A DNA stretch of 64,000 nucleotides, taken from positions 18,287-82,286 of the forward strand of contig JACRFL010000001.1 of assembly GCA_016217905.1 (NCBI GenBank). Reading direction: 5' to 3'. Origin of the DNA: Candidatus Kaiserbacteria bacterium. GTDB taxonomy: Bacteria > Patescibacteriota > Minisyncoccia > Phycocordibacterales > Phycocordibacteraceae. The notes beneath the pieces were generated by a model. The model was not told the origin of the DNA. It worked only from the letters and a program-made list of their open reading frames with translations, and did no database searches. This document shows positions 1 to 64,000 of this stretch, piece by piece. The position numbers were made by a program, and so were the translations under genes. Numbering within the stretch: the first letter of the stretch is position 1; every line of letters starts with the position of its first letter.

Positions 1-1036
1 CGACGTGACCCACTACGAGCCGACAGGCACCGGCGAGTCTCCGCTTGCCGCGATCACCGACTGGGTGAATGTCGCGTGTCCGAAGTGCGGCGGACCGGGG
101 AAGCGCGAGACGAACACGATGCCGCAGTGGGCGGGCTCGTCGTGGTACTACCTGCGCTTCATGGACCCCTCCGACGATTCCCAGCCCGTTTCCGCGAAGC
201 GGGAGAAATACTGGGCACCGGTCGACGTGTACGTCGGCGGCGACCATGCCGTACGCCACCTCATTTACGCGCGCTTCTGGCACAAATTCCTGTACGACAT
301 CGCCGTGGTGAGCACTCCGGAGCCGTTCGCGCGCCTCGAGTTCCTCGGCTTCATTCTCGCGGAGGACGGCCGCAAGATGAGCAAGCGGCTCGGGAACGTG
401 ATCAATCCGGACGACGTGGTCGCGCAGTACGGCGCTGACGCCTTCCGCGCGTACGAAATGTTCATGGGTCCGTTCGAAAATACGACCGCGTGGAGCACGG
501 CGTCCATCGCGGGTACCGCCCGCTTTCTTGAGCGCCTCTGGAATGCGCGCGGCCTGGTCCGGGCCGATGCCGTCTCGGCGCTCGAGTCTCTCCTGCAGCA
601 GACCGTCAAGAAGATCGGCGACAACATCGAGGCGTTCAAGTTCAATACGGCGGTGAGTCAGGCGATGATCTTCCTCAACGCGCTCGAAAGGGAGGGGAAG
701 ATCGGCCGCGCGCAATGGAGTTCTTACCTGCGGCTCCTTGCGCCGTTTACGCCGCACATCACGGAGGAGCTCTGGGAAGAACTCGGCGAAACGTCGTCCA
801 TCCACGTGGCGCCGTGGCCTGCCTACGACGATTCCGTGCTCGTCGCGCGCGAAACCGAAGTTGTGGCGCAAGTCAACGGCAAGCGCCGCGGTTCAATATC
901 GCTTGCCGCGAGCGCTGGCGAAACGGATGCCGTGCACGCCGCGCGCGCGCTGCCGGCCGTAGTCGCTGCGCTCGGCGGGAAAGAGCCGAAGCGGGTGGTG
1001 TATGTGCCGGGCAAGATCGTCAACCTTGTGGTATAA
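1..1036 (+). CDS. leuS: leucyl-tRNA synthetase, C-terminal part (5' end outside window)
   Basis: ORF 5..1036 runs in from the window edge. KMSKRLGNV (KMSKS) motif, CPKCGG zinc knuckle, LeuRS-like C-terminal tRNA-binding region. Confidence 0.9.
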   Translation, partial: DVTHYEPTGTGESPLAAITDWVNVACPKCGGPGKRETNTMPQWAGSSWYYLRFMDPSDDSQPVSAKREKYWAPVDVYVGGDHAVRHLIYARFWHKFLYDIAVVSTPEPFARLEFLGFILAEDGRKMSKRLGNVINPDDVVAQYGADAFRAYEMFMGPFENTTAWSTASIAGTARFLERLWNARGLVRADAVSALESLLQQTVKKIGDNIEAFKFNTAVSQAMIFLNALEREGKIGRAQWSSYLRLLAPFTPHITEELWEELGETSSIHVAPWPAYDDSVLVARETEVVAQVNGKRRGSISLAASAGETDAVHAARALPAVVAALGGKEPKRVVYVPGKIVNLVV

Positions 1037-1083
1037 TTGCGCCTATTGACGCTTTTTAAGGTATTTGCTATAAATTAGACCAC

Positions 1084-2157
1084 ATGGCTACAGCCGGCAA
1101 TATGAAGAAACGGGTACGGACGGCTACTCCGCCCGCCTTTTCCTTCGACAGCGCGGCGCTCGTGAAAAAGCTCCTTGCCGCGGTGCCGCAGCGCGCCCGC
1201 GAAATACTCATCCGCCGTTTCGGTCTGGGCAGCAATCCCGCGCGGGAGACGCTCGAGTCGATCGGCGACCGCTCCAGCATCACCCGCGAGAGGGTTCGGC
1301 AGATCGAGGCCGCCGGGCTCGACGCGGTACGGGCAAGCAAAACTTTTAAAGAATCAAAGGCTGTTTTTGAAGAAATCGCGCGCTACATAGATTCCCTTGG
1401 CGCCATTGTGCCCGAGGATACGCTGCTTGCCGCGCTCGGCAAGGATGAAAAGAGCCGCAACCGGTTCCGCTTTTTCCTCGTGCTCGATTCGGCATTTTCT
1501 CGCGAGCGCGAGACGAACGACTTTCTCGCGCGCTGGCACATCGACAGCGCGACTGCGAAAAACATCCACGACGCGCTTTCGAAGCTCTATACCTCGCTTT
1601 CCGACGAGGAGGTCGTCCCCGAGGGAGAAATTCTGGACCGTTTCCTCGACGAACTCAAGGACGTGAACGACGCGTATAAGAACGAGGAGGTATTGAAGCG
1701 TTGGCTCTCGCTCTCTAAGCACATTGCGAGCAACCCGCTTGCCGAGTGGGGGCGCGTTACCGCGCCCGCCATCCGTATCAAAGGCATCCGCGACTATGCG
1801 TATCTCGCAATCAAGCGCCATGGCGAACCCATGCATTTCTCGACCGTGGCTAAAACGATCGGGACGCTCTTTTCCAAAAAAGCGCACGTCGCGACGACTC
1901 ACAACGAACTCATCAAAGATCCGCGCTTCGTGCTTGTGGGCCGCGGACTCTACGCGCTCACCGAATGGGGCTACAAGCCGGGCGTCGTGCGCGATGTCAT
2001 CCGCGAAACGCTCGAACGGACGGGCCCGCTGAAAAAAGACGAAATCATCAAGCAGGTGAAAAAGGCCCGCTTCGTCAAAGACAACACCATCCTGGTGAAC
2101 CTCAACGATCCTCGCTACTTCAAGCGCCTGAAGGATGGCCGCTACGCGGCGATCTAG
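1084..2157 (+). CDS. sigma-70 region 4 plus C-terminal HARE-HTH-like winged-helix domain protein (putative transcription factor)
   Basis: N-terminus RFGLGSNPARETLESIGDRSSITRERVRQIEAAGL matches the sigma-70 region 4 HTH. C-terminus PMHFSTVAKTI...DPRFVLVGRGLYALTEWGY matches the HARE-HTH pattern of the RNAP delta subunit family. Confidence 0.6.
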   Translation: MATAGNMKKRVRTATPPAFSFDSAALVKKLLAAVPQRAREILIRRFGLGSNPARETLESIGDRSSITRERVRQIEAAGLDAVRASKTFKESKAVFEEIARYIDSLGAIVPEDTLLAALGKDEKSRNRFRFFLVLDSAFSRERETNDFLARWHIDSATAKNIHDALSKLYTSLSDEEVVPEGEILDRFLDELKDVNDAYKNEEVLKRWLSLSKHIASNPLAEWGRVTAPAIRIKGIRDYAYLAIKRHGEPMHFSTVAKTIGTLFSKKAHVATTHNELIKDPRFVLVGRGLYALTEWGYKPGVVRDVIRETLERTGPLKKDEIIKQVKKARFVKDNTILVNLNDPRYFKRLKDGRYAAI

Positions 2158-2162
2158 TTTTT

Positions 2163-2203
2163 GAACAAGCGCGCCCGCTTAAGCGCGGGCGCGCTTGTTT
2201 TAT
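2163..2203 (+). terminator. perfect 15-bp inverted repeat (AACAAGCGCGCCCGC-TTAA-GCGGGCGCGCTTGTT) followed by a T-rich run, bidirectional terminator-like
   Basis: Read directly from the sequence just after the 2157 stop. Perfect palindrome with GC-rich stem, followed by ttttattgg. Confidence 0.6.
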
Positions 2204-2219
2204 TGGTATACTGACCCGC

Positions 2220-3623
2220 ATGCTTCCGTTCGCACACGCGGTTGAAAAATTCAGGGGAAAATTCACCACCACGATCGGCGTCCGGGTCGAGCCGTGGCCG
2301 CTTCTTCTGGTCAGCCTCTCCGTCCTCCTCATGGCGTTCGTGTTCATGCCGGGCACGGTTTCGTTCGCATTTTCCATCGCGCTTTTTCTTGCGCCCTTAT
2401 GGCTCCCATTCGTACTCGTCGGCGGGGCATGGAAGATATGGTACGTGCTCAAACGCTCCGAATTCATTGCGGGGCAAAAATACATACTGCTCGAAATCAA
2501 GCCGCCGCGCAGCCTCGTGAAGACGCCGCTCGCCATGGAGGCGTTCCTCTCATCCCTCCACCTTACGGGGAGTGAATCGACCTGGTACCAGCGCTTTACG
2601 GGCGGGGTCCGGCCGTACTGGTCTCTGGAAATCGTTTCTCTTGAAGGAAAAATCCATTTTTACCTCTGGGGGAGGGAAGCGTATCGCCGGATGGTCGAGT
2701 CCCAATTGTATGCGCAGTATCCGGGCGTGCAGGTCGTCGAGGCAATCGATTACACCCGGCTCATCGATCCCAATTCGAAAGATTGGATTATGTGGGGATG
2801 CGACTTCAAACATACCGCCGAAACGCCCCTGCCGATCAAGACTTACGTCGAATACGGACTCGACAAGGTGCAAAAGGAACCGGAACAGGTCGATCCTCTC
2901 GCTAACCTCATCGAGTTTATGAACTCGGTCGGCAAAGGAGAACAGATCTGGCTTCAATTCATCATCCGCGCCCATCGGGGAGAGCGCTACGGCACGACGC
3001 CCGGGGGCATTACGAGCACCAAACGCAATAAAGACGACAAGCCGTACACCTGGAAGGATGAGGCAAACGACCTTGTACAGAAGATCCGCGCGGAAACCGT
3101 CAACAAGGTGAGATATCGGGACGTCTTTACCGGAGAAATGCGGGAGACGGAAGGATTCCCGAACCCGACGAAGGGGCAGATCGAGAAAATCGCGGCCATC
3201 GAACGCAACGTCTCGAAGCTCGGCTTCGATGTCGGCATACGCGGCCTGTACATGGCGAAGCCGGAACACTTTCACGGCCCGACCATTGCCCACCTCATCG
3301 CGCTCTTCAAGCCCTTTACGAGCGAGGGCTGGAACGGCCTTAATTCATCCGCGGGCATGAAGCGTTTCGACGACTATCCGTGGGAAGTCGGCGTGGAAAA
3401 AAAGAAAAGCTTCTTCCGCCGCGAGATGGTGATGCAGTATCGCCGTCGCCAATTTTTCTACGACCCCTTTTTCGAGGGAGATGTGCCGCCGAACGAAACG
3501 CCGGTCATGAGCACCGAGGAACTCGCGACCGTCTTCCATATCCCGTCGCGCGCGATCGAAGCGCCCGGCCTCGAGCGTATTCCCTCGGCGACCGGCGAAG
3601 CCCCCGCGAATCTGCCGGTGTGA
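2220..3623 (+). CDS. hypothetical membrane protein (N-terminal TM helices plus large soluble domain), function unknown
   Basis: ORF 1965..3623. The 1965 start is rejected because it overlaps the terminator and the upstream gene. The in-frame ATG at 2220 precedes hydrophobic helices (LLLVSLSVLLMAFVF, ALFLAPLWLPFVLVGG). No recognisable catalytic motif. Confidence 0.5.
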   Translation: MLPFAHAVEKFRGKFTTTIGVRVEPWPLLLVSLSVLLMAFVFMPGTVSFAFSIALFLAPLWLPFVLVGGAWKIWYVLKRSEFIAGQKYILLEIKPPRSLVKTPLAMEAFLSSLHLTGSESTWYQRFTGGVRPYWSLEIVSLEGKIHFYLWGREAYRRMVESQLYAQYPGVQVVEAIDYTRLIDPNSKDWIMWGCDFKHTAETPLPIKTYVEYGLDKVQKEPEQVDPLANLIEFMNSVGKGEQIWLQFIIRAHRGERYGTTPGGITSTKRNKDDKPYTWKDEANDLVQKIRAETVNKVRYRDVFTGEMRETEGFPNPTKGQIEKIAAIERNVSKLGFDVGIRGLYMAKPEHFHGPTIAHLIALFKPFTSEGWNGLNSSAGMKRFDDYPWEVGVEKKKSFFRREMVMQYRRRQFFYDPFFEGDVPPNETPVMSTEELATVFHIPSRAIEAPGLERIPSATGEAPANLPV

Positions 3624-3628
3624 ATCGC

Positions 3629-4585
3629 ATGGATGTTTTCCGGCGGCACGCCCCGTGGTTCGTATCGTTCGCGCTCGCGCTGCTTCTTCTCGCCGGCTAT
3701 CAGATCCTCTTTGCCGCGCCCGACGATTTCCCCCGGGGAAGCACGATAGGGATTGCCCGGGGGACGGCCGCGACGCGCATCGCGGAAGATCTCGCTGACG
3801 CGCGCGTCATCAAGCACCCTGCGCTCCTGCAGCTCCTCTTGTACGCAGCGGGGGAAAGCGCCGCGATACAAGCGGGCGCGTATCGTTTTGAAAAACCGCA
3901 AAATCTGTTCGTCGTGGCTTCGCGGCTCGTGACCGGAGCGTACGGTCTCCCTCCGGTACGCGTAACCTTTTTCGAGGGAATAACGGTGCGGGAAGCTGCG
4001 GAGAAAGTCACGGAAGCGCTGCCTGACATATCGCAAGAGGATTTTCTCAAGGAGGCGCAGCCGTATGAAGGCTATCTTTTCCCAGATACGTATTTTTTTT
4101 CACCTTCTTCCGATGCCGCCTCCGTCGCCGCGTCGATGCGCGGAAACTTCAACGAGAAAATATCGGCTCTGGCGCCGGCGATTTCCGCTACCGGCCGCAC
4201 GCTCTCCGACATCGTCATTCTGGCCTCGCTTGTTGAAAAAGAGGCGCGCACGAGCGAGAGCAGACGCCTCGTCGCCGGTATCCTCTCCAATCGTTTAAAA
4301 CTCGGCATGCCGCTCCAGGTCGACGCGGTTTTCGGCTACATCTTCGACCGCGACACGTATTCGCCCTCGCTCAAGGATCTCACCGTCGATTCGCCTTACA
4401 ATACCTACACGCACACGGGTCTCCCTCCCGGACCGATTGATAACCCCGGGCTCGACTCGCTTGAGGCGGTGGTACACCCGACGAAAACCGACTACCTCTA
4501 CTATCTCACCGGCAAGGACGGTGTAATGCATTATGCCATAACATACGCCGGTCACCAGACGAACCGAAAAAAGTATTTAGATTAG
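3629..4585 (+). CDS. mltG: endolytic murein transglycosylase MltG (YceG family)
   Basis: N-terminal TM, then the YceG-like domain with LQVDAVFGY and YNTYTHTGLPPGPIDNPG motifs. In-frame ATG at 3629. Confidence 0.8.
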   Translation: MDVFRRHAPWFVSFALALLLLAGYQILFAAPDDFPRGSTIGIARGTAATRIAEDLADARVIKHPALLQLLLYAAGESAAIQAGAYRFEKPQNLFVVASRLVTGAYGLPPVRVTFFEGITVREAAEKVTEALPDISQEDFLKEAQPYEGYLFPDTYFFSPSSDAASVAASMRGNFNEKISALAPAISATGRTLSDIVILASLVEKEARTSESRRLVAGILSNRLKLGMPLQVDAVFGYIFDRDTYSPSLKDLTVDSPYNTYTHTGLPPGPIDNPGLDSLEAVVHPTKTDYLYYLTGKDGVMHYAITYAGHQTNRKKYLD

Positions 4586-4594
4586 AATGGGCGC

Positions 4595-5533
4595 ATGGAT
4601 GTACGCGGCAAACACATATTCATAGGGCTTTCGGGAGGCGTGGATTCGGCGGTTTCTGCGGCACTTTTAAAACGAGCCGGAGCAGAAGTAACGGGCGTAT
4701 TCATCAAGGGCTGGTATCCGCCGGCCTTCGGCCCGTGCGCCTGGGCCGCGGAGCGCCGCGATGTGATGCGGGTGGCGGCGCGCCTGCAGATACCGTTTCT
4801 CACGCTCGACGCGGGCACCGAATATAAAAAGGGGGTTATCGATTACCTTCTCGCCGAGTATCGCGTGGGGCACACCCCGAATCCGGACGTCATGTGCAAC
4901 AGGGAAGTGAAGTTCGGCGCTTTCTACCGCTTCGCGAAGGCTGCCGGGGCGGACGCGATAGCGACGGGGCATTATCGTTCCGGAGAAAAAGACCAGAGCT
5001 ACTTCCTCTGGGCCGTGCCGAAAGAGATTCTGGCGGCAACGCTCTTTCCGGTGGGGAACCTTGAAAAAGATGAAGTGCGAGCGCTCGCAAAACGATTCAA
5101 CCTGTCGGTTGCGGAGAAAAAGGACAGCCAGGGCGTCTGCTTCCTCGGGAACAGATCGATGGAGGAGTTTTTGCGTGCGGAATTGGGGGACGACAACCCC
5201 GCGCTTCTCTATACCATCGGCCAGAGAATTTCGCGCCCGCACGGCCCGTGGTATGTGGTCGGTAAAAACGATGTCGCGAAAAAAGAAATCACGGTTTCAA
5301 GAACGCGGATCTCCGGCGCGCATTCGGTTCAATTTAAAGATGCGAATTGGCACGCTGAATCGGCCCGCGCCACCGAGGCGCAGTACCGGTATCGGGGCCC
5401 TCGCGTAAAAGGGCATGTCGAAAAAGACCGTTTTGTGAGCACAGAGCCGCTTCCCGAGATCCCCGTTCCCGGACAATCGACCGTCTTTTATCACAACGGA
5501 GAGCTCGTCGGTGGTGGTACTATTGTCGCATGA
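4595..5533 (+). CDS. mnmA: tRNA-specific 2-thiouridylase MnmA
   Basis: PP-loop SGGVDS. HTPNPDVMCN catalytic cysteine motif. GVCFLG. Confidence 0.85.
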   Translation: MDVRGKHIFIGLSGGVDSAVSAALLKRAGAEVTGVFIKGWYPPAFGPCAWAAERRDVMRVAARLQIPFLTLDAGTEYKKGVIDYLLAEYRVGHTPNPDVMCNREVKFGAFYRFAKAAGADAIATGHYRSGEKDQSYFLWAVPKEILAATLFPVGNLEKDEVRALAKRFNLSVAEKKDSQGVCFLGNRSMEEFLRAELGDDNPALLYTIGQRISRPHGPWYVVGKNDVAKKEITVSRTRISGAHSVQFKDANWHAESARATEAQYRYRGPRVKGHVEKDRFVSTEPLPEIPVPGQSTVFYHNGELVGGGTIVA

Positions 5534-5943
5534 ATCAAACGCGCCTGTGGGCCGCCGCGGCCATCATCGCGACTCTCGTCATTGCCGGATTCGTGCTTTC
5601 GGTACCGCACACCCGCGACGTTCCGAAGACCCCGGCTCCTCCCTCCGCGTTCGCGGGAGCTCCGTCTGTCACCATACGGGATGCGTTTAAGAGGGGCATG
5701 CATACCCTCACAGGCTCGATCATTGCTCCGGACGCGTGCTCCATTGTTTCCGCCCGCGCTTCTCGCGGCGACAACGCGTCGAGCACCAGGGACATCCTCG
5801 TCGAAGTGTCTCTGTCGGAGGATACGGGAGTTTGCCTCGAGCTTCCGACGCGCATGACCTTTGAGACAACGCTTGCGGCGCCAGCGAATTTGCCGATCGC
5901 CGTAACGATAAACGGCGCGGCAGCAAGCACGAGCGCGCCATGA
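5530..5943 (+). CDS. hypothetical protein with N-terminal TM anchor
   Basis: ATGA start/stop overlap with mnmA and with the downstream gene, implying translational coupling. Hydrophobic N-terminus AAAAIIATLVIAGFVL. Confidence 0.45.
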   Translation: MNQTRLWAAAAIIATLVIAGFVLSVPHTRDVPKTPAPPSAFAGAPSVTIRDAFKRGMHTLTGSIIAPDACSIVSARASRGDNASSTRDILVEVSLSEDTGVCLELPTRMTFETTLAAPANLPIAVTINGAAASTSAP

Positions 5944-6782
5944 CGACCCTGCCGATCATCAGCAAAGCCGACGGGACAAGCGAAGTCTTCGACTCGATGC
6001 GTCTGGTCTCCTCTTTGCGCAGGGCGGGCGCTGGCGCGCACGCCGCGGAGAGTATCGCGGAAGCGATTACGGGCGGGCTCGTTTCGGGCATGTCCTCGAA
6101 AGAGATTTACTCCCGCGCGTTCGCGCTTTTGCGCAAGGAAGCACGTCCCGTCGCCGCACGTTACGCGCTCCGGCGCGCGCTCCTCGAGCTCGGTCCGTCC
6201 GGCCACCCCTTCGAAGACTTCGTTTCGCACTTATATCGGGCGGAAGGCTGGCAGGTCGAGACGCGCAAAATAATAAAAGGAAAATGCGTATCGCACGAGG
6301 TCGACTTCTACGCGTCGCACCCGGGAGAAAATACCCATATCGCGGCCGAACTCAAGTATCACAACGATCCGGGCTACAAGACCGATCTGAAGGTGGCGCT
6401 CTACGTCAAGAGCCGTTTTGACGACATCTTCAGCTGCAATCCCGCGGTCCGCGCCTGTCCGATCGACCGCGGTCTTCTTGTCACCAATACCAAATTCACC
6501 TCGGAAGCGATCGTCTATGCGGCATGCGTCGGAGTAGAGCTCCTCGGTTGGGGGTACCCGGCGGAGAATAACCTTTTCGAGCGCATGGCCCGCGCGAAGG
6601 TATATCCTCTTACGGCGCTCACCGGACTCTCGCGTACCGAGAAGCGACTGCTTATCGAGCACGGCGTCGTCGCCGCCGACGAGATCCTCGCGGATCGACG
6701 CCGTCTCGACGTACTGCGCCTCTCCGCCACCCGCGTGGGCGAATTGCTCGCGGAAGCGGATGGTCTCCTTGCGCTTCCGTAG
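5940..6782 (+). CDS. ATP-cone domain fused to restriction-endonuclease-like (Mrr_cat/PD-(D/E)XK) domain protein
   Basis: N-terminus IISKADGTSEVFDSMRLVSSL...SKEIYSRAFALL...AARYALRRAL fits the ATP-cone pattern. Central HEVDFYAS...HIAAELKYH fits the D...ExK nuclease core. Confidence 0.55.
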   Translation: MTTLPIISKADGTSEVFDSMRLVSSLRRAGAGAHAAESIAEAITGGLVSGMSSKEIYSRAFALLRKEARPVAARYALRRALLELGPSGHPFEDFVSHLYRAEGWQVETRKIIKGKCVSHEVDFYASHPGENTHIAAELKYHNDPGYKTDLKVALYVKSRFDDIFSCNPAVRACPIDRGLLVTNTKFTSEAIVYAACVGVELLGWGYPAENNLFERMARAKVYPLTALTGLSRTEKRLLIEHGVVAADEILADRRRLDVLRLSATRVGELLAEADGLLALP

Positions 6783-6805
6783 GCGTCCCGTGATATTGTT
6801 CCCGT

Positions 6806-7282
6806 ATGATGAAAAGCTTCTCTCCCTACTCTTTTGTCGCCGGCGTCATGGTCGGCGCCCTGTTCGCGGGAGCGTGGTTTCTGCGCGAACCTCTCGCCGC
6901 CATGCGAAGCGGATCTCTGCCCGAAGAAGCGTCGAGAGTCCCTAGCGCGGCGCAGGGAAGCAGTGCGATTTCCGTCGCTGACCAGCCCGCGGGCGACAGC
7001 GTTATCGTGGAATCGGTGACCGTCCCGCCGCCCGGCGTATGGGTCGCTGTGCGCGAGGTAATCGGAGGCAGTCTGGGGAACGTGCTCGGAGCCGCGCGCG
7101 TCGGCGGACCCCGAAGCCAGGTCGTCATCTCTCTCTTGCGCGCGACCGAACCCGGCCGAGCCTACGCGATTGAGCTCTATCGCGACGATGAAAGCGGCGC
7201 GTTCGACCCCGCGACGTTCAGCGTGTACGTTGATTTCGATACCGGAGCGCGAGTTGTCGCGTACTTCACGACCGTCGAGTGA
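6806..7282 (+). CDS. hypothetical protein with N-terminal TM anchor
   Basis: Hydrophobic N-terminus SFVAGVMVGALFAGAWFL. Same strand, tightly packed with neighbours. Confidence 0.45.
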   Translation: MMKSFSPYSFVAGVMVGALFAGAWFLREPLAAMRSGSLPEEASRVPSAAQGSSAISVADQPAGDSVIVESVTVPPPGVWVAVREVIGGSLGNVLGAARVGGPRSQVVISLLRATEPGRAYAIELYRDDESGAFDPATFSVYVDFDTGARVVAYFTTVE

Positions 7283-7295
7283 TGTGTCTTCGACT

Positions 7296-8093
7296 ATGGC
7301 CTCCGGAAGTTCAAAGTCACAAGGCTACGGCGTCTTCGACCCGTTCTCGCCCGAACCGTTTCGGGTGAGCAGATCGAAGATCGATCTCTTTACCGAATGC
7401 CCGCGCTGTGCGTATCTCGACATGCGGCTCGGCGTGAAGCGTCCGTCGATGCCGGCGTTTACGCTCAACAACGCGGTCGACGAACTCCTCAAGCGCGAGT
7501 TCGATATTCACCGCGCCGAGGGCTCCAAGCACCCGCTCGTCCTGCGCTACGGTCTCGACGCGGTACCGCTTAACGACGACCGGATGGAGGAGTGGCGCGA
7601 CGCGCTTCGCCGCGGCATACGCTTCCTCCACGAACCGACGAATCTGCTCATCCGCGGCGGCATCGACGACGTGTGGGTCAACCCGGCGGGAGAGTTCATC
7701 ATTGTGGATTACAAAGCGACCAGCAAGAAGGTGGGACCGAGCACCGAAGAAGATTTATATGATTCGTATAAACGGCAAATGGAAATTTACCAATGGCTCT
7801 TCCGCAGAAATGGCTTCGCCGTCTCGCCGACCGGCTATTTCGTCTACGTGAATGGGAAATCCGATGCAAAAGCATTCGACGGCAAACTTGAATTCGATAT
7901 CGAGCTTATCCCATACACCGGCAGCGACGCGTGGGTCGAGCCGGCGATCCTCGACATGAGGGAGGTGCTCATGAGCGACGACATTCCGCCCGTGGGCACC
8001 TCCTTCGGCGGCGGGCCGTGCGAATATTGCACGTATCGGGAGAGCGCGGGGAAGATATTGCGCAAAGTTCACGCAAAAAACAGCGAGAAATAA
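7296..8093 (+). CDS. Cas4/RecB-like PD-(D/E)XK nuclease with terminal CxxC pairs
   Basis: In-frame ATG at 7296 within ORF 7170..8093. GIDDVW...IIVDYKAT (D, ExK-type core). QMEIYQWL (QhxxY motif of RecB-family nucleases). Cys pairs CPRC near the N-terminus and CEYC near the C-terminus. Confidence 0.6.
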   Translation: MASGSSKSQGYGVFDPFSPEPFRVSRSKIDLFTECPRCAYLDMRLGVKRPSMPAFTLNNAVDELLKREFDIHRAEGSKHPLVLRYGLDAVPLNDDRMEEWRDALRRGIRFLHEPTNLLIRGGIDDVWVNPAGEFIIVDYKATSKKVGPSTEEDLYDSYKRQMEIYQWLFRRNGFAVSPTGYFVYVNGKSDAKAFDGKLEFDIELIPYTGSDAWVEPAILDMREVLMSDDIPPVGTSFGGGPCEYCTYRESAGKILRKVHAKNSEK

Positions 8094-8100
8094 AACGTGT

Positions 8101-8364
8101 ATGAAAAGTTCGTTTGCCGATCGAGTGCGAGATGTAGTACGTCAAATTCCAAAAGGTGAAACACTACCCTATAGGGTAGTAGCCAGGCTGGCGGGAAGCC
8201 CGCGCGCGGCACGCGCGGTCGGCACTATTATGAAAAATAATTATGACCCAAGCGTGCCCTGTCATCGCGTTATCAGGAGCGACGGGAAGATCGGAGACTA
8301 CAATCGCGGCGGAAAAGAAAAGAAGCGGGCGCTCCTGCGGGCCGAGGGTGTCAAAGGGATCTGA
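8101..8364 (+). CDS. MGMT-family DNA-binding domain protein (methylated-DNA-protein-cysteine methyltransferase C-terminal domain, PCHRV active-site Cys present)
   Basis: 87 aa. LPYRVVARLAGSPRAARAVG...PCHRVI matches the Ogt/Ada C-terminal domain signature. Confidence 0.7.
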   Translation: MKSSFADRVRDVVRQIPKGETLPYRVVARLAGSPRAARAVGTIMKNNYDPSVPCHRVIRSDGKIGDYNRGGKEKKRALLRAEGVKGI

Positions 8365-8366
8365 AA

Positions 8367-9035
8367 ATGGAAGTCAAAATTGAATCGTCGTGGAAGGAGA
8401 GATTGAAAGACGAGTTTGCGAAAGAATATTTCGCCGAGCTCACCTCGTTCGTAAAAAAGGAGTATCAAGAAGGGAGGGTGTACCCGCACCCCAAGAACAT
8501 TTTTCGCGCGTTTGACCTGTGTCCGTTCGAGAAGGTGAAGGTGGTAATACTCGGGCAGGATCCCTATCACGGAGCGGAGCAGGCCAACGGCCTCGCGTTT
8601 GCTGTCGACGAGAACGCGACATTGCCCCCGTCGCTCCAAAATATTTTTAAGGAGATACAGAGCGATATGGGAAAGCCGCTTTTGCATACCGATGGAGATT
8701 TATCTCGATGGGCGAGACAGGGCGTCCTCCTCCTTAATGCAACCTTGACCGTCCGCGCGCATACTGCCGGCTCACACCAAGAGCGGGGCTGGGAATTATT
8801 TACCGATGCTGCCATCAAATCGCTTTCCGAAGAACGCGAGCATCTCGTCTTTATGCTCTGGGGCAATTATGCCAAAGCGAAGGGCGCGCACATCGACCGC
8901 TCCAAGCATCTGGTCCTCGAGGCCTCGCATCCCTCGCCTTTCTCCGCCGCTTCCGGCTTCTTCGGCTGCAAACATTTCAGCAAGGCGAATGACTATCTCG
9001 CTACGCACGGCGGGACACCGATAGACTGGCTTTAA
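8367..9035 (+). CDS. ung: uracil-DNA glycosylase (family 1)
   Basis: GQDPYHG water-activating motif. LLLNATLTVRAHTAGSHQ. Typical Ung length. Confidence 0.9.
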   Translation: MEVKIESSWKERLKDEFAKEYFAELTSFVKKEYQEGRVYPHPKNIFRAFDLCPFEKVKVVILGQDPYHGAEQANGLAFAVDENATLPPSLQNIFKEIQSDMGKPLLHTDGDLSRWARQGVLLLNATLTVRAHTAGSHQERGWELFTDAAIKSLSEEREHLVFMLWGNYAKAKGAHIDRSKHLVLEASHPSPFSAASGFFGCKHFSKANDYLATHGGTPIDWL

Positions 9036-9044
9036 TCCACTTGC

Positions 9045-9078
9045 ATCTACTACAAGATAGTACTAATATGTAGTACAT
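9045..9078 (+). promoter_or_regulatory. nested palindromic operator (TACTACA-AGA-TAGTACTA-ATA-TGTAGTA) overlapping the start of the antitoxin gene
   Basis: Read from the sequence. Outer 7-bp inverted repeat and inner self-complementary TAGTACTA. AT-rich, immediately 5' of the ATG at 9077. Confidence 0.5.
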
Positions 9079-9295
9079 GGCCACCATCACAATACCGCTT
9101 AGCAAAGAACTCGAATCCTTTATCGAAGGAGAGCTTAGGGCAGGGACAAGCGATTCTAAGGCGCATCTCGTCCGTTATGCGCTCTCTCGGCTTCAGGAAG
9201 AAAGGGCGCTCTCGCGTCTTCAAGAAGCCGAATTAGATATCAGGGAGGGTCGAGTTTACCAAGGAGATTTGAAGAAATTGCTCAAGCAGTTTTAA
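9077..9295 (+). CDS. type II antitoxin, ribbon-helix-helix (ParD/CopG-like)
   Basis: 72 aa. IPLSKELESFIEGELRAGTSDSKAHLVRYALSRL fits the RHH fold. Immediately precedes and nearly abuts a RelE/ParE-like ORF. Confidence 0.6.
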   Translation: MATITIPLSKELESFIEGELRAGTSDSKAHLVRYALSRLQEERALSRLQEAELDIREGRVYQGDLKKLLKQF

Positions 9296-9296
9296 T

Positions 9297-9551
9297 ATGC
9301 GGTATTTATATACTGCGCGATTTCTGCGTTCGCTTAAGAAGTGCGAAGAGGCCGTACGGGATGACATATTCCGTGCCGTGAAGTTGTTTGAGACCGGGGA
9401 AAGCAATGGTGTTTTGAAATTGCATAAGTTACACGGCAAATTCAAATTGTACCGCGCTTTTTCCGCAAACTTCTCATATCGAGTACTCATTAAGATAGAA
9501 AAAAGAACGGTGTATTATGTCGATGTCGGCACTCACGCTATTTATCTATGA
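9297..9551 (+). CDS. type II toxin, RelE/ParE superfamily
   Basis: 84 aa. LHKLHGKFKLYRAFSANFSYRVLIKIEKRTVYYVDVGTHAIY matches the RelE/ParE C-terminal pattern (L.G...R...YR.IY.I......V...GHR..IY). Low-GC local composition. Confidence 0.6.
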   Translation: MRYLYTARFLRSLKKCEEAVRDDIFRAVKLFETGESNGVLKLHKLHGKFKLYRAFSANFSYRVLIKIEKRTVYYVDVGTHAIYL

Positions 9552-10126
9552 ACCACACGCCGCAGATAAAGAAAGCAATACAGTTTGCGGCGCGCAAACA
9601 TCACGGACAGTTTCGCAAAGAAACGGAGCCGCTGCCGTGTATTACCCACCTCTTCTCGGTGGCGCTCCTGGTGGCCGAAGATGGCGCTGATGATAACGTC
9701 GTCACGGCGGCGCTTCTGCATGACACGATTGAAGACACGCCCACCACGCGCGAAGAAATCGTCGCCGCGTTTAATGAGCGGGTCGCGGAGCTCGTCGAAT
9801 CGGTGAGCGAGGTGAAAGAAGCGGGAGGGGAGATCCTTGATTGGAAGGGGCGCAAAACGCACTACCTCGCGCATTTGGAAGATGCGAGCGACGACGCGCT
9901 CCTCATCGCTCTTGCGGACAAGGTGGACAATGTCGAGAGCTGGAACGAAACATTCGAAAAAGAAGGTGCGACGTTCTTGCAGCACTGGAAACGGCCGCAA
10001 GAAGAGTATCTGTGGTTCTATGGCGAGGCGCTCCGTATCGCGCAAGCGCGATTGCCGGAACATTTGCTCACGAAACGGTATGCCGAGGCCTACCAAATTT
10101 TCGCCCGTTCCTTGGGCTCTCGATAG
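9548..10126 (+). CDS. HD-domain (p)ppGpp hydrolase-like protein (small alarmone hydrolase, RelA/SpoT HD family)
   Basis: HLFSVALLVAEDGADDNVVTAALLHDTIEDT is the RelA/SpoT-type HD hydrolase signature. No synthetase domain. Confidence 0.7.
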   Translation: MNHTPQIKKAIQFAARKHHGQFRKETEPLPCITHLFSVALLVAEDGADDNVVTAALLHDTIEDTPTTREEIVAAFNERVAELVESVSEVKEAGGEILDWKGRKTHYLAHLEDASDDALLIALADKVDNVESWNETFEKEGATFLQHWKRPQEEYLWFYGEALRIAQARLPEHLLTKRYAEAYQIFARSLGSR

Positions 10127-12051
10127 AGCGTATCGCCCTTTTTCACCCCGAATGCCGCATAAAACTCGGGAAGATTGGAGAGCGGGCCGTTGACACGGAA
10201 GCACGAGGGCGAATGCGGGTCCGTCATCACCATCGTCTTGCGGTACGCCGGTCGTTCCTGCTCGCGCTCGGTCGCCGCGTAGCCGAGGAAAAAGCGCTGT
10301 TCGGGCGTAAAGCCGGCGATATTCCTGCGGCCGGTTTTCTTGAGTCGGAGTTGGTATGCGTCATAGGCGATCGAGATGCCGCCAAGGTCGGCGATGTTCT
10401 CGCCGAGCGTGAGCCGCCCGTTTACGTTCATCCCGGGCGCGACTTCGTAATCGTTAAATTCTTTCACCAGGCGCCTTGCCTTCGCCGCGAATCGTTTCGA
10501 ATCGGTCTTCGTCCACCACGTCTTCCTATTTCCATTGCCGTCAAATTTGCACCCCTGATCGTCGAAGCCATGCGTGATCTCGTGTCCGATGACCGAACCG
10601 ATCGCGCCATAATTAAACGCGTCGTCCGCGGTAGCGTGGAAGAAAGGATGTTGAAGTATCGCGGCAGGGAAGACTATGTCATTAAGGCCGAAGCTGCAAT
10701 ACGCATTCACCGTTTGCGGACTCATGAACCATTCGTCGTGGTCAACCGGTTTTTTGAGTCTTCGAAGCGCGCGGCGGTGTTCATATTCGCTCACGCGCAT
10801 CGCATTCCCGGCGAAGTCATTGACGAATATCCGAAGCCCGCGATACGTCTTCCATTTGTTCGGATAGCCCAGCTTCCGGTGCATCTGACGGAGCTTCCGT
10901 ATCGCTTTCACCTTGGTCGCGGCGCTCATCCAGTCAAGATTCTTAATACGCGTTTCATACGCGCGGAACAGATCCGCAACGATGACCTCAACCTTATGTT
11001 TCGCTTCGTGAGGGAAGTACTCCGCCACGTAGAGTTCGCCCAGGAGCTCGCTGAGGCCCCCGTTGACCATGCGCAGTATCCGCCGCCACAAGGGCTTCAT
11101 GTGCTTTGTGCCGGAAAGCACAATGCTGTAAAAAGTAAAACTTTCTTTCTCGAGTTTGGGCGTAAGAACGGATGAAAAATCACCGACAATATGGGTGCGC
11201 AGATACGTCTTCCACGATTCGATTGGGAAGGTATGGAGCATACGTTCGGCGGCGATAAAGAAATCAGGCTGCATCACAACAACCTCCCCCGGCTTCGCGC
11301 CAAGACTTTTAAAGTACTCCTTCCAATCGACACCTTTCGCGAGTTTCTGGAGTTGAGACAGCGATTTTTTATGATACGTCTTATCGACGTCGCGCAGGTC
11401 TTCTTTTTTCATCGAGACTTTGGCGAGCGCGGTTTCTATTTCGAGCACAATTGCCGCCTCCTGTCGGGCCTCCCTAGGACGACCGGCAAGTTCCAAGAGT
11501 CGCACCAGGTGCTTTTCATAGGCGCTTCGTACGCGCCGCGACTCAGCGTCGTCCTTTATGTAATAATCACGGTCTGGCATACCGAGACCACCCTGGCCGA
11601 GATGGATAATGTACTTCTCGCTATCTTTCATATCCTGATCAATGCCGATGCCCCAAATGCCGCCCGAGCCGATGCGCTCGAGGTGTGCAATGGTACGGAC
11701 CACATCCTCCGGTGTCTTGATGTTTTCGATGCGTTTCAAGAGCGGTTGGAGCGGCGCTAGGCCGAGCGAGCGGCGCCGTTTGAGATGAATGCCGGAACGG
11801 TAGAGATCGCGAATCATTTGCTCGGCGCTCTCGGTCTTTGTGCGCTTTTTTGATGTGACCTTCTTCAGCAGTGTTTGAAGCTGTTTGTCGGTCGTGTGGC
11901 GCAGCATGGTAAAAGAGCCCCAGCGCGCCTCCGCTTTAGGTATCGGATTGCGCTTCATCCACGCCCCGCTCGCGTAGTGAAAAAAATCGTCCTGCGGGCG
12001 CACCTTCGTATCAATATCCCGCGTATCAAATCCCCATCCGTTTTTTCTCAT
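10090..12051 (-). CDS. pepO: M13 family zinc metalloendopeptidase (PepO/neprilysin-like)
   Basis: HEITHGFDDQG (HExxH). ENIADLGG. NAYC. C-terminal ...AKIW typical of M13 peptidases. Confidence 0.85.
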   Translation of the reverse strand: MRKNGWGFDTRDIDTKVRPQDDFFHYASGAWMKRNPIPKAEARWGSFTMLRHTTDKQLQTLLKKVTSKKRTKTESAEQMIRDLYRSGIHLKRRRSLGLAPLQPLLKRIENIKTPEDVVRTIAHLERIGSGGIWGIGIDQDMKDSEKYIIHLGQGGLGMPDRDYYIKDDAESRRVRSAYEKHLVRLLELAGRPREARQEAAIVLEIETALAKVSMKKEDLRDVDKTYHKKSLSQLQKLAKGVDWKEYFKSLGAKPGEVVVMQPDFFIAAERMLHTFPIESWKTYLRTHIVGDFSSVLTPKLEKESFTFYSIVLSGTKHMKPLWRRILRMVNGGLSELLGELYVAEYFPHEAKHKVEVIVADLFRAYETRIKNLDWMSAATKVKAIRKLRQMHRKLGYPNKWKTYRGLRIFVNDFAGNAMRVSEYEHRRALRRLKKPVDHDEWFMSPQTVNAYCSFGLNDIVFPAAILQHPFFHATADDAFNYGAIGSVIGHEITHGFDDQGCKFDGNGNRKTWWTKTDSKRFAAKARRLVKEFNDYEVAPGMNVNGRLTLGENIADLGGISIAYDAYQLRLKKTGRRNIAGFTPEQRFFLGYAATEREQERPAYRKTMVMTDPHSPSCFRVNGPLSNLPEFYAAFGVKKGDTLYREPKERAKIW

Positions 12052-12096
12052 GCGCGCATAGTATATGAATCTTTCATCTCATGCTATCTTTTTCGT

Positions 12097-13902
12097 ATGA
12101 CTGTTAGCGAGGTACGCAAGCGCTATATCGATTTTTTTGCAGCGAGGGGGCACGCAGTGATTCCCTCCGCGCCGATCGTGCCCGAGAACGACCCGACGAC
12201 ACTCTTTACCTCGAGCGGGATGCAGCCCCTCGTGCCGTACCTGTTGGGCCAGCCACACCCCGAAGGGAACCGCCTCGTCGATTCGCAACTCTCGTTCCGT
12301 GCGGGGGACATCGAAGAAGTGGGAGACAACCGTCACACGACGTTTTTCGAGATGCTCGGCAACTGGTCGCTCGGAGATTATTTTAAGAAAGAGCAGTTGC
12401 CGTGGATCTACGAATTTTTAACTGAAGAACTGAATCTCCCGAAGGAGCGGCTCTGGATGACCTGTTTTGTAGGAGATGAAGCGCTCGGCTTGCCGAAGGA
12501 CACCGAGTCGGCAGACATATGGAAAAAAATCGGAATGCCCGAAGATCGTGTACTTTTTTATGACGCGAAGAAAAATTGGTGGAGCCGCTCCGGCACGCCG
12601 GAGAAGATGCCGACAGGAGAACCGGGCGGCCCCGATTCTGAAATCTTTTTTGATTTTCAAACCCCGCACGACAAGGCATTTGGCGAAACGTGCCACCCCA
12701 ACTGCGACTGCGGGCGCTTCATGGAGATCGGCAATTCGGTTTTTATGGAATACATCAAGAATGCCGACGGCACCTTCGGCAAGCTTCCGAAACAGAACGT
12801 CGACTTCGGCGGCGGGCTCGAACGTCTAGCTGCAGCGACCCGAGATGACGCCGATGTGTTCCTCATCGATGCATTTGACGCTGCGCGCACCATACTCGAA
12901 AAACGCTCCGGCCATCACTATGGGGATGTAGGACGTACGACGTCCTACATGAGATCGTTCCGCATCATCCTTGATCACGTGCGCGCGGCAACTTTCATGA
13001 TCGCCTTCGGAATCCGTCCCTCGAACACCGAGCAGGGCTACGTGCTGCGCCGCCTCATTCGCCGCTCGATTCGCGAAGCTGACAAGCTCGGGATCGTCGA
13101 TGCGGTGCTTGCCGAAGTCGCCGAAGGGTTCGGCGCTGCATACGCCGATGCCTATCCGTTCGTTCAGGCGACGGTACAGACCATTCGCGGGGAGCTCGAG
13201 AAGGAGGAGGCGCAATTCAGGAAGACGCTCGTGCACGGCCTGCGCGAGCTCGAAAAGATGAGAGGCGCCGTCGATGCCTTCATGCTCTTCACCACCTATG
13301 GATTCCCGGTAGAACTCACTGAAGAAATTGCGAAAGAGCGCGGTATTGCGCTCGATATGGCCGCGGTGAAGGCAAAGATAGAAGTGCATCAAGCGCTCTC
13401 GAGAGCGGGCGCGGTGCAGAAATTTGCGGGTGGGCTTGCTGACCACGCCGAGCAGACGGTGCGCTACCACACCGCGCACCACCTGCTTCTTAAGGCGCTG
13501 CAGATAGTGCTCGGTCCCGACGTGCACCAGCGCGGGAGCAATATCACGAGCGGACGACTCCGCATCGACTTCAGTTGGGGAGCCAAGATGACGCCGGAAC
13601 AAATCGCAGCGGTTGAAAAAATCGTGAACGAGAAGATTGCGGAACAGATTCCCGTCATTCGTACGGATATGAAAAGAGATGAGGCGAAGAAGCTCGGCGC
13701 CGAGCGCGAATTCGGCGCGTCCTACCCCGACACCGTGTCGGTATATTCGATCGGCCCGCTCGAGGGCGCGTTTTCGATAGAATTCTGCGGCGGGCCGCAT
13801 GTCGAGAACACGGGCGAGCTCGGAGCAGGGAAGCGCTTCAAGATCGTAAAGGAAGAAACGTCGTCTGCCGGCGTTCGCCGCATCAAGGCGGTGCTAGAAT
13901 GA
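12097..13902 (+). CDS. alaS: alanyl-tRNA synthetase, short form (catalytic, tRNA-recognition and editing domains; no C-Ala domain)
   Basis: Start at the in-frame ATG 12097; ORF 11875 would overlap pepO. FTSSGMQP, GNWSLGDYFK, HTAHHLL and CGGPHV editing-domain motifs. Contains an in-frame 25-nt palindrome at 12926-12950. Confidence 0.85.
   Translation: MTVSEVRKRYIDFFAARGHAVIPSAPIVPENDPTTLFTSSGMQPLVPYLLGQPHPEGNRLVDSQLSFRAGDIEEVGDNRHTTFFEMLGNWSLGDYFKKEQLPWIYEFLTEELNLPKERLWMTCFVGDEALGLPKDTESADIWKKIGMPEDRVLFYDAKKNWWSRSGTPEKMPTGEPGGPDSEIFFDFQTPHDKAFGETCHPNCDCGRFMEIGNSVFMEYIKNADGTFGKLPKQNVDFGGGLERLAAATRDDADVFLIDAFDAARTILEKRSGHHYGDVGRTTSYMRSFRIILDHVRAATFMIAFGIRPSNTEQGYVLRRLIRRSIREADKLGIVDAVLAEVAEGFGAAYADAYPFVQATVQTIRGELEKEEAQFRKTLVHGLRELEKMRGAVDAFMLFTTYGFPVELTEEIAKERGIALDMAAVKAKIEVHQALSRAGAVQKFAGGLADHAEQTVRYHTAHHLLLKALQIVLGPDVHQRGSNITSGRLRIDFSWGAKMTPEQIAAVEKIVNEKIAEQIPVIRTDMKRDEAKKLGAEREFGASYPDTVSVYSIGPLEGAFSIEFCGGPHVENTGELGAGKRFKIVKEETSSAGVRRIKAVLE
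12926..12950. repeat. 25-nt perfect palindrome ATGTAGGACGTACGACGTCCTACAT, copy 1, in-frame inside alaS (encodes VGRTTSYM)
   Basis: Identical to 38343-38367 inside gltX. 11-bp arms around an ACG centre. Confidence 0.9.
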
Positions 13903-13906
13903 ACCG

Positions 13907-14953
13907 ATGAACTTGTTCTCCGGCTTTTTCCGCAAAGGGAAAAAAAGAGAGTCGGTCGTGCTCGTCGACATCGGTGCCGCGTCGGTCGCGGGCGCGTACG
14001 CGCGGTTTACGGAAGGAGAGCTCCCGATTTTGTTGTACACGAGACGGCTCCCTGTCGAGCCGCGCGAGGGAGAACCGCAGGAGCGCGCGATGCTGCGCGC
14101 TCTCAAAATCCTCGGCGATACGCTCATCCGCGAGGGGGCTCCCGCGCTTATGCGTCATACCGGCAGCGGGAGGAGCGATCTCATCCTTGCGTCGATCGAC
14201 GCGCCCTGGCAGAAAACCACAGTACGCACCGAACGCTTCGAGCAGAAAATGCCGTTTCTTTTTACGAAAAGCCTTGCCTCCGAGATAGTGAAAAAGACAA
14301 GCGTTACGGTTCCCCGGAAGATTCTCGCCGACGAGACCGTCATCGGCACCATCCTCAACGGCTATCGGACGAACAGTCCTTACGGAAAGAGGGCGCACCG
14401 GGCAACCCTCATCATCCTCACGTCGCTCATCGATGAGAGCATCGCCGACCACATCGTCTCCGTGCTTCGAAGCGTGTACCACACGAAGCGCATTCTTCCA
14501 ATCGCGGGAAGCTCGCTGCGCTACCAGGCGATGCACGCCGCTTTCCCGCACGAGCGGGACGCGCTCATCATCGACGCGACGGGACCGCAGACATCCCTCG
14601 CGCTTATACGCAGGGGACTTTCGGTCTCCGTCCTCGAGGCGGCGAATACACACGACACCGATTCGTGGACACGGAACGTGATAGACGAGCTTGCCGAGCT
14701 TGCGAAGCGTTATCCGCTGCCGCGGACGATATTCCTGCTCGCCCGCGAACCGGAAATAACCGTTCTGCGCGAGAAACTCGACGCGGCGAACCTGGGCAAA
14801 ATATGGCTCTCCGACACGCCGCCGCACACCGTCTCAGTGCTCGCGAGCCATATCGGCGGACTGGTCCACCAGGCGACGACGGCCCCCGCGGACCTCCCGC
14901 TCCTCCTTATGGCCCTCTTCTACCAACACTCCGCGTTCGGCGAAAAAACGTAA
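13907..14953 (+). CDS. actin-like ATPase fold protein (divergent FtsA/PilM-like)
   Basis: N-terminal VVLVDIGAASVAGAY and later ALIIDATGPQTSLALI resemble the two phosphate-binding motifs of the FtsA/PilM/ParM actin-like fold. Otherwise divergent. Confidence 0.4.
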   Translation: MNLFSGFFRKGKKRESVVLVDIGAASVAGAYARFTEGELPILLYTRRLPVEPREGEPQERAMLRALKILGDTLIREGAPALMRHTGSGRSDLILASIDAPWQKTTVRTERFEQKMPFLFTKSLASEIVKKTSVTVPRKILADETVIGTILNGYRTNSPYGKRAHRATLIILTSLIDESIADHIVSVLRSVYHTKRILPIAGSSLRYQAMHAAFPHERDALIIDATGPQTSLALIRRGLSVSVLEAANTHDTDSWTRNVIDELAELAKRYPLPRTIFLLAREPEITVLREKLDAANLGKIWLSDTPPHTVSVLASHIGGLVHQATTAPADLPLLLMALFYQHSAFGEKT

Positions 14954-15001
14954 TGCACAGAGGCAGCATGACGTTCCCCCCGTAACTGGTATACTGCGTG
15001 C

Positions 15002-16240
15002 ATGCGTACACTTGATGACATCATACCGCCGTCACGGCGTAAGGAGACGGAGCCGTTCGGCCAACTGCCCCCAAATGACGGGCGCGAATCATCGCGCCTC
15101 TCAAGCGACCGTCCTCCACGGTTCCCTTACGTTACTCTCATTACCATCGTATCCGTTATTGCCGTGTCCGTCGGCGCGCTCTTCTACTTCTCGAGCGCGA
15201 AGGTCGAGATCACGCCTCACACCGTCTCCGCGGCGGTACAGGGATCCTTCACGGCGACCAAGAGTTCCGGCGATCTGCCTTTTGAAATCATTACGGCGCA
15301 AAAAATAGCTTCACAGAGCGTCAAAGGAAGCGGGACCAAGACCGTTTCCTCATCCGCTTCCGGGACCATCGTCATCTACAACACGCAGTCCAAGGCCCAG
15401 CAGCTCGTAACCAATACCAGATTCGCGACCACGGCCGGCCTCATTTTCCGGATCCACTCGGCGATAACGATTCCGGGCGGTAGCACTGCGAAGCCCGGCA
15501 GCATAAGGGTAAAGGTCTATGCCGACCAGCCCGGTAGCTTGTACAATGTCGGCCAGACTTCTTTCACGATCCCCGGATTCGCGGGAACCCCGCAGGCGAC
15601 CCAGGTCTATGCGCGCTCGACCAGTGCCATGACCGGCGGAGCTTCCGGAATCATCCCGATCGTAGACGCGCCCGCGCAAGCGCAGGCGCGCAGCGCGCTT
15701 GTCGGCGCGCTCGGTCCGGATCTTGTGGCAAGCATTGGGACGCAGATACCCGAGGGATACACTCTCCTCCCGGGCGCGACGACGACGACGTACCAGGATC
15801 TCGCGCTCGAACCCTCCTCGACGACAGGCATGGTAGAGGTGAAAGAGCAGGGGACCATCACCGCGATCGTTTTCCCGACCGCCGCGCTCGCGAAGGCGGT
15901 CGCTTCATCGGTCTCCGGCCTCAACTATCAGGGCGAGCCGCTTACTCTTTCTCTCTCATCCGGGAATTCGCTCATGCTCAAGCCCGGGAGCGATCTCACC
16001 GATACGCAGGCCTCCTCTTTCCCCTTCACGCTTACCGGGACGGCGTCGTTCGTGTACTCGGTCGATCCGACCCGCATCGCTGCGGCCGTGAGCGGAAAAA
16101 CGCGCTCAGCGGCGGAGGTGGCTCTCACGAACTATCCGGAGATCAAACGGGCCGTCATCATCCTTCGTCCGTTCTGGAGACAGACATTCCCCCAGGATCC
16201 CGCCGCGATCTCGGTAACGGTCGATTCGGGCGCATATTGA
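15002..16240 (+). CDS. hypothetical single-pass membrane protein with large Ser/Thr/Gly/Ala-rich extracytoplasmic domain
   Basis: TM helix VTLITIVSVIAVSVGALFYF after a ~40-aa N-terminal segment. Beta-rich, low-complexity C-terminal 350 aa. Confidence 0.45.
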   Translation: MRTLDDIIPPSRRKETEPFGQLPPNDGRESSRLSSDRPPRFPYVTLITIVSVIAVSVGALFYFSSAKVEITPHTVSAAVQGSFTATKSSGDLPFEIITAQKIASQSVKGSGTKTVSSSASGTIVIYNTQSKAQQLVTNTRFATTAGLIFRIHSAITIPGGSTAKPGSIRVKVYADQPGSLYNVGQTSFTIPGFAGTPQATQVYARSTSAMTGGASGIIPIVDAPAQAQARSALVGALGPDLVASIGTQIPEGYTLLPGATTTTYQDLALEPSSTTGMVEVKEQGTITAIVFPTAALAKAVASSVSGLNYQGEPLTLSLSSGNSLMLKPGSDLTDTQASSFPFTLTGTASFVYSVDPTRIAAAVSGKTRSAAEVALTNYPEIKRAVIILRPFWRQTFPQDPAAISVTVDSGAY

Positions 16241-16279
16241 CGTCCTTCTGGACTCCTGCTACATTGACTAGGCATCAGC

Positions 16280-16552
16280 ATGAGTGACGGTGAAAGTATG
16301 ACAACGACGGTGGGAACCGTCGAGGAGGTGTTGCCGAATTCGCTTTTTCGAGTTCGTCTCTCTCCCGCGACGAGTCCGTCCCCCGAAGCGCCTGAAGATG
16401 GCGTCGCGGAGGAAAAAGGCGAGCCGCTCATACTCGCGTACCTTGCAGGCAAGATGCGCCTCCATCGCATCCGGGTCTTGGTCGGCGACCAAGTGGAGAT
16501 GGTGCTCGACCCCTACGGAGGACGGGCCCGGATAGTTCGCCGCTTAACGTAA
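16280..16552 (+). CDS. infA: translation initiation factor IF-1 with ~17-aa low-complexity insertion
   Basis: [16 protein letters not shown]...[33 protein letters not shown] matches the IF-1 S1 fold. An extra segment [20 protein letters not shown] lies between strands. Confidence 0.8.
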
Positions 16553-16574
16553 CCTAACGAAGGACACTTTTACA

Positions 16575-16691
16575 ATGAAAGTTCGCGCGTCGATCAAAGT
16601 ACAGCAGACAGGAGACCAGCTCGTCCGCCGCGGCGGGCGTCTGTATCGTATCAATAAGAAGAATCCCCGCCGTAAAGCGAGACAAGGATAA
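16575..16691 (+). CDS. rpmJ: ribosomal protein L36 (Cys-less variant)
   Basis: Below the 60-aa ORF cutoff. Hand translation gives [38 protein letters not shown]. Position between infA and rpsM is canonical. Confidence 0.75.
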
Positions 16692-16715
16692 CTTGTCATA
16701 TCTAAATATTTAAAC

Positions 16716-17096
16716 ATGCGTATTGCCGGCGTTACCATCTCCGATACCAAGCAGCTCGCGTACTCGCTGCCGCTCATCTTCGGCATCGGTTCCGCGCGCG
16801 CCCGACACATCCTCAAGACGGTCGGCGTCGCGCCCACCAAGAAAGGCGCCGAGCTCACGAGCGACGAGGAACAGAAGATCCGCTCGCTCGCGGAAGCCTT
16901 CACTATCGAGGGAGAGCTTCGGCGCGAGATCGGGCAGAACATCAAGCGCCTGAAGGATATCCGCTCGGTGCGCGGCGACCGTCACAGCCGCGGTCTTCCG
17001 GTGCGCGGCCAGCGCACCAAGACGAATTCAAGGACTCGCCGCGGCAACGTCCGTAAGACGATGACCTCCGGTCGCCGGACGCTCGAGAAAACATAA
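16716..17096 (+). CDS. rpsM: ribosomal protein S13
   Basis: MRIAGVTI...GIGSARA...RGLPVRGQRTKTNSRTRRG. Confidence 0.95.
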   Translation: MRIAGVTISDTKQLAYSLPLIFGIGSARARHILKTVGVAPTKKGAELTSDEEQKIRSLAEAFTIEGELRREIGQNIKRLKDIRSVRGDRHSRGLPVRGQRTKTNSRTRRGNVRKTMTSGRRTLEKT

Positions 17097-17102
17097 TTAC
17101 CT

Positions 17103-17537
17103 ATGGGGAAAAAACGCATCATCAAGAAGAGCGGGAAAGGTCTCGACGCGGGACGGAAAGAACGCGCCCTCGGCAAGGCCACGAAGCGCCGTCTCGAGAA
17201 GGGCGTCCTCCACATCGAGGCGACGTTCAACAACACGAAGGCGACCCTCACTGACGAGAAGGGGAACGCGGTCGTCTCTTCCTCGGCCGGCGCGCTCGGT
17301 TTCTCCGGCGCGAGGAAGTCCACGCCCTATGCGGCGGCGAAGGTCGGCGAATTCATCGGCGAGAAAGGTGCCATGATCGGGCTCAAGGAGGCGTCGGTCG
17401 TCATTCGCGGCGTTGGCGCAGGCCGCGAGTCGGTCTTGCGTGCGTTCTCGGGGAAGGGCATCCAGATTCGTTCCATCAAGGACATGACGCCCGTGCCGCA
17501 CAACGGCCCGCGCCCGCCGCGCGCCCGCCGCATATAA
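17103..17537 (+). CDS. rpsK: ribosomal protein S11
   Basis: HIEATFNNTKATLTDEKGNAV...PHNGPRPPRARRI. Confidence 0.95.
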   Translation: MGKKRIIKKSGKGLDAGRKERALGKATKRRLEKGVLHIEATFNNTKATLTDEKGNAVVSSSAGALGFSGARKSTPYAAAKVGEFIGEKGAMIGLKEASVVIRGVGAGRESVLRAFSGKGIQIRSIKDMTPVPHNGPRPPRARRI

Positions 17538-17540
17538 CCT

Positions 17541-18164
17541 ATGAAAACCGGCCCGCGATACAAAACAGCAAAACGCCTCGGCGCATCCGTCTTCGAAAAA
17601 GCGCAGACGCAGAAGTTCGCGTTGTCCGCCGACCGTTCCGCGAAAAACAAACGCCGCAGCTCCGGCCGGCAGAGCGAGTACGGGAAGCAGATGCTCGAGA
17701 AGCAGAAAGTCCGCGTCACCTACGGCCTTCCGGAACGGCAGTTCCGCAATTACGTGAACAAGGCGCTCGGGGCGCATAGCGCGCAGCCGTCTGACCGCCT
17801 CCACGAGCTTCTCGAGCTCCGGCTCGACAACGTCGTATGGCGCCTCGGCCTCGCTCCGACGCGACGCGGCGCGCGCCAGATGGTCGCGCACGGTCATGTC
17901 ACGGTCGGCGGAAAGAGGAGCCGCGTTCCGTCGCAGGCGCTTTCGGTGGGCGACAGAATCGCAGTGCGCGAGGGCTCGAAGGGGCACGGCGTTCTCACCG
18001 GTTTCAACGAGCGATTCCTCGAACGACCGCTCCCTTCGTGGCTTTCGTGGAACCCGAAAACGATGGAAGGTTCGATTGTCGCCGTGCCGACCGCCGTGCC
18101 GACCGCCGCGTCGAGCGATGCGGCGGGCGACCTGGTCGCCGTGCTCTCGTTCTACACGAGATAG
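17541..18164 (+). CDS. rpsD: ribosomal protein S4
   Basis: RLDNVVWRLGLAPTRRGARQMVAHGHVTVGG. The C-terminus carries a 12-nt tandem duplication (AVPTAVPTAA). Confidence 0.9.
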   Translation: MKTGPRYKTAKRLGASVFEKAQTQKFALSADRSAKNKRRSSGRQSEYGKQMLEKQKVRVTYGLPERQFRNYVNKALGAHSAQPSDRLHELLELRLDNVVWRLGLAPTRRGARQMVAHGHVTVGGKRSRVPSQALSVGDRIAVREGSKGHGVLTGFNERFLERPLPSWLSWNPKTMEGSIVAVPTAVPTAASSDAAGDLVAVLSFYTR

Positions 18165-18200
18165 TTTTTACATTAATCAACCGGTAATTACGATTGCGTT

Positions 18201-19145
18201 ATGGAATACCACATCACACTTCCGAGCAAGCCTCGCATTGTCTCCGAAGAGGGCACGCAGGGCATTTATGAGATCGACTCGCTCTATCCGGGTTACGGTC
18301 ACACGCTCGGGAACAGCCTTCGCCGCATTATCCTTTCCTCGCTCCCCGGGGCGGCGGTGACACAGGTGAAGATCGAGGGCGTTCCGCACGAATTCGCTTC
18401 CATCGACGGCGCGCGCGAGACGGTCATGGAGATCCTCCTTAACCTCAAGCGCGTTCATTTCGTCCTCCATGGCGACGAGCCGCAGACCATTTCGCTTGCC
18501 GCCAAAGGGCCGGGCGCTGTTGCCGCAAAAGATTTCAAGCTTCCGAGCCAGGTCGAGATAAAGAATCCAGAACAGCACATATGCGACCTCTCGGGGAAGG
18601 TGACGCTCGAGCTTGAGGCGACTATAGAGCGCGGCCTCGGCTACGTCTCACGCGAGGTGCTCACCAAAGAAAAAGTCGACATCGGCACCATCGCGCTCGA
18701 CGCGACCTTCACGCCGATTCGTCGCGTGAACTATGAAGTGGAGAATATGCGTGTCGGCGACCGCACCGACTTCAACCGACTCCGCATTCTTATCGAGACC
18801 AACGGGACGATCGCGCCGCGGGAGGCGCTTGAGCGCTCCATCGAGACGATGGTTCACCAGCTGCGCGCGGTCATCGGCTTCCAGGAGGCCGAAACGGCCG
18901 GAGAGGTCCTCGCCACGTCAAAGGCCGCCGGAGGCGCCTCCGACGCGGCCAAGGTGAGGATCGCCGATCTCGGTCTCTCCGCCCGCGTCGCCTCGGCGCT
19001 CGAGAACGCGGGCATCAAGAGCGCAGCCGGTCTCGCGAGAAAGGCCGCGAGCGCGCTGAAGGAGCTCGACGGCATCGGCGAAAAGGCGATCGAAGAGATC
19101 TCCGAAGCGCTCGCCGGACACGGCCTCACGCTCAAAAGCGAGTAA
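18201..19145 (+). CDS. rpoA: DNA-directed RNA polymerase subunit alpha
   Basis: [24 protein letters not shown]. Alpha-CTD HhH [18 protein letters not shown]. Confidence 0.95.
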   Translation: [314 protein letters not shown]

Positions 19146-19150
19146 CCGCC

Positions 19151-19504
19151 ATGGCGTTCACCAAAAAAGCCCGAACATTCGGTCGTCCGAGCAATCAACG
19201 GAGAGCGCTCCTGCGCTCCCTGGCGCGTTCTCTCGTCCTTGAAGAACGCATCTCGACCACCGAAGCGAAGGCGAAGGCTCTCCGTCCGTTCGTGGAACGG
19301 CTGGTGACTTATGCGAAGACGAACACGCTCGCGAGCCGTCGGCTCGCGAAGGCCCGTCTCGGCTCCGACGAGGCGGTGAAGAAGCTCTTTGGCACCATCG
19401 GCCCCCGCTACGCTTCGCGCACCGGCGGCTACACGCGCGTGGTCAAGCGCGCGAAGCGCGGGAGCAACGACGCTCGCACGCTTGCGTATATCGCTTTTGT
19501 TTAG
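19151..19504 (+). CDS. rplQ: ribosomal protein L17
   Basis: RKLGRPSNQRRALLRSL...GGYTRVVK. Confidence 0.95.
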   Translation: MAFTKKARTFGRPSNQRRALLRSLARSLVLEERISTTEAKAKALRPFVERLVTYAKTNTLASRRLAKARLGSDEAVKKLFGTIGPRYASRTGGYTRVVKRAKRGSNDARTLAYIAFV

Positions 19505-19519
19505 TATTCATATCTCATT

Positions 19520-19891
19520 ATGACCAGTAACACGAAGCCCTCTCCGACAATTTATACTATCGACGCGACGGACCGTACCCTCGGCCGCGTGGCGAGCGAG
19601 GCCGCGAGCGCGCTTCTTGGCAAAAAATCAGTCCACTTCGCCAAGAATCAGGCGCTGCCGGTTACGGTCGTCATCGAAAATGCGAGCAAGCTTCATCTGC
19701 CTGCTCGTCGCACGAAGGGCAAGGTCTACACGCGTTACACCGGATATCCCGGCGGATTTCGCAAGACGAGTATGGAAGAAATGATTACGAAAAAGGGCAT
19801 CGCCGAGGTCGTTAAGAAAACGGTCGATGGTATGATCCCGCGCAACAAGCTGCGCAAACCACGCATGAAAAATCTCATTGTGAATGCATAA
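19520..19891 (+). CDS. rplM: ribosomal protein L13
   Basis: TYTIDATDRTLGRVASEAASALLGK...GYPGG. Confidence 0.9.
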   Translation: MTSNTKPSPTIYTIDATDRTLGRVASEAASALLGKKSVHFAKNQALPVTVVIENASKLHLPARRTKGKVYTRYTGYPGGFRKTSMEEMITKKGIAEVVKKTVDGMIPRNKLRKPRMKNLIVNA

Positions 19892-20288
19892 TATGACAAC
19901 GCAATTCATCACCGCCGTCGGACGCCGCAAGACCGCTATCGCGAGCGTACGCATGCAGAAGGCGGACACATCGAGTCTGAAGGTCAACGGCAAAACGCCG
20001 AAGGAATATTTCAAGACCGATCTCCGCGCACTCATCGCAGAAGAGGCCCTCAAAAAGGCCGAGAGTGCCGAACACTACGCCGTGGGCGCACACGTGCAGG
20101 GTGGTGGCATCGCTGCCCAGGCAGACGCCGTGCGCCACGCTATTTCTCGCGCCATCACGAAGGCAGAACCGAGCACACGCGCAGTACTGAAGGCGGCGAA
20201 ATTCCTCAAGCGCGACCCGCGCGCCAAGGAGCGCAAGAAGCCCGGCCTCAAGAAAGCCCGCAAGGCGCCACAGTGGTCAAAGCGCTAA
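19884..20288 (+). CDS. rpsI: ribosomal protein S9
   Basis: GRRKTAIASVRM...GGGIAAQADAVRHAISRAI...KKPGLKKARKAPQWSKR. Confidence 0.95.
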   Translation: MHNMTTQFITAVGRRKTAIASVRMQKADTSSLKVNGKTPKEYFKTDLRALIAEEALKKAESAEHYAVGAHVQGGGIAAQADAVRHAISRAITKAEPSTRAVLKAAKFLKRDPRAKERKKPGLKKARKAPQWSKR

Positions 20289-20316
20289 ATTTGTTGTATT
20301 GTTCCGTCTGGATATG

Positions 20317-20337
20317 GTCTCCCGCAAGGAGACTTTT
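20317..20337 (+). terminator. rho-independent terminator (GTCTCC-CGCAA-GGAGAC plus TTTT) after rpsI
   Basis: Hairpin and U-tract read from the sequence 29 nt after the rpsI stop. Confidence 0.65.
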
Positions 20338-20359
20338 CAGTTCACCGCGAGGAGGACAC

Positions 20360-20677
20360 ATGAAAGTCAGAGACTTATTCAAGGACGAAGTCAATGTGTT
20401 TATCGCTCGGCAACTCGAGATTGCTCTAGAGCGGGCAGTCAAGGAAGGGTTCGTTCTCGCCAATGTACACAAAATCGACAAGGACCTGGTGCCCATAGCA
20501 CTCGAAAGACAAGCGGTGCCCGTTATTGAGGGGATACTGAAGACTTTTATTCCCGAGATATCCGAGAACATTCGAGGGCTGAACGAACGAGATATCTGGG
20601 GAACGTATTGGATAGCGCGATACGACTCACCAAATGTGAAGATTTCCATCTTCCAGTTTTTGTGGCAATTCAAATAA
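20360..20677 (+). CDS. hypothetical small protein (105 aa), own transcription unit, lower GC
   Basis: In-frame ATG at 20360 with a perfect GAGGAGGA RBS. Bounded by terminators at 20317-20337 and 20711-20736. No recognisable family. Confidence 0.5.
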   Translation: MKVRDLFKDEVNVFIARQLEIALERAVKEGFVLANVHKIDKDLVPIALERQAVPVIEGILKTFIPEISENIRGLNERDIWGTYWIARYDSPNVKISIFQFLWQFK

Positions 20678-20710
20678 GATTCTTGCCCCACGTCCCTACC
20701 TTCTTTTAAG

Positions 20711-20736
20711 ACCGCCTCCAGGCGGTTTTCTTTTTG
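20711..20736 (+). terminator. rho-independent terminator (ACCGCC-TCCA-GGCGGT plus TTTCTTTTT)
   Basis: Read from the sequence between the small ORF and grpE. Confidence 0.65.
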
Positions 20737-20768
20737 ACTCCGCCCAACATTTCAGGCATAGTGGAGGG

Positions 20769-21314
20769 ATGGATGAAGGAAAAGATGACGTTGTAATCGA
20801 GCCGGAACACGGCGAGGATATGGGGGAGGGGAAGCCGGAAGAGAAAATCGCTAAAATGCGCGAGGAGTTGAAGAGCTGCCGGCAGGAGAAACAGGAGTAC
20901 ATGGACGGTTGGCAGCGGGCGAAGGCCGATTATGTGAATCTCTTGAAGCGGATTGAAACCGGTGCGAAAGCGTCGGAGTTGAAGGGGAAAGTGGGTGCCG
21001 TCGAGACCCTTTTGCCTGCCTTTGACGCTCTTGAACGTGCGAAGAAGCACTTGGAGGCCCGGCCTCCAAGTAGCGAGGATTTTCTTGCCATCGCGCGGCA
21101 ACTTGAGAGCGCATTTGCCACACTCGGCCTGAAAGAGGTGGGAGAGATCGGCGAGAAATTCGATCCGATGCTCCATGAAGCCCTCGGGCAGGACATGACC
21201 GACGACAGCGAGGCCGACGATACCATCACCGCCGTACTGGAGAGTGGGTGGAAGATTAACGGCTCAATCATCCGCCCGGCGAAGGTTCGTGTCGCACACT
21301 TTGCAAGCGAATAG
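20769..21314 (+). CDS. grpE: nucleotide exchange factor GrpE
   Basis: Coiled-coil N-terminus. GWKINGSIIRPAKVRV C-terminal beta domain. Upstream of dnaK. Confidence 0.9.
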   Translation: MDEGKDDVVIEPEHGEDMGEGKPEEKIAKMREELKSCRQEKQEYMDGWQRAKADYVNLLKRIETGAKASELKGKVGAVETLLPAFDALERAKKHLEARPPSSEDFLAIARQLESAFATLGLKEVGEIGEKFDPMLHEALGQDMTDDSEADDTITAVLESGWKINGSIIRPAKVRVAHFASE

Positions 21315-21352
21315 CAAGAGGAGTAAAATGCATTTCTAACTTTTAAAAACAT

Positions 21353-23260
21353 ATGGCAAAAATTCTCGGCATAGATTTGGGCACCACCAATTCCGCGATG
21401 GCGATCGTCGAGGGCGGCGAGCCGCGCGTTCTCGAGAACGCCGAGGGCGCGCGCACGACCCCCTCCATCGTCGCGGTTGGCAAGACGGGGGAGCGCATCG
21501 TCGGCACTCTCGCGAAGCGCCAGTCGGTGACGAACCCCTTGAACACCATTTTCCAAATCAAGCGCTTTATCGGCCACTCCTTCGACGAGCCGGAGGTGCA
21601 GAAGGACAAGGCCGCGGTGCCGTTTGAGATGCGCAAGGCCGATAACGGCGGCATCGAGGTCAAGATGAGCGACAAATGGTATCGCCCCGAAGAGCTCTCC
21701 GCGATGATACTCGGAAAGTTGAAGGCCGACGCTGAAGCGAAGCTCGGCGAGAAGATCTCGCAGGCGGTCATCACCGTCCCCGCCTATTTCAACGACGACC
21801 AGCGCAGCGCAACCAAGGCCGCTGGCCAGATCGCCGGTCTCGAGGTATTGCGCATCATCAACGAGCCGACGGCAGCTGCGCTCGCATACGGCTTTAACAA
21901 GAAGAAGGATGAAAAGATCGCGGTCTTCGACTTCGGCGGCGGGACCTTCGATATCAGCGTGCTCGAGGTGGGTGGCGACGTGATTGAGGTGAAGTCGACC
22001 GACGGCGACGCGCACCTGGGCGGCAAAGACATCGACCAGAAGATTATCAACTGGCTCGCGGACGAGTTTAAGAAAGAAAGCGGCATCGATGTGCGGGGCG
22101 ACGCGCTCGCGCGTCAGCGCCTCGACGAGGCCGCCGAGAAGGCGAAAATAGAGCTCAGCAGCGCGATGGAGACGGAAATCAACATTCCGTTCCTTACCTC
22201 AGATGCCTCCGGTCCCCGTCATCTTTTAATAAAGATGACTAGGGCGAGGCTCGAGGAGCTCTCGAGCGAATTTATCGAGCGCGCGATGGCTATCACTAAG
22301 CGGGCAATGGAGGCCTCACCCTTCAAGATTCCCGAGATCAACGAGGTGATTCTCGTCGGCGGTCAGACGCGCATGCCGAAAATTCAAGCTGAAGTGGAGA
22401 AGTTCTTCGGTAAGAAGCCCAACATGACCGTGAATCCCGACGAAGTGGTCGCCATCGGCGCGGCTATCCAGGCGGGCATTCTCCAGGGCGACGTGAAGGA
22501 TATCTTGCTCGTCGACGTGATTCCGCTCTCGCTTTCTATCGAGACGATGGGCGGCGTCGCGACCAAACTCATCGAACGCAACACCGCGATACCGACCTCC
22601 CGTTCGCAAACTTTTTCCACTGCCGCCGACAACCAGCCGTCGGTAGAGATTCACATCACCCAGGGTGAGCGCGCGATGAGCGCCGACAACAAGTCCTTGG
22701 GCAAGTTTATGCTCGACGGTATTCCGCCGGCGCCAAGAGGCATGCCGCAGGTGGAAGTGACCTTTGACGTCGACGCTTCCGGCATCCTCACGGTGAAAGC
22801 CAAAGAGAAAACAACCAGCAAGGAGCAAAGTATTCGCATCGAGGGTTCAACCGGTCTTTCCAAAGAAGACATTGAGAAAATGAAAACCGATGCCGAGGCA
22901 CATAGCGCTGACGACGAGAAACGTAAAGAATTTGTGGAGGCGCGCAACATCGCCGATCAAGCAGTCTATGCTGCCGAGAAGGCAATAAAAGAGCACGGAG
23001 AAAAGGCTGGCGCAGAAGTGGTGAAGGAGGTGCAGGATAAAATTGATGCGCTGAAGACCGCGCGAGCGAGTGAAGACTCAGCGCTCATCAAGACCGCGAC
23101 TGAAACGCTCTCAAGCGCACTCTCGAAGATTGGCGAAGCCATGTCCAAAGCCCAGACCCCGCCGGGCAGAGGCGAAGCCGCAGGTCCCGACTCAAGTGGA
23201 GGGACACCACCGCCCGACGCCCCTCCAGCCACCGATGCAGAGTTTAAGGAGAAGGAATAA
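21353..23260 (+). CDS. dnaK: chaperone DnaK (Hsp70)
   Basis: [28 protein letters not shown]. Full-length Hsp70. Confidence 0.97.
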
Positions 23261-24354
23261 TGACGATGACCAAAGATTATTACAACGTGCTGGGCGTCGA
23301 TAAGAAGGCGAGCAAGGACGACATCAAAAAGGCGTTCCGGAAGCTCGCGCACAAATATCACCCCGACAAGGGCGGAACCGACGAGTCGAAGTTCAAAGAG
23401 ATTACCGAAGCATACTCGATTCTGAGCGACGACAAGAAGCGCCGCGAATACGATACCTACGGGCAGGCATTTCAGGGAGGAGCTGGTGCAGGAGCAGGAG
23501 CACACGGCAGCCCGTTTGGAGGGTTCGATTTCAGTCAGTTCCAACAGGGCTTCGAGCAAGGCGGCGTCGATTTCGACTTCGGCGATATTTTTGGCGACAT
23601 ATTCGGCGGCGGCCGTACTCGTGAGCGCACACCGAGAGGTCGCGATATCTCTATCGACCTCGAGATACCGTTTAAAGACGCGGCGTTTGGCACTACGCGC
23701 ACGGTGCTTATCGCCAAGGTCTCTACCTGTAGTCTCTGTCGCGGCACGGGCGCCAAACACGGCACCGAGCTGGAGAAATGCGCGACCTGCAGCGGCAGCG
23801 GTCGTATACACGAAACGCGCAATTCTATCCTCGGCCAGTTTACGAGCGTGCGTGCTTGTACGGCTTGCGACGGTAGCGGGAAAATACCGAGGGAGAAGTG
23901 TGCGGAGTGCAAGGGCCACGGCGTCCATCGCAAGCAAGAAGAGGTCAAGATCTCTATCCCTGCGGGCATCGACAATGGCGAGATGATACGACTGCCCGGG
24001 CAGGGAGAGGCGATCAAGGCCGGTACCGCGGGCGACTTATATGCGAAGATACATGTGAAGCCGCACGCGGCCTTTCGCCGCGAAGGGTTTAACCTCATCA
24101 TGAATCTGCCGGTGAAGCTGACCGACGCGCTGCTTGGTACAACCGTTTCTATAGAATCTCTGGAAGGGAAGACGCTGGAAGTAAAAATCCCGCCGATGAA
24201 ACGCGCGGAGGAGCTGCTCCGGGTCGCGGACAAGGGCATCCCGGGCGACGGCGGCCGCGGCGACCTCATCATCCGCCTCGAGGTCGCGCTCCCGCACAAG
24301 CTCTCTGGCAAAGCGAAGAAATCAGTCGAAGACTTGAAAAGCGAGGGGCTCTAG
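23260..24354 (+). CDS. dnaJ: chaperone DnaJ
   Basis: J-domain HPD (KYHPDK). Gly/Phe-rich linker. Four CxxCxGxG zinc-finger repeats. Confidence 0.95.
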
Positions 24355-24460
24355 TTCGTGTCGCCGGCGAAAAACTCTGGACAATCGCCGTATTGTCTGT
24401 AAAGTGGATTGCGGATGAACGCGCAGCCCGTGCGTTCCGTGGCTAGGGAAGGGGACGGCC

Positions 24461-24883
24461 ATGAGCGAACTGCTCGACGTATTTAGGCTTATATTTCCTG
24501 GTGTCAGCCTTGGGGGAGAATTTCTGACGAAGGACCTAAGGGAGGCCTTCATCGTTCCTCTTCTTGAAGAGGGCGAAAAGCGCGGGAAATTACTCTGGAG
24601 CGCGGAACTCTCCGTCCGGATTGTGGACCTTGCCTTCTACCAGGCCCAAGGAACCGTAACGTTCGGCGGCGAGATCTTCGGGATATGCGTGGAGGTCCAT
24701 CCTCCGACACACGCGCAGCTTCGGGAACTCCTGGGGCCTCCCGCGAATGTCACTCACCCCGACGAGCTGTTCGGGGACTTTCGAAAGAAACCTCCGATTC
24801 CGTGGATTTTCACGGGCGTGGCGGGCGAGCCGTACACGAAAGGAATCATCGTGGTTATGCGGCCCGCAGAACGACACAACTAG
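24461..24883 (+). CDS. hypothetical protein
   Basis: 140-aa ORF in an intergenic gap with genome-typical codon bias. No recognisable motif. Confidence 0.4.
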   Translation: MSELLDVFRLIFPGVSLGGEFLTKDLREAFIVPLLEEGEKRGKLLWSAELSVRIVDLAFYQAQGTVTFGGEIFGICVEVHPPTHAQLRELLGPPANVTHPDELFGDFRKKPPIPWIFTGVAGEPYTKGIIVVMRPAERHN

Positions 24884-24925
24884 CGGCGGCATCCCCTTTG
24901 GGATGTCGCCGCTTCTCTAATTCGG

Positions 24926-25471
24926 ATGTATACTTCTCGCATGATCGCCACCACGACCACCGACGCGATAGCCCAAGTGAACGCGCTTGCGACGCATACT
25001 GCGCTTACCGTCTGGAACGGCGCGAGCGATTTTCTTATTGTTCTCATATTATTCGCTACTTTTTTCCTCTTCGCGTGGTACATCGGGCGCGCCACGCTCG
25101 TCTCCGTGCTCCTCGCGTTCTATGCCGCGTACGCAATCTACGTCGTGTTTCCTTATGCCAACTATCTGCCCACCGCGCCGGCCCTGACCGCACTCCTCGC
25201 GCATATCGGTCTCTACCTCGGACTATCGCTCGTGTTCTATATCATCCTGCGCCGTGTAGTTGTCTCCGACTTCCTCTACGTCGGTATAGTCGGGACGATC
25301 GTACTCTCGCTTCTCGGTGCGACGTTTCTTATCGCGCTTGCGTACCACGTATTTCCCGTCGCCGAGGTCTACCGCTTCACTCCCGCTATCGACCTGCTTT
25401 TCGCGGCAAAACAGTATTTCTTCTGGTGGTTCGCCGCCCCCGCCATCGGCCTCTTCTTCCTCGCCCGATAG
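24926..25471 (+). CDS. hypothetical integral membrane protein (4-5 TM)
   Basis: Multiple hydrophobic helices (FLIVLILFATFFLFAWYI, LVSVLLAFYAAYAIYVVF, IVGTIVLSLLGATFLIALA). Start may be M6 at 24941. Confidence 0.5.
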   Translation: MYTSRMIATTTTDAIAQVNALATHTALTVWNGASDFLIVLILFATFFLFAWYIGRATLVSVLLAFYAAYAIYVVFPYANYLPTAPALTALLAHIGLYLGLSLVFYIILRRVVVSDFLYVGIVGTIVLSLLGATFLIALAYHVFPVAEVYRFTPAIDLLFAAKQYFFWWFAAPAIGLFFLAR

Positions 25472-25510
25472 CACTTCGATCTTGCTCAGTACAGGTGGTA
25501 TAGTTTTCGC

Positions 25511-26764
25511 ATGACTTTAGCCGACGAACTGAAAGCCCGCGGACTTATAGAGCTTTCATCCGCGCCGCCGGAAGTTATACTCGCTGCGCCGCGCACGGCC
25601 TATCTCGGCATCGACCCTACCTCCGACTCGATGCAGGTCGGAAACCTTGCCGTCGTGCTCCTTATGAAGCGGCTCGGAGAGGCGAGCCACAAGCTCGTCT
25701 TCCTCGTCGGGGGCGCGACCGGCGCGATCGGCGACCCGAAGGAGAGGGGCGAGCGCACGCTTCTCGACGAGAAGGTTGTCGCCGCCAACACCCGCGCGCT
25801 CAAGGCACAGTTGAAAAAAATCCTCGGCAACACATCTTTCAAAATGGTCGATAATGCCGACTGGCTCACGAGCGTGAAGCTGCTGCCGTTTCTGCGCGAC
25901 GTCGGCAAGCACTTCACGGTAAATGACCTGATAAAGCGTGAGATCATCAAGAAGCGCCTCGATACGCCGGACGAAAGCATTTCGTATACCGAGTTCACCT
26001 ATGCGCTCCTTCAAGGGTTCGACTACCTCACGCTCCATGAGAAGTACGGCGTCGATCTCCAGATCGGCGGCTCCGACCAGTGGACGAATATCCTCTCGGG
26101 CGTCGACCTCGTCCGCAAACGCCTGGGGAAACAGGTGTACGCGCTCGGCATGCCGCTTGTCACTGACGCCGCCGGCAAGAAGTTCGGCAAAAGCGAGGGC
26201 AATGCAATCTGGCTCGACGCGAAGAAGACCTCGCCTTTCCGTTTCTACCAATTTTGGATAAATCTTCCGGACGAGGGTATCGAGAATTATCTGAAGGTGT
26301 ACACCCTCCTGCCGCTCACCGATATCAGCGCGCTCATGGAGCTTCATCGGCGCAACCCCGGCGAGCGCCAAGCGCAAGAGACGCTCGCGCGGCTCGTGAC
26401 CGAGATCGTGCACGGCCCGGCTGCAACCGCGCAAGCGGCCGCTACCAGCGATGCGCTCTTCGGCAATACGCCCTTCAGCGAGCTCTCCCGCGAGGCGCTC
26501 GCGGTCGCTCTCGCCGAGGCGCCCTCGGTTGTTCTTACGAAAAAAAATGTCGCCGACGGCTCGCCGCTCGCTGAGGCGCTCGTAAAAGGCGGTCTCACGT
26601 CCTCAAGGAGCGATGCGCGCCGCTTGATAGAAGGGAAGGGCATCACGCTCTCCGGGCAGACGATTGAAAATCCAGACCAGAAAATATTTCCTGGCGACCT
26701 TTCAAGCGGCTATGCGCTGGTGCGCAAAGGTAAACAGGGCGTCCTCGTCCTCGTTTTGAAATAA
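25511..26764 (+). CDS. tyrS: tyrosyl-tRNA synthetase (HIGH motif replaced by QVGN)
   Basis: Collinear with bacterial TyrRS: GIDPTSDSMQVGNL, GGATGAIGDP, KFGKSEGNAIWLD (KMSKS region), C-terminal S4-like domain. Confidence 0.9.
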   Translation: MTLADELKARGLIELSSAPPEVILAAPRTAYLGIDPTSDSMQVGNLAVVLLMKRLGEASHKLVFLVGGATGAIGDPKERGERTLLDEKVVAANTRALKAQLKKILGNTSFKMVDNADWLTSVKLLPFLRDVGKHFTVNDLIKREIIKKRLDTPDESISYTEFTYALLQGFDYLTLHEKYGVDLQIGGSDQWTNILSGVDLVRKRLGKQVYALGMPLVTDAAGKKFGKSEGNAIWLDAKKTSPFRFYQFWINLPDEGIENYLKVYTLLPLTDISALMELHRRNPGERQAQETLARLVTEIVHGPAATAQAAATSDALFGNTPFSELSREALAVALAEAPSVVLTKKNVADGSPLAEALVKGGLTSSRSDARRLIEGKGITLSGQTIENPDQKIFPGDLSSGYALVRKGKQGVLVLVLK

Positions 26765-26793
26765 GGAGGAGAATCCGCTATACTGACACCATC

Positions 26794-26877
26794 GCGTCGG
26801 TGGCGGAGTGGTCAATCGCAACAGGCTGTAAACCTGTCGGGCATAGCCCTACGAAGGTTCGAATCCTTCCCGGCGCA
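26794..26877 (+). tRNA. tRNA-Tyr (anticodon GTA), type II with long variable arm
   Basis: Manually folded. 7-bp acceptor with one G-U. 3-bp D-stem. Anticodon stem ACAGG/CCTGT with loop CTGTAAA (GUA). Variable arm GGGC-ATA-GCCC. T-arm GAAGG-TTCGAAT-CCTTC. CCA not encoded. Confidence 0.85.
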
Positions 26878-26934
26878 CAAAATGAAGTGGCTCGTAGCGA
26901 AAGCTGCGGGCTACTATCATTTTGTGCGCCGGGG
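26869..26934 (+). repeat. 17-bp perfect inverted repeat (CCCGGCGCACAAAATGA / TCATTTTGTGCGCCGGG) pairing the tRNA-Tyr 3' end plus 8 nt of flank with downstream sequence; 32-nt spacer containing a GAAA-tetraloop mini-hairpin
   Basis: Read directly from the sequence. Arm A 26869-26885, arm B 26918-26934. Confidence 0.7.
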
Positions 26935-26973
26935 CACGCATCCTAAGCGTACCAAGCATGCTATTGTGTCTTC

Positions 26974-28032
26974 GTGAATGCTTTGTATCAACGCATAATA
27001 AAACCCGTCTTGTTCAAGTTCGATCCCGAGGCGGTGCACGATGTATTCGTCTCGCTCGGCGAGTTTGCGGGGCGGTTTACGCTTTTGCGGCGCATCTTCG
27101 GATTCTTCTACGATTATCGCGGTGTGGACATCAGCAAGGTAGTCGACGGCATCGCCTATCGCACGCCGGTCTTGCTCTCGGCGGGATTCGATTACAATGG
27201 CCGCCTCACCCGGATACTGCCCGCGCTCGCATTCGGCGGCGAGGAGATCGGCTCGGTAACTGCACACTCGTGCGAGGGCAATCCACGCCCACGACTCACG
27301 CGGCTCATTCGCAATAAGAGCATCGTAGTCTACAAGGGGCTCCGTAATCGCGGCGTCGATGCGCTTATAGCGCGTCTCGCGCACACGCCGCGCGTACCGG
27401 GCTTCGTACTCGGCATTTCAATAGCGCGCACCAATGAAGAGGCCGCCGCGACCGATGCCACGGCGGGCATACACGATTATGTCGAGTCATTCAAGAAGCT
27501 CACGACCGCGGGCATCGGCGACTACTACACTATCAATATCTCGTGTCCGAATGCCTACACCGGCGAGACCTTCGCCGATCCCAAGCTTCTCACCGAGCTC
27601 CTGCCGCGCCTCCGCGAAGTTCCTTGCGACAAACCGCTCTATCTCAAGATGCCGATCAGTGTCCCGTGGGAGCAATTCGCCGCTATTCTCGACATCGCAG
27701 ACACAAATGGCGTGCACGGCATCGTAATCGGCAATCTCAATAAGAACTACCGCGACCTCGCGTATCCTGAAGACACGTCTGGAGAATTCCGTGGCGGCCT
27801 CTCGGGCGCGCCCTGCTTCGCGCTCTCTAACGAGCTCATTCGCAAGACGCGGGCGCACTCAGGCAAGCGCTTTACGATCATCGGTGTCGGCGGCATCTTC
27901 ACCCCCGACGATGCGATGGCAAAATTCGCGGCGGGCGCCGACCTCGTTCAGCTGATCACCGGCATGATTTTCGAGGGTCCCGGGCTTATGAAGCAGATCT
28001 GCGAACGATATGCCGAAGAGACCGCTTCGTGA
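26974..28032 (+). CDS. pyrD: dihydroorotate dehydrogenase (quinone), class 2
   Basis: N-terminal amphipathic extension. LSAGFDYNG. GGLSG. TIIGVGGI. Overall DHODH-2 architecture. Confidence 0.8.
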   Translation: MNALYQRIIKPVLFKFDPEAVHDVFVSLGEFAGRFTLLRRIFGFFYDYRGVDISKVVDGIAYRTPVLLSAGFDYNGRLTRILPALAFGGEEIGSVTAHSCEGNPRPRLTRLIRNKSIVVYKGLRNRGVDALIARLAHTPRVPGFVLGISIARTNEEAAATDATAGIHDYVESFKKLTTAGIGDYYTINISCPNAYTGETFADPKLLTELLPRLREVPCDKPLYLKMPISVPWEQFAAILDIADTNGVHGIVIGNLNKNYRDLAYPEDTSGEFRGGLSGAPCFALSNELIRKTRAHSGKRFTIIGVGGIFTPDDAMAKFAAGADLVQLITGMIFEGPGLMKQICERYAEETAS

Positions 28033-28044
28033 TATCGTAATCCT

Positions 28045-29004
28045 ATGACTGACGCGAAACCTGTCCTCATCTCCGGCGTGAAGCCGACCGGCGACCTGCA
28101 TATCGGCAACTACTTCGGCGCGATGCGTCAGCTGGTCGAACTCTCAAGGGGAGGGAAGTATCGCCCTTTCATCTTCGTCGCCGACTACCACGCGCTCAAC
28201 TCGATGCAGGATGCGCAGGAGATGCGGCGGCGCACGCGCGAACTCGTAACGGCGTACATATCCGTCGGCCTCGACCCGAAAGAAGTCGTTCTTTTCAAAC
28301 AATCGGATGTACCGGCGCACACCGAGCTCGCGTGGATATTCGACACCATCACCACGATGCCGTACCTGATGCGTGCGCACGCCTTCAAAGATGCCGAAGC
28401 AAAGAACAAGGAGATCAGCGTCGGCACGTTTAACTATCCGATGCTCATGGCGGCCGATATTCTCCTCTACGACGCCGCCGTGGTACCGGTCGGCGCTGAC
28501 CAGAAGCAGCATATCGAGATCGCTCGCGACACGGCAGAGAAGTTTAACCGTATTTTCAAGACGGACATTTTCAAGCTGCCCGAGTCATTCATCATGCCCG
28601 AGGTTGCGGTCGTCCCCGGCACCGACGGAGCGAAGATGAGCAAGAGTTACGGCAACGTCATCCCGCTCTTCGCGCCGCGCGACGAGCTCGCGAAAGCGGT
28701 GATGAGCATTGTTACCGACTCCAGCGGAGAGCGGCCCGAAAATGTCTACCAGATACACAGATTAGTGCGCAGTACGCAGGAGCTGGAGCAGGTCTATGCG
28801 GAACACAAAGGCAACTATAAAATGCTAAAGGAAATGCTCATCGAAGATCTCAACCGCTACCTCGCGCCCATGCGGGCGAAATATGAAGAGCTTGCAAGTG
28901 ATTTGGGAATCGTCGACGAAGTACTCGCGAGAGGGAAGCGAGAAGCTCGCGCGATAAGCGAGGAGAAGATGGAGCAGGTGCGCCGCGCGATCGGCGTGGC
29001 ATAA
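28045..29004 (+). CDS. trpS: tryptophanyl-tRNA synthetase
   Basis: SGVKPTGDLHIGNYFGA (TIGN-type HIGH). KMSKS exact. Confidence 0.9.
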   Translation: MTDAKPVLISGVKPTGDLHIGNYFGAMRQLVELSRGGKYRPFIFVADYHALNSMQDAQEMRRRTRELVTAYISVGLDPKEVVLFKQSDVPAHTELAWIFDTITTMPYLMRAHAFKDAEAKNKEISVGTFNYPMLMAADILLYDAAVVPVGADQKQHIEIARDTAEKFNRIFKTDIFKLPESFIMPEVAVVPGTDGAKMSKSYGNVIPLFAPRDELAKAVMSIVTDSSGERPENVYQIHRLVRSTQELEQVYAEHKGNYKMLKEMLIEDLNRYLAPMRAKYEELASDLGIVDEVLARGKREARAISEEKMEQVRRAIGVA

Positions 29005-29012
29005 TAAATTTT

Positions 29013-30401
29013 ATGGAACGGACGCTCATCGGAGAGCTCGAGAAACACGTCGGTAAAACAGTCTCGATATCGGGCTGGGTGGATGTCCGCCGCGACCAAG
29101 GAAAGATGGTCTTTTTTGATTTCCGCGACCGCTCCGGCAAGGTGCAGGGCGTCGTGCTCCCTGCGAGTCCCGCGATGGAAATTGCGAAGGACATCAGGAA
29201 CGAATACGTTGTCCGCGTGGAGGGCGTGGTGAACAAGCGTCCGGAGAAAAACGTGCAAGCCGATCGGCAAAACGGCGATATCGAACTTGAAGTCGCTGCG
29301 ATCGAAGTTTTGAACCCGTCAGACGCAATGCCGTTCGATATTTCTGGCGACACGAGCGGCATCGACGAGTCTGTGCGCGCCGAGTACCGTTACCTTGATC
29401 TGCGTTCAAAGCGAATGCAGAAGAACATGCGCGTGCGGAGCGAATTCATCCGCCGCTGTCGCGAATACCTTTTCGCGCACGATTTTACCGAGATAGAGAC
29501 GCCGCTCCTCACCGAATCGACGCCCGAGGGCTCGCGCGACTTCGTCGTGCCCTCGCGCCTTAATCCTGGCAAGTTTTATGCGCTCCCGCAATCGCCACAA
29601 CAATATAAACAGCTCTTGATGACCGCCGGCTTCGAGCGGTACTTTCAGATAGCTCGTGCGGTGCGCGACGAAGATTTGCGCGCAGACCGCGGGTTCGAGC
29701 ACACACAGGTTGATATCGAGATGTCATTTGTCACGATGGAGAACGTGATGGCGGCCGTCGAAGACATGGTGACGACCGTCGTCGAGGCGATGGGGCACAC
29801 GATCAAAGAGAAGCCGTTCCCGCGCATCTCCTACAAAGACGCGATGGAGAAATACGGCGCCGACAAGTTCGACCTGCGCACTGACGAAGATAAAGAAAAA
29901 GGCATTCTTGCGTACGCTTGGGTCGTGAATTTCCCATTTTTTGAAAAGACGGAGGAAGGCGGGTGGACGTTTACGCATAATCCGTTTTCGATGCCGATCC
30001 CCGAGCATCTTGACTGGCTCATGAAGGGCGAGCGCATCGGCGAGATACTCACGACGCAGTACGATCTCGTCTGCAACGGCTTCGAGTCGGGCGGCGGCTC
30101 CATCCGCGCACACAAGCCGGAGATACTCGAGGCGGTGTACAGGGTCATGGGATTCTCGGCCGAAGAGCTTGAAGACCGCATCGGACACATGCTGAAAGCA
30201 TTTCGCTACGGCACGCCGCCGCACGGCGGCATCGCGCTCGGCGTCGAGCGCAACCTCATGAATCTCACTGGCGAGACGATGCTCCGCGAGGTGCAAGCAT
30301 TCCCGATGACGCGCGGCGGGCAGACGGCCGTGAAGAAAGCACCGAAACCCCTTTCTCCGAAACAGCTCCAAGAACTCGGTCTCAAGATTGATGGGAAATA
30401 A
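29013..30401 (+). CDS. aspS: aspartyl-tRNA synthetase, bacterial type, lacking the GAD insertion domain
   Basis: Bacterial motifs QSPQQYKQLLM, RDEDLRADRGFEHTQVDIEMSF, GGGSIR. Only 462 aa versus ~590 for canonical bacterial AspRS. Confidence 0.85.
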   Translation: MERTLIGELEKHVGKTVSISGWVDVRRDQGKMVFFDFRDRSGKVQGVVLPASPAMEIAKDIRNEYVVRVEGVVNKRPEKNVQADRQNGDIELEVAAIEVLNPSDAMPFDISGDTSGIDESVRAEYRYLDLRSKRMQKNMRVRSEFIRRCREYLFAHDFTEIETPLLTESTPEGSRDFVVPSRLNPGKFYALPQSPQQYKQLLMTAGFERYFQIARAVRDEDLRADRGFEHTQVDIEMSFVTMENVMAAVEDMVTTVVEAMGHTIKEKPFPRISYKDAMEKYGADKFDLRTDEDKEKGILAYAWVVNFPFFEKTEEGGWTFTHNPFSMPIPEHLDWLMKGERIGEILTTQYDLVCNGFESGGGSIRAHKPEILEAVYRVMGFSAEELEDRIGHMLKAFRYGTPPHGGIALGVERNLMNLTGETMLREVQAFPMTRGGQTAVKKAPKPLSPKQLQELGLKIDGK

Positions 30402-30405
30402 TCCG

Positions 30406-31830
30406 ATGAAGATCATTTCGAAACAAGGAACTCTCGAGAACGCCCCGAAGGAGTGTGTCCGCATCAGCTTTACCGAAAAACCCAAAGAGACGAAGCGTCT
30501 CGTGAGGGAACGGAGCGCAGAAACGCTCGAGCTTGGCGTGGGGAAATTTGCAGAATTGAACCGACGAAAGTTTATGATCCTCTGTCGCTCAATAATCCAA
30601 GCTGCGAAGGCGAACAAATGCAAGAAAATCGCGCTCCAGTTCAACCATACTCCCGGGTTGTTCAGGAACCTTAAGGGGAGCACGCGCGAAGAGCTCGCTC
30701 AGCTCACGGCGGAAAATTTCGAGATGGCGAACTTCGATTTCACTATGTTCAAAACGAAGCCGAAAGAAGGTTTCGATGCCGTTGAAGAAATATATGTATA
30801 CGGGAAATCTTCGCCCTCAATTGAAAAAGCCGTGCAGAAAGGTCAGGAGATCGGTCGAGCGGTGAACGCGTGTCGCACGCTCGCGAATACGCCCGGAGGC
30901 GACATGACGCCGACCGTGCTCGCGAGGGCCGCGAAAGACGCGATGAAAGGCCTGCCGGTTAAGGTGACCACGCTTGGCGCCAAAGATATGAAGAAACTCG
31001 GTATGGGCGCGCTCCTGGGTGTCGCGAAGGGTTCGACCGAGGCGCCGACCTTCACTGTTCTCGAATACAAGGGCGGCAAAAGCGCTCCCATCGTGCTCGC
31101 GGGGAAGGGGGTCACCTTTGACAGCGGCGGGTTGAATTTGAAGCCCTCGAACAGCATTTATGAAATGCATATGGATATGTCGGGGGCGGCGGCGGTCATC
31201 CACGCCGTCGCGCTTGCCGCGCGCTTGAAACTCAAGCAATCGGTCGTTGGCCTCATTCCCGCAGTCGAAAATATGCCCGGCAATAATGCGGTTCGACCCG
31301 GCGATATCCTGAAATCTCTCTCCGGGAAGACAATCGAGGTGCTCGATACCGATGCAGAGGGCCGGCTCATCCTCGCGGACGCGCTCACGTACGCAAAACG
31401 CTTCAAGCCCTCGGTCGTCATCGATGTCGCGACGCTGACCGGTGCGGCGATCTCTGCGCTCGGTCTCCACGCGAGCGCCGTTCTCACGCGCGATGACGTG
31501 CTCGCCGAAAAAATCTCAGAGAGCGGAGAAGCGTCCGGCGATTATGTCTGGCGACTGCCGCTCTGGGACGAATACGAGGAACGGGTGAAAGGCACCTTTG
31601 CCGACTTGAAGAACGTGCCGGGCGGGAGCACAAGTCGCTATGGAGGTACGATTGACGGGGGAATGTTCCTCTGGCAATTTGCCAAGGAGCTCGACTGCCC
31701 GTGGGCGCATCTCGACATAGCTCCAAGAATGACCGCTGCTAAAGGGGATGAACTTGCCGAGGGAGCGGCCGGAGAGCCGGTGCGGCTGTTGATACACTTT
31801 ATAGAACATGCCCTTTACCATAAAAACTGA
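30406..31830 (+). CDS. pepA: leucyl aminopeptidase (M17 family)
   Basis: NTDAEGRLILADAL. VIDVATLTGA. An alternative ATG at 30391 overlaps the aspS stop. Confidence 0.85.
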   Translation: MKIISKQGTLENAPKECVRISFTEKPKETKRLVRERSAETLELGVGKFAELNRRKFMILCRSIIQAAKANKCKKIALQFNHTPGLFRNLKGSTREELAQLTAENFEMANFDFTMFKTKPKEGFDAVEEIYVYGKSSPSIEKAVQKGQEIGRAVNACRTLANTPGGDMTPTVLARAAKDAMKGLPVKVTTLGAKDMKKLGMGALLGVAKGSTEAPTFTVLEYKGGKSAPIVLAGKGVTFDSGGLNLKPSNSIYEMHMDMSGAAAVIHAVALAARLKLKQSVVGLIPAVENMPGNNAVRPGDILKSLSGKTIEVLDTDAEGRLILADALTYAKRFKPSVVIDVATLTGAAISALGLHASAVLTRDDVLAEKISESGEASGDYVWRLPLWDEYEERVKGTFADLKNVPGGSTSRYGGTIDGGMFLWQFAKELDCPWAHLDIAPRMTAAKGDELAEGAAGEPVRLLIHFIEHALYHKN

Positions 31831-32530
31831 TTCGTACGAAGGACCATTTGAGATATTGCTCGACCTCATCGAGGCACGCAAGCTCTTGGTGAACGATCTC
31901 GCGCTCTCGAGCATCACCGAAGACTTTATCGCGCATGTGCGCTCGCAGGAGACATTCCCGGTCGAAGAGACCGCGAGCTTCATTCAGATCGCGGCGACGC
32001 TCCTTCTCATCAAATCGAAGTCGCTTATCCCCGATCTCGCGCTCTCCGAAGAGGAGAATGCGGATGTCGAAGACTTGAAGCGTCGTCTCGAGGCCTATGA
32101 GAGGGTGCGCGAGGCCGCGCGCGAGCTCGCGTGCATCTACGGACGCTCCGTCATGGCACGCGCCGGCGAAAGGCCGCTTGAGGTCGTCTTCGCGCCGTCC
32201 CGTGACCTCTCGGCGAATGCGCTTGCAGAAGCTCTCGCACGGGTGCTCGCCGCGCGCGAGACGGTCGAGGAATTGCCGGAGGCGCGCGTGAAGCCGCTCG
32301 TTACCATCGAGGAAATGATGGACCGGCTTGCAAAGCGCGTGCAGAGCGCGATGACCATTTCCTTTAAGGATTTCGCCGGCAGCGCGAAGGAGAAGATCGA
32401 AATCATCGTCTCCTTCCTTGCGCTGCTTGAGCTCGTGCGGCAGGGCGCCGTCGCCGCCGAGCAGTACGAGGCGCACGGCGATATCCGCATCCGCCACGCC
32501 GCCGCTACCGCTGTCCCGCGATACGGTTAA
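31808..32530 (+). CDS. scpA: segregation and condensation protein A
   Basis: YEGPFEILLDLIEARKL start motif. Kleisin-like length. Followed by scpB. Confidence 0.85.
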   Translation: MPFTIKTDSYEGPFEILLDLIEARKLLVNDLALSSITEDFIAHVRSQETFPVEETASFIQIAATLLLIKSKSLIPDLALSEEENADVEDLKRRLEAYERVREAARELACIYGRSVMARAGERPLEVVFAPSRDLSANALAEALARVLAARETVEELPEARVKPLVTIEEMMDRLAKRVQSAMTISFKDFAGSAKEKIEIIVSFLALLELVRQGAVAAEQYEAHGDIRIRHAAATAVPRYG

Positions 32531-32548
32531 CATCCCCAAGAAAGATCG

Positions 32549-33139
32549 TTGCCCGGGAGGGGAAGCGCGATTATACTGACAGGAATGCTTACCCCGCCCG
32601 CCGCCCTCCATGCGCTCCTCTTCGCCTCCGGCGAGTCCCTTCAAAAAAAACGCATCGCAGCCCTTCTTGGGATGAAAGACGCCGAACTCGCGGCCGTCCT
32701 TTGCGCGCTTACTCGCGCGCTCGAAGGAAGCGGGGTCGCACTCATTGAGACGGATACCGAGGCGGAGCTGCGCAGCGTCCCCGAGGCGGCGGATCTCGTG
32801 AAGAAGCTGCGCGAGAGCGAGCTCGCGCGCGATCTTGGCAAAGCCAGTCTCGAGACGCTTGCGGTCGTCGCGTATCGGGCGGGAACGACGCGCGGCGAGA
32901 TCGACTGGGTGCGCGGCGTCAATTCCTCCGCCTCGCTTCGGACGCTTCTTTTGCGCGGCCTCGTCGAGGGGAGGGAAGACCCCCGCGACAAGCGCCGCAC
33001 CCGCTACGGTCTTACGACGGAGGCTCTCGCGCATTTGGGCATCGCCCGCGCGGAGGATCTTCCGCGGGCGAAGGAACTTCGTGCGGGCGCCGACGCGGCA
33101 GTGAAGGAAGAGGAAATGGCGGCGCAAGCCCCGGAGTAG
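32549..33139 (+). CDS. scpB: segregation and condensation protein B
   Basis: LLFASGESL. Tandem winged helices LETLAVVAYRAGTTRGEIDWVRGV. Start may be M at 32585. Confidence 0.85.
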   Translation: MPGRGSAIILTGMLTPPAALHALLFASGESLQKKRIAALLGMKDAELAAVLCALTRALEGSGVALIETDTEAELRSVPEAADLVKKLRESELARDLGKASLETLAVVAYRAGTTRGEIDWVRGVNSSASLRTLLLRGLVEGREDPRDKRRTRYGLTTEALAHLGIARAEDLPRAKELRAGADAAVKEEEMAAQAPE

Positions 33140-33152
33140 CGCGGAATATTCT

Positions 33153-34097
33153 ATGGATTCATACGAACTTCAGAAGCTCGCCCGGCACGCGCGCTCCGCG
33201 CGCGAAGCCGGCATGGCGCTTATCCTCGGCTCCGCTCTCCTCGCGGTCTTCCTTTTCGTTCCGCTCGGCGGCACGAAGGTACCGGCGCCCACCGCCGTCG
33301 CAACACCGACCGGACCGGACACGTTCGCGCAAATCCCGCTTCAGGCGAAAGCGGCTATTGTCTACGATCTCGACACGGGAGAAACGCTCTACGAGAAAAA
33401 CGCCGACGCGCAGCTCCCGCTCGCTTCGCTCACGAAGCTTCTCGCGGTGTACGCCGCGCTCGACGCGCTTCTCCCGGGTACGCCGGTCACCATCCGGGCG
33501 GGAGCGACGCAGCTTGAGGCGCCCCGGGCGTTCTCCGCAGGACAGACGTTTTCGTTTGTCGACCTTGCGCGCCTCACTCTCACCGCATCGTTGAACGACG
33601 GCGCGGCCGCCATCGTCGAAGCGGCCGCGGAGCGAGAAAATCGTTCCGGGACTGACATTCTCGCCGGCGCCGCCGCGGCGCTCTCCCTCTCGCAGACATA
33701 TGCGGTCAACGGGAGCGGTCTTGACGTGAGCACTGCGATCTCGGGAGGATATGGGAGCGCGCGCGACTTCGCCCGTCTCGCGGGAGCGCTCGTCAAGCGG
33801 GCGCCGATGATCGCGGAAGCGACCACGCAGCATTTCACCGAAGCCATTTCGACCGGCGGCACGCGTCTGAAGGTGAAGAACACGGATCCGATGGTCGACA
33901 CCATCCCGCGCCTTCTGCTCTCGAAGACCGGCTACACCGACCTGGCGGGCGGCAATCTCGCTCTCGTATTTGACAGCGGCATCGGGCACCCGATCGCCGT
34001 CGTCGTCCTCGGCTCTTCGGAGAAAGCCCGCTTCACGGACGGAACGGCGCTCGTCGCCGCCACGATCGCCCACTTCGCGGGTGTCGCTTCTCTCTAA
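33153..34097 (+). CDS. dacA: D-alanyl-D-alanine carboxypeptidase (S11, PBP5-like)
   Basis: SLTK (SxxK). SGS-like and KTG(Y)T motifs. N-terminal signal/TM. Confidence 0.75.
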   Translation: MDSYELQKLARHARSAREAGMALILGSALLAVFLFVPLGGTKVPAPTAVATPTGPDTFAQIPLQAKAAIVYDLDTGETLYEKNADAQLPLASLTKLLAVYAALDALLPGTPVTIRAGATQLEAPRAFSAGQTFSFVDLARLTLTASLNDGAAAIVEAAAERENRSGTDILAGAAAALSLSQTYAVNGSGLDVSTAISGGYGSARDFARLAGALVKRAPMIAEATTQHFTEAISTGGTRLKVKNTDPMVDTIPRLLLSKTGYTDLAGGNLALVFDSGIGHPIAVVVLGSSEKARFTDGTALVAATIAHFAGVASL

Positions 34098-34103
34098 ATT
34101 TCC

Positions 34104-35180
34104 ATGCTCGCCTCGAACATCATCAAGATCTTTATCCCGGCGATGGCATCGTTTGCGGCCGGCATTCTTTTCGCCCCCTTTCTCACGCACTACTTATACA
34201 AATATCGCGTCTGGAAGAAGGTGGCGGGGAAGACGGCGCTCGACGGCTCGACGGCCGTCGAGTTCGAAAAGCTCCGCATCGGCGTTCATGCCGGCACCGA
34301 GACGAAAACTCCACGCATGGGCGGCATCCTCATCTGGACGAGCGTCACGTTCGTCACGCTCGGATTCTGGCTCCTCGCGCGCCTCGTGCCCATTCCGCTT
34401 TTCGAAAAACTCGATTTCTTGAGCCGCAGCCAGACGTGGATACCGCTCTTTACCTTACTTGCCGGCGCTTTTATGGGCTTCGTGAACGATGTGCTCGACA
34501 TCCTTCCCTCGGGCGAACGCGGCGTCCGGCTCTCGACTCGCCTCCTCTTCGTCACGCTCGTGTCGCTCTTCATCGGCTGGTGGTTCTACGCGAAGCTCGG
34601 CGTCGATGCGATCGGCATCCCGGGAGACGGCACGTTCACTCTCGGCGCACTCATTGTGCCTCTTTTCGTCCTCGTTACGCTCGGGCTCTACGCGGGCGGC
34701 GTCATCGATGGCGTCGACGGGCTCGCGGGCGGCGTCTTCAGCACCGCGTTCATGGCGTACGCGGGCATCGCGTACGTCCAGAACCAGATCAACCTCGCGG
34801 CCTTCTCCGCGACCTTGGCGGGAGCGATACTCGCGTTTCTTTGGTTCAACATCCCGCCGGCGCGCTTCTGGATGACCGAGACCGGCACGATGGGCCTCAC
34901 GATGACGCTCGCCGTCATCGCGTTTCTGACCGATACGCTCGGAAACGGATTCGGCGTCGCAGCGCTCCCCCTGATCGCATTCCCGCTCGTCATCACCGTT
35001 CTCTCAAACGTCATCCAGATTGCGTCGAAAAAACTGCGCGGGAAGAAGGTATTCAGGATCGCGCCGCTCCATCATCACTTCGAAGCGATCGGCTGGCCCT
35101 CCTACAAGGTCACGATGCGCTATTGGATCATCTCGATCGTCTTCGCCATCGTCGGCATGACCGTCGCGCTCATCAAATGA
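34104..35180 (+). CDS. mraY: phospho-N-acetylmuramoyl-pentapeptide transferase
   Basis: Polytopic membrane protein. PRMGGILI. DDxxD-like motif. C-terminal HHHFE. Confidence 0.9.
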   Translation: MLASNIIKIFIPAMASFAAGILFAPFLTHYLYKYRVWKKVAGKTALDGSTAVEFEKLRIGVHAGTETKTPRMGGILIWTSVTFVTLGFWLLARLVPIPLFEKLDFLSRSQTWIPLFTLLAGAFMGFVNDVLDILPSGERGVRLSTRLLFVTLVSLFIGWWFYAKLGVDAIGIPGDGTFTLGALIVPLFVLVTLGLYAGGVIDGVDGLAGGVFSTAFMAYAGIAYVQNQINLAAFSATLAGAILAFLWFNIPPARFWMTETGTMGLTMTLAVIAFLTDTLGNGFGVAALPLIAFPLVITVLSNVIQIASKKLRGKKVFRIAPLHHHFEAIGWPSYKVTMRYWIISIVFAIVGMTVALIK

Positions 35181-36298
35181 CCATGAAAACCGTCTCCGGC
35201 GACCGCATGTTCTTCATGCTCGCGCTTTCGCTCTCCCTCGCTGGCCTCGCGATTTACTCCTCGGCCGCGCTCGGCCTTCTCGCGCGGGAAACGAGCTCGG
35301 TGTCGCGGGACATCCTGTTCCAGGCAGGGTTCGGACTCGGGTTCGGGCTCCTGGCGCTTTCCGCCGCTCGCGCCGCGCCGCTTGCCTACGTGAAGCGCTT
35401 CGCGCCGCTTGTGTATGTCCTCGCGATCCTTCTCACCGCCCTCGTCTTCGTGCCCGGAATCGGATTCCATTCCGGCGGCGCGACGCGCTGGCTCGATCTC
35501 GGCTTCACGACCGTGCAGCCGGCGGAATTCCTAAAGATCGGCGTAGTACTCGCGCTCGCCCGGTGGCTTGCGCCGCGCGCCCGGAAGCTGGGGAGCGTGA
35601 AGACGGGCCTCATTCCTTTCGTCGCGATTCTTGCGGCGCCTTCCGCCCTTCTGATCGCCCAGCCGAACACGTCGACGACGATCCTTCTTCTTGCCGCGGG
35701 CGCGCTCATGTACTTCGCCGCGGGCGCTCCGTGGCGTGACTTCGGCATTCTTGCGCTCGCCGCCGTCCTCCTCTTCGCCGCCGTCCTCCTCCTGCGACCC
35801 TACACGCTCGAGCGCGCCAAGACGTTCCTCAATCCGTCGGAAAACGCCCTCGGGAGCGGGTATCAGATCCAGCAATCCCTTCTCGCCGTCGGGTCCGGCG
35901 GCCTCCTCGGCAGAGGATTTGGGCAGGGCGTCGAGAAGTTCAATTATCTGCCGGAGCCGTCCGGCGACTCGGTCTTCGCCGTCTTCGCCGAAGAAACCGG
36001 CTTCGTCGGCGCCGCGCTCCTTCTTTCGCTCTTCGTTGCACTCGCGGCTCGCGGCATCGTGATAGCGGGGGACTCGCGCGACCTCTTCGGCGGTCTCGTT
36101 GCCCTCGGCTTCTCGGTCATCATCATCCTGCAGACGTTCATCAACATATGCGCGATGATCGGTATTATCCCGCTTACCGGGCTCCCGCTTCCGTTCATCT
36201 CCCACGGAGGAACCGCTCTCCTCTCTGTCCTCCTCATGTGCGGTTTTATTTTGAACGTCGCCGCCCATCGGCGAACGCAGGCCGGCGCGGTATACTAG
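35177..36298 (+). CDS. ftsW: SEDS-family peptidoglycan glycosyltransferase FtsW
   Basis: Start at the ATG overlapping the mraY stop (ATGA). 10-TM SEDS pattern. EPSGDSVFAV. Position between mraY and murG. Confidence 0.85.
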   Translation: MTMKTVSGDRMFFMLALSLSLAGLAIYSSAALGLLARETSSVSRDILFQAGFGLGFGLLALSAARAAPLAYVKRFAPLVYVLAILLTALVFVPGIGFHSGGATRWLDLGFTTVQPAEFLKIGVVLALARWLAPRARKLGSVKTGLIPFVAILAAPSALLIAQPNTSTTILLLAAGALMYFAAGAPWRDFGILALAAVLLFAAVLLLRPYTLERAKTFLNPSENALGSGYQIQQSLLAVGSGGLLGRGFGQGVEKFNYLPEPSGDSVFAVFAEETGFVGAALLLSLFVALAARGIVIAGDSRDLFGGLVALGFSVIIILQTFINICAMIGIIPLTGLPLPFISHGGTALLSVLLMCGFILNVAAHRRTQAGAVY

Positions 36299-36305
36299 TA
36301 CGCGT

Positions 36306-37448
36306 ATGACCATCGCGTTTACGGGAGGGGGGACCGGGGGACATTTTTATCCGATAATCGCCATCGCCGAAGCGCTCTCTGACCTCGTCCGCGAGGAGCG
36401 CCTTATCGCGCCCTCCCTGTACTATTTCGCGCCGAACGCATTCGATGAAAAAGCGCTGTTTGAGAACGGCATCGCCTTCGTGCGCGTGCCGGCGGGGAAG
36501 ATGCGTCGCTACGCATCGCTCCGGAACGTCATCGATCTGTTTGCCACGCTTTTCGGAACGCTCGTAGCGTCCGAAAAGCTCTTCCGCCTGTACCCGGACG
36601 TCGTGGTGAGCAAGGGTGGGTACGGCAGCGTGCCGACCGTGCTCGCGGCGCGCATACTCCGCATCCCCGTCATCATCCATGAATCGGATGCCAAGCCGGG
36701 TCGCGCGAATCTTCTCGCCGCGAGGTTTGCCGAGAAGATCGCCATTTCGTTCGAGAGTGCCGCGCGCTATTTCCCGGACCGCGTTCAAAGCAAGATCGCC
36801 CGCACGGGCATCCCGATCCGCAAGGCTCTCATGCGCACCGAAGCCGAGGGCGCGACACAGTACCTCGGGCTCGAGCGAGACGTCCCGACCGTGCTCATCC
36901 TCGGCGGCTCGCAGGGCGCCGCGCGGATAAATGATGTCGTGCTCTCCGCTCTTCCGGACCTCGTCTCCTTCGCGAACGTCATCCACCAGACCGGCCCGGC
37001 TCATTTCAAGAATGTGGAGGCGGTCGCACGCGTCGTGCTTGAGAGGAGCCCGCACGCTTCCCGCTATCACCCCATCAACTACCTTTCCGAAATAGCCCTT
37101 CAGAGAGCGGCCGGTGCGGCGAACATCGTCGTTTCGCGCGCAGGCGCGAACTCCATCGCCGAAATCGGCCTCTGGAAGAAACCGGCGATTATCATCCCCA
37201 TTCCCGAAGCGATAAGCCACGATCAGCGCACCAACGCCTACGCCTACGCCCGCACGGGGGCGGCGATCGTCATTGAGGAAGAGAATCTTACTCCGCATCT
37301 TCTCGCCTCCGAGACCAGGCGCATCATCGACGATCTGGAGCTCGGGAAACGCATGGCGGCGGGAGCCGCGGGCTTCACCGACCCGGACGCCGCGCGCATA
37401 CTCGCCCGCCAAGTGCTCGCCATCGCGCTCTCCCACGAATCCGGTTAA
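36306..37448 (+). CDS. murG: UDP-GlcNAc:undecaprenyl-PP-MurNAc-pentapeptide GlcNAc transferase
   Basis: GGGTGGHFYPIIAIAEAL. LILGGSQGA. GT28 family. Confidence 0.9.
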   Translation: MTIAFTGGGTGGHFYPIIAIAEALSDLVREERLIAPSLYYFAPNAFDEKALFENGIAFVRVPAGKMRRYASLRNVIDLFATLFGTLVASEKLFRLYPDVVVSKGGYGSVPTVLAARILRIPVIIHESDAKPGRANLLAARFAEKIAISFESAARYFPDRVQSKIARTGIPIRKALMRTEAEGATQYLGLERDVPTVLILGGSQGAARINDVVLSALPDLVSFANVIHQTGPAHFKNVEAVARVVLERSPHASRYHPINYLSEIALQRAAGAANIVVSRAGANSIAEIGLWKKPAIIIPIPEAISHDQRTNAYAYARTGAAIVIEEENLTPHLLASETRRIIDDLELGKRMAAGAAGFTDPDAARILARQVLAIALSHESG

Positions 37449-37456
37449 AGACTCTC

Positions 37457-38800
37457 ATGACACCCGTCGTCTCTCGTTTCGCCCCCTCGCCGACCGGACT
37501 TCTCCATTCCGGCAATTATCGCACGGCCATATTCGCCTACCTCTTCGCGAAACACAGCGGCGGGAAATTCATCGTACGCATCGAGGACACCGACGCGGCG
37601 CGTTCCAAACCGGAATATGAAAAAAATATTTTCGAAGCGCTCGTATGGCTCGATCTTCCTGCCGACGAAACGTACCGACAGAGCGATCACCGCGCGCGCC
37701 ACCGCGAGCTCCTTGAGAAACTCATCGTTGAAGATGTCGCGTACGTCTCGAAAGAAGCCCCGCAGGCTCCGGGCGACCGCGCGGAGGTCATCCGATTCAG
37801 GAACCAGGGCGGCGTCATCGCATTTACCGATGTCATCCGCGGCTCCATTGCGACCGACGTTACCGATCTCGGCGACTTCATCATCGCCCGGTCTCTCGAC
37901 GAACCGGTCTTCCACTTCGCGGTCGCCGTCGACGACGCGGACGAGGGCGTGACGCACGTCATCCGCGGCGCAGACCACATCTCGAACACCGCGCGCCAGA
38001 TACTCATTCAGCGCGCGCTCAACCTCCCCGAACCACGGTACGCGCACCTGCCGCTCATCCTCGACAAGGCGCACAAGAAGCTGTCGAAACGCACCGGGGC
38101 GAAGGCGCTCACCGAATATCGCGACATCGGCGTGCTGCCCGAAGCGTTCCTCAACTATCTCGCGCTTCTTGGCTGGAATCCGGGTGACGATCGCGAGTAT
38201 CTCTCGCGCGACGAACTCATCAAGGCGTTCGATCTCTCCCGCGTTCAGAAGGGAAGTGCCGTTTTCGACGAAGTGAAGCTCTTCTCGGTAAACCAGCACT
38301 GGATGCGCAAACTCTCGGTTGACGATTTTATCGCACATTTGAATGTAGGACGTACGACGTCCTACATGGATTCCGAGATGCTTCGGAGAGCCGTTCCGCT
38401 CCTCAAGGAACGCGCCCACACCTTCTCCGAGGCGCGGGAGATGCTCTTCGGCGAGCTCTCCTGCCTTTTCGCGAAAACCTCCCTCGACCACACCCTGCTC
38501 CTCGTAAAGGAACTTCCCGAACGCCCGGGAATGACCAAAAGAGCCTTGGAAGCCCTTTCTGCGGCTCTACAAGCCCTTCCCGAAGGCGTTTCCGCCGAGG
38601 CGGTAAAGGAGGCACTTATGCCGCTTGCGGACCTCGAAGAGGCAAAAGGGAAAGGGGGACGGGGAGCACTGCTCTGGCCGCTGCGGTATGCGCTCTCGGG
38701 ACGGGAGCGCTCGCCCGACCCGTTCACGCTCGTCTCCATCCTCGGCCACGCCGAAGCCGTTTCGCGCGTGCAGACAGCCATTGCTATACTGGAGAAATGA
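37457..38800 (+). CDS. gltX: glutamyl-tRNA synthetase (short, 447 aa)
   Basis: RFAPSPTGLLHSGN (HIGH region). KLSKRTGA (KMSKS). Contains an in-frame 25-nt palindrome at 38343-38367. Confidence 0.85.
   Translation: MTPVVSRFAPSPTGLLHSGNYRTAIFAYLFAKHSGGKFIVRIEDTDAARSKPEYEKNIFEALVWLDLPADETYRQSDHRARHRELLEKLIVEDVAYVSKEAPQAPGDRAEVIRFRNQGGVIAFTDVIRGSIATDVTDLGDFIIARSLDEPVFHFAVAVDDADEGVTHVIRGADHISNTARQILIQRALNLPEPRYAHLPLILDKAHKKLSKRTGAKALTEYRDIGVLPEAFLNYLALLGWNPGDDREYLSRDELIKAFDLSRVQKGSAVFDEVKLFSVNQHWMRKLSVDDFIAHLNVGRTTSYMDSEMLRRAVPLLKERAHTFSEAREMLFGELSCLFAKTSLDHTLLLVKELPERPGMTKRALEALSAALQALPEGVSAEAVKEALMPLADLEEAKGKGGRGALLWPLRYALSGRERSPDPFTLVSILGHAEAVSRVQTAIAILEK
38343..38367. repeat. 25-nt perfect palindrome ATGTAGGACGTACGACGTCCTACAT, copy 2, in-frame inside gltX (encodes VGRTTSYM)
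   Basis: Identical to 12926-12950 in alaS. Same reading frame relative to the host gene. Confidence 0.9.
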
Positions 38801-40125
38801 CGCGCCTCGGGTTTTTCATTCTTTCCGCGGGACTCGTGCTCGGGACGCCGTACCTCGCGCGCGCCGACGCCGCGTCCGACATTCAAGCGCAGATAGACGC
38901 GAACAATCAGCAGCTTGAAGCCCTCAAAGCAGATGTCGCCGCGTACCAGAAGCAGCTGGATATGCTCGGTACGCAGAAGAACACGCTCCAATCCACGGTG
39001 AACGCGCTCGCGCTATCCCAGAAGCAGCTCGCGGCGCAGATCAGAGCGACGCAAAACAAGATCTCCTCGGCGAATCTGCAGATACGGGAATTGACGCTCT
39101 CCATCGGCGACAAAGAGGCGGCCATCGCTTCCGGTCGGGACGCGGTCGCGAAGGCGCTTCGCAGCGTCGCTCAGGACGAAGGGGAGTCCCTTTTCACCAC
39201 ACTCATCTCGTCAGACTCGCTCGGCGAAGCGTGGCAGGCGGCCGACCAGGCAGCGCTATTCAACCGGGCGCTCGGCGGGCGTATTGCCGAATTGCGCGCG
39301 GCGCGTACCGAATTGGCGACGAATCGCGATCGGGTGACGAAAGCGAAGGCGGAGCTCGTGTCGCTCCAAAACGACCTCACGCTACAGAAACGCTCCGTCG
39401 ACGCGAACAAGGCGGCCCAGCAGCAGCTGCTCGCGCAAACCAAGAATCAAGAAGCCAACTACCAGAAACTCATCGCGCAGAAGCAGGCCGCCGAAAAGGC
39501 ATTCGAACAGGAGCTTGTCGACCTGCAAGGCCAACTGAATCTCATCGTGCATCCGGATCGCCTGCCGAAGGTCGGTTCGGGCGTTCTCTCTTGGCCCTTC
39601 GGCGGCTCGTTCATGCTGAATTGCACGCAACGCAAGAACGTGTTCGGAAATCTCTTCTGCATCACCCAATATTTCGGCACTACGCCGTTCTCGACGGCGA
39701 ACCCGCAGGTCTACAACGGCGGTGGGCATCCCGGCATCGATATCTTCGCGCCCATCGGCACGCCAATTAAAGCGGCGCTCCCCGGCGTCGTCCTCGCCAC
39801 CGGAAATACGGATATCTACGGGGGATGTTATTCCTACGGGAAATGGGTGATGGTCATCCACGGCAACGGCATCAGCACGCTCTACGCGCACCTCTCCGCG
39901 ATCGATGTGACGAAAGAGCAGTCGATTGAAACTGGGCAGACGATCGGACTGTCGGGTATGACCGGCTACGCGACCGGGCCGCACCTGCATTTCGGCGTGT
40001 ATGCGACCGAGGGCACTCAGATTCTGACCTTGCGCCAATTCCGCGGCGCGAAAAACGGCTGCGCCGACGCGCCGATGCCGGTGGCGACTCTCTCTGCCTA
40101 CCTCAATCCGCTTTCGTATCTCTAG
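38797..40125 (+). CDS. M23 family metallopeptidase with N-terminal coiled-coil (EnvC-like)
   Basis: Signal/TM. Long Q/A-rich coiled coil. C-terminal HPGIDIF...HLHFGV M23 zinc motifs. Confidence 0.85.
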   Translation: MTRLGFFILSAGLVLGTPYLARADAASDIQAQIDANNQQLEALKADVAAYQKQLDMLGTQKNTLQSTVNALALSQKQLAAQIRATQNKISSANLQIRELTLSIGDKEAAIASGRDAVAKALRSVAQDEGESLFTTLISSDSLGEAWQAADQAALFNRALGGRIAELRAARTELATNRDRVTKAKAELVSLQNDLTLQKRSVDANKAAQQQLLAQTKNQEANYQKLIAQKQAAEKAFEQELVDLQGQLNLIVHPDRLPKVGSGVLSWPFGGSFMLNCTQRKNVFGNLFCITQYFGTTPFSTANPQVYNGGGHPGIDIFAPIGTPIKAALPGVVLATGNTDIYGGCYSYGKWVMVIHGNGISTLYAHLSAIDVTKEQSIETGQTIGLSGMTGYATGPHLHFGVYATEGTQILTLRQFRGAKNGCADAPMPVATLSAYLNPLSYL

Positions 40126-40186
40126 TGCGCCACAGAAGCAGGGAAGCGTATGTGCGATACGGAGGCCACCTCGACATGACGAGATA

Positions 40187-40215
40187 TTACCATCCGTCGC
40201 CTTCCGTTGTATAAT
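40187..40215 (+). promoter_or_regulatory. sigma-70-like promoter TTACCA-17 bp-TATAAT
   Basis: Perfect TATAAT at 40210-40215 with 17-bp spacing to a 4/6 -35 match. Lies 14 nt upstream of the small ORF ATG. Confidence 0.45.
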
Positions 40216-40228
40216 GCGGCTACCCGCC

Positions 40229-40402
40229 ATGTTCAAACTCATTTTCTGGATGCTTATCCTCTTGCTTGCGCTGTCGTTTTTTGGCATCTCTCTTCAGGCA
40301 ATCGTCAACTCTCCGGCCGGCCAGGCGAACTTCTCCTATCTCCTCGACCTCCTCTCTCGCGCTTGGCAATGGGCAACTTATTGGATTCGACCAACCGGAT
40401 AG
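40229..40402 (+). CDS. small hydrophobic protein (57 aa, one TM helix)
   Basis: MFKLIFWMLILLLALSFFGISL TM segment. Lower-GC 345-bp gap between convergent genes. The first ATG at 40214 overlaps the -10. Confidence 0.4.
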   Translation: MFKLIFWMLILLLALSFFGISLQAIVNSPAGQANFSYLLDLLSRAWQWATYWIRPTG

Positions 40403-40469
40403 CTTGCCGACAGGGCGAGGGAGAAGAATCTATAGTTCGCACAATATATCTTTTGCGTAAATAACGTAT

Positions 40470-41201
40470 TCAGCAGGAAATGTTCGCGACGATGTAGTCG
40501 TACGCCTCGTCTACCGAATCGACGACCGCGTAAAGCGCCAAATCTCCCTTGTCGATAGCCGCGTGCTCCTCGTATAGGACTTTCTCGATGAAGCCGATGA
40601 GCGGCTCCCAGTAGCTCTTCCCGAACAGAACGATGGGCACTTTGTGGATCTTCTTGGTTTGCACGAGCGTGATGATCTCGAACAGCTCGTCGAGCGTGCC
40701 GAAACCGCCGGGAAAGTAAATGTAGACTTCGGACGCATACGTCAGCATCACCTTCCGCACGAAAAAATGGTCGAAAACGAATCTCTCGGTGAGATACGGA
40801 TTATACTCCTGCGCTTCCGGCAAATTGATATTAAGCCCGACCGAAGCGCCGCCGACCTCGAACGCACCCTTGTTCGCGGCCTGCATGACGCCCGCGCTGC
40901 CGCCGGTGATAATCGCGAAGCCGCGTTTCGCAAGCCGCCGCGCGAGCTCTTCGGCGTCTTTATACACGTGATCCTCGAACGACGCGCGCGAACTGCCGAA
41001 AAAGGATGCCGCGAGGCCGTGACGGCGGATGATGTCGAATCCTTCCACAAATTCCGACATGATCTTGAAGATCCGCCATGATTCTATCTTCCTCGGCTTG
41101 CAGACGAGGAGCGGGCGTTTCTCGGGCAGGGTGCGCCGGCCTTCGTGGAGCATCTGCGCGAGCCGCTCGGCTGATTCGTCGCGGGTCAAATCCTCATTCA
41201 T
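40470..41201 (-). CDS. LOG family protein (TIGR00730 Rossmann-fold, cytokinin riboside 5'-monophosphate phosphoribohydrolase-like)
   Basis: GGSAGVMQAANKGA. PGGFGTLDELFE (PGGxGTxxE signature). Confidence 0.8.
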   Translation of the reverse strand: MNEDLTRDESAERLAQMLHEGRRTLPEKRPLLVCKPRKIESWRIFKIMSEFVEGFDIIRRHGLAASFFGSSRASFEDHVYKDAEELARRLAKRGFAIITGGSAGVMQAANKGAFEVGGASVGLNINLPEAQEYNPYLTERFVFDHFFVRKVMLTYASEVYIYFPGGFGTLDELFEIITLVQTKKIHKVPIVLFGKSYWEPLIGFIEKVLYEEHAAIDKGDLALYAVVDSVDEAYDYIVANISC

Positions 41202-41221
41202 GATGAGTGCATACTACCAGA

Positions 41222-41593
41222 CTACCGGGGTGCGCAATTCGCGGCGAGCGTATAACCTGCTTGCATCGCCGCAGAAGCGGAGACGAATCGCACTTTGTTG
41301 GCCTCCGCGATGCGGCCGGCTCCGACGCACTCGGTGAAGTAGTATTTTGTTCCGTTTTTCGACGCCACCACTTCCCCTCCCTGTCTGGCCGCAGGCTCCA
41401 CGGCCCCACCTAAGACTGCGGGGGATTCCTCGATTACGATGCCGCCCTCCCCCCGCCTCGCATCAAGTCCGGCGAGGAAGCCGAGGCCGAATGAGAACAG
41501 CGATGCGAGCACGAGGACGGCAAGGACGCTCGCGTCCCGCGGCACTCTCGCGACGAGGCTTTTGCATTTTTCGCGCACTTCTGCTACAGTCAT
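41222..41593 (-). CDS. hypothetical membrane-anchored protein with C-terminal Cys motif
   Basis: N-terminal [23 protein letters not shown]-terminal KYYFTEC...[19 protein letters not shown]. Confidence 0.45.
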
Positions 41594-41612
41594 CGAGTAC
41601 TACTATAACACT

Positions 41613-41885
41613 ATGGCATCGACGAAGGCTGGCGGTTCCGCAAAAAACCTCAACGATTCCAACCCCAAATATCTCGGGGTGAAGCTTGCTGGCGGCGCTG
41701 CAGCGCGCCCGGGCATGGTCATCGTCCGTCAGCGCGGCACGAAAATCGAGGCGGGGAAGAATGTCGGTGTCGGCCGCGACCACACGCTCTTCGCGCTTGC
41801 AAACGGCACCGTCGCGTTCCGCACGCGCCGCAAGACCAACTTCGCCGGACGCATCATCGCCAAAAAAGTCGCCGACGTCATCTAA
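41613..41885 (+). CDS. rpmA: ribosomal protein L27
   Basis: In-frame ATG within ORF 41439..41885. [12 protein letters not shown]...LGVK..GG...[10 protein letters not shown]...[12 protein letters not shown] matches L27. Confidence 0.9.
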
Positions 41886-41938
41886 GCCAAAGCCAGCAAA
41901 GCAAAAAAATAGTAAGACTCGGCCGAGCGGCAGGGAGA

Positions 41939-42382
41939 CTACTCCGCTTCGATTGTAATAGAAAACTTTCCGAACGTTTCTCCTGCGGCAACGGGGATGT
42001 CAAACGTGCCGAGCTCTTTGAGGGGCTTCTCGAGCTTGATCGCGTCCTCGGGTACATCAACGCGCGCCTGCTCCTTCATGGCGGCGCGAATCTCCTGCTT
42101 CCCCACCGCGTCGTAGAGGTGCCCCTTCTCGTTTGCCTTCATTTTGATAACGATGCGTGCCTCGTCAAGCGACGCGAGGTTTTGCGCGAGAAGCGCCGCA
42201 TCGAGGACGGCGCGGTCGGTGGCCTGCTTCATCCGCAATTCGGCCTCTTTCATCGCCGCGGGGGTCGCGGCCACCGCAAGCTTATTGGGGATAAGGAAAT
42301 TGAGTGCGTACCCGCCCGCCACGACGGCCGACTCGTGAGCGCGCCCGACCCCCTTCACGTCCTTGGTCAAAACAACCTTCAT
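41939..42382 (-). CDS. rplI: ribosomal protein L9
   Basis: MKVVLTKDVKGVGRAHESAVVAGGYALNFLIPNKLA. Confidence 0.9.
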   Translation of the reverse strand: MKVVLTKDVKGVGRAHESAVVAGGYALNFLIPNKLAVAATPAAMKEAELRMKQATDRAVLDAALLAQNLASLDEARIVIKMKANEKGHLYDAVGKQEIRAAMKEQARVDVPEDAIKLEKPLKELGTFDIPVAAGETFGKFSITIEAE

Positions 42383-42401
42383 GTGCGCCCAGCCTACCCT
42401 A

Positions 42402-43652
42402 TTACTTCCCCGTCGTCAAAAATGTGATCGCGCGGGCCATTTGCGGGTCTTTCTTCGCCGCCGCATCGGAGGGCGTGTACGGCACGATGATGTCCGGCGC
42501 AATCCCGTTGCCCATGATCCAGTGGCCCGCGGGCGTTACCCAACGAGCGACGGTAACCTTCAGCGACCCGCCGTCGAGGTCGATGAGCGTCTGCACGGAA
42601 CCCTTGCCGAAAGATTTCGTACCGATCAGGGTTGCGACGCGGGCATCCTTCAGAGCTCCCGCAAGAATCTCCGAAGCGGAGGCTGATCCGCCGTCGATAA
42701 GAACGGCGATGTCCGTCCCCGCCGGTACGTCCCCGTACCCGAGACTCGCATGCACCTGGTTCGCTTCCTTCCCTCCGAAATCTTCGGTCACGACCGTCGC
42801 GCCCTGCGGGAGGAAGTGGCTCGCGATGTCGACCGCCGCGTCAAGATAGCCGCCGGGGTTGCTCCGCAGGTCGAGAACGAGCTTTTTTGAACCGGACGCC
42901 TTGAAGCGCTCGAACGCCCGGCTAAAGAGGTCCGCGGAATTGGCGGTGAATTCGTAGAGTGCGATGCGGTAGACGCCGCTCGCCTGGTCGAGGCCGTCAT
43001 CGGTTTCCGGCACCTGGATCGTGTCGCGGACGACCTTGATGTCCGTCGCCTTTCCATTGCGGATGATGGTGAGATCGACGCTCGTGCCCGCCGGGCCGCG
43101 GATTTTGCTGACCGCCTTGTCGATGGAGAGACCTTCGGTCGATTTCCCATCGATTGCGATGATCTGATCGCCCGCTTTGATGCCGGCAACGGCGGCGGGG
43201 GTCCCCTTCAGGGGCGCGATGACGGTCAGGATGTTGTCCCGTATGCCGATCTCCATGCCGACGCCCGCGAAACTCCCCGAGATGCTTTCCGCGAACGCTT
43301 TCGCCTCCTCGGGCGGCAGATAAACGGTGTACGGGTCGCCGTAGGAGGCGGCGAGCCCGCTGATCGCGCCGTAGACGCGTTCTTTGGCGGTCGGCAGCGT
43401 CGAGGACGCGTGTGTGGCGACGTAATGTTCGGAGAGCGCGTTCCACGCTTTCCAGAAAGCGGCGACATCGGTCTTCTGGTCCGGCGTCGCGTCAAGGCCG
43501 TCCCCGAGAAGCGGAACGCGCGCAATGACCGAGGCCGGAGAACCGCCGCCGAAAGAGAGCCCCGCGCCGAAAGAGAGCCCCGCGACAAGAGCGAATGCGA
43601 CGCCGCGGGCGACGACGCCTTTCCTTCGACGATACCGGCTTTCTATTTCCAT
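42402..43652 (-). CDS. ctpA: carboxyl-terminal processing protease (S41) with PDZ domain
   Basis: PDZ GIKAGDQIIAIDG. VLDLRSNPGGYL. LIDGGSASASEILAG. Start taken at M23 of the ORF so it does not overlap the divergent corA-like start. Confidence 0.85.
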   Translation of the reverse strand: MEIESRYRRRKGVVARGVAFALVAGLSFGAGLSFGGGSPASVIARVPLLGDGLDATPDQKTDVAAFWKAWNALSEHYVATHASSTLPTAKERVYGAISGLAASYGDPYTVYLPPEEAKAFAESISGSFAGVGMEIGIRDNILTVIAPLKGTPAAVAGIKAGDQIIAIDGKSTEGLSIDKAVSKIRGPAGTSVDLTIIRNGKATDIKVVRDTIQVPETDDGLDQASGVYRIALYEFTANSADLFSRAFERFKASGSKKLVLDLRSNPGGYLDAAVDIASHFLPQGATVVTEDFGGKEANQVHASLGYGDVPAGTDIAVLIDGGSASASEILAGALKDARVATLIGTKSFGKGSVQTLIDLDGGSLKVTVARWVTPAGHWIMGNGIAPDIIVPYTPSDAAAKKDPQMARAITFLTTGK

Positions 43653-43699
43653 CCTGCAGAGTGTAGCACAGGCAAAGCGACGCGTGGTATTCTGGACGC

Positions 43700-44617
43700 A
43701 TGATATTTCGGCATGCATACCGCGAAGGGGTGTGGGTCGACCTTGAACAGCCGAGCGAAGACGAAATACGGGACGTCATACGGGAGTTCTCGATCAGTTC
43801 CTCGTTCGAAAAGGAGATGCTCTCCCCCACCCCCGCCGCGCTCGTCGCGGGGGATGCCGGTATGACGCTTCTCGTCCTCCATTTCCCGGCGCACGGCGAG
43901 GACGACGACACGAAAAGCCAAGAGGTCGATTTCATCGTCGGCGACCGCTTCATCGTGACGATACGGTACGAGGTCGTCGCGCCCCTCTATCACCTTAAAA
44001 AGCTGCTTGAAGCCCAGACACTTGTCGAAAAGAAAAATCTTATCACGACCGACATCCTGCTTGAAATCCTCTTCGCGCATCTCTACGCGTCCGTGCGCGA
44101 TCACACCGACCACATTCTCGACAAACTGGCGCGCGTCGAGCGGGACATGTTCGACGGCCGCGAGCGCACCACGATACGCTCGATTTCGAATATCAGCCGG
44201 GAATTCCTGCATATGGAAGCGACACTCGCGAATCAGGAGGACTCCCTGGCCCGCTTCTTGAAGATGCTTGCCGGACGGGACGCGTTCGGCCCCGCCTTCG
44301 CCGAGCGGGCCGAGCGCGTCCTCGCGCAGCGCGAACAGGCCGCACGACTTGTCGCGACGCACCGCGCGGTCGCGGCCGAGCTGCGCGAGACCAACAGCGC
44401 GCTCCTCGGGTCGCGTCAAAACGAAATCATGAAGACGCTCACCACCGTTAATTTCATTTTCCTTCCGCTCGGACTCATCACGTGGACATTCGCGATGCGC
44501 ACAGAGGGCACGCCGCTTATCGATTCGCCGAACGCTTTTTGGATCGTGATCGGCATCATGCTCGGCGTCGCCGCTCTTTTGACCGCCTTTTTCGCGAGGA
44601 AACGCTGGATTTTCTGA
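43700..44617 (+). CDS. CorA-family divalent cation transporter homolog with non-canonical AMR in place of GMN
   Basis: CorA fold: N-terminal cytoplasmic domain, then two C-terminal TM helices. Loop FLPLGLITWTFAMRTEG aligns to the CorA FMPLTFIAGIYGMNFEYMPE. Confidence 0.7.
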   Translation: MIFRHAYREGVWVDLEQPSEDEIRDVIREFSISSSFEKEMLSPTPAALVAGDAGMTLLVLHFPAHGEDDDTKSQEVDFIVGDRFIVTIRYEVVAPLYHLKKLLEAQTLVEKKNLITTDILLEILFAHLYASVRDHTDHILDKLARVERDMFDGRERTTIRSISNISREFLHMEATLANQEDSLARFLKMLAGRDAFGPAFAERAERVLAQREQAARLVATHRAVAAELRETNSALLGSRQNEIMKTLTTVNFIFLPLGLITWTFAMRTEGTPLIDSPNAFWIVIGIMLGVAALLTAFFARKRWIF

Positions 44618-44620
44618 CGC

Positions 44621-46081
44621 ATGGACTGGTTCGCACGCATCAGGGGAAGACGGAAGACCGCGGTACAGCATCGACTCGCGCAAGTATTTCTCACGAACAC
44701 GCTCTCGGGCAACAAGGAACTTTTTGTATCCCAGAAACCGAAGACCGCGCTCCTCTATTCTTGCGGGCCGACCGTGTACAATCGCGCGCACATTGGGAAT
44801 CTGCGCGCATATGTGTTCTCGGACACTCTCGCACGTACCCTCGCCGCCGCCGGGTATCATGTACGTCGCGTCATCAACATAACGGACGTGGGGCATCTAG
44901 TCGGCGACGGCGATCGCGGCGAGGACAAAATGAGCGTGGGTGCAGCGCGCGAACACACGACACCTGAAGCAATCGCGCTTCGCTACGCCAAACTGTTCAT
45001 AGAAGACATCGACGAACTGAATATCGATACGAATGACATTCTTTTCCCGCGCGCTACCGACTACATCAAAGAGCAGATCGCGCTCGCCAAGACGCTCGAA
45101 GAAAAAGGCTTCGCCTACCGTCTCTCCGACGGCCTCTACTTCGACACGCAAAAGTTCCCGGGCTATGGGAAGCTCGGCGGACTTTCCGGTGTGAAGCTGG
45201 AAGCCGGTGCGCGCGTGGAAGTGGTGAGGGGCAAACACCACCCGTCCGATTTCGTGCTGTGGCGCACGGCGAAACCGGAAGATCTCCAGCAGTGGGACAG
45301 CCCGTGGGGCCGCGGCAATCCAGGCTGGCACATCGAGTGCTCGGCGATGATTCGCGCGCTCTTGGGGCAGGAGATCGACATCCATACCGGAGGCGAAGAC
45401 CACGTGAGCGTGCATCACAACAACGAGATCGCGCAATCCGAAGCGGCAAATGGGCGCACCTTCGTCCACTACTGGATGCACAGCGCTTTCCTCACCATGA
45501 ACGGAGAGAAAGCTTCAAAATCGCTCGGCAACGTTATCTATCTTTCGGACATCCTTGAGAAAGGATTCCATCCGCTCGCGCTTCGTTACTTCTTTCTCCA
45601 GGCGCACTACCGTACTCCCCTCTCCTTCTCCTGGGACGCGCTTGCGGGTGCAGCGAGCGCGCTCGATCGGCTCTGGAAACTCTCGCGAGAGATCTCCCAG
45701 GAATCCAAGAGCGTCGGCGTGCCTTCGGAGGCGCGCGAACGCTTCCTCGCTACCGTACGCGATGACCTCGCCACTCCGCAGGCGCTCGGCGTTCTCTGGG
45801 ATTCGCTTCGAAGCGAAGAATACGCGCCCGAAGAGAAGTGGGGACTTCTCGAGGACGCCGAGGCGCACTTCGGCCTCGCGCTTCGCACCCCCCCTCCTCT
45901 TCCCGGCGCCTTGGCCGAAGCGGATATACCGGAAGAGGTACGGAAGAGGGTCGCGCGCCGCGAAGCGGCGCGCGCGTCCTCGGATTTTGAGGAGGCCGAC
46001 CGCATCCGGCGTGAGATCGAAAAGAGTGGATATCGTGTGGAAGACTCCTCCGGCGGGCCGGTGTTGACCAAACGGCCGTAG
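44621..46081 (+). CDS. cysS: cysteinyl-tRNA synthetase
   Basis: CGPTVYNRAHIGN. KASKSLGN. Zinc-binding Cys/His positions. Confidence 0.9.
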   Translation: MDWFARIRGRRKTAVQHRLAQVFLTNTLSGNKELFVSQKPKTALLYSCGPTVYNRAHIGNLRAYVFSDTLARTLAAAGYHVRRVINITDVGHLVGDGDRGEDKMSVGAAREHTTPEAIALRYAKLFIEDIDELNIDTNDILFPRATDYIKEQIALAKTLEEKGFAYRLSDGLYFDTQKFPGYGKLGGLSGVKLEAGARVEVVRGKHHPSDFVLWRTAKPEDLQQWDSPWGRGNPGWHIECSAMIRALLGQEIDIHTGGEDHVSVHHNNEIAQSEAANGRTFVHYWMHSAFLTMNGEKASKSLGNVIYLSDILEKGFHPLALRYFFLQAHYRTPLSFSWDALAGAASALDRLWKLSREISQESKSVGVPSEARERFLATVRDDLATPQALGVLWDSLRSEEYAPEEKWGLLEDAEAHFGLALRTPPPLPGALAEADIPEEVRKRVARREAARASSDFEEADRIRREIEKSGYRVEDSSGGPVLTKRP

Positions 46082-46100
46082 TGGTAGAATCGGGGAGTAT

Positions 46101-47462
46101 ATGGCCACCCCTGCGGAGCGCGTCCCCCCGCAATCGCTCGAATCGGAGCGGGCGCTCCTTGGCGCGCTCCTCCTCAAGCCGGACGCCATTCACGACGTCT
46201 CGGATCTCATCCGCGCCGATTCTTTCTACGCGGAGAAACACCGGCTCATTTTCGGCGCGATGCGCGAGCTCGCCGAGCGCGGAGAACCGATTGATCAACT
46301 CTCGCTCTCCGAGCGGCTGCAGAACCAGGGACTGCTCGAGCGCGCCGGCGGCAGGAGTTATCTCGCGGAGCTCGCCGGCTCGGCACCCGCCCCCGGCAAC
46401 TTCCCCCACTACGCCGAGCTCGTGTCGCGGAAATATCTGATGCGCTCCTTGATCGACGCCGCGTACGGCATTACCGAATCGGCGTATGACGATGCGCGCG
46501 AGACGATGGAGGTCCTCGACGAAGCCGAGAAAAGCATCTACGCCATCGGCAACGCCTCCGCCGCGCACAAATTCACCGCGATCGGCGACAAGATCCACGA
46601 GGCGTGGGAGCGCATCGAAGCGCTCTCCCACAAGGAAGGCGGCATTCGTGGAGTTCCTTCTGGCTTCCCCGCTCTCGATAATCTCCTCTCCGGTTTCCAC
46701 CCCTCCGATCTCGTTATCATCGCGGCGCGCCCCTCGATGGGCAAGACGTCGCTCGCGCTTGATATCGCCCGGAACGCCGCCGTGCGCCACAATGTCCCCG
46801 TCGGCATCTTCTCGCTCGAGATGAGTTCGGAACAGCTTATCGACCGCATGCTTGCGGCCGAATCGTTTGTCAATTCCTGGAAACTGCGCACCGGCCAGGT
46901 GAAAGACGAGGAAGATTTCAGCCGCATACGCGACGCGCTCGAATCGCTTTCGAAAGCGCCCATTTTCATCGACGACAAGCCGGGCAACAATATCCTCGCG
47001 ATGCGCGCGGTCGCGCGACGCTTGAAGCGCGAGCGCGGCATCGGACTCATCATCGTCGACTATCTTCAGCTCATGTCGCCGACTTCGACCAAGTCGTCCG
47101 AGTCCCTCGTCCAGCAAGTAACCGAAATATCGCGCTCGCTCAAGTCGCTCGCGCGCGAGCTTTCCGTTCCGGTCATCGCGCTCTCGCAACTCAGTCGCGC
47201 CGTGGAGACTCGCGGCGGCAAGCCGCGCCTAAGCGATCTGCGCGATTCGGGCTCTATCGAGCAGGACGCCGATGTGGTGATGTTCATTCACCGCGAGGAC
47301 AAGCGCAACCCGGAGAGCGACCGGCCGAACATCGCCGAAATTCTGATTGAAAAGCACCGAAACGGCCCGACGGGAAAAACCGAACTCTACTTCGACGAGA
47401 AGCGCGCGACCTTCCAGCCGGTCGACACTTCGGGCTACGGCGAGTTCGCGGAGGAATTTTAA
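46101..47462 (+). CDS. dnaB: replicative DNA helicase DnaB
   Basis: ERALLGALL N-terminal domain. Walker A ARPSMGKTS. RecA-like C-terminus. No intein. Confidence 0.95.
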   Translation: MATPAERVPPQSLESERALLGALLLKPDAIHDVSDLIRADSFYAEKHRLIFGAMRELAERGEPIDQLSLSERLQNQGLLERAGGRSYLAELAGSAPAPGNFPHYAELVSRKYLMRSLIDAAYGITESAYDDARETMEVLDEAEKSIYAIGNASAAHKFTAIGDKIHEAWERIEALSHKEGGIRGVPSGFPALDNLLSGFHPSDLVIIAARPSMGKTSLALDIARNAAVRHNVPVGIFSLEMSSEQLIDRMLAAESFVNSWKLRTGQVKDEEDFSRIRDALESLSKAPIFIDDKPGNNILAMRAVARRLKRERGIGLIIVDYLQLMSPTSTKSSESLVQQVTEISRSLKSLARELSVPVIALSQLSRAVETRGGKPRLSDLRDSGSIEQDADVVMFIHREDKRNPESDRPNIAEILIEKHRNGPTGKTELYFDEKRATFQPVDTSGYGEFAEEF

Positions 47463-47468
47463 AACGAC

Positions 47469-48048
47469 ATGGACAAGATAGAGGAACTCGCCACCGCGCT
47501 TGCCCGGCTGCCCGGCATCGGGCCGCGCCAAGGGAAGCGCTTCGTCTTCTACCTCCTCGCCGCCCCTGCGGCAGAACGCGCGAAACTCGCCGAGCTCATC
47601 GCCTCGCTCGGCAAAGAGGTCCGCCAATGCCCCGACTGCCTGCGCTTCTTCAACGAATCTGCGGCGGCCCTGTGCAACTATTGCTCTGATATCAGACGCG
47701 ACGATGCGCTTTTGATGCTCGTAGAAAAAGACCAGGATCTTGTGGCGGTCGAGCGCGCCGGCACCTATAAGGGTCGCTATTTCGTGCTCGGCGGCGTGCT
47801 CACGCTCACAGGCAAGGGTGCAATCCGCGAAAAGGAGTTGGACGCCACCGTGAGGCGACGCCTTGCGGCAGGATTAAAAGAAGTCGTGCTTGCGCTCTCG
47901 GCAACCAACGAGGGAGAACACACCGCCGATCGCGTGCGTGAACTCCTCGCTCCCTATCGCGACCATGTGAAGATTTCCGTGCTCGGCCGCGGCCTCGCCA
48001 CCGGCTCCGAGCTCGAATATTCCGACGCCGAAACCCTCCGCGCTGCCC

Positions 48049-48071
<23 letters not shown>
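47469..48071 (+). CDS. recR: recombination protein RecR
   Basis: HhH LPGIGPRQ. C4 zinc finger CPDCLRF...CNYC. Toprim. Confidence 0.9.
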
Positions 48072-49464
<1,393 letters not shown>

Positions 49465-49474
49465 GTAGATTTGT

Positions 49475-49792
49475 TTAGCTAATACTGTCTATCTTCACTT
49501 TCAGAATCGGCTGGCGATGCCCTTTGCGCTTGTAGTAGCGGCTCTTCGGTTTATATTTCACCACCTCGACTTTCTTATCCAGTCCGGCCTGAACAACGGT
49601 GCCCCTGACCTCTGCGCCCTTGATAAGGGGCGCCCCGATGGTCGTGTCCGAGCCGTTGTCGACGAGGAGCACCTCGCTAAAGACAACCATGTCACCTTTT
49701 TTCAAATCAAGCGGGAGCTTCTCTATAGCGATAGTGTCGCCCTTAGCGACGACATACTGCTTCCCGCCGGTCTTGATTACGGCCACTTCCAT
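49475..49792 (-). CDS. rplU: ribosomal protein L21
   Basis: MEVAVIKTGGKQYVV...YKRKGHRQ. Confidence 0.9.
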   Translation of the reverse strand: MEVAVIKTGGKQYVVAKGDTIAIEKLPLDLKKGDMVVFSEVLLVDNGSDTTIGAPLIKGAEVRGTVVQAGLDKKVEVVKYKPKSRYYKRKGHRQPILKVKIDSIS

Positions 49793-50274
49793 AGTCCCAA
49801 CAATCTAGCATTTCCTTACGTAAAAGACAAGGCGGACGGTTGAGCACCCTCTGTCGAGCGATGCAGGCGTTCCAGAGGAGCCGCCTCAAGAAGTTGCGCG
49901 TCCTGTGGAGCGGATGCGAAAAGTAGAGTGCCGTGTCGCCCTCTTTAATGAGCACCCAGCCCGCGTCTTTCTCTCTAGCGCAACCCTCATCAGCGAGATA
50001 GGTGGTCCAGACGTTCACAGTCAGTCCGTTCGCAGTGAACGTGTAGCCTACTTCGCTTCCAACCCGAGGAGTCGGGGCAACGAGTTTGAGACGCTTCGCA
50101 TCACTCGCGAATTCGGATCGTGCAAGCGGGCGGAACCCCCCTGCGCCATAACGCCCAATAGAATTGCCCAAACTCGTTTGCGTTTGGTAACACTTTCTTC
50201 GGCATCTCTGCCTCCATTTTCCAATGAGCCAGCCGGCATTGTATATTAAAAACGAAAAACCGCCAGCACCCAAA

Positions 50275-51333
50275 CTACTCCTCCGCTGCAAGCGGTTTAT
50301 CGAGGAGTTCGGGTTCGATGCCTATTTTTGACTCGGCGATGCGGTAGACGTCCTTGTCTATCTTGCCGAGCTCCTTGTAGCCCGCGTTGTAGTGGCTGAC
50401 GGTCGTCCCGAGCGAGACGCCGAGCTTGCGGTAGAACTCTTCGTAGGTCGCGACGTGCTTCCCGAGCTCCCCTACCCGCTTCTGGATGTCCGCGGCTTTC
50501 TGCTCTATCTGGAGCGCTTTGAGCCCTTGCATCACCGTCTGGAGGTATGCGAGGAACGACGTCGGCGAAACTATGATGACCTTATATTTGCCTGCCGCCC
50601 TCTGAATCAAATTTTCATCCTCGCCGCCACCTATCTGATTAGTCAACAAATCGTAATAAATGCCTTCAGAGGGAATGAACATGAAGGCGAAGTCCATCGT
50701 GTCTTCTTCTGGGCGGATGTATTTCGCCGTCTCCTGGATGCGCAGCTTGAGATCGTTCACGAACGCTTTCTCCGCGGCCGCGCGCTCTGGCGTGCCCACC
50801 TGCGTGCTCACGAAACGGTTGTAGTTGTCGAGCGAGAATTTGGAGTCCACCGGCACGAGCTTCTTATTGATGACGATAACTGCGTCGACAATCTCTCCGT
50901 TTTTGAACGGATACTGAATCTTATAGTCCTCGGGCGACATCACATTCCGCAAGACCGTCTCCAGATAATATTCGCCGAGGATGCCGCGCTGTTTCGGGTT
51001 CTTGAGAAGGTCTTGGAGCGACTGCAGCTGCTCGGCGTAGGTCTGCGTCTGTCTGCCTATCTCTTTCACCGACGTCAGTTCCGTCGTGATCTCTTTGATG
51101 AGGCGACTGCTCTCGGAAAACTGGCGGTGTGCGTTCTCTTGCATCGCGCGGGACGATTCTGATACTCGCGCGTCGAGCGTGCGCGCGAGCTCTTGCATCT
51201 GCTGTTGGAGCAAGATCATGCTGCCTCCCCCTTCCTCCGCCGTTGCCGAGCGTCGGCGGAGTACGAAATACAGCCCGATGCCCTGCATAAACAGCATCGC
51301 GAGTATGATAAGCGCGATTGTAAACAAGTTCAC
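50275..51333 (-). CDS. rmuC: DNA recombination protein RmuC
   Basis: N-terminal TM. Long coiled coil. C-terminal RmuC nuclease-like domain FMFIPSEGIYYDLL. Confidence 0.8.
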   Translation of the reverse strand: MNLFTIALIILAMLFMQGIGLYFVLRRRSATAEEGGGSMILLQQQMQELARTLDARVSESSRAMQENAHRQFSESSRLIKEITTELTSVKEIGRQTQTYAEQLQSLQDLLKNPKQRGILGEYYLETVLRNVMSPEDYKIQYPFKNGEIVDAVIVINKKLVPVDSKFSLDNYNRFVSTQVGTPERAAAEKAFVNDLKLRIQETAKYIRPEEDTMDFAFMFIPSEGIYYDLLTNQIGGGEDENLIQRAAGKYKVIIVSPTSFLAYLQTVMQGLKALQIEQKAADIQKRVGELGKHVATYEEFYRKLGVSLGTTVSHYNAGYKELGKIDKDVYRIAESKIGIEPELLDKPLAAEE

Positions 51334-51353
51334 GGATACAGTATACTTCCCCT

Positions 51354-51809
51354 ATGGCTATCCACGAAACTCTGAAGAAATCCATCCCCGACGCGCTCCG
51401 CGCGCATGACGTCGTAAGGCTCCGGACGCTCCGCTCGCTCGTCACCGCGATGACCAACGAAGTCGTCGTCAAGAAACGTAAACCCGATGAATTCCTTACC
51501 GACGAAGAAGCGCTTGCGATTTTGAAGCGCGCCGGCAGCCAGCGCAAGGACTCCATCGAGCAGTTTGAGAAGGCGTCCCGAAACGATCTCGCGGAGCCGG
51601 AGAAGGCGGAGCTCGCCATCATAGGGTCATACCTACCCCAGATGATGAACCGCGAAGAGATTCTGCCCATCGCGAAAGCAAAAATGGCCGAGCTCGGCGT
51701 CTCGGGCAAGGCAGACGCAGGCAAATTCACCGGCGCCCTGATAAAAGAACTCGAAGGACGCGCTGACGGCGGTGACGTCAAAGCGGTCGTCGACCGCTTG
51801 CTATCATGA
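51354..51809 (+). CDS. GatB/YqeY domain protein
   Basis: LK..I..A.K..D..RL.TLR.L...M.NE pattern. 151 aa, typical YqeY length. Confidence 0.7.
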   Translation: MAIHETLKKSIPDALRAHDVVRLRTLRSLVTAMTNEVVVKKRKPDEFLTDEEALAILKRAGSQRKDSIEQFEKASRNDLAEPEKAELAIIGSYLPQMMNREEILPIAKAKMAELGVSGKADAGKFTGALIKELEGRADGGDVKAVVDRLLS

Positions 51810-51843
51810 CCGAATTGATGTTCAATGACAGACGGACCGTTAC

Positions 51844-52110
51844 TTGGAGCATACAGATATGAGCAAATTCGAGGGAAAACCAAAAGAAGTCCGGCGGGCC
51901 ATCCTCGCGGATGATCGAGGGGCGCTGAGCGCCATGGGCAAAAAGGGCGCCGAACAGGCGAACATCAACCGCGTGTTCCGAAAGGCCGCTAAAGAAAGAG
52001 TCGTGAAGGAACTCATCCGCGAACAGGCGCCGATCTACTCAGTCGGCCCGGGAGGCGACGTACTGCCCCCGGACCAGAAAGTCCTTGAAGCCCTTTCAGA
52101 AGAGGAATAG
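51844..52110 (+). CDS. hypothetical small protein (88 aa)
   Basis: ORF followed 17 nt later by a strong UUCG-tetraloop terminator. No family recognised. Confidence 0.45.
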   Translation: MEHTDMSKFEGKPKEVRRAILADDRGALSAMGKKGAEQANINRVFRKAAKERVVKELIREQAPIYSVGPGGDVLPPDQKVLEALSEEE

Positions 52111-52127
52111 TCACAAATGGCGGACGC

Positions 52128-52158
52128 GCGGGCAGCTTCGGCTCCCGCACTTTTTTTA
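52128..52158 (+). terminator. rho-independent terminator GCGGG(C)AGC-UUCG-GCU-CCCGC plus ACTTTTTTATT
   Basis: Hairpin with UUCG tetraloop and 7-T tract, read from the sequence. Confidence 0.75.
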
Positions 52159-52203
52159 TTGTAAACTTCCCCCTCTTCCTTTTTTCTGTTATAAAACACT
52201 CAC

Positions 52204-52275
52204 GGCCTCATCGTCTAACGGCTAGGACAGCGCCCTCTCACGGCGTAAATCGGGGTTCGATTCCCCGTGAGGTCA
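52204..52275 (+). tRNA. tRNA-Glu (anticodon CTC)
   Basis: Manually folded. Acceptor GGCCTCA/TGAGGTC (one G-U). D-arm GTCT-AACGGCTA-GGAC. Anticodon stem GCGCC/GGCGT with loop CTCTCAC. T-arm CGGGG-TTCGATT-CCCCG. 72 nt. CCA not encoded. Confidence 0.8.
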
Positions 52276-53547
52276 TGATTTATTTATCCACTTCTTCTCC
52301 TGACGGGCCAGCCGCGTCGTGTCGGAAGGATCAGCGAGGAGTGCTTTGACGATGTGTTCGGTGCGGATCGACTGCGACCCTTTCACGAGCACGACGTCGC
52401 CCCGGCGCACGTAGCCGACAAGCGCGGACGCGGCGTCGCGGGAATTGTCGAAGAGAAGAACTTCCCTGTTACCCGCTACGGAGGCGAGTGCGCGGGCGCG
52501 GATACCGACGGCCGCGATGACGTCAGCCGCGTCCCGCGCGAGCGCACCGATGCGCTCGTGCTCCATGACCGAATAGCGGCCGAGCTCGAGCATGTCGCCG
52601 AGGACGGCGATGCGGCGTTTCGCATGGGGGAATGATTTGAGCATCGCAAGCGCCTCCTCGACTGCCGCTGGCGACGCATTGTAAGAATCATCGACGACAA
52701 CCGAGTCGTTCTTCCCGGCGAAAATGCGCCCGCGGCCCGGCGGCGGCTCGTAGCCCTCAAGCGCAGCAAGCGCGTCGACGAGCGGTATCGAAAACGCATG
52801 GGCCGTCGCGAGCGCGGCGGCAACCGGGAGAAGCTGCACTCTTCCCGCAGATCCTTTCACAACACACGTCCCGCGCTCGCCGGCCGCGCACACTTTCGCT
52901 TGCATGCCGATGACCCTCCCTCGCTCTTCGTAAAAATCGCTATCGCTTATCCGTACCGAGGCATCTTCGGCAAAACCGTACGAGATGACGCGAGCGGGCA
53001 TGCGCAGCGCGCTGTCGAGCGCGTACGCATCATCAGCGGGGACGACAAGCGGGGCGGCGGCGGCAAGAGCATAGGCGGGAGAAAATTCTTCCTCCCACAC
53101 CGCCTCGGGCGAAGCATAGGCTTCGACATGCACGGGGATCTTGGGCGTTCGCGTCATCACGACGACGTTCGGCGTCGCGATGCGCAGGATGCGCGCGAGG
53201 TCGCCCGGTCGATCCGCTCCGACCTCAAGCACCAGCATGTTCGGATACTGATTCGGCAGGAGAATGAGCGCGAGAGCGCTTTTCACCACGGAGAGCCACG
53301 CGAGCGGATTGTTCCAGGGGTTCTCCGCGCCGAGGATAGTGAACGGAACACCGAATTCGCTGTTGAAGCTCTTTTCACTCTTGCGGACGAAAAAGCGGGT
53401 GCCGAGCACTGCCGCCACCGCGTCCTTTGTCGATGTTTTCCCCACCGACCCGCTTACCATCACGACCTTCGGGGAGTAGCGTCGGACGACGGCCCGCGAG
53501 AGGAGCGCGAGCGCGGAAACGACGCAGAATTTCAGTATGGTTTTCAT
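52273..53547 (-). CDS. murF: UDP-MurNAc-tripeptide--D-Ala-D-Ala ligase MurF, lacking the N-terminal substrate-binding domain
   Basis: Begins near the P-loop VMVSGSVGKTSTKD. DDSYNASP. Mur ligase central and C-terminal domains. Abuts ftsI, so no room for domain 1. Confidence 0.8.
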   Translation of the reverse strand: MKTILKFCVVSALALLSRAVVRRYSPKVVMVSGSVGKTSTKDAVAAVLGTRFFVRKSEKSFNSEFGVPFTILGAENPWNNPLAWLSVVKSALALILLPNQYPNMLVLEVGADRPGDLARILRIATPNVVVMTRTPKIPVHVEAYASPEAVWEEEFSPAYALAAAAPLVVPADDAYALDSALRMPARVISYGFAEDASVRISDSDFYEERGRVIGMQAKVCAAGERGTCVVKGSAGRVQLLPVAAALATAHAFSIPLVDALAALEGYEPPPGRGRIFAGKNDSVVVDDSYNASPAAVEEALAMLKSFPHAKRRIAVLGDMLELGRYSVMEHERIGALARDAADVIAAVGIRARALASVAGNREVLLFDNSRDAASALVGYVRRGDVVLVKGSQSIRTEHIVKALLADPSDTTRLARQEKKWINKS

Positions 53548-55301
53548 GAAAGCGGCGTTGCGGCGGGAGCCGCTTCAGAGGGCAGGCCGCGATCGGGCGG
53601 CACGGCGTAATAGTCGATGAGAAAATGCACGAGGTCAAGGAAGGCGGCGTTGAGCGTCTCCGACGCGTACTCGACGTGCTGCGGATCGTTCGTGTACAGC
53701 AAGATAATGAAGCGCGGATTATATGAAGGGAAAAACCCGACAAACGAGTGGAAAAAGCGGTCGGTGAAATATCCGCCCCTCCCGTTGGTGAGCTGCGCCG
53801 TGCCCGTCTTCGCCGCGACCGACATGGTGGGAATCTTCGCCTTACCGTTTTCGAGCTTCTCGTCGACGACGGCCGTCATCATGCGCGTCGTCTCGCGCAC
53901 GGCCTCCGGAGAGAAGACGGCGACCCTTTCTTCCGAGTCGAGCTTTCGCTCTATGCCGGAATTGAGTCGTATCGCTCTTGCGAGATGCGGCGTAACCATA
54001 ACGCCGCCGTTCGCGAGCGCGCCAAGCGCGCGGACCATCTGTACCGGTGTCATCGCGATTCCCTGCCCATAGGCCGCCGTATCGTACCCGACCTGCTGGG
54101 GCTTCGAGAGGTTCCCGAGAAGCGCGCCCGTCTCGCTCGAGAGGTCGATGCCCGTCTTCTGCCCGAAGAGCGCGGTGAAGTACTTCCGAAACCGTTCTTG
54201 CCCGAGCTCCGTCGCGACCCATGCCGCGCCGACGTTCAGCGACTGGACGATAATCTGCTTCAGAGGGATCACGCCGCGCGGCTTCAGGTCCCAATTGCAC
54301 AGGCGCGCTGTGTTCACTGTGATGCATCCGGTATCGTTGTAGGTCGTCTCCGGCGTGACGACTCCGGCATCGAGCGCCGCCGCCAAGGTGAGAGGCTTCA
54401 TGATGGACCCGAACTCGTGCACGTGTTCGACGAGCGGATTCCCGAGAAGCGACGGATCGACATTCCGCAGATCGTTCCCGTCGTAGGACGGATAGGCCGC
54501 AAGCGCGATGATCTCGCCCGTCGAGGGGTTCATTATGATTCCTCCGGATTCTTTGCTTGTGTAGCGCGTCGTCACTTCTGCAAGATCATGCTCGAGCCGA
54601 AGCTGGACCTCGGGCTCGATGCTCGTTACGATGTCGCCCTCGCGCGCATCCTTCGCGTCGACGAGCAAGTTGCCGACGTTGGAGAAGAGCTGTGCGAAGA
54701 AGTTCTTGTAGAGCGAGTCGCCGGTGCGCGAAAGAGTGCCGTCATACACGGTCTCGAGGCCGGTCTGGCCGACGAGCGCGTCGCCCGAGCCGTAAGAGAC
54801 GATCCCGACCGATTGTGCGGCGAGCGAGCCGCCGGGATAATAGCGCCAGCGTTCGCGCAGTACCAGAATACCGGGGACATTCCGCGCGGCGAGCGCCCGG
54901 CCCGCCTCCTCGGGAAGGCGGTGCGCGACCTCAATGTACGTCTGCCCTTTCTTCGCCGCGGCCGCAAGGAACGCGTCGCGGCTCACGAGGGTCGAAGATG
55001 CCGCCGCGGCTATCGCGGCGTACGCGCTCTCGGGGTCGGCGAGCGTCTGCGGATTGATCGCGACGAGAAAACCGGTCGCCAGAGTCGCGGCGGAAATGAG
55101 CGCTCCGTCCTTGCGGGTGAGGTAGATCGATCCGCGGTCGAAGAGCCCGCTCCCGCCGGAAGCGAATTGCCGATCGGCTTTCCGCGCGTAATCCTCCCCG
55201 TACACGATCTGAAGGAAATATAAACGCAGGAGAATAAGGAGCGCGATAAGGAGAACGAAAAAAAGTATGAGGCGTATGCGCGAGCGGAATTGCGCGCGCA
55301 T
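53544..55301 (-). CDS. ftsI: class B penicillin-binding protein FtsI (transpeptidase)
   Basis: Start taken at the ATG overlapping the ftsL stop. TM, then PBP dimerisation domain. SIMKP (SxxK). SxN. KTGTA. Confidence 0.85.
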   Translation of the reverse strand: MRAQFRSRIRLILFFVLLIALLILLRLYFLQIVYGEDYARKADRQFASGGSGLFDRGSIYLTRKDGALISAATLATGFLVAINPQTLADPESAYAAIAAAASSTLVSRDAFLAAAAKKGQTYIEVAHRLPEEAGRALAARNVPGILVLRERWRYYPGGSLAAQSVGIVSYGSGDALVGQTGLETVYDGTLSRTGDSLYKNFFAQLFSNVGNLLVDAKDAREGDIVTSIEPEVQLRLEHDLAEVTTRYTSKESGGIIMNPSTGEIIALAAYPSYDGNDLRNVDPSLLGNPLVEHVHEFGSIMKPLTLAAALDAGVVTPETTYNDTGCITVNTARLCNWDLKPRGVIPLKQIIVQSLNVGAAWVATELGQERFRKYFTALFGQKTGIDLSSETGALLGNLSKPQQVGYDTAAYGQGIAMTPVQMVRALGALANGGVMVTPHLARAIRLNSGIERKLDSEERVAVFSPEAVRETTRMMTAVVDEKLENGKAKIPTMSVAAKTGTAQLTNGRGGYFTDRFFHSFVGFFPSYNPRFIILLYTNDPQHVEYASETLNAAFLDLVHFLIDYYAVPPDRGLPSEAAPAATPLS

Positions 55302-55302
55302 A

Positions 55303-55596
55303 CTAGCGCGAGGCGGTCGCGCTCTGCGCGCGCACGAATGTCTGGACGGAGGGTTTCGCGTAGCCGGCTGCGGCATAGTCCGTCCGAGTGATGTCTGCCA
55401 TGCCAGCGAGATATTCCGACTCAAGAGCGGCGACCGCGGCCTCCTCGTTTCTCACCGATTGCGAGAACTCGACGGTGAGCGCCGCGTAGCTCATCACCAC
55501 TGCGATGAGGCCGATGTAAGCGACAAGAAGGACTCCGACCGCGCCGAGGCAGGCCGATAGCGGGGAAAACAGGAGACGGAAGCGGGCGCTACGCAT
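55303..55596 (-). CDS. ftsL: cell division protein FtsL-like (small bitopic membrane protein)
   Basis: 98 aa from the internal ATG. Short N-terminal tail, TM GAVGVLLVAYIGLIAVVMSY, then short periplasmic coiled-coil-like segment. Canonical position between rsmH and ftsI. Confidence 0.6.
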   Translation of the reverse strand: MRSARFRLLFSPLSACLGAVGVLLVAYIGLIAVVMSYAALTVEFSQSVRNEEAAVAALESEYLAGMADITRTDYAAAGYAKPSVQTFVRAQSATASR

Positions 55597-56566
55597 ACAC
55601 CGGGATAGATTCCAACGAATCGGCCATGCTCGCTTTCGGGACGGTGACGACCCGCTCGAACACGCGCAGTTTCGCGCTCCTCGCGCGGCGGTTCGCAAGA
55701 ATTTCGAAGCGCGAAGGAACGATCGGCTTTTTCGGGCGTACCGCGCCAAGTCCCGCCTGCGCCGCGTCGCGTAGCAGGTTCTTCACCACGCGATCCTCGA
55801 CGCTGTGAAATGAGATCACCGCCAGCCTTCCCCCGGGAGCGAGCGCGCGCAAGGCGGCGGCAAGCCCCTCGCGGAGCGCGCCGATCTCGTCGTTTACCGC
55901 GATGCGCAGCGCCTGGAACGTCTTTGTCGCCGGGTGAATCTTCCGTTGCCGATACCACTGCGGCACGCCCGTGAGAATGGCGTTCACGAGGACGCCGGTC
56001 GTCAGGATCCGTCCGCGGGAACGCTCCGCGACAATCGCCTGCGCGATAGAATGCGCAAAGAGCTCTTCGCCGTACGTGAAAATAAGGTCGGCGAGATCTT
56101 CTTTCGAAAAAGTGTTGACGATATCGGCGGCCGTCTCGCTTGTCCTGAGTCCGGTCGAGGGACCGCCTTCGCCGTAGGTCATAAGAAGCGGTTCATCGCG
56201 CCGGAAGGAGAATCCGCGCGGCGAGCCGATCTGGTAGCCGCTCCAGCCGAGGTCGAAGAGAATCTTGTCGACCGGGACGATATTGAGCCGTTCCAGGATC
56301 CGCGCAAGATTGCGGAAATTGTCGTTGATAAGGTGCGCCACCGGGCGCTCGGGCCGGCGATCGTTCCCGTACGCTTCTCGCGCGCGCTCGACCGCCGCCG
56401 GATCGGCGTCGATGCCGACGATCGTGCCGTCTCCGCCGAGCCTGCTCAAGATCTCCTTGAAATGTCCCGCTCCGCCGAGCGTCGCGTCGACGACGGTATC
56501 GCTTGGCTGTATGTGAAGCACCTCCAGCACTTCCTTCACAAGCACGCTGTCGTGACGGGCTTCCAT
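55589..56566 (-). CDS. rsmH: 16S rRNA (cytosine1402-N4)-methyltransferase
   Basis: HDSVLVKEVLEVL. VDATLGGAGH. SAM-MTase motifs. Confidence 0.95.
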   Translation of the reverse strand: MEARHDSVLVKEVLEVLHIQPSDTVVDATLGGAGHFKEILSRLGGDGTIVGIDADPAAVERAREAYGNDRRPERPVAHLINDNFRNLARILERLNIVPVDKILFDLGWSGYQIGSPRGFSFRRDEPLLMTYGEGGPSTGLRTSETAADIVNTFSKEDLADLIFTYGEELFAHSIAQAIVAERSRGRILTTGVLVNAILTGVPQWYRQRKIHPATKTFQALRIAVNDEIGALREGLAAALRALAPGGRLAVISFHSVEDRVVKNLLRDAAQAGLGAVRPKKPIVPSRFEILANRRARSAKLRVFERVVTVPKASMADSLESIPVYA

Positions 56567-56571
56567 GAGAC

Positions 56572-57003
56572 TTAGGCGGATTCGCCGCTCGCCGTCTCGG
56601 CGAGCGCCTCCGCGTCGCGCTCAATGGCCCGCGTGTACCTCTTCCACGCGCCTTCTTCCCAGATCTCGACCCGATCCGCGACGCCGGCGATGACGGCCCT
56701 GCCGGAGAGGCCGGCAAATGACTTGAGGTTTTCCGGTATTAGAACCCGGCCGGCCTTGTCGATGTCGCTCTCGAACGAACCCGCAAGGAAAAGGCGCGCG
56801 AGGCCGCGCGAGGCCGCGCTCCCGCTCACTTGCGCGGCGTAATGCGCGGCCTCGCGTTCCCAGGCCTTGCGCGCGAAGACGTACAGACAATGATCAAGGC
56901 CGCGTGTCACCACGACAACGCGGCCGAGATCCTTCCGGAATTTCGAAGGGATCGAAATTCTATTCTTAGAATCGAAAGTGTGTAGATATTCTCCGAGGAA
57001 CAT
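56572..57003 (-). CDS. mraZ: transcriptional regulator MraZ
   Basis: Start at the internal ATG (MFLGEYLHTFDSKNRISIPSKFR). Duplicated DxxxR MraZ motifs. Confidence 0.85.
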   Translation of the reverse strand: MFLGEYLHTFDSKNRISIPSKFRKDLGRVVVVTRGLDHCLYVFARKAWEREAAHYAAQVSGSAASRGLARLFLAGSFESDIDKAGRVLIPENLKSFAGLSGRAVIAGVADRVEIWEEGAWKRYTRAIERDAEALAETASGESA

Positions 57004-57036
57004 AGCGGAAGATGGCGATGCGACGAGGGAACAGGC

Positions 57037-57090
57037 CACCACTCCCGTATCCCACTCCACTCACCATCGTTGGAGTATATCCCACTCTCC
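57037..57090 (-). promoter_or_regulatory. candidate MraZ operator: direct repeats of TATCCCACTC (top strand; GAGTGGGATA on the mraZ strand) spaced 30 bp, plus a third CCACT unit
   Basis: Read from the sequence immediately upstream of mraZ. E. coli MraZ binds TGGGN direct repeats in the same position. Confidence 0.45.
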
Positions 57091-57172
57091 CCCACAGCCC
57101 TGCGTTGGTTATCCACAGCACGCAGCGGCGCGGCCTTGTAGGCCGCGCCGCTGTTCCAGAAACCGTATCCTG

Positions 57173-58624
57173 TTATCGCGGGCGCATGAGGGGGAAGATC
57201 TGCACCTCGCGTATCGACACGCCCTCGAGGAAGCTGAACAGGCGCTCGGAAACGCCGAAGCCGAACGCCGGCGGCATCCCATACTCGAGTGCTTCCACGA
57301 ACTCGGAGTCCAGCATCTGCGCCTCCGCATCCCCGGCGTCGCGCAGCTGCTGTTGATGAGCGAAACGCGCAGCCTGATCGACGGGATCGTTCAATTCGCT
57401 AAAACCTTTGCCGACCTCCGAACCGGCGAGTATAACTTGGAAGCGCTCGACGACGCGCGGATCTTTCGCGTCTTTCTTCGCGAGCGGCTCCAGATAGACC
57501 GGCACGTTGACCAGGAAGCCGGGACCCGAAAGCGTTTTTCGAATCTGTTTCCACGCGGTATCGACGAGACGCCCGATGTCGACCTCTTTCTCAAAGGGGA
57601 TTCCTTTTTCTGCGAGCACCGCTGTCCAGTCAGCATCCTCGTCAAGCGGATCGAGGTCGTATTCCTTCCGCATCAGCGCACAGAAGTCGTACGTCTCCCA
57701 TTCCGTATCGAAATCGATCGTGAAGTCTTTTATTTTAAAAACATGTGTACCGTAGACCTTGTCTGCGATGGTGCGATAGAGATCGGCGACCATTTCCATC
57801 CCCGCCTCGTAATCTTTGAACGCCTCGTAGAACTCGAGCTGGGTATAATCTTGAGCATGCTCCGCGGACATTCCTTCGTTGCGAAATACGCGGCCGATCT
57901 CGAATGTCTTCGGAAGGCCGGCGACCATAAGACGCTTCTGCCAGAGCTCGCCGGCCGAGATGCGCAGGTACACGTCCAGGTCGAGCGCGTTGTGGTGCGT
58001 GAGGAATGGCTGCGCTTCGGCGCCGCCGGTCGTCGTCTCCAAGACCGGCGTTTCCACCTCGATAAAATCCCGGACGAGAAAGTACGAGCGGATGACGTTC
58101 CAGAACTTCGAGCGCCGCTTTATGCGGTCGGCGAGATCTCTCGTGAGCAAGATATCGAGATAGCGTTTTCGGAACCGCTCGTCCTCGTCCTTGATGCCGA
58201 ACCATTCGTCCGGCAAGGGGCGGAGCGACTTTGCGAGCATGCGCCAGCTGGTCGCGTCGAGAGAGGGCTGGCCTCGCCTGGTGGTAAACGCCATGCCGGA
58301 GAATTCGACGATGTCGCCCGTGTCCACCGCGCCGGTAAAGAGATCGTATGGCGCATCCCCGAGCTTTTCCCGCTGCACGAAACACTGCCCTTTCGTGCCG
58401 TCGAATATGTCGACGAACAGCGAGCCTCCGTGCTCCCGCAAGGACATCACGCGTCCGGCGAGCACGACCTGCTCGCTGTTCCTCTCGAGCGTCCCGTGAT
58501 TCTCGAGAAAATCGTCGACGGCGTGGGTGCGCAGCGTGCGGGCCGGATACGGCTTCATGCCGGCCGCCTGAAGGCGGTCTATCTTTGCGAGTCGTTCCGC
58601 GCGCACCGTGTCGAGCAAAGCCAT
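57173..58624 (-). CDS. lysS: lysyl-tRNA synthetase (class II)
   Basis: N-terminal OB anticodon-binding domain. FLTHHNALDLDVYLRISAGELWQKRL. FRNEGMSAEH. Motif 3 region. Confidence 0.9.
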   Translation of the reverse strand: MALLDTVRAERLAKIDRLQAAGMKPYPARTLRTHAVDDFLENHGTLERNSEQVVLAGRVMSLREHGGSLFVDIFDGTKGQCFVQREKLGDAPYDLFTGAVDTGDIVEFSGMAFTTRRGQPSLDATSWRMLAKSLRPLPDEWFGIKDEDERFRKRYLDILLTRDLADRIKRRSKFWNVIRSYFLVRDFIEVETPVLETTTGGAEAQPFLTHHNALDLDVYLRISAGELWQKRLMVAGLPKTFEIGRVFRNEGMSAEHAQDYTQLEFYEAFKDYEAGMEMVADLYRTIADKVYGTHVFKIKDFTIDFDTEWETYDFCALMRKEYDLDPLDEDADWTAVLAEKGIPFEKEVDIGRLVDTAWKQIRKTLSGPGFLVNVPVYLEPLAKKDAKDPRVVERFQVILAGSEVGKGFSELNDPVDQAARFAHQQQLRDAGDAEAQMLDSEFVEALEYGMPPAFGFGVSERLFSFLEGVSIREVQIFPLMRPR

Positions 58625-58652
58625 ACGCCCTACTATACATCAGTTTTGGGGC

Positions 58653-59141
58653 CTAACTCACCTTTTCGATCGTATACGTCTGCTTGCCGGAGGGCGTGCT
58701 GAACGTGAACACGTCGCCTCTCTTCTTCCCCATCAAGGCGGCACCGAGCGGTGAGACGTGCGAGAGCTTCTTCACGCGCATATCGGCCTCCTCGCTGCCG
58801 ACGATGGTGTACTCGTGCACCTCGGCACTTCCCTCCTTCCGTATCGAAACTTTCGAACTGAACCCGACCTCGCTCTTCTTCTTCCCTTCGCTGATGATCG
58901 TCGTGTGTTTTAAGAGTTCCTCGAGCTTCTTTACGCGCTCCTCGGTCGCGGCCTGCAGGTCGCGCGCCTCCTGGTACTCGGCGTTCTCCGAAAGGTCGCC
59001 GAGCGACCGTGCGTATTCGAGGCTCCTGGCGATTTCGGTGCGACGCACCGTCTTCAGGTGCTCAAGCTCTTGTATCATTTCGTCGAACTTCTCTTGTGAG
59101 ACGACGGCGGTGTGTGCATCGGGCATACGTTGTCCGGGCAT
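58653..59141 (-). CDS. greA: transcription elongation factor GreA
   Basis: GDLSENAEYQEARD coiled-coil tip. C-terminal FKBP-like domain. Confidence 0.9.
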   Translation of the reverse strand: MPGQRMPDAHTAVVSQEKFDEMIQELEHLKTVRRTEIARSLEYARSLGDLSENAEYQEARDLQAATEERVKKLEELLKHTTIISEGKKKSEVGFSSKVSIRKEGSAEVHEYTIVGSEEADMRVKKLSHVSPLGAALMGKKRGDVFTFSTPSGKQTYTIEKVS

Positions 59142-59221
59142 TGTACGTGTCCCGCACTAACTTGCAAGTTTTTAGACAACCGACCATTCGCAAATATCCT
59201 TATCGGTGGCCGATTGGTCAT

Positions 59222-60925
59222 TCATAAGGATAGTGAATGTGCCGTTGTGGTAGCGGTACCGCCGACGTAGGAGGAATTTTTTGCGTGGAGCGCGTCGAGG
59301 AACAAGCGCATGACGTTCACCGCCTGGCTGCCGGAACCCTCGGGTCCGCGCTCGAGCACAACCGCAAAAGCGTACTGCGGGTCCTCGTACGGGAAGAACC
59401 CGACCACCCAGGAGTTGTCGTACTGATTCCTCGCGCCCGTCTGCGCGGTGCCAGTCTTCGCCGCCACGCTCACGTAGGGGACGTTGAGCGTGGCGGCGAG
59501 CGCGCTCGTTACCGCCTGACGCATCCCCTCCCGCACTGTCTGAAACGCGGAAGGAGAGGCGGGCACGGCCGCAAAAGACGGCGTTTCCCGGGGGACCAGG
59601 GCGGGCGTGTAGAGCCTTCCGCCGTTTGCGACCGCGGCGATCGCGCGTGCCATCTGAAGCGGCGTTACCTGCATCGAGTATTGGCCGATCGCGGTGAAGT
59701 ACGTGTCGCCAAGGTACCAGCGCTCGTTGAATGTCCCCTCTTTCCACGCAGGCGTCGGGATGAGTCCGCGCGCCTCGCCCGCAAGGTCTATGCCCGTCGG
59801 ACTCCCGAGGCCGAACTGCGCATACCAATATGCGAGCCGGTCGATGCCGAGCCCCTTCTGATTCCCGAAGCCGCCTCCGATCGTGTAGAAGAAAATGTCC
59901 GAAGACCACGCGATCGCCTTCTTCACGTCGACCGGACCGAGCGCCTTCCATCCCTTGTAGACGAACTCCTTGCCCGGCCGATACGGGTCTGGGATCGAGA
60001 TGAACCCGGTGTCAGTGATCACGGTTGCGGGCGTGATGAGTCCGTCGGTCAAGGCGCCGACGGCGACAAGAGGCTTCACGATTGAACCCGGCGCGTACAC
60101 GCCTTGTAGGGCGTGATCGAGGAACGGATGGCCGGGATCGGAGTTGTAGCGGGCGATAATCTCGGCGGGACCGCCCTTCGACAGGACGTTCGAATCATAG
60201 CTCGGGTACGAGACGAGCGCGCGCACCGCGCCGCTGTGCACGTCGAGGATGACGCCGGCGCCGGCGATGAAAGCCTTGTCGAGCGCCGTTTCCGCGATGG
60301 CGCGCGCAAGCGGCTCCTGCAGGCCGATATCGATCGAGACGCGCAGCGCCCCTCCGGGTTTTGCGGGAATGATCGTGCCCTCGGAACGGACGGTGCCGAA
60401 CACGTCCGTCTCGGTGAGAAGCTGGCCGTTCTCCCCGGAGAGCCACGCGTCGTGCTCCGCCTCGAGACCCGCGACGCCGCTCATCTTGGTGTCGTAGTAG
60501 ATACCCCTCGCATCCTTTTTTGGGTATGAGACGTAGCCGACGACGCGACTGACGGAAGAAAACGGATACACCCGCGCGATGCCGCCCCCTTCGCCCTCGG
60601 CATTCTCGGCGAGAACGGCGCCGCGCGCGTCGAGGATGACGCCGCGCGGCGCAAACAACGTCGTCGCTTCGAGGCTGTTGTGCGCGCTTGCCGCGGCGAA
60701 CGCGGCGCCGTTCGTTATCTGCAGATTCCCTGTGCGAACGAGGAGGACGGAGAACAGCGCAACGAGCGCCGCGGCGAACGCGCCGAAGGCGCGGGGCGTG
60801 AGCGGCTTCTCGATCTTCCCTTCGAGCCGGGCGCGGTCGAAGGCGGGAGCATTTGACGCGTCGAGGAAAATCTCGTCGGGCGCGATTTCAGAATCCCATC
60901 GGTGTTTCTGCCGCCAGAGCATCAC
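59222..60925 (-). CDS. mrdA: class B penicillin-binding protein PBP2 (elongasome transpeptidase)
   Basis: SIVKP (SxxK). KTGTAQ. TM anchor. Sits directly downstream of mreB-mreC-mreD. Confidence 0.85.
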   Translation of the reverse strand: MMLWRQKHRWDSEIAPDEIFLDASNAPAFDRARLEGKIEKPLTPRAFGAFAAALVALFSVLLVRTGNLQITNGAAFAAASAHNSLEATTLFAPRGVILDARGAVLAENAEGEGGGIARVYPFSSVSRVVGYVSYPKKDARGIYYDTKMSGVAGLEAEHDAWLSGENGQLLTETDVFGTVRSEGTIIPAKPGGALRVSIDIGLQEPLARAIAETALDKAFIAGAGVILDVHSGAVRALVSYPSYDSNVLSKGGPAEIIARYNSDPGHPFLDHALQGVYAPGSIVKPLVAVGALTDGLITPATVITDTGFISIPDPYRPGKEFVYKGWKALGPVDVKKAIAWSSDIFFYTIGGGFGNQKGLGIDRLAYWYAQFGLGSPTGIDLAGEARGLIPTPAWKEGTFNERWYLGDTYFTAIGQYSMQVTPLQMARAIAAVANGGRLYTPALVPRETPSFAAVPASPSAFQTVREGMRQAVTSALAATLNVPYVSVAAKTGTAQTGARNQYDNSWVVGFFPYEDPQYAFAVVLERGPEGSGSQAVNVMRLFLDALHAKNSSYVGGTATTTAHSLSL

Positions 60926-61182
60926 TCCATAGTACCTGCCAAAAGTCGACTGCGCACGAAGAAGGCGGCGACCGATACCGCGAGACCGGAAAGCGCTAAA
61001 ACGGGAATCGAACCGGACTCGGGCGCGAAGTAGAGCGCGTCAAGGAGTATCCCGACGGCAAGCGGCACCAAAGGCTCAAGCGGCGCGGACGCGAGCGCGA
61101 GGATCGCAGTGAGCGGCCACGGGAAGAATACCGCCGACAAGAGTGCGGAAAGCGCGAGCGCACCGCGGACCGCCCCGTTCAT
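60922..61182 (-). CDS. mreD: rod shape-determining protein MreD-like small membrane protein
   Basis: 86 aa, very hydrophobic, overlaps mreC and mrdA. Positional inference. Confidence 0.55.
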   Translation of the reverse strand: MNGAVRGALALSALLSAVFFPWPLTAILALASAPLEPLVPLAVGILLDALYFAPESGSIPVLALSGLAVSVAAFFVRSRLLAGTME

Positions 61183-62018
61183 GGCAGCGTCGATGTCGCC
61201 TGGAAGATCGCGTCGAGGAGCTCCGCGCTCGGGCCGCGCAGCTCAAGCCAGGTGAGTGAAAAGAGATTTGTCGCCGGTTGGATGTGAATCGTGATTACCG
61301 GCAACAGCGGATCGTCATCGACGCGCGCGACGTTGCCGATGGGAAGCGCGCCCGGCCCCGGAACGAACACCGCGTCCCCGGCCTTTACCTCGACAGAGCG
61401 AGGAAGCGACGCGCGCAGCGTCCCGCCGCCCGCGCCGCGAAGCGTCACGGGCACCGCTCGGGGTCCGATCCATCCGTCCACACGCATGCCCGGAGCGGAA
61501 AAAAGCGTCACGCGGGAGAAGTCGGGGAACACCGCCGAAACGACGCCGATCGGCACGCCGCCGTCGGCAAACGCCTCCTGCCCGGCCGTGATGCCCGCTT
61601 TCGCACCCCGCGCAATGATGAGAGTGTCGTACGGGCTCGTCGGAGGCCGAGCGACGACGCCGGCGACGACGCCGCGCAGGCCTTCCGCTGACGATTCGGC
61701 GCCGATGAGCGCCGCGATACTCGACGCTTGTTGCAGGAGCGCGCGATTCTCGCTTCCGAGAGCCGCATTCTCCCGCGCGAGTCGCTCGTTCTCGAGGGTG
61801 AGAATCGTCGCGTTGCGGAAGCCGGAGAAAAAGGAGCGGCTCGCGGCGGCAAGAGCGTCCGCAGCGCGGAATACCGGAGCGGCCGCGTGCCAAAAGAGGT
61901 TCGGAGCGACAAGCCGCATGAGGAGTACGAGGACGGCGCACGCAAGCGCGAAAGCGCCCCACGAAGCGCGCGTTGAGGAAAGGAGCGCGTTACGTCTCGC
62001 TAAGAATGTCTTCCTCAT
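61179..62018 (-). CDS. mreC: rod shape-determining protein MreC
   Basis: N-terminal TM. Coiled coil ENERLARENAALGSENRAL. C-terminal beta domains. Confidence 0.85.
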   Translation of the reverse strand: MRKTFLARRNALLSSTRASWGAFALACAVLVLLMRLVAPNLFWHAAAPVFRAADALAAASRSFFSGFRNATILTLENERLARENAALGSENRALLQQASSIAALIGAESSAEGLRGVVAGVVARPPTSPYDTLIIARGAKAGITAGQEAFADGGVPIGVVSAVFPDFSRVTLFSAPGMRVDGWIGPRAVPVTLRGAGGGTLRASLPRSVEVKAGDAVFVPGPGALPIGNVARVDDDPLLPVITIHIQPATNLFSLTWLELRGPSAELLDAIFQATSTLP

Positions 62019-63048
62019 TGATGAAAAAGTCTTCGTACGGCGCCGGATCTTCGGTCACGGCGCCGGCGCCGCGCACGACCGCTGTCAACGGGTCGGGTGC
62101 GATTCGCACCGGCACGCCGAGCATCTTCGCGAATATCTGGGGCAATCCTCGCAAAAGAGCCCCGCCGCCGAAGACGGTTACGCCGTGTTGGAGCACGTCG
62201 GAGAGAAGTTCCGGAGGCGTCGCTTCGATGACCTCTTTCATCGTGTCCATCAAGGCGTCGAGCGAGGGCGTAACGGCCTCCCGAACATGCGCGTCAGTCA
62301 ACGTTATCTCGCGCGGAAGTCCCGTGGCATAGTCGCGCCCGCGCACGTTGCGAGAGAGCGTTTCCGTAAGCGGCACGACCGCACCGATCGTTATCTTCAC
62401 GTCCTCAGCGGTGCGCTCTCCGATGCCGAGCTTGAACTCGCTTCGCACGAAATCGATGATGTTCTCGTTGAAGCGGTCGCCCGCGACATGCGAGCTCTTC
62501 GCCGCAACGACGCCGCGCAGCGCGATGACCGCGATGTCGGTGGTGCCGCCGCCGATGTCGAGCACCATAGTGCCGACCGCTTCGAAGACCGGCAGCTTCG
62601 CGCCAATCGCGCCCGCAACCGGTTCTTCGAGAATGATCGCCTCGCGGGCGCCGGCGTTCTTGGCCGCGTCGCGCACCGCGCGGCTCTGCACGTTCGTGAC
62701 GCCGGTCGGTACGCCGATAACGACCCGGGGACCGAAGAGCCGCGCGCGCGCGCCCTGCGCCTTGTTGATGAGGTACGCGAGAAGTTCCTCCGTCACTTCG
62801 AAGTCGGAGATGACGCCGTGGCTTAGGGGGCGCACAACACGGATATGCGCGGGGGTCTTCCCGAGCATCGTCTTCGCCTCTTTCCCCACGGCGACAACCT
62901 GGTGGGTCTTGTCGTTGACCGCTACCACCGAAGGCTCGTTGATGACCACTCCCTTCCCGCGTACGTACACGAGAGTGTTCGCCGTGCCGAGATCAATAGC
63001 GATATCGTTGCTGAAGAGGAGGTTTTTGGAAAACTTTCTCATACTCAC
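61990..63048 (-). CDS. mreB: rod shape-determining protein MreB
   Basis: IAIDLGTANTLVY. VLDIGGGTTDIAV. Actin fold, 352 aa. Confidence 0.95.
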   Translation of the reverse strand: MSMRKFSKNLLFSNDIAIDLGTANTLVYVRGKGVVINEPSVVAVNDKTHQVVAVGKEAKTMLGKTPAHIRVVRPLSHGVISDFEVTEELLAYLINKAQGARARLFGPRVVIGVPTGVTNVQSRAVRDAAKNAGAREAIILEEPVAGAIGAKLPVFEAVGTMVLDIGGGTTDIAVIALRGVVAAKSSHVAGDRFNENIIDFVRSEFKLGIGERTAEDVKITIGAVVPLTETLSRNVRGRDYATGLPREITLTDAHVREAVTPSLDALMDTMKEVIEATPPELLSDVLQHGVTVFGGGALLRGLPQIFAKMLGVPVRIAPDPLTAVVRGAGAVTEDPAPYEDFFINEEDILSET

Positions 63049-64000
63049 GAAGCGAGGATCTCCGCGTGAGATTTCTTCTCCACCGCACCCGTTACGCGCC
63101 GGACTACTTCAAAAACGCCAGTCGCGACCGCATCCTTGCCAACGACAATTCTGTGCGGCATGCCCAAGAGATCGCTCTCCGCGAATTTCTCTCCGGCGCG
63201 CAGGTCGCGGTCGTCGTACAGGACTTCAACGTCTGCTTCGACAAGCTCAGCATAAACGCTTTCAGCTAACTTCGAAATATCGTCGCCTTCGCGGCCCAGA
63301 GAAACGAGATGATATTTGAAAGGCGCGACGCTCTCGGGCCACACGAGGCCTTTCCCATCGGAAAATATTTCAACTATAGTTCCCATAAGCCGTGTTATGC
63401 CGATGCCGTAGGAGCCAAGAATGACAGGCTTCTCGACGCCGTCTTCGTCGCGGAAGTAGAGTCCAAGCTGTTTCGATTTAACGTCACCGAAGCTGAATAT
63501 ATTGCCAACCTCTGCGGCTCTGACCTCTTCAAGTTCATCGCGCGAAACACCCATCTGCTCCATGCCCGACTCAAGTACCTCTTTATTGATGGCTTGTCCC
63601 TTCCCTCGATGCAAATAGATGACATCTTCCCCCGCGTCGCACAGTGTCTGAAATTCGTGACTAAATTGTGTGAAAGCGCCACCGGAGGCAAAGGTTGGAA
63701 ATGTCCGGTCGCCGAGTCCTATCCGTTCGAAAACGCGCTTGTACGCTTCCATTGTTTTCCCATAAAAATTCTGATGTTCTTCCTCGCTGACGGAATAGGA
63801 GTACATATCTTTCATTATGAATTCACGACCACGCATGATGCCACTCTTTGCGCGTAGTTCATTGCGAAGTTTTGTTTGGAATTGGTACACGTATGCCGGC
63901 AAGTCGCGATAGCTGGCGATGAAATGCTTCATCATGTCTGTGATTGGCTCCTCATGCGACCATCCCAGTCCGACTTCGGCTCCGCTCTTGAGCTGCGATT
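63045..64000 (-). CDS. proS: prolyl-tRNA synthetase, C-terminal part (5' end beyond window)
   Basis: RGREFIMKDMYS class II motif 2. Anticodon-binding domain. The reading frame stays open to the window edge (…KSGAEVGLGWSHEEP…). Confidence 0.85.
   Translation of the reverse strand, partial: SQLKSGAEVGLGWSHEEPITDMMKHFIASYRDLPAYVYQFQTKLRNELRAKSGIMRGREFIMKDMYSYSVSEEEHQNFYGKTMEAYKRVFERIGLGDRTFPTFASGGAFTQFSHEFQTLCDAGEDVIYLHRGKGQAINKEVLESGMEQMGVSRDELEEVRAAEVGNIFSFGDVKSKQLGLYFRDEDGVEKPVILGSYGIGITRLMGTIVEIFSDGKGLVWPESVAPFKYHLVSLGREGDDISKLAESVYAELVEADVEVLYDDRDLRAGEKFAESDLLGMPHRIVVGKDAVATGVFEVVRRVTGAVEKKSHAEILAS

Follow-up and report, generated by a model that had tools for sequence, protein, structure and literature searches.

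The stretch between positions 4595 and 9035 of the window, the 64,000 nucleotides analysed here from a Candidatus Kaiserbacteria metagenome-assembled genome, forms the distal part of a long housekeeping operon that is vertically inherited in CPR bacteria of the Paceibacteria class. It encodes a protein, here called FUS, in which a very well conserved nuclease, never characterised, is joined to an ATP/dATP sensor domain that is otherwise known from the control of ribonucleotide reductase. With moderate confidence, we read FUS and the DNA-acting genes that follow it as a genome-maintenance sub-cluster within this operon, in which an adenine-nucleotide-gated endonuclease would act with an exonuclease partner by a mechanism that we infer, and not as an anti-phage system.

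Layout of the operon

ORF calling on the window sequence places seven co-directional genes inside 4595-9035, and not eight as first counted. They are listed here with the genes on either side and the matches that identify them.

Within 2400-4585, ending at 3623, + strand: DUF8128-like gene (the homologous upstream gene of locus L074 carries PF26449, DUF8128)
3629-4585, + strand: YceG/MltG (YceG, E=2.7e-72)
4595-5533, + strand: mnmA, tRNA 2-thiouridine synthase, short 312-aa form (NCBIfam NF001138, E=1.3e-80; Pfam tRNA_Me_trans, E=3e-60)
5530-5943, + strand: TM1, 137-aa ORF, a single hydrophobic helix at its N terminus (KD19 maximum 2.34 at residues 7-25)
5940-6782, + strand: FUS, 280-aa three-domain protein (Pfam; PDB 1Y88 match; AF2 model)
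5955-6185, + strand: FUS ATP-cone, residues ~6-82 (Pfam, fold matches)
6207-6554, + strand: FUS AF1548/Mrr-type PD-(D/E)XK nuclease, residues ~90-205 (Mrr_cat)
6573-6773, + strand: FUS AF1548-like C-terminal helical domain, residues ~212-278 (AF1548-like_C)
6806-7282, + strand: TM2, 158-aa ORF between the two nucleases (Pfam DUF7282, 28.2 bits, cut-off 27; KD19 1.76 at residues 8-26)
7296-8093, + strand: stand-alone RecB/Cas4-fold PD-(D/E)XK nuclease, 265 aa (PDDEXK_1, E=8e-12)
8101-8364, + strand: one-domain MGMT (O6-alkylguanine-DNA alkyltransferase C-terminal domain), 87 aa (DNA_binding_1, E=3.5e-28; TIGR00589, E=6e-21)
8367-9035, + strand: ung, family-1 uracil-DNA glycosylase (NF003589, 322.7 bits, cut-off 223)
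9077-9551, + strand: ParD/RelE-like pair (NCBIfam and Pfam; low GC, 0.456)
9548-10126, + strand: HD_4 SpoT-hydrolase-like gene (NCBIfam and Pfam)

Pfam and NCBIfam profile searches confirm the domain assignments of the initial annotation (MnmA, ATP-cone, Mrr-like, RecB/Cas4 fold, MGMT and Ung). The ATGA overlaps that it reported are read directly from the sequence at 5530-5533 and 5940-5943, and the remaining spacers are short, as it claimed, at 23, 13, 7 and 2 nt. The tight translational coupling, mnmA included, is real and is kept in relatives, where overlaps and small gaps recur. The same-direction run extends past these seven genes, to the DUF8128-like and YceG genes upstream, which hold that position in most related loci, and to the ParD, RelE and HD genes downstream; no convincing + strand terminator was found inside it. 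Genes for aminoacyl-tRNA synthetases (aaRS), a sigma factor, AlaRS, RpoA, DnaK/J and TyrRS surround the locus in the window. Searches of the locus for repeats, a CRISPR array and mobile-element signatures found none, and neither cas genes nor a cyclase partner were seen there. The ParD/RelE-like pair, present in 1 of 71 related loci, is a recent, one-off insertion; the HD gene occurs in 15 of the 71.

An ATP-cone joined to an AF1548-type nuclease

The Pfam score of the FUS ATP-cone, 23.6 bits, is just below the gathering threshold of 25.8; Mrr_cat scores 22.5 bits against a cut-off of 21, and AF1548-like_C is also matched. Foldseek searches with the AF2 model (pLDDT 95.7, pTM 0.91) recover 1y88 at 3e-13 and the cones of NrdR and RNR at an rmsd of 1.6-2.0 Å over ~83 residues. 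These N-terminal residues superpose on the ATP-cones of NrdR and class I/III RNR with 21-26% identity, and NrdR is reached by the FUS profile at E~5e-3. The output of the cone is a zinc-ribbon repressor in NrdR and a reductase in RNR, whereas in FUS it is a nuclease.

K9, G12, F17, G85, G88, F91, E92, E120, D122, E137 and K139 of FUS are invariant among homologues, as is the linker LGPSGxPFE, and K21 is conserved in at least 90% of them. Residue 10 of the window protein is Ala instead of the Arg found in RNR cones. We take the conserved cone residues to match the part of E. coli NrdA, around K9, E15 and K21, that contacts the nucleotide. The initial reading of the fusion as a nuclease called for conserved catalytic D/E/K residues, and it stands, with E120, D122, E137 and K139 invariant. 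The putative nucleotide-site and catalytic residues are both intact, and nucleotide-pool-responsive DNA degradation, as first proposed for the whole locus, is a live reading for what the ATP-cone nuclease itself may do.

Clustering at 50% identity divides the FUS family into about 1,000 clusters. A literature search on it returned as its sole result a 2007 prediction of AF1548 as a restriction-type nuclease. AF1548 of Archaeoglobus fulgidus (PDB 1Y88; Mrr_cat plus AF1548-like_C) has a nuclease core and a C-terminal helical domain homologous to those of FUS (phmmer E=2.8e-23; family profile E=1.9e-50; TM 0.77 on the target). The catalytic D...ExK is found in both, and the AF1548 residues were predicted to be D38, E51 and K53 (GOS paper, PMC1821046). 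Unlike FUS, AF1548 is without an ATP-cone, and the match starts at chain residue ~22. AF1548 is itself uncharacterised and so gives FUS a fold but no function.

The second nuclease, the base-repair genes and the anchored ORFs

The 7296-8093 protein is likened to Cas4, the AddB-AdnA nuclease domains, Exo5 and MGME1 by D...DxK and QxxxY motifs and by four cysteines bridging its termini. The CxxC pairs claimed at both termini are present, and C35, C38, C242 and C245 are invariant across 80 homologues; D124, D125, D138, Y139, K140, Q161 and Y165 are also invariant. A CxxC...CxxC metal site joins the N and C termini, with a spacing different from the C...CxxCx5C of these RecB-family nucleases with a metal-cluster staple. 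Its model (pLDDT 75.8) matches in fold AdnA, Cas4, RecE, MGME1 and Exo5, all of them nucleases that act on DNA ends or flaps. The label Cas4-like holds for the fold but not beyond it, the score against Cas4 TIGR00372 being 31 bits with a cut-off of 65, and unlike those systems the protein is accompanied by no cas genes, no CRISPR array and no helicase.

As in base-repair gene clusters (ung, ogt), there is here a bona fide family-1 Ung, with GQDPYH and HPSPFS motifs, and an MGMT domain that keeps the PCHR active-site cysteine (VPCHRVIRSDG). Unlike such clusters, these genes belong to a long operon that also encodes a tRNA-modifying enzyme and two nucleases not yet characterised, and the MGMT is reduced to 87 aa.

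In the genome-maintenance reading, the sub-cluster after mnmA would supply four DNA-acting enzymes: the FUS endonuclease, a RecB/Cas4-fold metal-cluster exonuclease, a mini-MGMT and Ung. The FUS cone would bind adenine nucleotides, distinguishing ATP from dATP, and binding, as in RNR and NrdR, would switch the oligomeric or conformational state of FUS and so turn DNA incision on or off, with the C-terminal helical domain as the probable DNA-binding part. Strand cleavage would thereby be coupled to the nucleotide and energy status of the cell. The Cas4-fold exonuclease may next process the nick, flap or end, and Ung and MGMT would provide the context of base damage.

The two proteins described as membrane-anchored partners do each have a single N-terminal hydrophobic helix; as partners in a module they fare less well. 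TM1, with an ATGA overlap at either end, matches nothing in Pfam, NCBIfam or PADLOC, evolves fast (median identity 51% vs 75% for FUS), and is lineage-restricted, being mostly missing where FUS identity is below 68%. TM2 is dispensable (22/34, 0/21 and 9/28 loci at FUS identities of >=68%, 50-60% and <50%). Comparison of TM1 with TM2 found no similarity. Both are passengers of the operon, and TM2 is an optional one.

Synteny and competing explanations

Neighbours of FUS were counted in loci with adequate flanks, in those same three bands of FUS identity, given below in the same order. The Cas4-fold nuclease is downstream of FUS in 34/34, 19/21 and 16/28 loci, MGMT occurs in 20/34, 5/21 and 14/28, and at least one repair gene (nuclease, MGMT or UDG) is downstream in 34/34, 21/22 and 20/31. 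More than 100 loci of the Paceibacteria type, with FUS identities reaching down to about 40%, have the order DUF8128-YceG-MnmA-FUS-nuclease-(MGMT)-UDG, and dozens of species-level genomes have the arrangement with the same ATGA overlaps and 0-10 nt gaps. This is far beyond chance expectation, and the genes of the initial reading are linked in other genomes. Median identity is 75% for FUS, 78.5% for the nuclease, 79% for Ung, 69% for MnmA and 61% for YceG; by this measure FUS is as conserved as Ung and more so than MnmA or YceG. MnmA is upstream of FUS in 49/49, 27/27 and 32/43 loci, and the most persistent FUS neighbour is thus a tRNA enzyme rather than a repair gene.

It is unlikely, in our estimation, that the genes are functionally independent, their adjacency and overlaps being the inherited order of streamlined CPR genomes and FUS having an unrelated housekeeping role. 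Because of its constant pairing with mnmA, that role could be related to RNA or tRNA. In favour of independence, the aaRS-sigma-DUF8128-YceG-MnmA-FUS-...-AlaRS backbone persists in loci with FUS identity as low as 34%, with L074 simply missing the repair genes between FUS and AlaRS, and unrelated genes (Mur ligase, AsnB, FemAB-like, PCMT) are interleaved in the cluster in some relatives. Repair genes are linked in 19/21 loci with mnmA vs 0/7 of those without it, which lack the backbone, so inheritance alone could account for much of the linkage. Against this, family-4 UDG takes the place of family-1 Ung in 12 distant CPR loci, an analogous replacement, and immediately follows FUS in L125, L131 and L148. 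The distal FUS-to-UDG sub-cluster also persists under an altered upstream context in L157 (rpsP-khpA-trmD-mnmA-x-FUS-PDDEXK-MGMT-PCMT-UDG), and FUS is independently paired with a second nuclease in Flavobacteriaceae. Together these suggest selection for the association. Of the two initial readings, the fallback of an ordinary DNA-repair operon fits the evidence better than defence does.

Defence against phages or mobile DNA, in which the ATP-cone would sense phage-altered nucleotide pools and unleash the Mrr-type nuclease, while the neighbouring nuclease and membrane proteins would serve as helpers or effectors, is very improbable. The architecture does parallel ligand-gated PD-(D/E)XK effectors: the nuclease domain of the FUS model has weak fold matches to those of Can2, Card1, Cdn1 and MspJI, and in Can2, Card1 and Cdn1 of type III CRISPR a nucleotide-sensing domain (putative in FUS) is likewise fused to a PD-(D/E)XK nuclease. 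Their sensor, however, is CARF, whereas FUS has an ATP-cone, no CRISPR or cyclase partner, and housekeeping-like genomic behaviour. Two divergent types of Cas4-fold nuclease occupying the same slot in relatives, the nearby ParD/RelE pair, and a PycTM-domain protein abutting one FUS copy in L122 could also fit defence. The defence module with membrane partners that was first envisaged is nevertheless not borne out: PADLOC gave no match for FUS or the anchored ORFs, 2.9 million viral contigs held no FUS relatives, and no full-architecture fold match to FUS was found among viral proteins. The locus is near-universal, syntenic, slow-evolving and embedded among core genes with no mobile-element signatures, and its anchored ORFs are dispensable and its toxin-antitoxin pair a one-off.

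Nucleotide salvage or nucleic-acid turnover is a somewhat unlikely alternative. Pool-gated FUS and a processive exonuclease, Cas4-fold in CPR and beta-CASP in Flavobacteriaceae, would degrade DNA or RNA and so restock nucleotides when ATP/dNTP pools fall, as housekeeping in the former and as a stress response in the latter. CPR bacteria are generally regarded as unable to make nucleotides de novo. Every characterised ATP-cone is a pool sensor, the fold of the FUS cone is supported with its motif residues invariant, and the very slow evolution of FUS suits a core metabolic role. An HD_4 hydrolase is near FUS in the window and in 14/34 close loci, and a YfbR-like 5'-deoxynucleotidase HD protein directly follows FUS in L129 and L141. 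The fixed companions of FUS in CPR, however, are enzymes that deal specifically with damage (Ung or UDG4, MGMT) and not nucleotide kinases, phosphorylases or transporters, and a bulk nuclease in the cytosol would endanger the genome.

In five loci outside CPR the partner of FUS is a beta-CASP nuclease, and this pairing supports the logic of an endonuclease plus a second nuclease that the genome-maintenance reading shares. The beta-CASP nuclease and Usp arrays that neighbour FUS in Flavobacteriaceae are an analogous replacement. L122, L151 and L156 have Usp array-FUS-beta-CASP operons, the FUS and beta-CASP genes overlap in L154, and in L147 the two are separated by a P-type ATPase; these operons are also what salvage would lead one to expect. 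With their Usp arrays and P-type ATPases, the flavobacterial contexts indicate a link to stress or energy physiology rather than to base repair.

A tightly coupled and deeply conserved gene run

Between 4595 and 9035 of the window lie seven plus-strand ORFs, separated by overlaps and short gaps that can be read directly from the sequence. The initial annotation had proposed a tightly coupled cluster of eight genes; the cluster and its coupling are confirmed, and the number of genes is seven. The ATGA overlaps that it described are real, at 5530-5533 and 5940-5943, and the other gaps are 23, 13, 7 and 2 nt. At the center is FUS, in which an ATP-cone is joined to an AF1548/Mrr-type PD-(D/E)XK nuclease domain; TM1 and TM2 are small proteins with an N-terminal anchor.

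Genes of the run, with window coordinates, strand and best family match
3629-4585, plus strand: YceG, which together with a DUF8128-like gene extends the run upstream
4595-5533, plus strand: MnmA, 312 aa; NF001138, E=1.3e-80
5530-5943, plus strand: TM1, 137 aa; no family match; one N-terminal hydrophobic helix
5940-6782, plus strand: FUS, 280 aa; ATP-cone, Mrr_cat and AF1548-like_C
6806-7282, plus strand: TM2, 158 aa; DUF7282, 28.2 bits; one N-terminal hydrophobic helix
7296-8093, plus strand: second nuclease, 265 aa; PDDEXK_1, E=8e-12
8101-8364, plus strand: MGMT, 87 aa; DNA_binding_1, E=3.5e-28
8367-9035, plus strand: Ung, 222 aa; NF003589, 322.7 bits
Downstream extension to 10126, plus strand: ParD-like, RelE-like and HD_4 genes

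TM1 and TM2 show no kinship to each other and are not paralogues. A promoter and terminator scan, which is uninformative within the cluster, gave no credible plus-strand terminator inside the run, and terminator-like hairpins were found at 2138-2197, before the DUF8128-like gene. There was no Rfam match to an RNA element in the cluster, and a repeat scan of 3500-10300 detected neither a CRISPR-like array nor flanking inverted repeats. Directly before the DUF8128-like gene, a 357-aa protein (1084-2157) contains both sigma-70 region 4 and a HARE-HTH domain, and a sigma-70 region 4 protein occupies the equivalent position in L074, a distant homologous locus. At the other end, the run closes with an HD_4 SpoT-hydrolase-like gene (9548-10126), the 3' end of which overlaps that of a convergent minus-strand M13 peptidase gene by 37 nt (10090-10126). 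The FUS of the window is 280 aa and its gene stops 23 nt before TM2 (6755-6806); most relatives are 289 aa and overlap TM2 by ATGA. The window FUS has lost a nonconserved C-terminal tail.

The analysis recovered 71 species-level genome loci and 80 metagenome loci with a FUS homologue, and the counts below take only those with adequate flanks.

Neighbors of FUS in related loci, by identity to the window FUS
At least 68%: MnmA upstream 49/49; Cas4-fold nuclease downstream 34/34; Ung 34/34; MGMT 20/34; TM2 22/34
50-60%: MnmA upstream 27/27; Cas4-fold nuclease downstream 19/21; Ung 20/21; MGMT 5/21; TM2 0/21
Below 50%: MnmA upstream 32/43; Cas4-fold nuclease downstream 16/28; Ung 6/28; MGMT 14/28; TM2 9/28

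ATGA overlaps or gaps of 0-10 nt recur throughout the related loci, and TM1 is essentially limited to the closest lineages. The backbone of aminoacyl-tRNA synthetase (aaRS), sigma factor, DUF8128, YceG, MnmA, FUS and AlaRS persists in L074, where FUS identity has fallen to 34%. This is deep vertical conservation, and the cluster behaves as housekeeping genes do; it is an ordinary-looking, deeply conserved genome-maintenance operon of the candidate phyla radiation (CPR).

A family-4 uracil-DNA glycosylase (TIGR00758, 182 bits) lies downstream in place of the family-1 Ung in 12 distant loci (L125, L131, L148, L129, L094, L096, L112, L123, L126, L141, L142 and L144), directly after FUS in three of them, and is a nonorthologous replacement inside the same operon. 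In L157, the upstream genes are instead rpsP-khpA-trmD-mnmA, and the order FUS-PDDEXK-MGMT-PCMT-UDG is still retained, PCMT being a protein-L-isoaspartate methyltransferase. The exchange of glycosylase families in place and the arrangement in L157 argue for selection on the association. Simple inheritance of gene order is a serious alternative: in the band below 50% identity, repair genes follow FUS in 19 of the 21 loci with mnmA upstream and in none of the seven without it, so the repair association is a property of the CPR block and has not been independently reassembled elsewhere.

Housekeeping genes are also interleaved in the operon, which speaks against a defense island. In some relatives a Mur ligase gene (often on the opposite strand), an asparagine synthase gene or a FemAB-like gene separates the two nucleases (inserts between FUS and the nuclease occur in L020, L022, L027, L030 and L079), and inserts between MGMT and UDG are found in L005 and L157, PCMT being among the types. 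A gene for a YfbR-like HD_3 5'-deoxynucleotidase comes right after FUS in L129 (7839-8447) and L141. A CPR-type DUF8128-YceG-MnmA-FUS-nuclease block at 26-46% identity is also present in L071 (JASGCN010000003.1, Alphaproteobacteria bacterium MAG01), the label of which may reflect mis-binning.

The ATP-cone and nuclease domains of FUS

The ATP-cone is the classic allosteric domain by which the balance of dATP and ATP is sensed, and to our knowledge it has been characterized only in ribonucleotide reductases (RNRs) and their repressor NrdR. The window FUS, which is the protein HY972_00160 of a Candidatus Kaiserbacteria MAG, scores 23.6 bits against PF03477, below the Pfam gathering cut-off of 25.8; many FUS homologues of 76-82% identity carry a precomputed PF03477 match. 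Residues 1-85, which have the cone fold of a beta-hairpin plus four helices, are modeled by AlphaFold2 at a pLDDT of ~96, and in a Foldseek search of the PDB the N-terminal ~83 residues superpose on the cones of NrdR and class III RNR with an rmsd of 1.6-2.0 Å over 82-85 residues. The nucleotide-contact motif K-x-x-G-x-x-E-x-F...K is conserved: in an alignment of 35 sequences at 32-75% identity, all have K9, G12 and F17, and at least 90% have K21. Although this one sequence misses the Pfam threshold, the modeled fold and the conserved motif thus support its assignment as an ATP-cone. It differs from RNR cones, which have an Arg after the motif Lys, in having an Ala at that position.

In the remainder of FUS, Mrr_cat scores 22.5 bits (Pfam cut-off 21), and residues 94-275 share homology with AF1548 (PDB 1Y88), a structural-genomics protein, at E=2.8e-23 with the single sequence and at 1.9e-50 with the family profile. 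The initial annotation had left the catalytic D/E/K residues to be verified by alignment; they are present as HExD...ExK (E120, D122, E137 and K139) and all are invariant among the 35 sequences, as are G85, G88, F91 and E92 of the LGPSGxPFE linker. On this basis a catalytically competent nuclease is predicted. The AlphaFold2 model of the whole protein has a pLDDT of 95.7 and a pTM of 0.91, and Foldseek matches it to 1y88 at 3e-13 and more weakly to the nuclease domains of MspJI, Can2, Card1 and Cdn1. When 1.84 billion representatives were searched exhaustively with HMMER, the family numbered 1,049 clusters at 50% identity, 390 of them with E<1e-30. Almost all have a length of ~270-290 aa and align end to end, a sign of an old and stable three-domain architecture.

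AF1548 was predicted to be a nuclease from its fold in the GOS paper (PMC1821046) and was grouped with Mrr_cat in a census of PD-(D/E)XK proteins (PMC3424549); literature searches returned solely these two accounts of AF1548/1y88 and no functional study, and they found no study of an ATP-cone-nuclease fusion. A Type IV (Mrr-like) restriction enzyme was considered and rejected, because the N-terminus of FUS is an ATP-cone and there is no modified-DNA recognition domain, and because the distribution is housekeeping-like, the gene being syntenic and slow-evolving across >100 loci.

The neighboring repair genes and the case against defense

The second nuclease matches PDDEXK_1 (PF12705) over residues 23-249 (46 bits, cut-off 22). 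It has the RecB-type motifs (D, DxK and QxxxY) and four cysteines spaced CxxC...CxxC; C35, C38, C242, C245, D124, D125, D138-Y-K140 and Q161...Y165 are invariant among 80 homologues. The possibility of a true Cas4 was ruled out: the score against the Cas4 equivalog TIGR00372 is 31.1 bits (cut-off 65), the PADLOC Cas4 models match weakly at 30-34 bits, and all neighbors were identified as non-cas genes, with no array. The score, the context and the cysteine spacing identify it as a stand-alone RecB-family nuclease. Its model is moderate (pLDDT 75.8) because the alignment is shallow, so the matches to AdnA, Cas4, RecE, MGME1 and Exo5 are to be read at family level only. Two divergent types of this nuclease (~55% mutual identity) share one slot, next to FUS proteins that are 72-78% identical to that of the window. 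The minority type (L002, L009, L014, L015, L016, L028, L032 and L063) is nearer, at up to 77%, to the nuclease of distant lineages, which suggests replacement or accelerated evolution.

The MGMT protein (DNA_binding_1, 97.7 bits) keeps the PCHR acceptor cysteine in the sequence VPCHRV and, in contrast to full-length Ogt, has no N-terminal domain. Ung is a family-1 enzyme (NF003589, 322.7 bits against a cut-off of 223) with the GQDPYH and HPSPFS motifs.

A nucleotide sensor joined to a nuclease, together with a second nuclease and membrane proteins, had led the initial annotation to consider a defense module, and our analysis does not support this. In a PADLOC-DB scan of six candidate proteins, FUS, TM1 and TM2 had no match at E<=0.1. 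A scan of 2.9 million viral contigs with the family alignment found no viral relative of FUS, and a BFVD search gave only single-domain viral fold matches. Among close relatives the median identity is 75% for FUS, 78.5% for the nuclease and 79% for Ung, with 69% for MnmA, 61% for YceG and 51% for TM1, and the genes around the cluster in the window encode core functions (a sigma-70-like protein, class I aaRS, AlaRS, RpoA, DnaK/J and TyrRS). The lesson is a negative one: close packing and nuclease domains in a CPR genome are not evidence of a defense island. Between ung and the HD gene, the ParD-like/RelE-like pair (9077-9551) has a GC content of 0.456 against ~0.56-0.62 around it, is found in one of 71 related loci (L032), and looks like a recent insertion.

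Proposed role and distribution outside the CPR

The one interesting, uncharacterized member of this operon is FUS, by analogy with RNR and NrdR a putatively ATP-cone-gated PD-(D/E)XK nuclease. The cone would bind ATP/dATP and, as in those proteins, might gate the nuclease through a change of oligomer or conformation; incision by FUS would then be followed by processing by the Cas4-fold enzyme. In one major class of CPR bacteria the operon that holds FUS together with Ung, MGMT and the Cas4-fold exonuclease is fixed, and the physiological setting may be base-damage repair. The main rival is a role of FUS in nucleotide salvage or turnover.

The family extends to cultured Flavobacteriaceae (Aequorivita, Arenibacter and Altibacter), where it is annotated as 'restriction endonuclease' or 'ATP cone domain-containing protein'; its occurrence in cultured Aequorivita and Arenibacter makes the question experimentally tractable. 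Three of these loci encode an array of ~280-aa universal stress proteins (Usp), then FUS, then a beta-CASP/RMMBL metallo-beta-lactamase nuclease.

FUS and beta-CASP genes in loci outside the CPR, with locus coordinates and strand
L122, 8404-14446, minus strand: Usp-FUS-beta-CASP operon
L151, 2529-9188, plus strand: Usp-FUS-beta-CASP operon
L156, 8224-12843, minus strand: Usp-FUS-beta-CASP operon
L154, 56-2283, plus strand: FUS and beta-CASP genes overlapping

In L147 a P-type ATPase separates FUS from beta-CASP. The recurring theme is FUS with a second nuclease of varying fold. A broader reading, which we put forward tentatively as possible rather than probable, is that FUS founds a widespread class of adenine-nucleotide-gated nucleases (CPR, Flavobacteriaceae and others; ~1,000 clusters at 50% identity) that links the cleavage of nucleic acids to the ATP/dNTP status of the cell; the module would consist of two nucleases, with an exchangeable exonuclease that is RecB/Cas4-fold in the CPR and beta-CASP in Flavobacteriaceae. 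If so, the class would be the first ATP-cone effector beyond the control of ribonucleotide reductase, and a sensor-wired nuclease conserved like a core enzyme would indicate how, in minimal cells, the cleavage of DNA (or RNA) is linked to the supply of nucleotides. According to the general view, CPR bacteria obtain their nucleotides by scavenging, and such a coupling would therefore matter particularly to them.

The surroundings of FUS are unrelated in further distant loci and include FtsW (with UvrA and RuvB close by), an ATP synthase operon and GPDH. Two FUS paralogues are present in each of L122 and L156. Immediately 3' of one FUS in L122 starts the gene of a 191-aa PycTM (Pycsar effector transmembrane) protein (7823-8398), the single instance seen.

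Follow-up and report, generated by a model that had tools for sequence, protein, structure and literature searches.

We have analyzed a stretch of 64,000 nt (the window from here on) of Candidatus Kaiserbacteria bacterium, taken from the assembly GCA_016217905.1 and corresponding to positions 18,287-82,286 of the forward strand of contig JACRFL010000001.1. Positions 5940..6782 of its plus strand hold a complete ORF of 280 aa that codes for an ATP-cone, a PD-(D/E)XK nuclease and an AF1548-like C-terminal domain, in this order. The protein is 100% identical to the GenBank entry 'hypothetical protein HY972_00160, Candidatus Kaiserbacteria bacterium' (P0001). Its ATG shares an ATGA with the stop of the preceding ORF, and the start agrees with the N-termini of 32 close homologues; a chance ORF was ruled out (GC3 0.74, homologues in the hundreds). 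An earlier note on this DNA had proposed the fusion of an ATP-cone to a nuclease, and our analysis confirms that 5940-6782 encodes an ATP-cone fused to an intact PD-(D/E)XK nuclease domain. Both domains were borne out by Pfam, hhalign and PDB profile matches at the level of the family and by the fold of an AF2 model (pLDDT 82 overall), which matches the cones of NrdR and the structure 1Y88.

The target sits in a core housekeeping operon, with all the neighbors on the plus strand. Upstream is mnmA (tRNA 2-thiouridylase, 4595..5533), found as same-strand upstream neighbor in 34 related loci, followed by a gene for an uncharacterised 137-aa membrane-anchored protein (5530..5943), whose cluster (c13) occupies position -1 in 8 loci. 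The successive start-stop overlaps indicate that mnmA, the 137-aa protein and the target are translationally coupled. Downstream there are a DUF7282 protein (6806..7282, cluster c14 in 8 loci), a PDDEXK_1 (Cas4/AddB-like) nuclease (7170..8093, the true start being probably near 7296; cluster c8, 13 loci), an alkyltransferase-like protein (ATL) that has only the MGMT DNA-binding domain (8101..8364) and a uracil-DNA glycosylase (UDG, 8367..9035). A UDG-superfamily cluster (c10, with a 202-aa representative) was detected downstream in 11 loci, and a tblastn search with the UDG of the window matched two of the nine loci checked (L001 and L041). The conserved block reads DUF8128-mltG-mnmA-X-PDDEXK_1-ATL(-UDG), and this synteny is held across CPR lineages. 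The identity of the target to its orthologues tracks that of MnmA, indicating a similarly slow evolution.

The ATP-cone (residues ~5-82, 5952..6185, plus strand) was recognized by Pfam, hhalign, PDB profile matches, fold and residue conservation. On the target alone the Pfam model PF03477 matched residues 7-79 with an E value of 7.9e-5 and 23.6 bits, slightly under the gathering threshold (GA) of 25.8, and it was matched at E<=0.01 by 36 of 39 diverse relatives (best E 3.3e-10). When the N-terminal profile of the family was compared by hhalign to the cone of Escherichia coli NrdR the probability was 94.5% (E 7.5e-8), and in the PDB its natural matches were the cones of NrdD, NrdR and NrdA only. 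The AF2 model has a beta-hairpin (strands E6-8 and E14-16) and then four helices. Foldseek superimposed it on NrdR (9fxk, 9a6n and 7p37) and NrdD (8p2c) with a probability of 1.00 and an rmsd of 2.0-3.0 Å over 81-90 residues, inside the range of 1.7-3.4 Å found among genuine cones (PMC11226230).

The residues predicted to contact the ligand are I7, K9, G12, E15, F17, R21, Y75 and R78. In NrdR, the mutants V48A/K50A/E56A/K62A of the Sco protein, equivalent to V51/K53/E59/K65 in the E. coli one, lost nucleotide binding (PMC12176259), and by profile alignment the E. coli positions correspond to I7/K9/E15/R21 of the target. Across 146 representatives of the family the first position is I or V in 141, the second K in 145 and the fourth K or R in 141, while E15 is conserved as E in 101 (69%). 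Judging from these alignments, the four nucleotide-binding positions validated in NrdR are kept in the family and the predicted ligand site is intact. As to the KR(D/N)G motif that the earlier note had pointed to, the Lys is present (K9) but the Arg is replaced by Ala, so that the protein reads K9-A10-D11-G12. This Arg is missing across the clade of the target, archaeal members such as P0271 retain KRDG, and E. coli NrdR itself reads K-S-N-D at that position.

The cone is followed by the linker L84-G85-P86-S87-G88-H89-P90-F91-E92 (6189..6215, plus strand), defined from the family alignment with the consensus GPxGxxFE. G85, G88, F91 and E92 are found in 146 of 146 representatives and P86 in 142. 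This segment ties the last helix of the cone straight to the catalytic alpha1 helix, with E92 contributing the first acidic residue to the nuclease site. The pLDDT drops below 50 at residues 80-85, and therefore the orientation of the domains is not settled by the AF2 model.

The PD-(D/E)XK core comprises residues 93-205 (6216..6554, plus strand) and is supported by Pfam, homology to 1y88_A, Foldseek and invariance of its residues. Mrr_cat (PF04471) scored 22.5 bits on the target, above its GA of 21, and was matched by 37 of 39 diverse relatives. The motifs quoted beforehand for the nuclease were found as H119-E120-V121-D122 and A135-A136-E137-L138-K139-Y140-H141. The catalytic codons on the plus strand are those of E120 (6297-6299), D122 (6303-6305), E137 (6348-6350) and K139 (6354-6356), and none of the catalytic residues is substituted: together with E92 they are invariant in all 146 representatives, as are R159, D162 and N183, with C116/C196 kept in 139. 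From this conservation the nuclease site is taken to be catalytically intact. A third domain, C-terminal and HhH-like, had been absent from the earlier note. It is helical, covers residues 222-277 (6603..6770, plus strand) and was delimited by PF22357 (AF1548-like_C) and by alignment to residues ~140-196 of 1y88. PF22357 gave 17.1 bits with the full target and 21.0 with the isolated C-terminus, both under the GA of 23.9; it was matched by 24 of 39 diverse relatives, and other members exceed the GA, with 98 bits for Archaeoglobus. The Archaeoglobus domain has weak matches to HHH_5 (E 7e-4) and HhH-GPD, and a similarity to RAD51D_N that is also weak. These similarities make a DNA-binding module the probable nature of this domain.

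The family is large and ancient, and the target is an ordinary member. Clustering at 50% identity gives at least 1049 clusters, almost all of them full length with ~280 aa, and a search for related loci with a subset of 10 sequences found it in at least 595 GTDB species. Members are known from Patescibacteria, Bacteroidota and archaea (Archaeoglobi, Hadesarchaea and DPANN). By sequence comparison, the fusion of cone and nuclease is the standard and constitutive architecture of the family and no oddity of this Kaiserbacteria genome. AF1548 of Archaeoglobus fulgidus (PDB 1Y88) is a true homologue with ~30% identity to the target. Residues 93-277 of the query matched 1y88_A with an E value of 2.8e-23 as a single sequence (phmmer) and 3.5e-50 as a family profile, and Foldseek of the AF2 model gave an E value of 2.4e-14 and a TM of 0.75 normalised to the matched structure. 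AF1548 shares the D...ExK triad with the target, its D38/E51/K53 having been predicted to be catalytic (PMC1821046). Its full-length version, the 265-aa Archaeoglobus protein P0271, is built from the same three domains as the target. A cone-less ancestor of the AF1548 type was refuted by the precomputed PF03477 matches in 114 of the 120 best archaeal relatives, the full-length AF1548 protein among these.

1Y88 is the only solved structure of the family, and the crystallised chain begins at V92 of the full-length protein. As a result, neither the ATP-cone nor the conserved linker nor the Glu of alpha1 is included, and the regulatory domain is missing from this structure for no other reason than a truncated gene model. 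Our finding thus corrects the record for this PDB entry. NCBIfam has no model covering the family. The fusion had been described beforehand as poorly characterised, and in agreement with this we found no experimental study of it in the literature on ATP-cones and nucleases, restriction endonucleases or defence; a literature search on the neighboring genes gave nothing either. The ATP-cone paper of Aravind, Wolf and Koonin from 2000 reportedly may already list a nuclease fusion.

The contexts of the gene in Bacteroidota and archaea are unlike that of CPR and include enzymes of stress, ion transport and nucleotide metabolism. In 13 loci of Bacteroidota the gene is followed, at +1 or +2, by a beta-CASP/RMMBL nuclease, and its vicinity also contains thymidine/AMP-phosphorylase-like, PRPP-synthetase-like and AAA_28/dNK-like genes, Usp and P-type ATPases. 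We considered whether the island with Usp and P-type ATPases was equivalent to the lxa low-oxygen locus of Burkholderia, and dropped the idea, as a nuclease of this kind is not mentioned in the lxa paper. One archaeal locus contains an MjaI R-M pair, unrelated and divergently oriented. Since the gene contexts differ among CPR, Bacteroidota and archaea, no single pathway is implied by them.

Nucleotide-dependent oligomerisation is the established output of NrdR, and this protein and the target have the same sensor domain, with conserved ligand residues, coupled to a nucleic-acid-binding module. However, the order is reversed, with the cone of the target at the N-terminus, and the output domain is a nuclease with an intact site and not a Zn-ribbon. 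The target is not a paralogue of NrdR either: its cone begins at residue ~5 with no four-Cys Zn-ribbon before it, and no association with an RNR operon was found in the Pfam-scanned part of the window ORFs or in the related loci. The cones of RNRs (NrdA, NrdD and NrdB) are, like this one, N-terminal, and act as allosteric on/off switches of an enzyme, although the enzymes regulated are unrelated. The combination of a small-molecule sensor and a PD-(D/E)XK nuclease is shared with Can2/Card1 and Cdn1, whose nuclease domains are structurally similar to that of the target. Their sensor, in contrast, is a CARF domain and their ligand a cyclic oligoadenylate produced by a defence system, while the target has an ATP-cone as its sensor, presumably ordinary cellular nucleotides as ligands and a context that is not one of defence. 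The likeness to CARF/SAVED-type gated nucleases (Can2, Card1, Cap4) is restricted to the nuclease domain, and neither CRISPR nor CBASS neighbors were seen.

The combination of a sensor and a PD-(D/E)XK nuclease is a frequent design in defence, and it had been suggested that this protein could sense a perturbation of the dNTP pool during phage infection. It would then be a solitary restriction or abortive infection nuclease (the database label is 'restriction endonuclease'), released when the cone detects phage-induced changes in dNTP or ATP. The Mrr_cat score above the gathering threshold and the Foldseek resemblance of the nuclease domain to the ligand-gated Can2/Card1-like and Cdn1 defence nucleases and to MspJI/AspBHI are consistent with this role. 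However, PADLOC gives no match, no relative was found among 2.9 million IMG/VR viral contigs, no methyltransferase or defence gene appears among the annotated neighbor clusters present in at least 5 of 82 loci, and the Mrr-type N-terminal DNA-recognition domain is missing. Defence genes are typically patchy and fast-evolving. The location inside a core operon, with mnmA on one side and repair genes on the other, the conserved CPR synteny and the MnmA-like sequence conservation are the opposite of this pattern, so that the context argues against defence; we consider this role highly improbable, and the suggestion of phage sensing was not sustained. A restriction-modification or type IV restriction enzyme was likewise rejected, no methyltransferase having been identified among those annotated clusters, PADLOC giving no match and the context being a core operon with conserved synteny. 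Mrr and the type IV restriction endonucleases share with the target the catalytic core family in Pfam, but the target lacks both a defence context and an N-terminal winged-helix domain with which to read modifications, and its evolution is slow and vertical.

A structure-specific nuclease of DNA repair or recombination, with a logic like that of Hjc or NucS, would have its cutting licensed by the cone when energy and dNTPs suffice for repair synthesis. In CPR the genes found downstream in the same orientation fit this idea, i.e., the Cas4/AddB-like nuclease, the alkyltransferase-like protein and the UDG-superfamily cluster, and so do the weak Hjc Pfam matches in 3 of 39 members, the name 'Holliday junction resolvase' that JGI gives to several archaeal members and the weak similarity of the C-terminal domain to HhH-type modules. 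Yet such neighbors are limited to CPR, the Geoglobus locus L085 encodes a bona fide Hjc of its own two genes after the family member, and we know of no repair nuclease that uses an ATP-cone; this explanation seems to us rather unlikely. To our knowledge NrdR is the only other non-RNR protein with an ATP-cone that has been studied, and it consists of a cone and a DNA-binding domain, which binds DNA only if loaded with ATP plus dATP (PMC12176259). By analogy, the target could be a nucleotide-sensing regulator in which the PD-(D/E)XK and HhH domains serve for DNA binding alone, cleavage having no part in the physiological output, and a single JGI record does read 'transcriptional regulator NrdR family protein'. 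Against this, the invariance of E92, E120, D122, E137 and K139 would be unexpected if the nuclease fold had been taken up for binding alone, and the Zn-ribbon is absent. Besides, no RNR gene was recognized either in the Pfam-scanned part of the ORFs of the 64-kb window or in the related loci examined, indicating no conserved association. A purely regulatory protein is thus very unlikely.

The reading that we prefer, to which we give a probability of roughly 0.5, is an ATP/dATP-regulated housekeeping DNA nuclease of the AF1548 family that would act in nucleotide salvage or repair. Gating by nucleotide levels would be the most plausible mechanism, although the PF03477 score of the target under the GA, the lack of the Arg of KRDG and an E15 kept in only 69% of representatives speak against it. 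The cone would bind adenine nucleotides (ATP, dATP and perhaps ADP) and, by analogy with ribonucleotide reductases and NrdR, binding would alter the oligomeric or conformational state. The change would travel via the linker to the alpha1 helix that bears E92 and turn DNA cleavage on or off, with the small HhH-like domain probably holding the DNA. In this way an enzyme with a housekeeping or stress function, passed on vertically, would tie nucleic-acid cleavage to the adenylate/deoxyadenylate pool. The role that we favor for it would be to turn over DNA and thereby supply nucleotide salvage, dATP being the feedback signal. We lean towards salvage from a minority of the Bacteroidota loci; the conserved neighbors of CPR rather suggest repair.

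More speculatively, the AF1548 family might represent a third major use of the ATP-cone independent of RNRs, a universal archaeal-bacterial DNase under (d)ATP feedback that sets the rate at which DNA is degraded to deoxynucleotide precursors, a generalization that we regard as unlikely as it stands. If true, it would be the salvage-side counterpart to the inhibition of ribonucleotide reductase by dATP. Patescibacteria and DPANN archaea are believed to live on salvaged nucleotides, and it is in these reduced genomes, together with the dormancy/energy-stress islands of Bacteroidota, that such an enzyme would have its greatest importance. Among the Patescibacteria genes without an assigned function the target is one of the better conserved, and most conserved unknowns of this group are untouched. 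If the cone does gate cleavage, the family would provide a new way to make the degradation or repair of DNA depend on ATP/dATP levels and a new scaffold for ligand-controlled nucleases.

The ORF at 5940-6782 (+ strand) encodes a protein of 280 aa. Its start codon shares ATGA with the stop codon of the preceding ORF, and its GC3 (0.74) is typical for the genes of the window (59.6% GC). An identical protein has been deposited as [quoted passage not shown] (P0001). The earlier note had described an ATP-cone fused to a restriction-endonuclease fold, and Pfam, profile alignment, model superposition and homology to PDB 1Y88 all bear this out. With Pfam, the target alone gave an ATP-cone at residues 7-79 (23.6 bits, slightly below the gathering threshold of 25.8), Mrr_cat (22.5 bits, above the threshold of 21) and AF1548-like_C at residues 222-277 (17.1 bits, below threshold). 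These borderline scores are settled by the family, since in 39 relatives with 33-75% identity the cone was matched in 36 (best E 3.3e-10), Mrr_cat in 37 and AF1548-like_C in 24. A profile of the N-terminal 84 residues aligned with the E. coli NrdR cone (hhalign, 94.5% probability, E 7.5e-8), and the only natural PDB proteins that it matched were the NrdD, NrdR and NrdA cones. In the AF2 model (pLDDT 82, pTM 0.68), built on a shallow alignment of 33 sequences at 75-82% identity, with the mutual geometry of the domains left unfixed and with 1Y88 probably among the AlphaFold training data, the N-terminal part is a beta-hairpin plus four helices, as expected of a cone. Over 81-90 residues it superposes with 2.0-3.0 A on cones of NrdR and NrdD; between genuine ATP-cones the difference is 1.7-3.4 A (PMC11226230). 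Beyond the cone, the protein is a homologue of AF1548 of Archaeoglobus fulgidus (PDB 1Y88) by phmmer (E 2.8e-23), by the family profile (3.5e-50) and by Foldseek (E 2.4e-14). The C-terminal domain consists of helices, and the weak HHH_5 and HhH-GPD matches given by its Archaeoglobus version make non-specific binding to the DNA backbone plausible.

Conservation was assessed over 146 representatives of 50%-identity clusters. Five nuclease residues (E92, E120, D122, E137 and K139) are invariant in 146/146, as are R159, D162 and N183. Both motifs quoted before, HEVD and AELKYH, are present at residues 119-122 and 136-141 (H119-E120-V121-D122 and A135-A136-E137-L138-K139-Y140-H141), and no catalytic residue is substituted. 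Regarding the cone, NrdR substitutions at Sco V48/K50/E56/K62 (Eco V51/K53/E59/K65) lower nucleotide binding, and Eco K53 bridges both bound nucleotides (PMC12176259). By profile alignment these positions correspond to I7, K9, E15 and R21 of the target, where the 146 representatives have, respectively, I/V (141), K (145), E (101) and K/R (141). Of the expected KR(D/N)G signature the Lys is kept (145/146), but the Arg of KRDG, as found in textbooks, is not: the target and its clade read KADG, most of the family KASG and E. coli NrdR KSND, while the archaeal members keep KRDG. The target thus has three domains; its nuclease site is intact, and its cone retains the ligand positions defined by experiment. 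Between cone and nuclease, the connecting segment G85-P86-x-G88-x-x-F91-E92 is conserved to the same degree as the catalytic core, with G85, G88, F91 and E92 invariant. Its final residue, E92, is the first acidic residue of the nuclease active site, and the segment would be an obvious route for allosteric coupling. Two cysteines of the nuclease domain, C116 (6285-6287) and C196 (6525-6527), are each conserved in 139/146 representatives and also in AF1548; they are candidates for disulfide formation, metal binding or redox switching.

An exhaustive HMMER search retrieved 1049 representative clusters with E<=1e-3, of which 390 reach E<=1e-30; their representatives are almost without exception ~280 aa long and aligned across residues 6-277. 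A pattern scan of species genomes confirmed the family in at least 595 GTDB species, and among the matches listed are many Patescibacteria (CPR) lineages, Balneolales-type genera and one Nitrospinaceae MAG (many MAGs carry their labels as deposited, e.g., "uncultured Candidatus Saccharibacteria"). Also listed are Bacteroidota with cultured strains (Pontibacter roseus DSM 17521, Cyclobacterium lianum, Chryseobacterium, Flagellimonas). PF03477 was found in 114 of the 120 best archaeal relatives, a set spanning Archaeoglobus, Geoglobus, Ferroglobus placidus, Hadesarchaea, Aenigmarchaeota and Nanoarchaeota. The best match to the 1Y88 sequence is an Archaeoglobus protein of 265 aa (P0271, locus L084:6001-6798; 99% identical), whose N-terminus, MLRVRKRDGRLEEF, is a canonical ATP-cone. 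After its tag, the crystallised chain 1y88_A begins at V92 of this full-length protein. The "hypothetical protein AF1548" as crystallised is therefore the product of an N-terminally truncated gene model, which is why neither the cone nor the conserved linker (GPSGFGFE) nor the alpha1 Glu is seen in the sole structure of the family. The fusion is a constitutive and ancient architecture of the family, not a local novelty.

The genomic context was examined in 82 loci by simple longest-ORF calling and BLASTP clustering, only Pfam-annotated clusters being named. The target belongs to a series of genes on one strand that overlap or nearly abut: DUF8128, mltG (YceG), mnmA, a 137-aa membrane protein, the target, DUF7282, PDDEXK_1, an alkyltransferase-like gene and UDG, with the AlaRS gene further downstream. 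The same order is found in a 387-kb Paceibacterota contig, and the wider 64 kb carries core genes, among them those for aminoacyl-tRNA synthetases, RpoA, DnaK/J, DnaB, RecR and the cell wall. Same-strand upstream neighbours were mnmA in 34 loci, mltG in 25 and DUF8128 in 23; downstream we found MgtC in 14, PDDEXK_1 in 13 and a UDG-superfamily gene in 11. Identity to orthologues was 77% for the target against 75% for MnmA in a close relative, and 43-47% against 38-46% in distant CPR lineages, so in its evolution the target resembles a housekeeping enzyme. The family, large and inherited vertically, has a context of housekeeping or stress.

The whole syntenic block is long and is conserved across lineages of Patescibacteria (1965-13902; also L001, a related locus, and ~20-34 other CPR loci); it runs Sigma70_r4/HARE-HTH protein, DUF8128, mltG, mnmA, small membrane protein, target, DUF7282 or MgtC, PDDEXK_1, ATL, UDG, alaS. 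The longest ORFs of DUF8128 (1965-3623) and mltG (3380-4585) share 244 nt; translation of mltG probably begins near 3630, given that the YceG domain begins at residue 125 and the L001 orthologue has 318 aa, and the Arg-rich N-terminal extension of the DUF8128 ORF is probably untranslated. The small ORFs 9077-9295 and 9297-9551 (72 and 84 aa, without Pfam match) resemble a toxin-antitoxin-type pair, the second sharing 4 nt with the beginning of the gene for an HD_4 protein (9548-10126) with an HD of (p)ppGpp-hydrolase type. After alaS there are two co-oriented ORFs without Pfam match, 13907-14953 (348 aa) and 15002-16240 (412 aa), and an ORF similarly placed (cluster c12) recurs in 9 CPR loci.

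Bacteroidota have a different neighbourhood: a beta-CASP/RMMBL nuclease was found downstream (+1 or +2) in 13/30 loci, and universal stress proteins (Usp), P-type ATPases, thymidine/AMP-phosphorylase-like and PRPP-synthetase-like proteins, an AAA_28/dNK-like kinase, archaeal-type GAPDH and D-2-hydroxyacid dehydrogenase are also neighbours. One island recurs (loci L008, L074, L073, L058 and L066) with Usp, the family gene, the beta-CASP/RMMBL nuclease, the phosphorylase-like, PRPP-synthetase-like and P-type ATPase genes, in some cases together with archaeal-type GAPDH and D-lactate-dehydrogenase-like genes. By its content it resembles a stress island, for energy or oxygen, that carries a nucleotide-recycling module. 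Archaeal contexts are varied (CorA, MscS, a permease-Usp fusion, DUF389). Ion-transport or stress genes adjoin family members in unrelated lineages: MgtC (14 CPR loci, downstream), CorA (Ferroglobus), MscS (Archaeoglobus), amino-acid-permease-Usp fusions (two archaeal loci) and P-type ATPases (18 Bacteroidota loci), at L081:4936-5448, L083:4958-6001, L084:5193-6035, L085:1722-3998 and L088:4904-7144, and in Bacteroidota for instance in L026, L053 and L058. This may be coincidental, or it may tie the family to Mg2+/ATP or osmotic stress.

To our knowledge, every studied ATP-cone (RNR classes I-III, NrdR) serves dNTP supply, and nucleotide binding alters its oligomeric or conformational state. 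By analogy, adenine nucleotides would bind the cone of the target and shift its oligomeric or conformational state, and thereby the nuclease activity. Given the role of the studied cones, the prominence of the family in Patescibacteria/DPANN and the nucleic-acid and nucleoside neighbours in Bacteroidota, we lean towards DNA turnover coupled to the (d)ATP pool, i.e., salvage. The main rival is a repair nuclease, suggested by the PDDEXK_1, ATL and UDG neighbours, a context specific to CPR. Directly 3' of the target these form a compact DNA-repair cluster (7170-9035), in which the PDDEXK_1 nuclease is Cas4/AddB-like with a Cys cluster and a true start probably at ~7296, and the alkyltransferase-like protein (87 aa) has only the MGMT DNA-binding domain; both genes recur downstream of family members in many CPR loci.

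The suggestion that the protein senses dNTP perturbation during phage infection found no support, and a defence nuclease is unlikely: PADLOC gave no match for the target, no methyltransferase appeared among the annotated recurrent neighbour clusters of the 82 loci, a search of 2.9 million viral contigs gave no relative, a viral structure library gave single-domain matches only, and the context is core genome. None of these findings points to defence. Neither is a regulator dead for cleavage likely, with the catalytic residues invariant in 146/146.

Family members appear in databases as "ATP cone domain-containing protein", "restriction endonuclease", "ATPase" or "Holliday junction resolvase", and NCBIfam has no model for them. 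The one mention of AF1548, as a predicted restriction endonuclease, comes from the GOS paper (PMC1821046), and a 2024 RNR paper considers the ATP-cone essentially confined to RNRs and NrdR (PMC11226230). Our literature search found no paper that studies the cone-nuclease family, in agreement with the view that the fusion is poorly characterised experimentally. The ATP-cone paper of 2000 reportedly may already mention a nuclease fusion. The target is an ordinary member of a family already catalogued, yet functionally uncharacterised, and nothing in it is unique to this locus. The observation of the fusion was correct and makes a good experimental target. An ATP-cone controlling a nuclease would be new as a mechanism, being a variant of two known designs, the cone-regulated enzymes and the sensor-plus-PD-(D/E)XK effectors, for example Can2/Card1.

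Follow-up and report, generated by a model that had tools for sequence, protein, structure and literature searches.

Probable REP-type hairpins within alaS and gltX of a Kaiserbacteria-like bacterium and their relation to a RAYT-like gene

How does one and the same palindrome come to be translated within two unrelated essential genes, alaS and gltX, of a Candidatus Kaiserbacteria genome? An earlier note, made from the sequence of this DNA alone, had reported two such copies and proposed a miniature mobile element as their source.

The two copies and their host genes

Exact matches to ATGTAGGACGTACGACGTCCTACAT were indeed found in both genes (Table 1), and a scan allowing up to 3 mismatches revealed no third copy in the window, by which we mean the whole 64-kb stretch of DNA analysed. 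No match is expected by chance, as 100 dinucleotide-preserving shuffles yielded a mean of 0.00 matches with 3 mismatches allowed. Both copies are read as xAT GTA GGA CGT ACG ACG TCC TAC ATG, which confirms the shared frame and the peptide VGRTTSYM. The flanks, previously described as unrelated, are so beyond 26 nt; the adjoining G is also common to both copies, so that the identity extends over 26 rather than 25 nt. The element consists of 11-nt arms around ACG, giving an 11-bp stem with a 3-nt loop, and the tetranucleotide GTAG occupies positions 3-6 of each arm, at its 5′ end and inside the stem (ATGTAGGACGT...). As single-stranded DNA, the two copies are predicted to fold into this 11-bp hairpin with energies of -10.8 and -11.0 kcal/mol (z = -4.9 and -5.1). 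The reading frame is preserved by the 21-nt core GTAGGACGTNNNACGTCCTAC, equivalent to 7 codons.

Table 1. Host genes and hairpin copies in the 64-kb window
Feature	Position	Strand	21-nt core	Description
alaS, host of copy 1	12097..13902	+		601-aa CPR-type short alanine--tRNA ligase; P0121, 100% identity; PF01411, PF07973
REP-like hairpin copy 1	12926..12950	.	12928-12948	in frame in alaS; VGRTTSYM = AlaRS residues 278-285
gltX, host of copy 2	37457..38800	+		447-aa glutamate--tRNA ligase; P0241, 100% identity; PF00749, PF19269
REP-like hairpin copy 2	38343..38367	.	38345-38365	identical to copy 1; in frame in gltX; VGRTTSYM = GluRS residues 297-304

The pair of 25-mers is real biology. Apart from the strangeness of one palindrome recurring unchanged in two genes, nothing speaks for an assembly or sequencing artefact at one or both sites, such as an adaptor or a chimera, and the probability of such an error is negligible. 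The gltX copy is reproduced in an independent Logan assembly of SRR12113407 (L055, 4584 bp), which is 100% identical to positions 37155-41738 of the window. This assembly covers the gltX copy only; for alaS, three other MAGs (L015, L027 and L032) carry the same element at this position of AlaRS. More generally, orthologous positions carry the element in MAGs from many unrelated studies, the element is always in frame, and viral contigs contain no match to it.

The database AlaRS and GluRS to which the two ORFs are identical belong to one Candidatus Kaiserbacteria MAG. The nearest AlaRS relatives (P0122, P0123 and P0125; loci L053 and L054; 82-84% identity) and a close GluRS relative (P0252, locus L057, 78% identity) are devoid of the element, in line with the in-frame insertion proposed in the earlier note. 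The net gain, however, differs from the 24 or 27 nt of a clean insertion and amounts to +18 nt relative to the closest AlaRS and +12 nt relative to the close GluRS, both in hypervariable loops, so that exact boundaries and any target duplication are unreadable from the alignment. At such loops, presence and absence could also reflect loss instead of gain. A loop location in AlaRS is supported by an AlphaFold model, which places the insert in an inter-helix loop (residues 272-283) with pLDDT <50 at residues 278-281. Both synthetases are most likely functional with the extra loop.

The hairpin family in related genomes

The same arms are present in about 20 Kaiserbacteria-like MAGs from ultra-small bacteria of the CPR (Candidate Phyla Radiation). 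A genome scan covering one genome per species returned 52 loci with these arms, nearly all from CPR MAGs; since the scan demanded perfect arms, the apparent perfection of the copies is partly a detection effect. Exact copies in the fetched loci of related MAGs number 5-15 each, 71 in total. Away from the locus of the RAYT-like gene described below, about 38 of the 41 exact copies fall within long ORFs whose functions are confirmed by Pfam. Some 17 distinct host-gene sites are occupied, in genes for tRNA synthetases, pol III subunits, UvrC and others, with tRNA synthetases and replication/repair genes enriched, and different genomes share occupied sites in the same genes. Plain conversion between two genes, an alternative raised in the earlier note, fails to account for more than 70 copies and their link to a RAYT gene.

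All of the approximately 17 gene sites are read in a single frame, encoding [HNDY]VGRxTSY[IM]. This uniformity could be taken as a sign that VGRTTSYM is an ancestral or convergent functional peptide motif and that the palindromy of the DNA is incidental. Yet the identity holds at the codon level across unrelated genes and genomes with diverged flanks, the non-coding DNA to either side of the RAYT gene also contains copies, and peptide variants follow the palindromic DNA (for example R..T, L..K, P..R, and F..K with G..P). Moreover, the closest orthologues are without VGRTTSYM, and the element sits in low-confidence loops of the models. A functional peptide motif is thus extremely improbable and effectively refuted. 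Alternatively, the core, its length being a multiple of three, might be a tiny intervening sequence whose removal from mRNA or protein keeps the frame. An open frame would be needless if the core were spliced, whereas the TAG-containing phase and the CRTxxVLH phase are absent at all of the confirmed gene sites. This absence argues that the core is translated; intron or intein features are also absent, and removal of the core appears very improbable.

The loop triplet is genome-specific, being shared by 8/8, 8/8, 5/5, 4/4 and 9/12 copies in five genomes, and at orthologous sites it differs from genome to genome. This indicates concerted evolution, that is, some homogenising process between copies. 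The hairpins also form REPIN-like doublets in inverted orientation, separated by CTG or CAG, and 43% of the copies have locus-specific complementary flanks. In relatives, GTTG, GTGG or TCGG replace GTAG, so the tag is not invariant in the wider family.

The RAYT-like gene of relatives

Ten loci retrieved through the palindrome alone contain an ORF of about 225 aa bracketed by hairpin copies, which lie about 12 nt ahead of the start codon on one side and about 10 nt past the stop codon on the other, with a further copy in frame inside the ORF. NCBIfam REP_Tyr_transpos matches 36/36 members of this protein family with a best E-value of 6e-9, yet the scores do not exceed about 30-35 bits, as compared with the equivalog cut-off of 80 bits. 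Pfam Y1_Tnp matches weakly (17-19 bits, under the gathering threshold of 23), other families are unmatched at E <= 0.01, and a sequence-profile search of the PDB with the protein found nothing. Some homologues are annotated at source as 'REP element-mobilizing transposase RayT'. With an AlphaFold model of a mean pLDDT of only 63, the top 27 PDB matches in Foldseek were all IS200/IS605-family TnpA or putative transposase structures, comprising IS608, ISDra2, IS200, and D. radiodurans and S. tokodaii structures, together with 4er8, in which E. coli RAYT is complexed with a REP hairpin. The protein contains an invariant HUH motif (NH[YF]HLL), conserved tyrosines in HY[LVI]HLN and a conserved C-terminal extension of about 80 aa.

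In a reverse test, 80 RAYT loci were retrieved by protein similarity alone, of which 70 had enough flanking sequence. A hairpin with a 9-bp stem and a 3-nt loop was found at the 5′, internal and 3′ positions in 57/70 loci, with identical arms at all three positions in 38/70. Stem changes between loci are compensatory: 97.5% of cells are paired and 9/11 pairs change on both sides, in hairpins pre-selected for pairing. One locus (L059) even carries the same imperfect hairpin at all three positions. The hairpin sequence co-varies with the RAYT lineage while pairing is kept.

In most loci the RAYT gene lies between the genes for ribosomal protein L25 and a class I aldolase, an arrangement seen in at least 8 genome loci, in 3/3 further loci and in 53/80 metagenome loci, many of which are short contigs. 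No tnpB gene adjoins it, its neighbours being L25 and aldolase. Judging from this fixed synteny, the RAYT gene is not itself mobile. The 64-kb window contains neither a RAYT homologue nor the L25 and aldolase genes, so that for its own genome the link to RAYT is drawn solely by homology to relatives; the RAYT gene of this genome must lie outside the window.

We consider it probable that both 25-mers are copies of a REP-type hairpin and that the REP/RAYT system to which it belongs is one found in Kaiserbacteria-like Patescibacteria (CPR). The earlier proposal of a mobile intragenic palindromic element accords with a family spread over many genomes, a Y1/HUH transposase-like gene flanked by the element and containing it, and relatives without the copies. 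A restriction-site-like selfish motif, also put forward at that time, becomes needless, as does gene conversion. Alternatively, the hairpin might mainly be a DNA or RNA signal useful to the host and kept by selection rather than spread by a transposase. It could be bound by a protein of the nucleoid, of replication or of repair, act as a structure in mRNA, or mark DNA for uptake by the competence machinery, with the RAYT-like protein as its domesticated reader. The occupation of identical gene sites across genomes, the fixed position of the RAYT gene, like that of a host gene, the compensatory changes that keep the stems, and the enrichment in tRNA synthetase and replication/repair genes, which echoes published REPs (PMC3733652), would all suit such a signal. 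It is nevertheless unlikely, given that the alaS and gltX copies are missing from close relatives and that, with 120 close homologues, an NJ tree requires about 13 state changes at the AlaRS site. The density of about 1 per 30 kb is likewise far below that of known uptake sequences. Furthermore, unrelated hairpin families use the very same protein loops, and the identity of the loop triplet within a genome, which extends even to mismatched stems, speaks for the copying of a master sequence.

If the hairpins belong to a REP/RAYT system, the RAYT would, by analogy with E. coli TnpA-REP and IS200/IS605 TnpA, bind the hairpin when folded in single-stranded DNA, as might occur at the replication fork, nick it beside GTAG, and copy, move or exchange single hairpins and inverted doublets in a REPIN-like manner. 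The structural likeness of the protein to 4er8, IS608 and ISDra2 suggests such binding and cleavage of the cognate hairpin. Mobility, with gain at the loops, would fit the distribution across relatives. Insertions would land in genes because these genomes have almost no intergenic space, and those that survive would be confined to permissive surface loops and to the phase in which no TAG stop arises and the hydrophilic [HNDY]VGRxTSY[IM] is encoded. The peptide would then be a tolerated passenger rather than a functional module.

Comparison with known systems and implications

The system shares many features with the REP/REPIN and RAYT systems, such as E. coli REP/BIME with YafM (PDB 4er8) and the Pseudomonas REPINs (PMC3116915, PMC3479197, PMC5581495). 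These include a short hairpin repeat with GTAG at the 5′ end, the occurrence of singles and inverted doublets, homogeneous copies within a genome, and a Y1/HUH gene that is flanked by its own repeats, syntenically fixed and, as seen in the loci, single-copy, with a repeat sequence specific to the RAYT lineage. In contrast to these precedents, the present system belongs to a CPR bacterium, its GTAG falls within a perfect stem of 11 bp, and the RAYT gene itself carries an in-frame copy. Copy number is only tens per genome, and the density in the window (2 per 64 kb) is low compared with classical REPs. The protein, with its length of about 225 aa and its C-terminal extension, falls under the curated RAYT and Y1_Tnp thresholds. 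The family also departs from the extragenic location that gives the REP its name, since nearly all copies outside the RAYT locus are intragenic and translated in one frame; extragenic location is, however, not universal (PMC3733652). Indeed, Di Nocera et al. (2013) described GTAG/CGTC-tagged REPs, both single and dimeric, that lie in frame in functionally known genes, among them genes for tRNA synthetase, DNA replication and excision repair (PMC3733652), so that the phenomenon is less of a novelty than the earlier note implied. Those intragenic copies make up the smaller part of families that are mostly extragenic and come from Proteobacteria, Opitutus and Rickettsia, whereas the present family is intragenic as a rule and keeps to one frame, and several hairpin families strike the same loops.

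The gene resembles IS200/IS605 elements and their MITE-like derivatives (PATEs) in its TnpA fold and hairpin substrate. An insertion sequence of this type or a PATE was nevertheless rejected, as the gene, to judge from its fixed L25-aldolase synteny, is neither multicopy nor mobile and has no tnpB beside it, and as the hairpins on its two sides are one and the same symmetric sequence instead of a left end and a right end that differ. A resemblance to Rickettsia palindromic elements (RPEs) had also been suggested. Most RPEs are much longer, roughly 100-150 bp, and we know of no dedicated transposase for them. The part of PMC3733652 that deals with RPEs places them in frame in essential genes of a reduced genome, where they are tolerated as extra peptides. 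The likeness therefore extends to palindromy, frame and essential host genes; an element of 21-25 nt in Patescibacteria with a cognate RAYT-like gene is something else, and identification as an RPE was ruled out by the 25-nt length and the host.

It is tempting to speculate, and we do so tentatively, that this is a REP/RAYT lineage specialised for life inside the coding sequence of ultra-compact CPR genomes. Such specialisation would be consistent with a core of exactly 7 codons that has one usable open frame and a loop-compatible peptide, and with a RAYT gene that holds its own substrate in frame. That hairpin is possibly autoregulatory or a master copy. The genome-wide homogenisation of loop triplets and the repeated hits on the same protein loops would suggest that the lineage is still active, and the complementary flanks would hint at a preference for pre-existing hairpins or palindromic targets.

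To our knowledge of the literature searched, neither REP nor RAYT has been reported in CPR. The family offers a natural experiment in which a REP family survives in surface loops of essential enzymes, in a single frame and with almost no intergenic DNA, and the element can serve as a ready marker for mis-binned or mislabelled contigs. Owing to the compact, perfect hairpin with its genome-specific 3-nt loop, the compensatory stem variants paired with RAYT lineages and the substrate copy inside the RAYT gene, the specificity and mobility of RAYT are directly testable with short oligonucleotides. The CPR system thereby bears on the open question of what RAYTs actually do. REP/RAYT hairpins also offer a concrete source for the many small lineage-specific insertions known from CPR housekeeping proteins and, if the lineage is indeed specialised for coding sequence, would be a continuing source of such insertions in essential proteins of these bacteria.

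The palindrome in alaS and gltX

That an identical 25-mer lies in the same reading frame of alaS and gltX, as the earlier note had claimed, holds: both copies are exact, and both are read as xAT GTA GGA CGT ACG ACG TCC TAC ATG, giving VGRTTSYM. Each consists of an 11-bp stem and a 3-nt loop, with predicted folding energies as single-stranded DNA of -10.8 and -11.0 kcal/mol (z about -5 versus shuffled sequence). The flanks are unrelated, as stated, save for a G shared directly after the 25-mer. Dinucleotide-preserving shuffles gave no match even with 3 mismatches permitted, and a chance origin is indeed implausible. Across the window there is neither another exact copy nor a degenerate one with up to 3 mismatches; a 1-mismatch half-site (see the table) is within chance expectation. 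An artefact, against which assembly support had been sought, would explain the two copies less well than a REP/RAYT system; in the Logan assembly of run SRR12113407, a stretch of 4.6 kb around gltX, palindrome included, is 100% identical to the window. The window also holds a perfect hairpin with a 14-bp stem and a 3-nt loop, CAGCGGCGCGGCCT-TGT-AGGCCGCGCCGCTG (-22.4 kcal/mol, z = -6.9), within overlapping long ORFs (56978-58702 on the plus strand and others), of which no fetched locus has a copy.

Positions of the features discussed (window coordinates, or locus:position for loci fetched from other genomes; P numbers are database proteins)
Feature	Position	Size or sequence	Remark
Element copy 1	12926-12950	exact ATGTAGGACGTACGACGTCCTACAT	inside alaS
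Element copy 2	38343-38367	exact ATGTAGGACGTACGACGTCCTACAT	inside gltX
Alanine--tRNA ligase (AlaRS)	12097-13902	601 aa	100% identity to P0121, Candidatus Kaiserbacteria MAG, 87.5-kb contig
Glutamate--tRNA ligase (GluRS)	37457-38800	447 aa	100% identity to P0241, Candidatus Kaiserbacteria MAG, 87.5-kb contig
Half-site	8132		1 mismatch
14-bp hairpin	57123-57153		
QG-type insert	L056:7590-7655		in AlaRS
CAAGGT-NNN-ACCTTG, further copies	L004:3278; L014:807; L026:2853/2871/7136; L044:5119/6677; L052:5232		
Third-hairpin doublet	L053:2101-2142		host gene 1290-2246
RAYT C-terminal extension	L002:3285-3530	~80 aa	example
Complementary flanks	L022:1432; L005:3118; L050:1494		examples
Palindromes with 8-nt centres	L025:5953-5982; L039:1438-1467	30 nt	Flavobacteriales / Bacteroidia MAGs

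Relatives without the element, which the earlier note had wanted for alignment, exist for both synthetases. An insert at this point is absent from 86 of the 120 most similar AlaRS sequences (73-84% identity), the nearest three (P0122, P0123 and P0125) among them; 13 carry a VGR-type single or doublet, and others have different palindrome-derived peptides, e.g. QGRTL...QGSTL or DKGLTMS. The VGR state changes about 13 times on a neighbour-joining tree, a count that is only indicative as the tree is weakly resolved. GluRS relatives, among them L057, which lacks the VGR insert, present the same patchwork. In the codon alignment, the window AlaRS reads TAT GGG GAT GTA GGA CGT ACG ACG TCC TAC ATG AGA TCG where its relative L053 reads TAT GCG GAC GCA ACC CAT TCG, and in GluRS VGRTTSYM stands in place of the FVVP of L057. 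Since the element replaces sequence within variable loops (net gains of 18 nt in AlaRS and 12 nt in GluRS), neither clean boundaries nor a target-site duplication could be defined in either alignment. In the AlaRS model the peptide lies, as expected, in a loop, the one that joins helix 258-271 to helix 284-303; pLDDT falls below 50 at residues 278-281.

In the AlaRS of L056, exactly this loop holds another hairpin, CAAGGT-NNN-ACCTTG, as an inverted doublet that encodes the QG-type insert (peptide QGRTLHPNSQGSTL). Accordingly, such loops are hot spots shared by several hairpin families. The CAAGGT hairpin is also found at other loci and coexists with the 25-mer in the same genomes. In L053, whose alaS is free of the element, a third hairpin forms an inverted doublet, GCAGAAGG-GCA-CCTTCTGC and GCAGAAGG-TGC-CCTTCTGC, within a tRNA-methyltransferase (MnmA-like) gene. 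Sequences more than 73% identical (P0121-P0360) range from 575 to 643 aa for AlaRS and from 436 to 464 aa for GluRS, a spread that suggests further hairpin-derived insertions elsewhere in both genes.

A transposase-like gene bracketed by the hairpin

One genome per species (GTDB representatives) was scanned for both arms separated by 0-12 nt of any sequence, which yielded 52 loci. Several hold three copies at conserved spacings of about 195 and 530 nt, enclosing an ORF of about 225 aa: the first hairpin precedes the start by about 12 nt, the second is in frame within the ORF and the third follows the stop after about 10 nt. In the encoded protein NH[YF]HLL (the HUH motif) is invariant, and the tyrosines of HY[LVI]HLN are conserved. 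Its match to Pfam Y1_Tnp is weak; the NCBIfam family 'REP-associated tyrosine transposase', and no other, was matched by all 36 homologues tested, with a best E of 6e-9 and all scores below the curated cut-off. Among its 1965 database homologues are several called 'REP element-mobilizing transposase RayT' or bearing PF01797. Searching PDB sequences with a profile built from the RAYT alignment gave no match at E <= 1, so that a fold comparison was needed. The best 27 PDB fold matches of the AlphaFold model of a database homologue (mean pLDDT 63, core 70-88) are all IS200/IS605-family TnpA or putative transposases (IS608, ISDra2, IS200, D. radiodurans, S. tokodaii), together with 4er8, a complex of the E. 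coli RAYT and a REP hairpin. In the same model, the internal hairpin encodes part of a loop (39-61) of low confidence that links helix 1 to the HUH strand. Beyond the Y1 core, residues ~145-226 form a conserved extension (WRERDKG...YRWSSY.DYC..NFPSILT) of low model confidence and with no Pfam or NCBIfam match.

At nearly every locus the gene is flanked by the L25 ribosomal protein gene on one side and the gene for class I fructose-bisphosphate aldolase on the other, and by this constant position it behaves as a fixed chromosomal gene rather than an insertion sequence. In the window itself, tblastn found no match to RAYT, L25 or aldolase.

To avoid circularity, 80 RAYT loci were also taken from metagenomes by protein similarity alone, of which the 70 with at least 80 nt on each side made up the test set. 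With a 9-bp stem, a 3-nt loop and at most one mismatch required, 57 of the 70 have a hairpin in the 5' flank, internally and in the 3' flank, and the arms are identical at all three positions in 38. These arms vary by RAYT lineage (GTAGGACGT, TCGGGACGT, GTTGGACGT, GTGGGACTT, GTAGGACCT, GAAGGGTTT and others), each with its matching complement, and the variation is mirrored by the peptides of 120 homologues (VGRTTSY, VGLPKSY, VGPRRSY, VGFPKPY, SGRTTSRH). Forty distinct internal hairpins, chosen beforehand for pairing so that the figures describe a pattern and are no test, have 97.5% of cells paired and both-side changes in 9 of 11 stem pairs. A signal selected by the host would be a weaker explanation than a REP/RAYT system. 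Indeed, all three copies share a GACTT/AAGTC variant in one RAYT locus (L058) and one and the same mismatched stem in another (L059), which favours copying from one shared sequence over independent selection for a hairpin.

Distribution, reading frame and loop triplets

All scan loci have a 3-nt loop except three with 8- or 11-nt centres (from Flintibacter and two Bacteroidota MAGs), and all 3-nt-loop loci come from MAGs of Patescibacteria type (CPR) or from short contigs binned elsewhere. The three non-CPR matches (L009, L025 and L039) were rejected as the same element on account of their centres. The last two are perfect palindromes with the same 11-nt arms around palindromic centres (TACATGTA and TGCATGCA), set within longer inverted repeats (ttttcggaaaa / ttttccgaaaa), and probably represent an unrelated terminator-like or mobile hairpin. 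The element is also present under other phylum names, as in L003 (JADGBR010000042.1, 'Omnitrophota') and TPA binchicken 'Saccharibacteria' MAGs. Spread across phyla, to which such labels ('Saccharibacteria', 'Chloroflexota', 'Omnitrophota') might point, was rejected because the contig genes are Kaiserbacteria-like, as seen for L022 and the 'Saccharibacteria' MAGs: AlaRS P0182 of one of the latter (contig of L027) is 76% identical to that of the window, and the 'Chloroflexota' contig L022 (DASVZE010000024.1) has the L25-RAYT-aldolase order of the other loci. The labels probably reflect mis-binning or generic labelling. Viral contigs yielded no copy, so that nothing suggests a phage vector.

When the ORFs around exact copies were clustered and annotated with Pfam, about 17 distinct sites emerged. 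The hosts are tRNA synthetases (AlaRS, GluRS, PheRS-beta and a ValRS/IleRS-type synthetase), replication and repair proteins (DNA pol III delta', pol III gamma/tau, UvrC), tRNA modification enzymes (TGT, TrmD), a HemK-like and another SAM methyltransferase, further enzymes (class V aminotransferase, FAD-linked oxidase, ComF-like phosphoribosyltransferase, Lnt) and RAYT itself. Some 38 of 41 copies are intragenic when the RAYT locus is excluded, roughly as random placement would yield in a genome taken to be about 90% coding. Every confirmed coding copy reads as [HNDY]VGRxTSY[IM], and none uses the other open phase (CRTxxVLH) or the TAG-containing one; for 17 of 17 sites to fall in one of two open phases, the probability is about 1e-5. 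The 21-nt core GTAG...CTAC measures exactly 7 codons. Neither a motif retained for its peptide nor a spliced element would account for the family as well as a REP/RAYT system.

The loop triplet, counted in either orientation, is largely uniform within a genome: ACC/GGT in 8/8 copies of JBBTWA, ACT/AGT in 8/8 of CAYHGO, ACG/CGT in 5/5 of JAHFMR, TGC/GCA in 4/4 of CAYZWA, CCG/CGG in 9/12 of JBAZRE and ACG in 2/2 of the window. At orthologous sites (AlaRS, pol III delta', RAYT-internal) it differs from genome to genome. Some process thus holds the copies within one genome alike, RAYT-mediated copying or exchange being the obvious candidate.

Just outside the 25-mer, 30 of 70 copies (43% versus 1.6% expected; L001-L052 and the window) have 3-12 further complementary bases, which are locus-specific (e.g. 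ccaaccatga on one side and tcatggttgg on the other). In about 80% of copies the neighbouring base is C or A at the 5' end and G or T at the 3' end. The complementarity suggests that the element entered palindromes or hairpin tips already in place, that the target was duplicated in inverted form, or that a templated fold-back was extended.

Relation to known REP systems

We consider it likely that the element is part of a REP/RAYT system. The mobile palindromic element proposed in the earlier note would then be of REP/RAYT type, in keeping with the family, its association with RAYT in relatives and its presence/absence polymorphism. RAYT would act catalytically on the folded single-stranded hairpin DNA, the element would be mobile, and the peptide that it adds may be neutral to the host protein. 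Nine copies form inverted doublets (ATGTCGGGACGT-NNN-ACGTCCTACAT, then CTG or CAG, then ATGTAGGACGT-NNN-ACGTCCCGACAT), which resemble REPINs.

The classic case of in-frame insertion is that of the Rickettsia palindromic elements. REPs, REPINs and RAYTs are well established (PMC3116915, PMC3479197, PMC5581495), and in-frame intragenic GTAG/CGTC REPs, including some in tRNA synthetase and replication/repair genes, were described in 2013 (PMC3733652). Our literature search on REP or RAYT in CPR found no paper linking them. What is new here is the host group, CPR, together with the near-exclusively intragenic, single-frame lifestyle of the element, the in-frame copy within the RAYT gene, conserved in most homologues, the hot-spot loops shared by hairpin families and a loop triplet that clearly evolves in concert.
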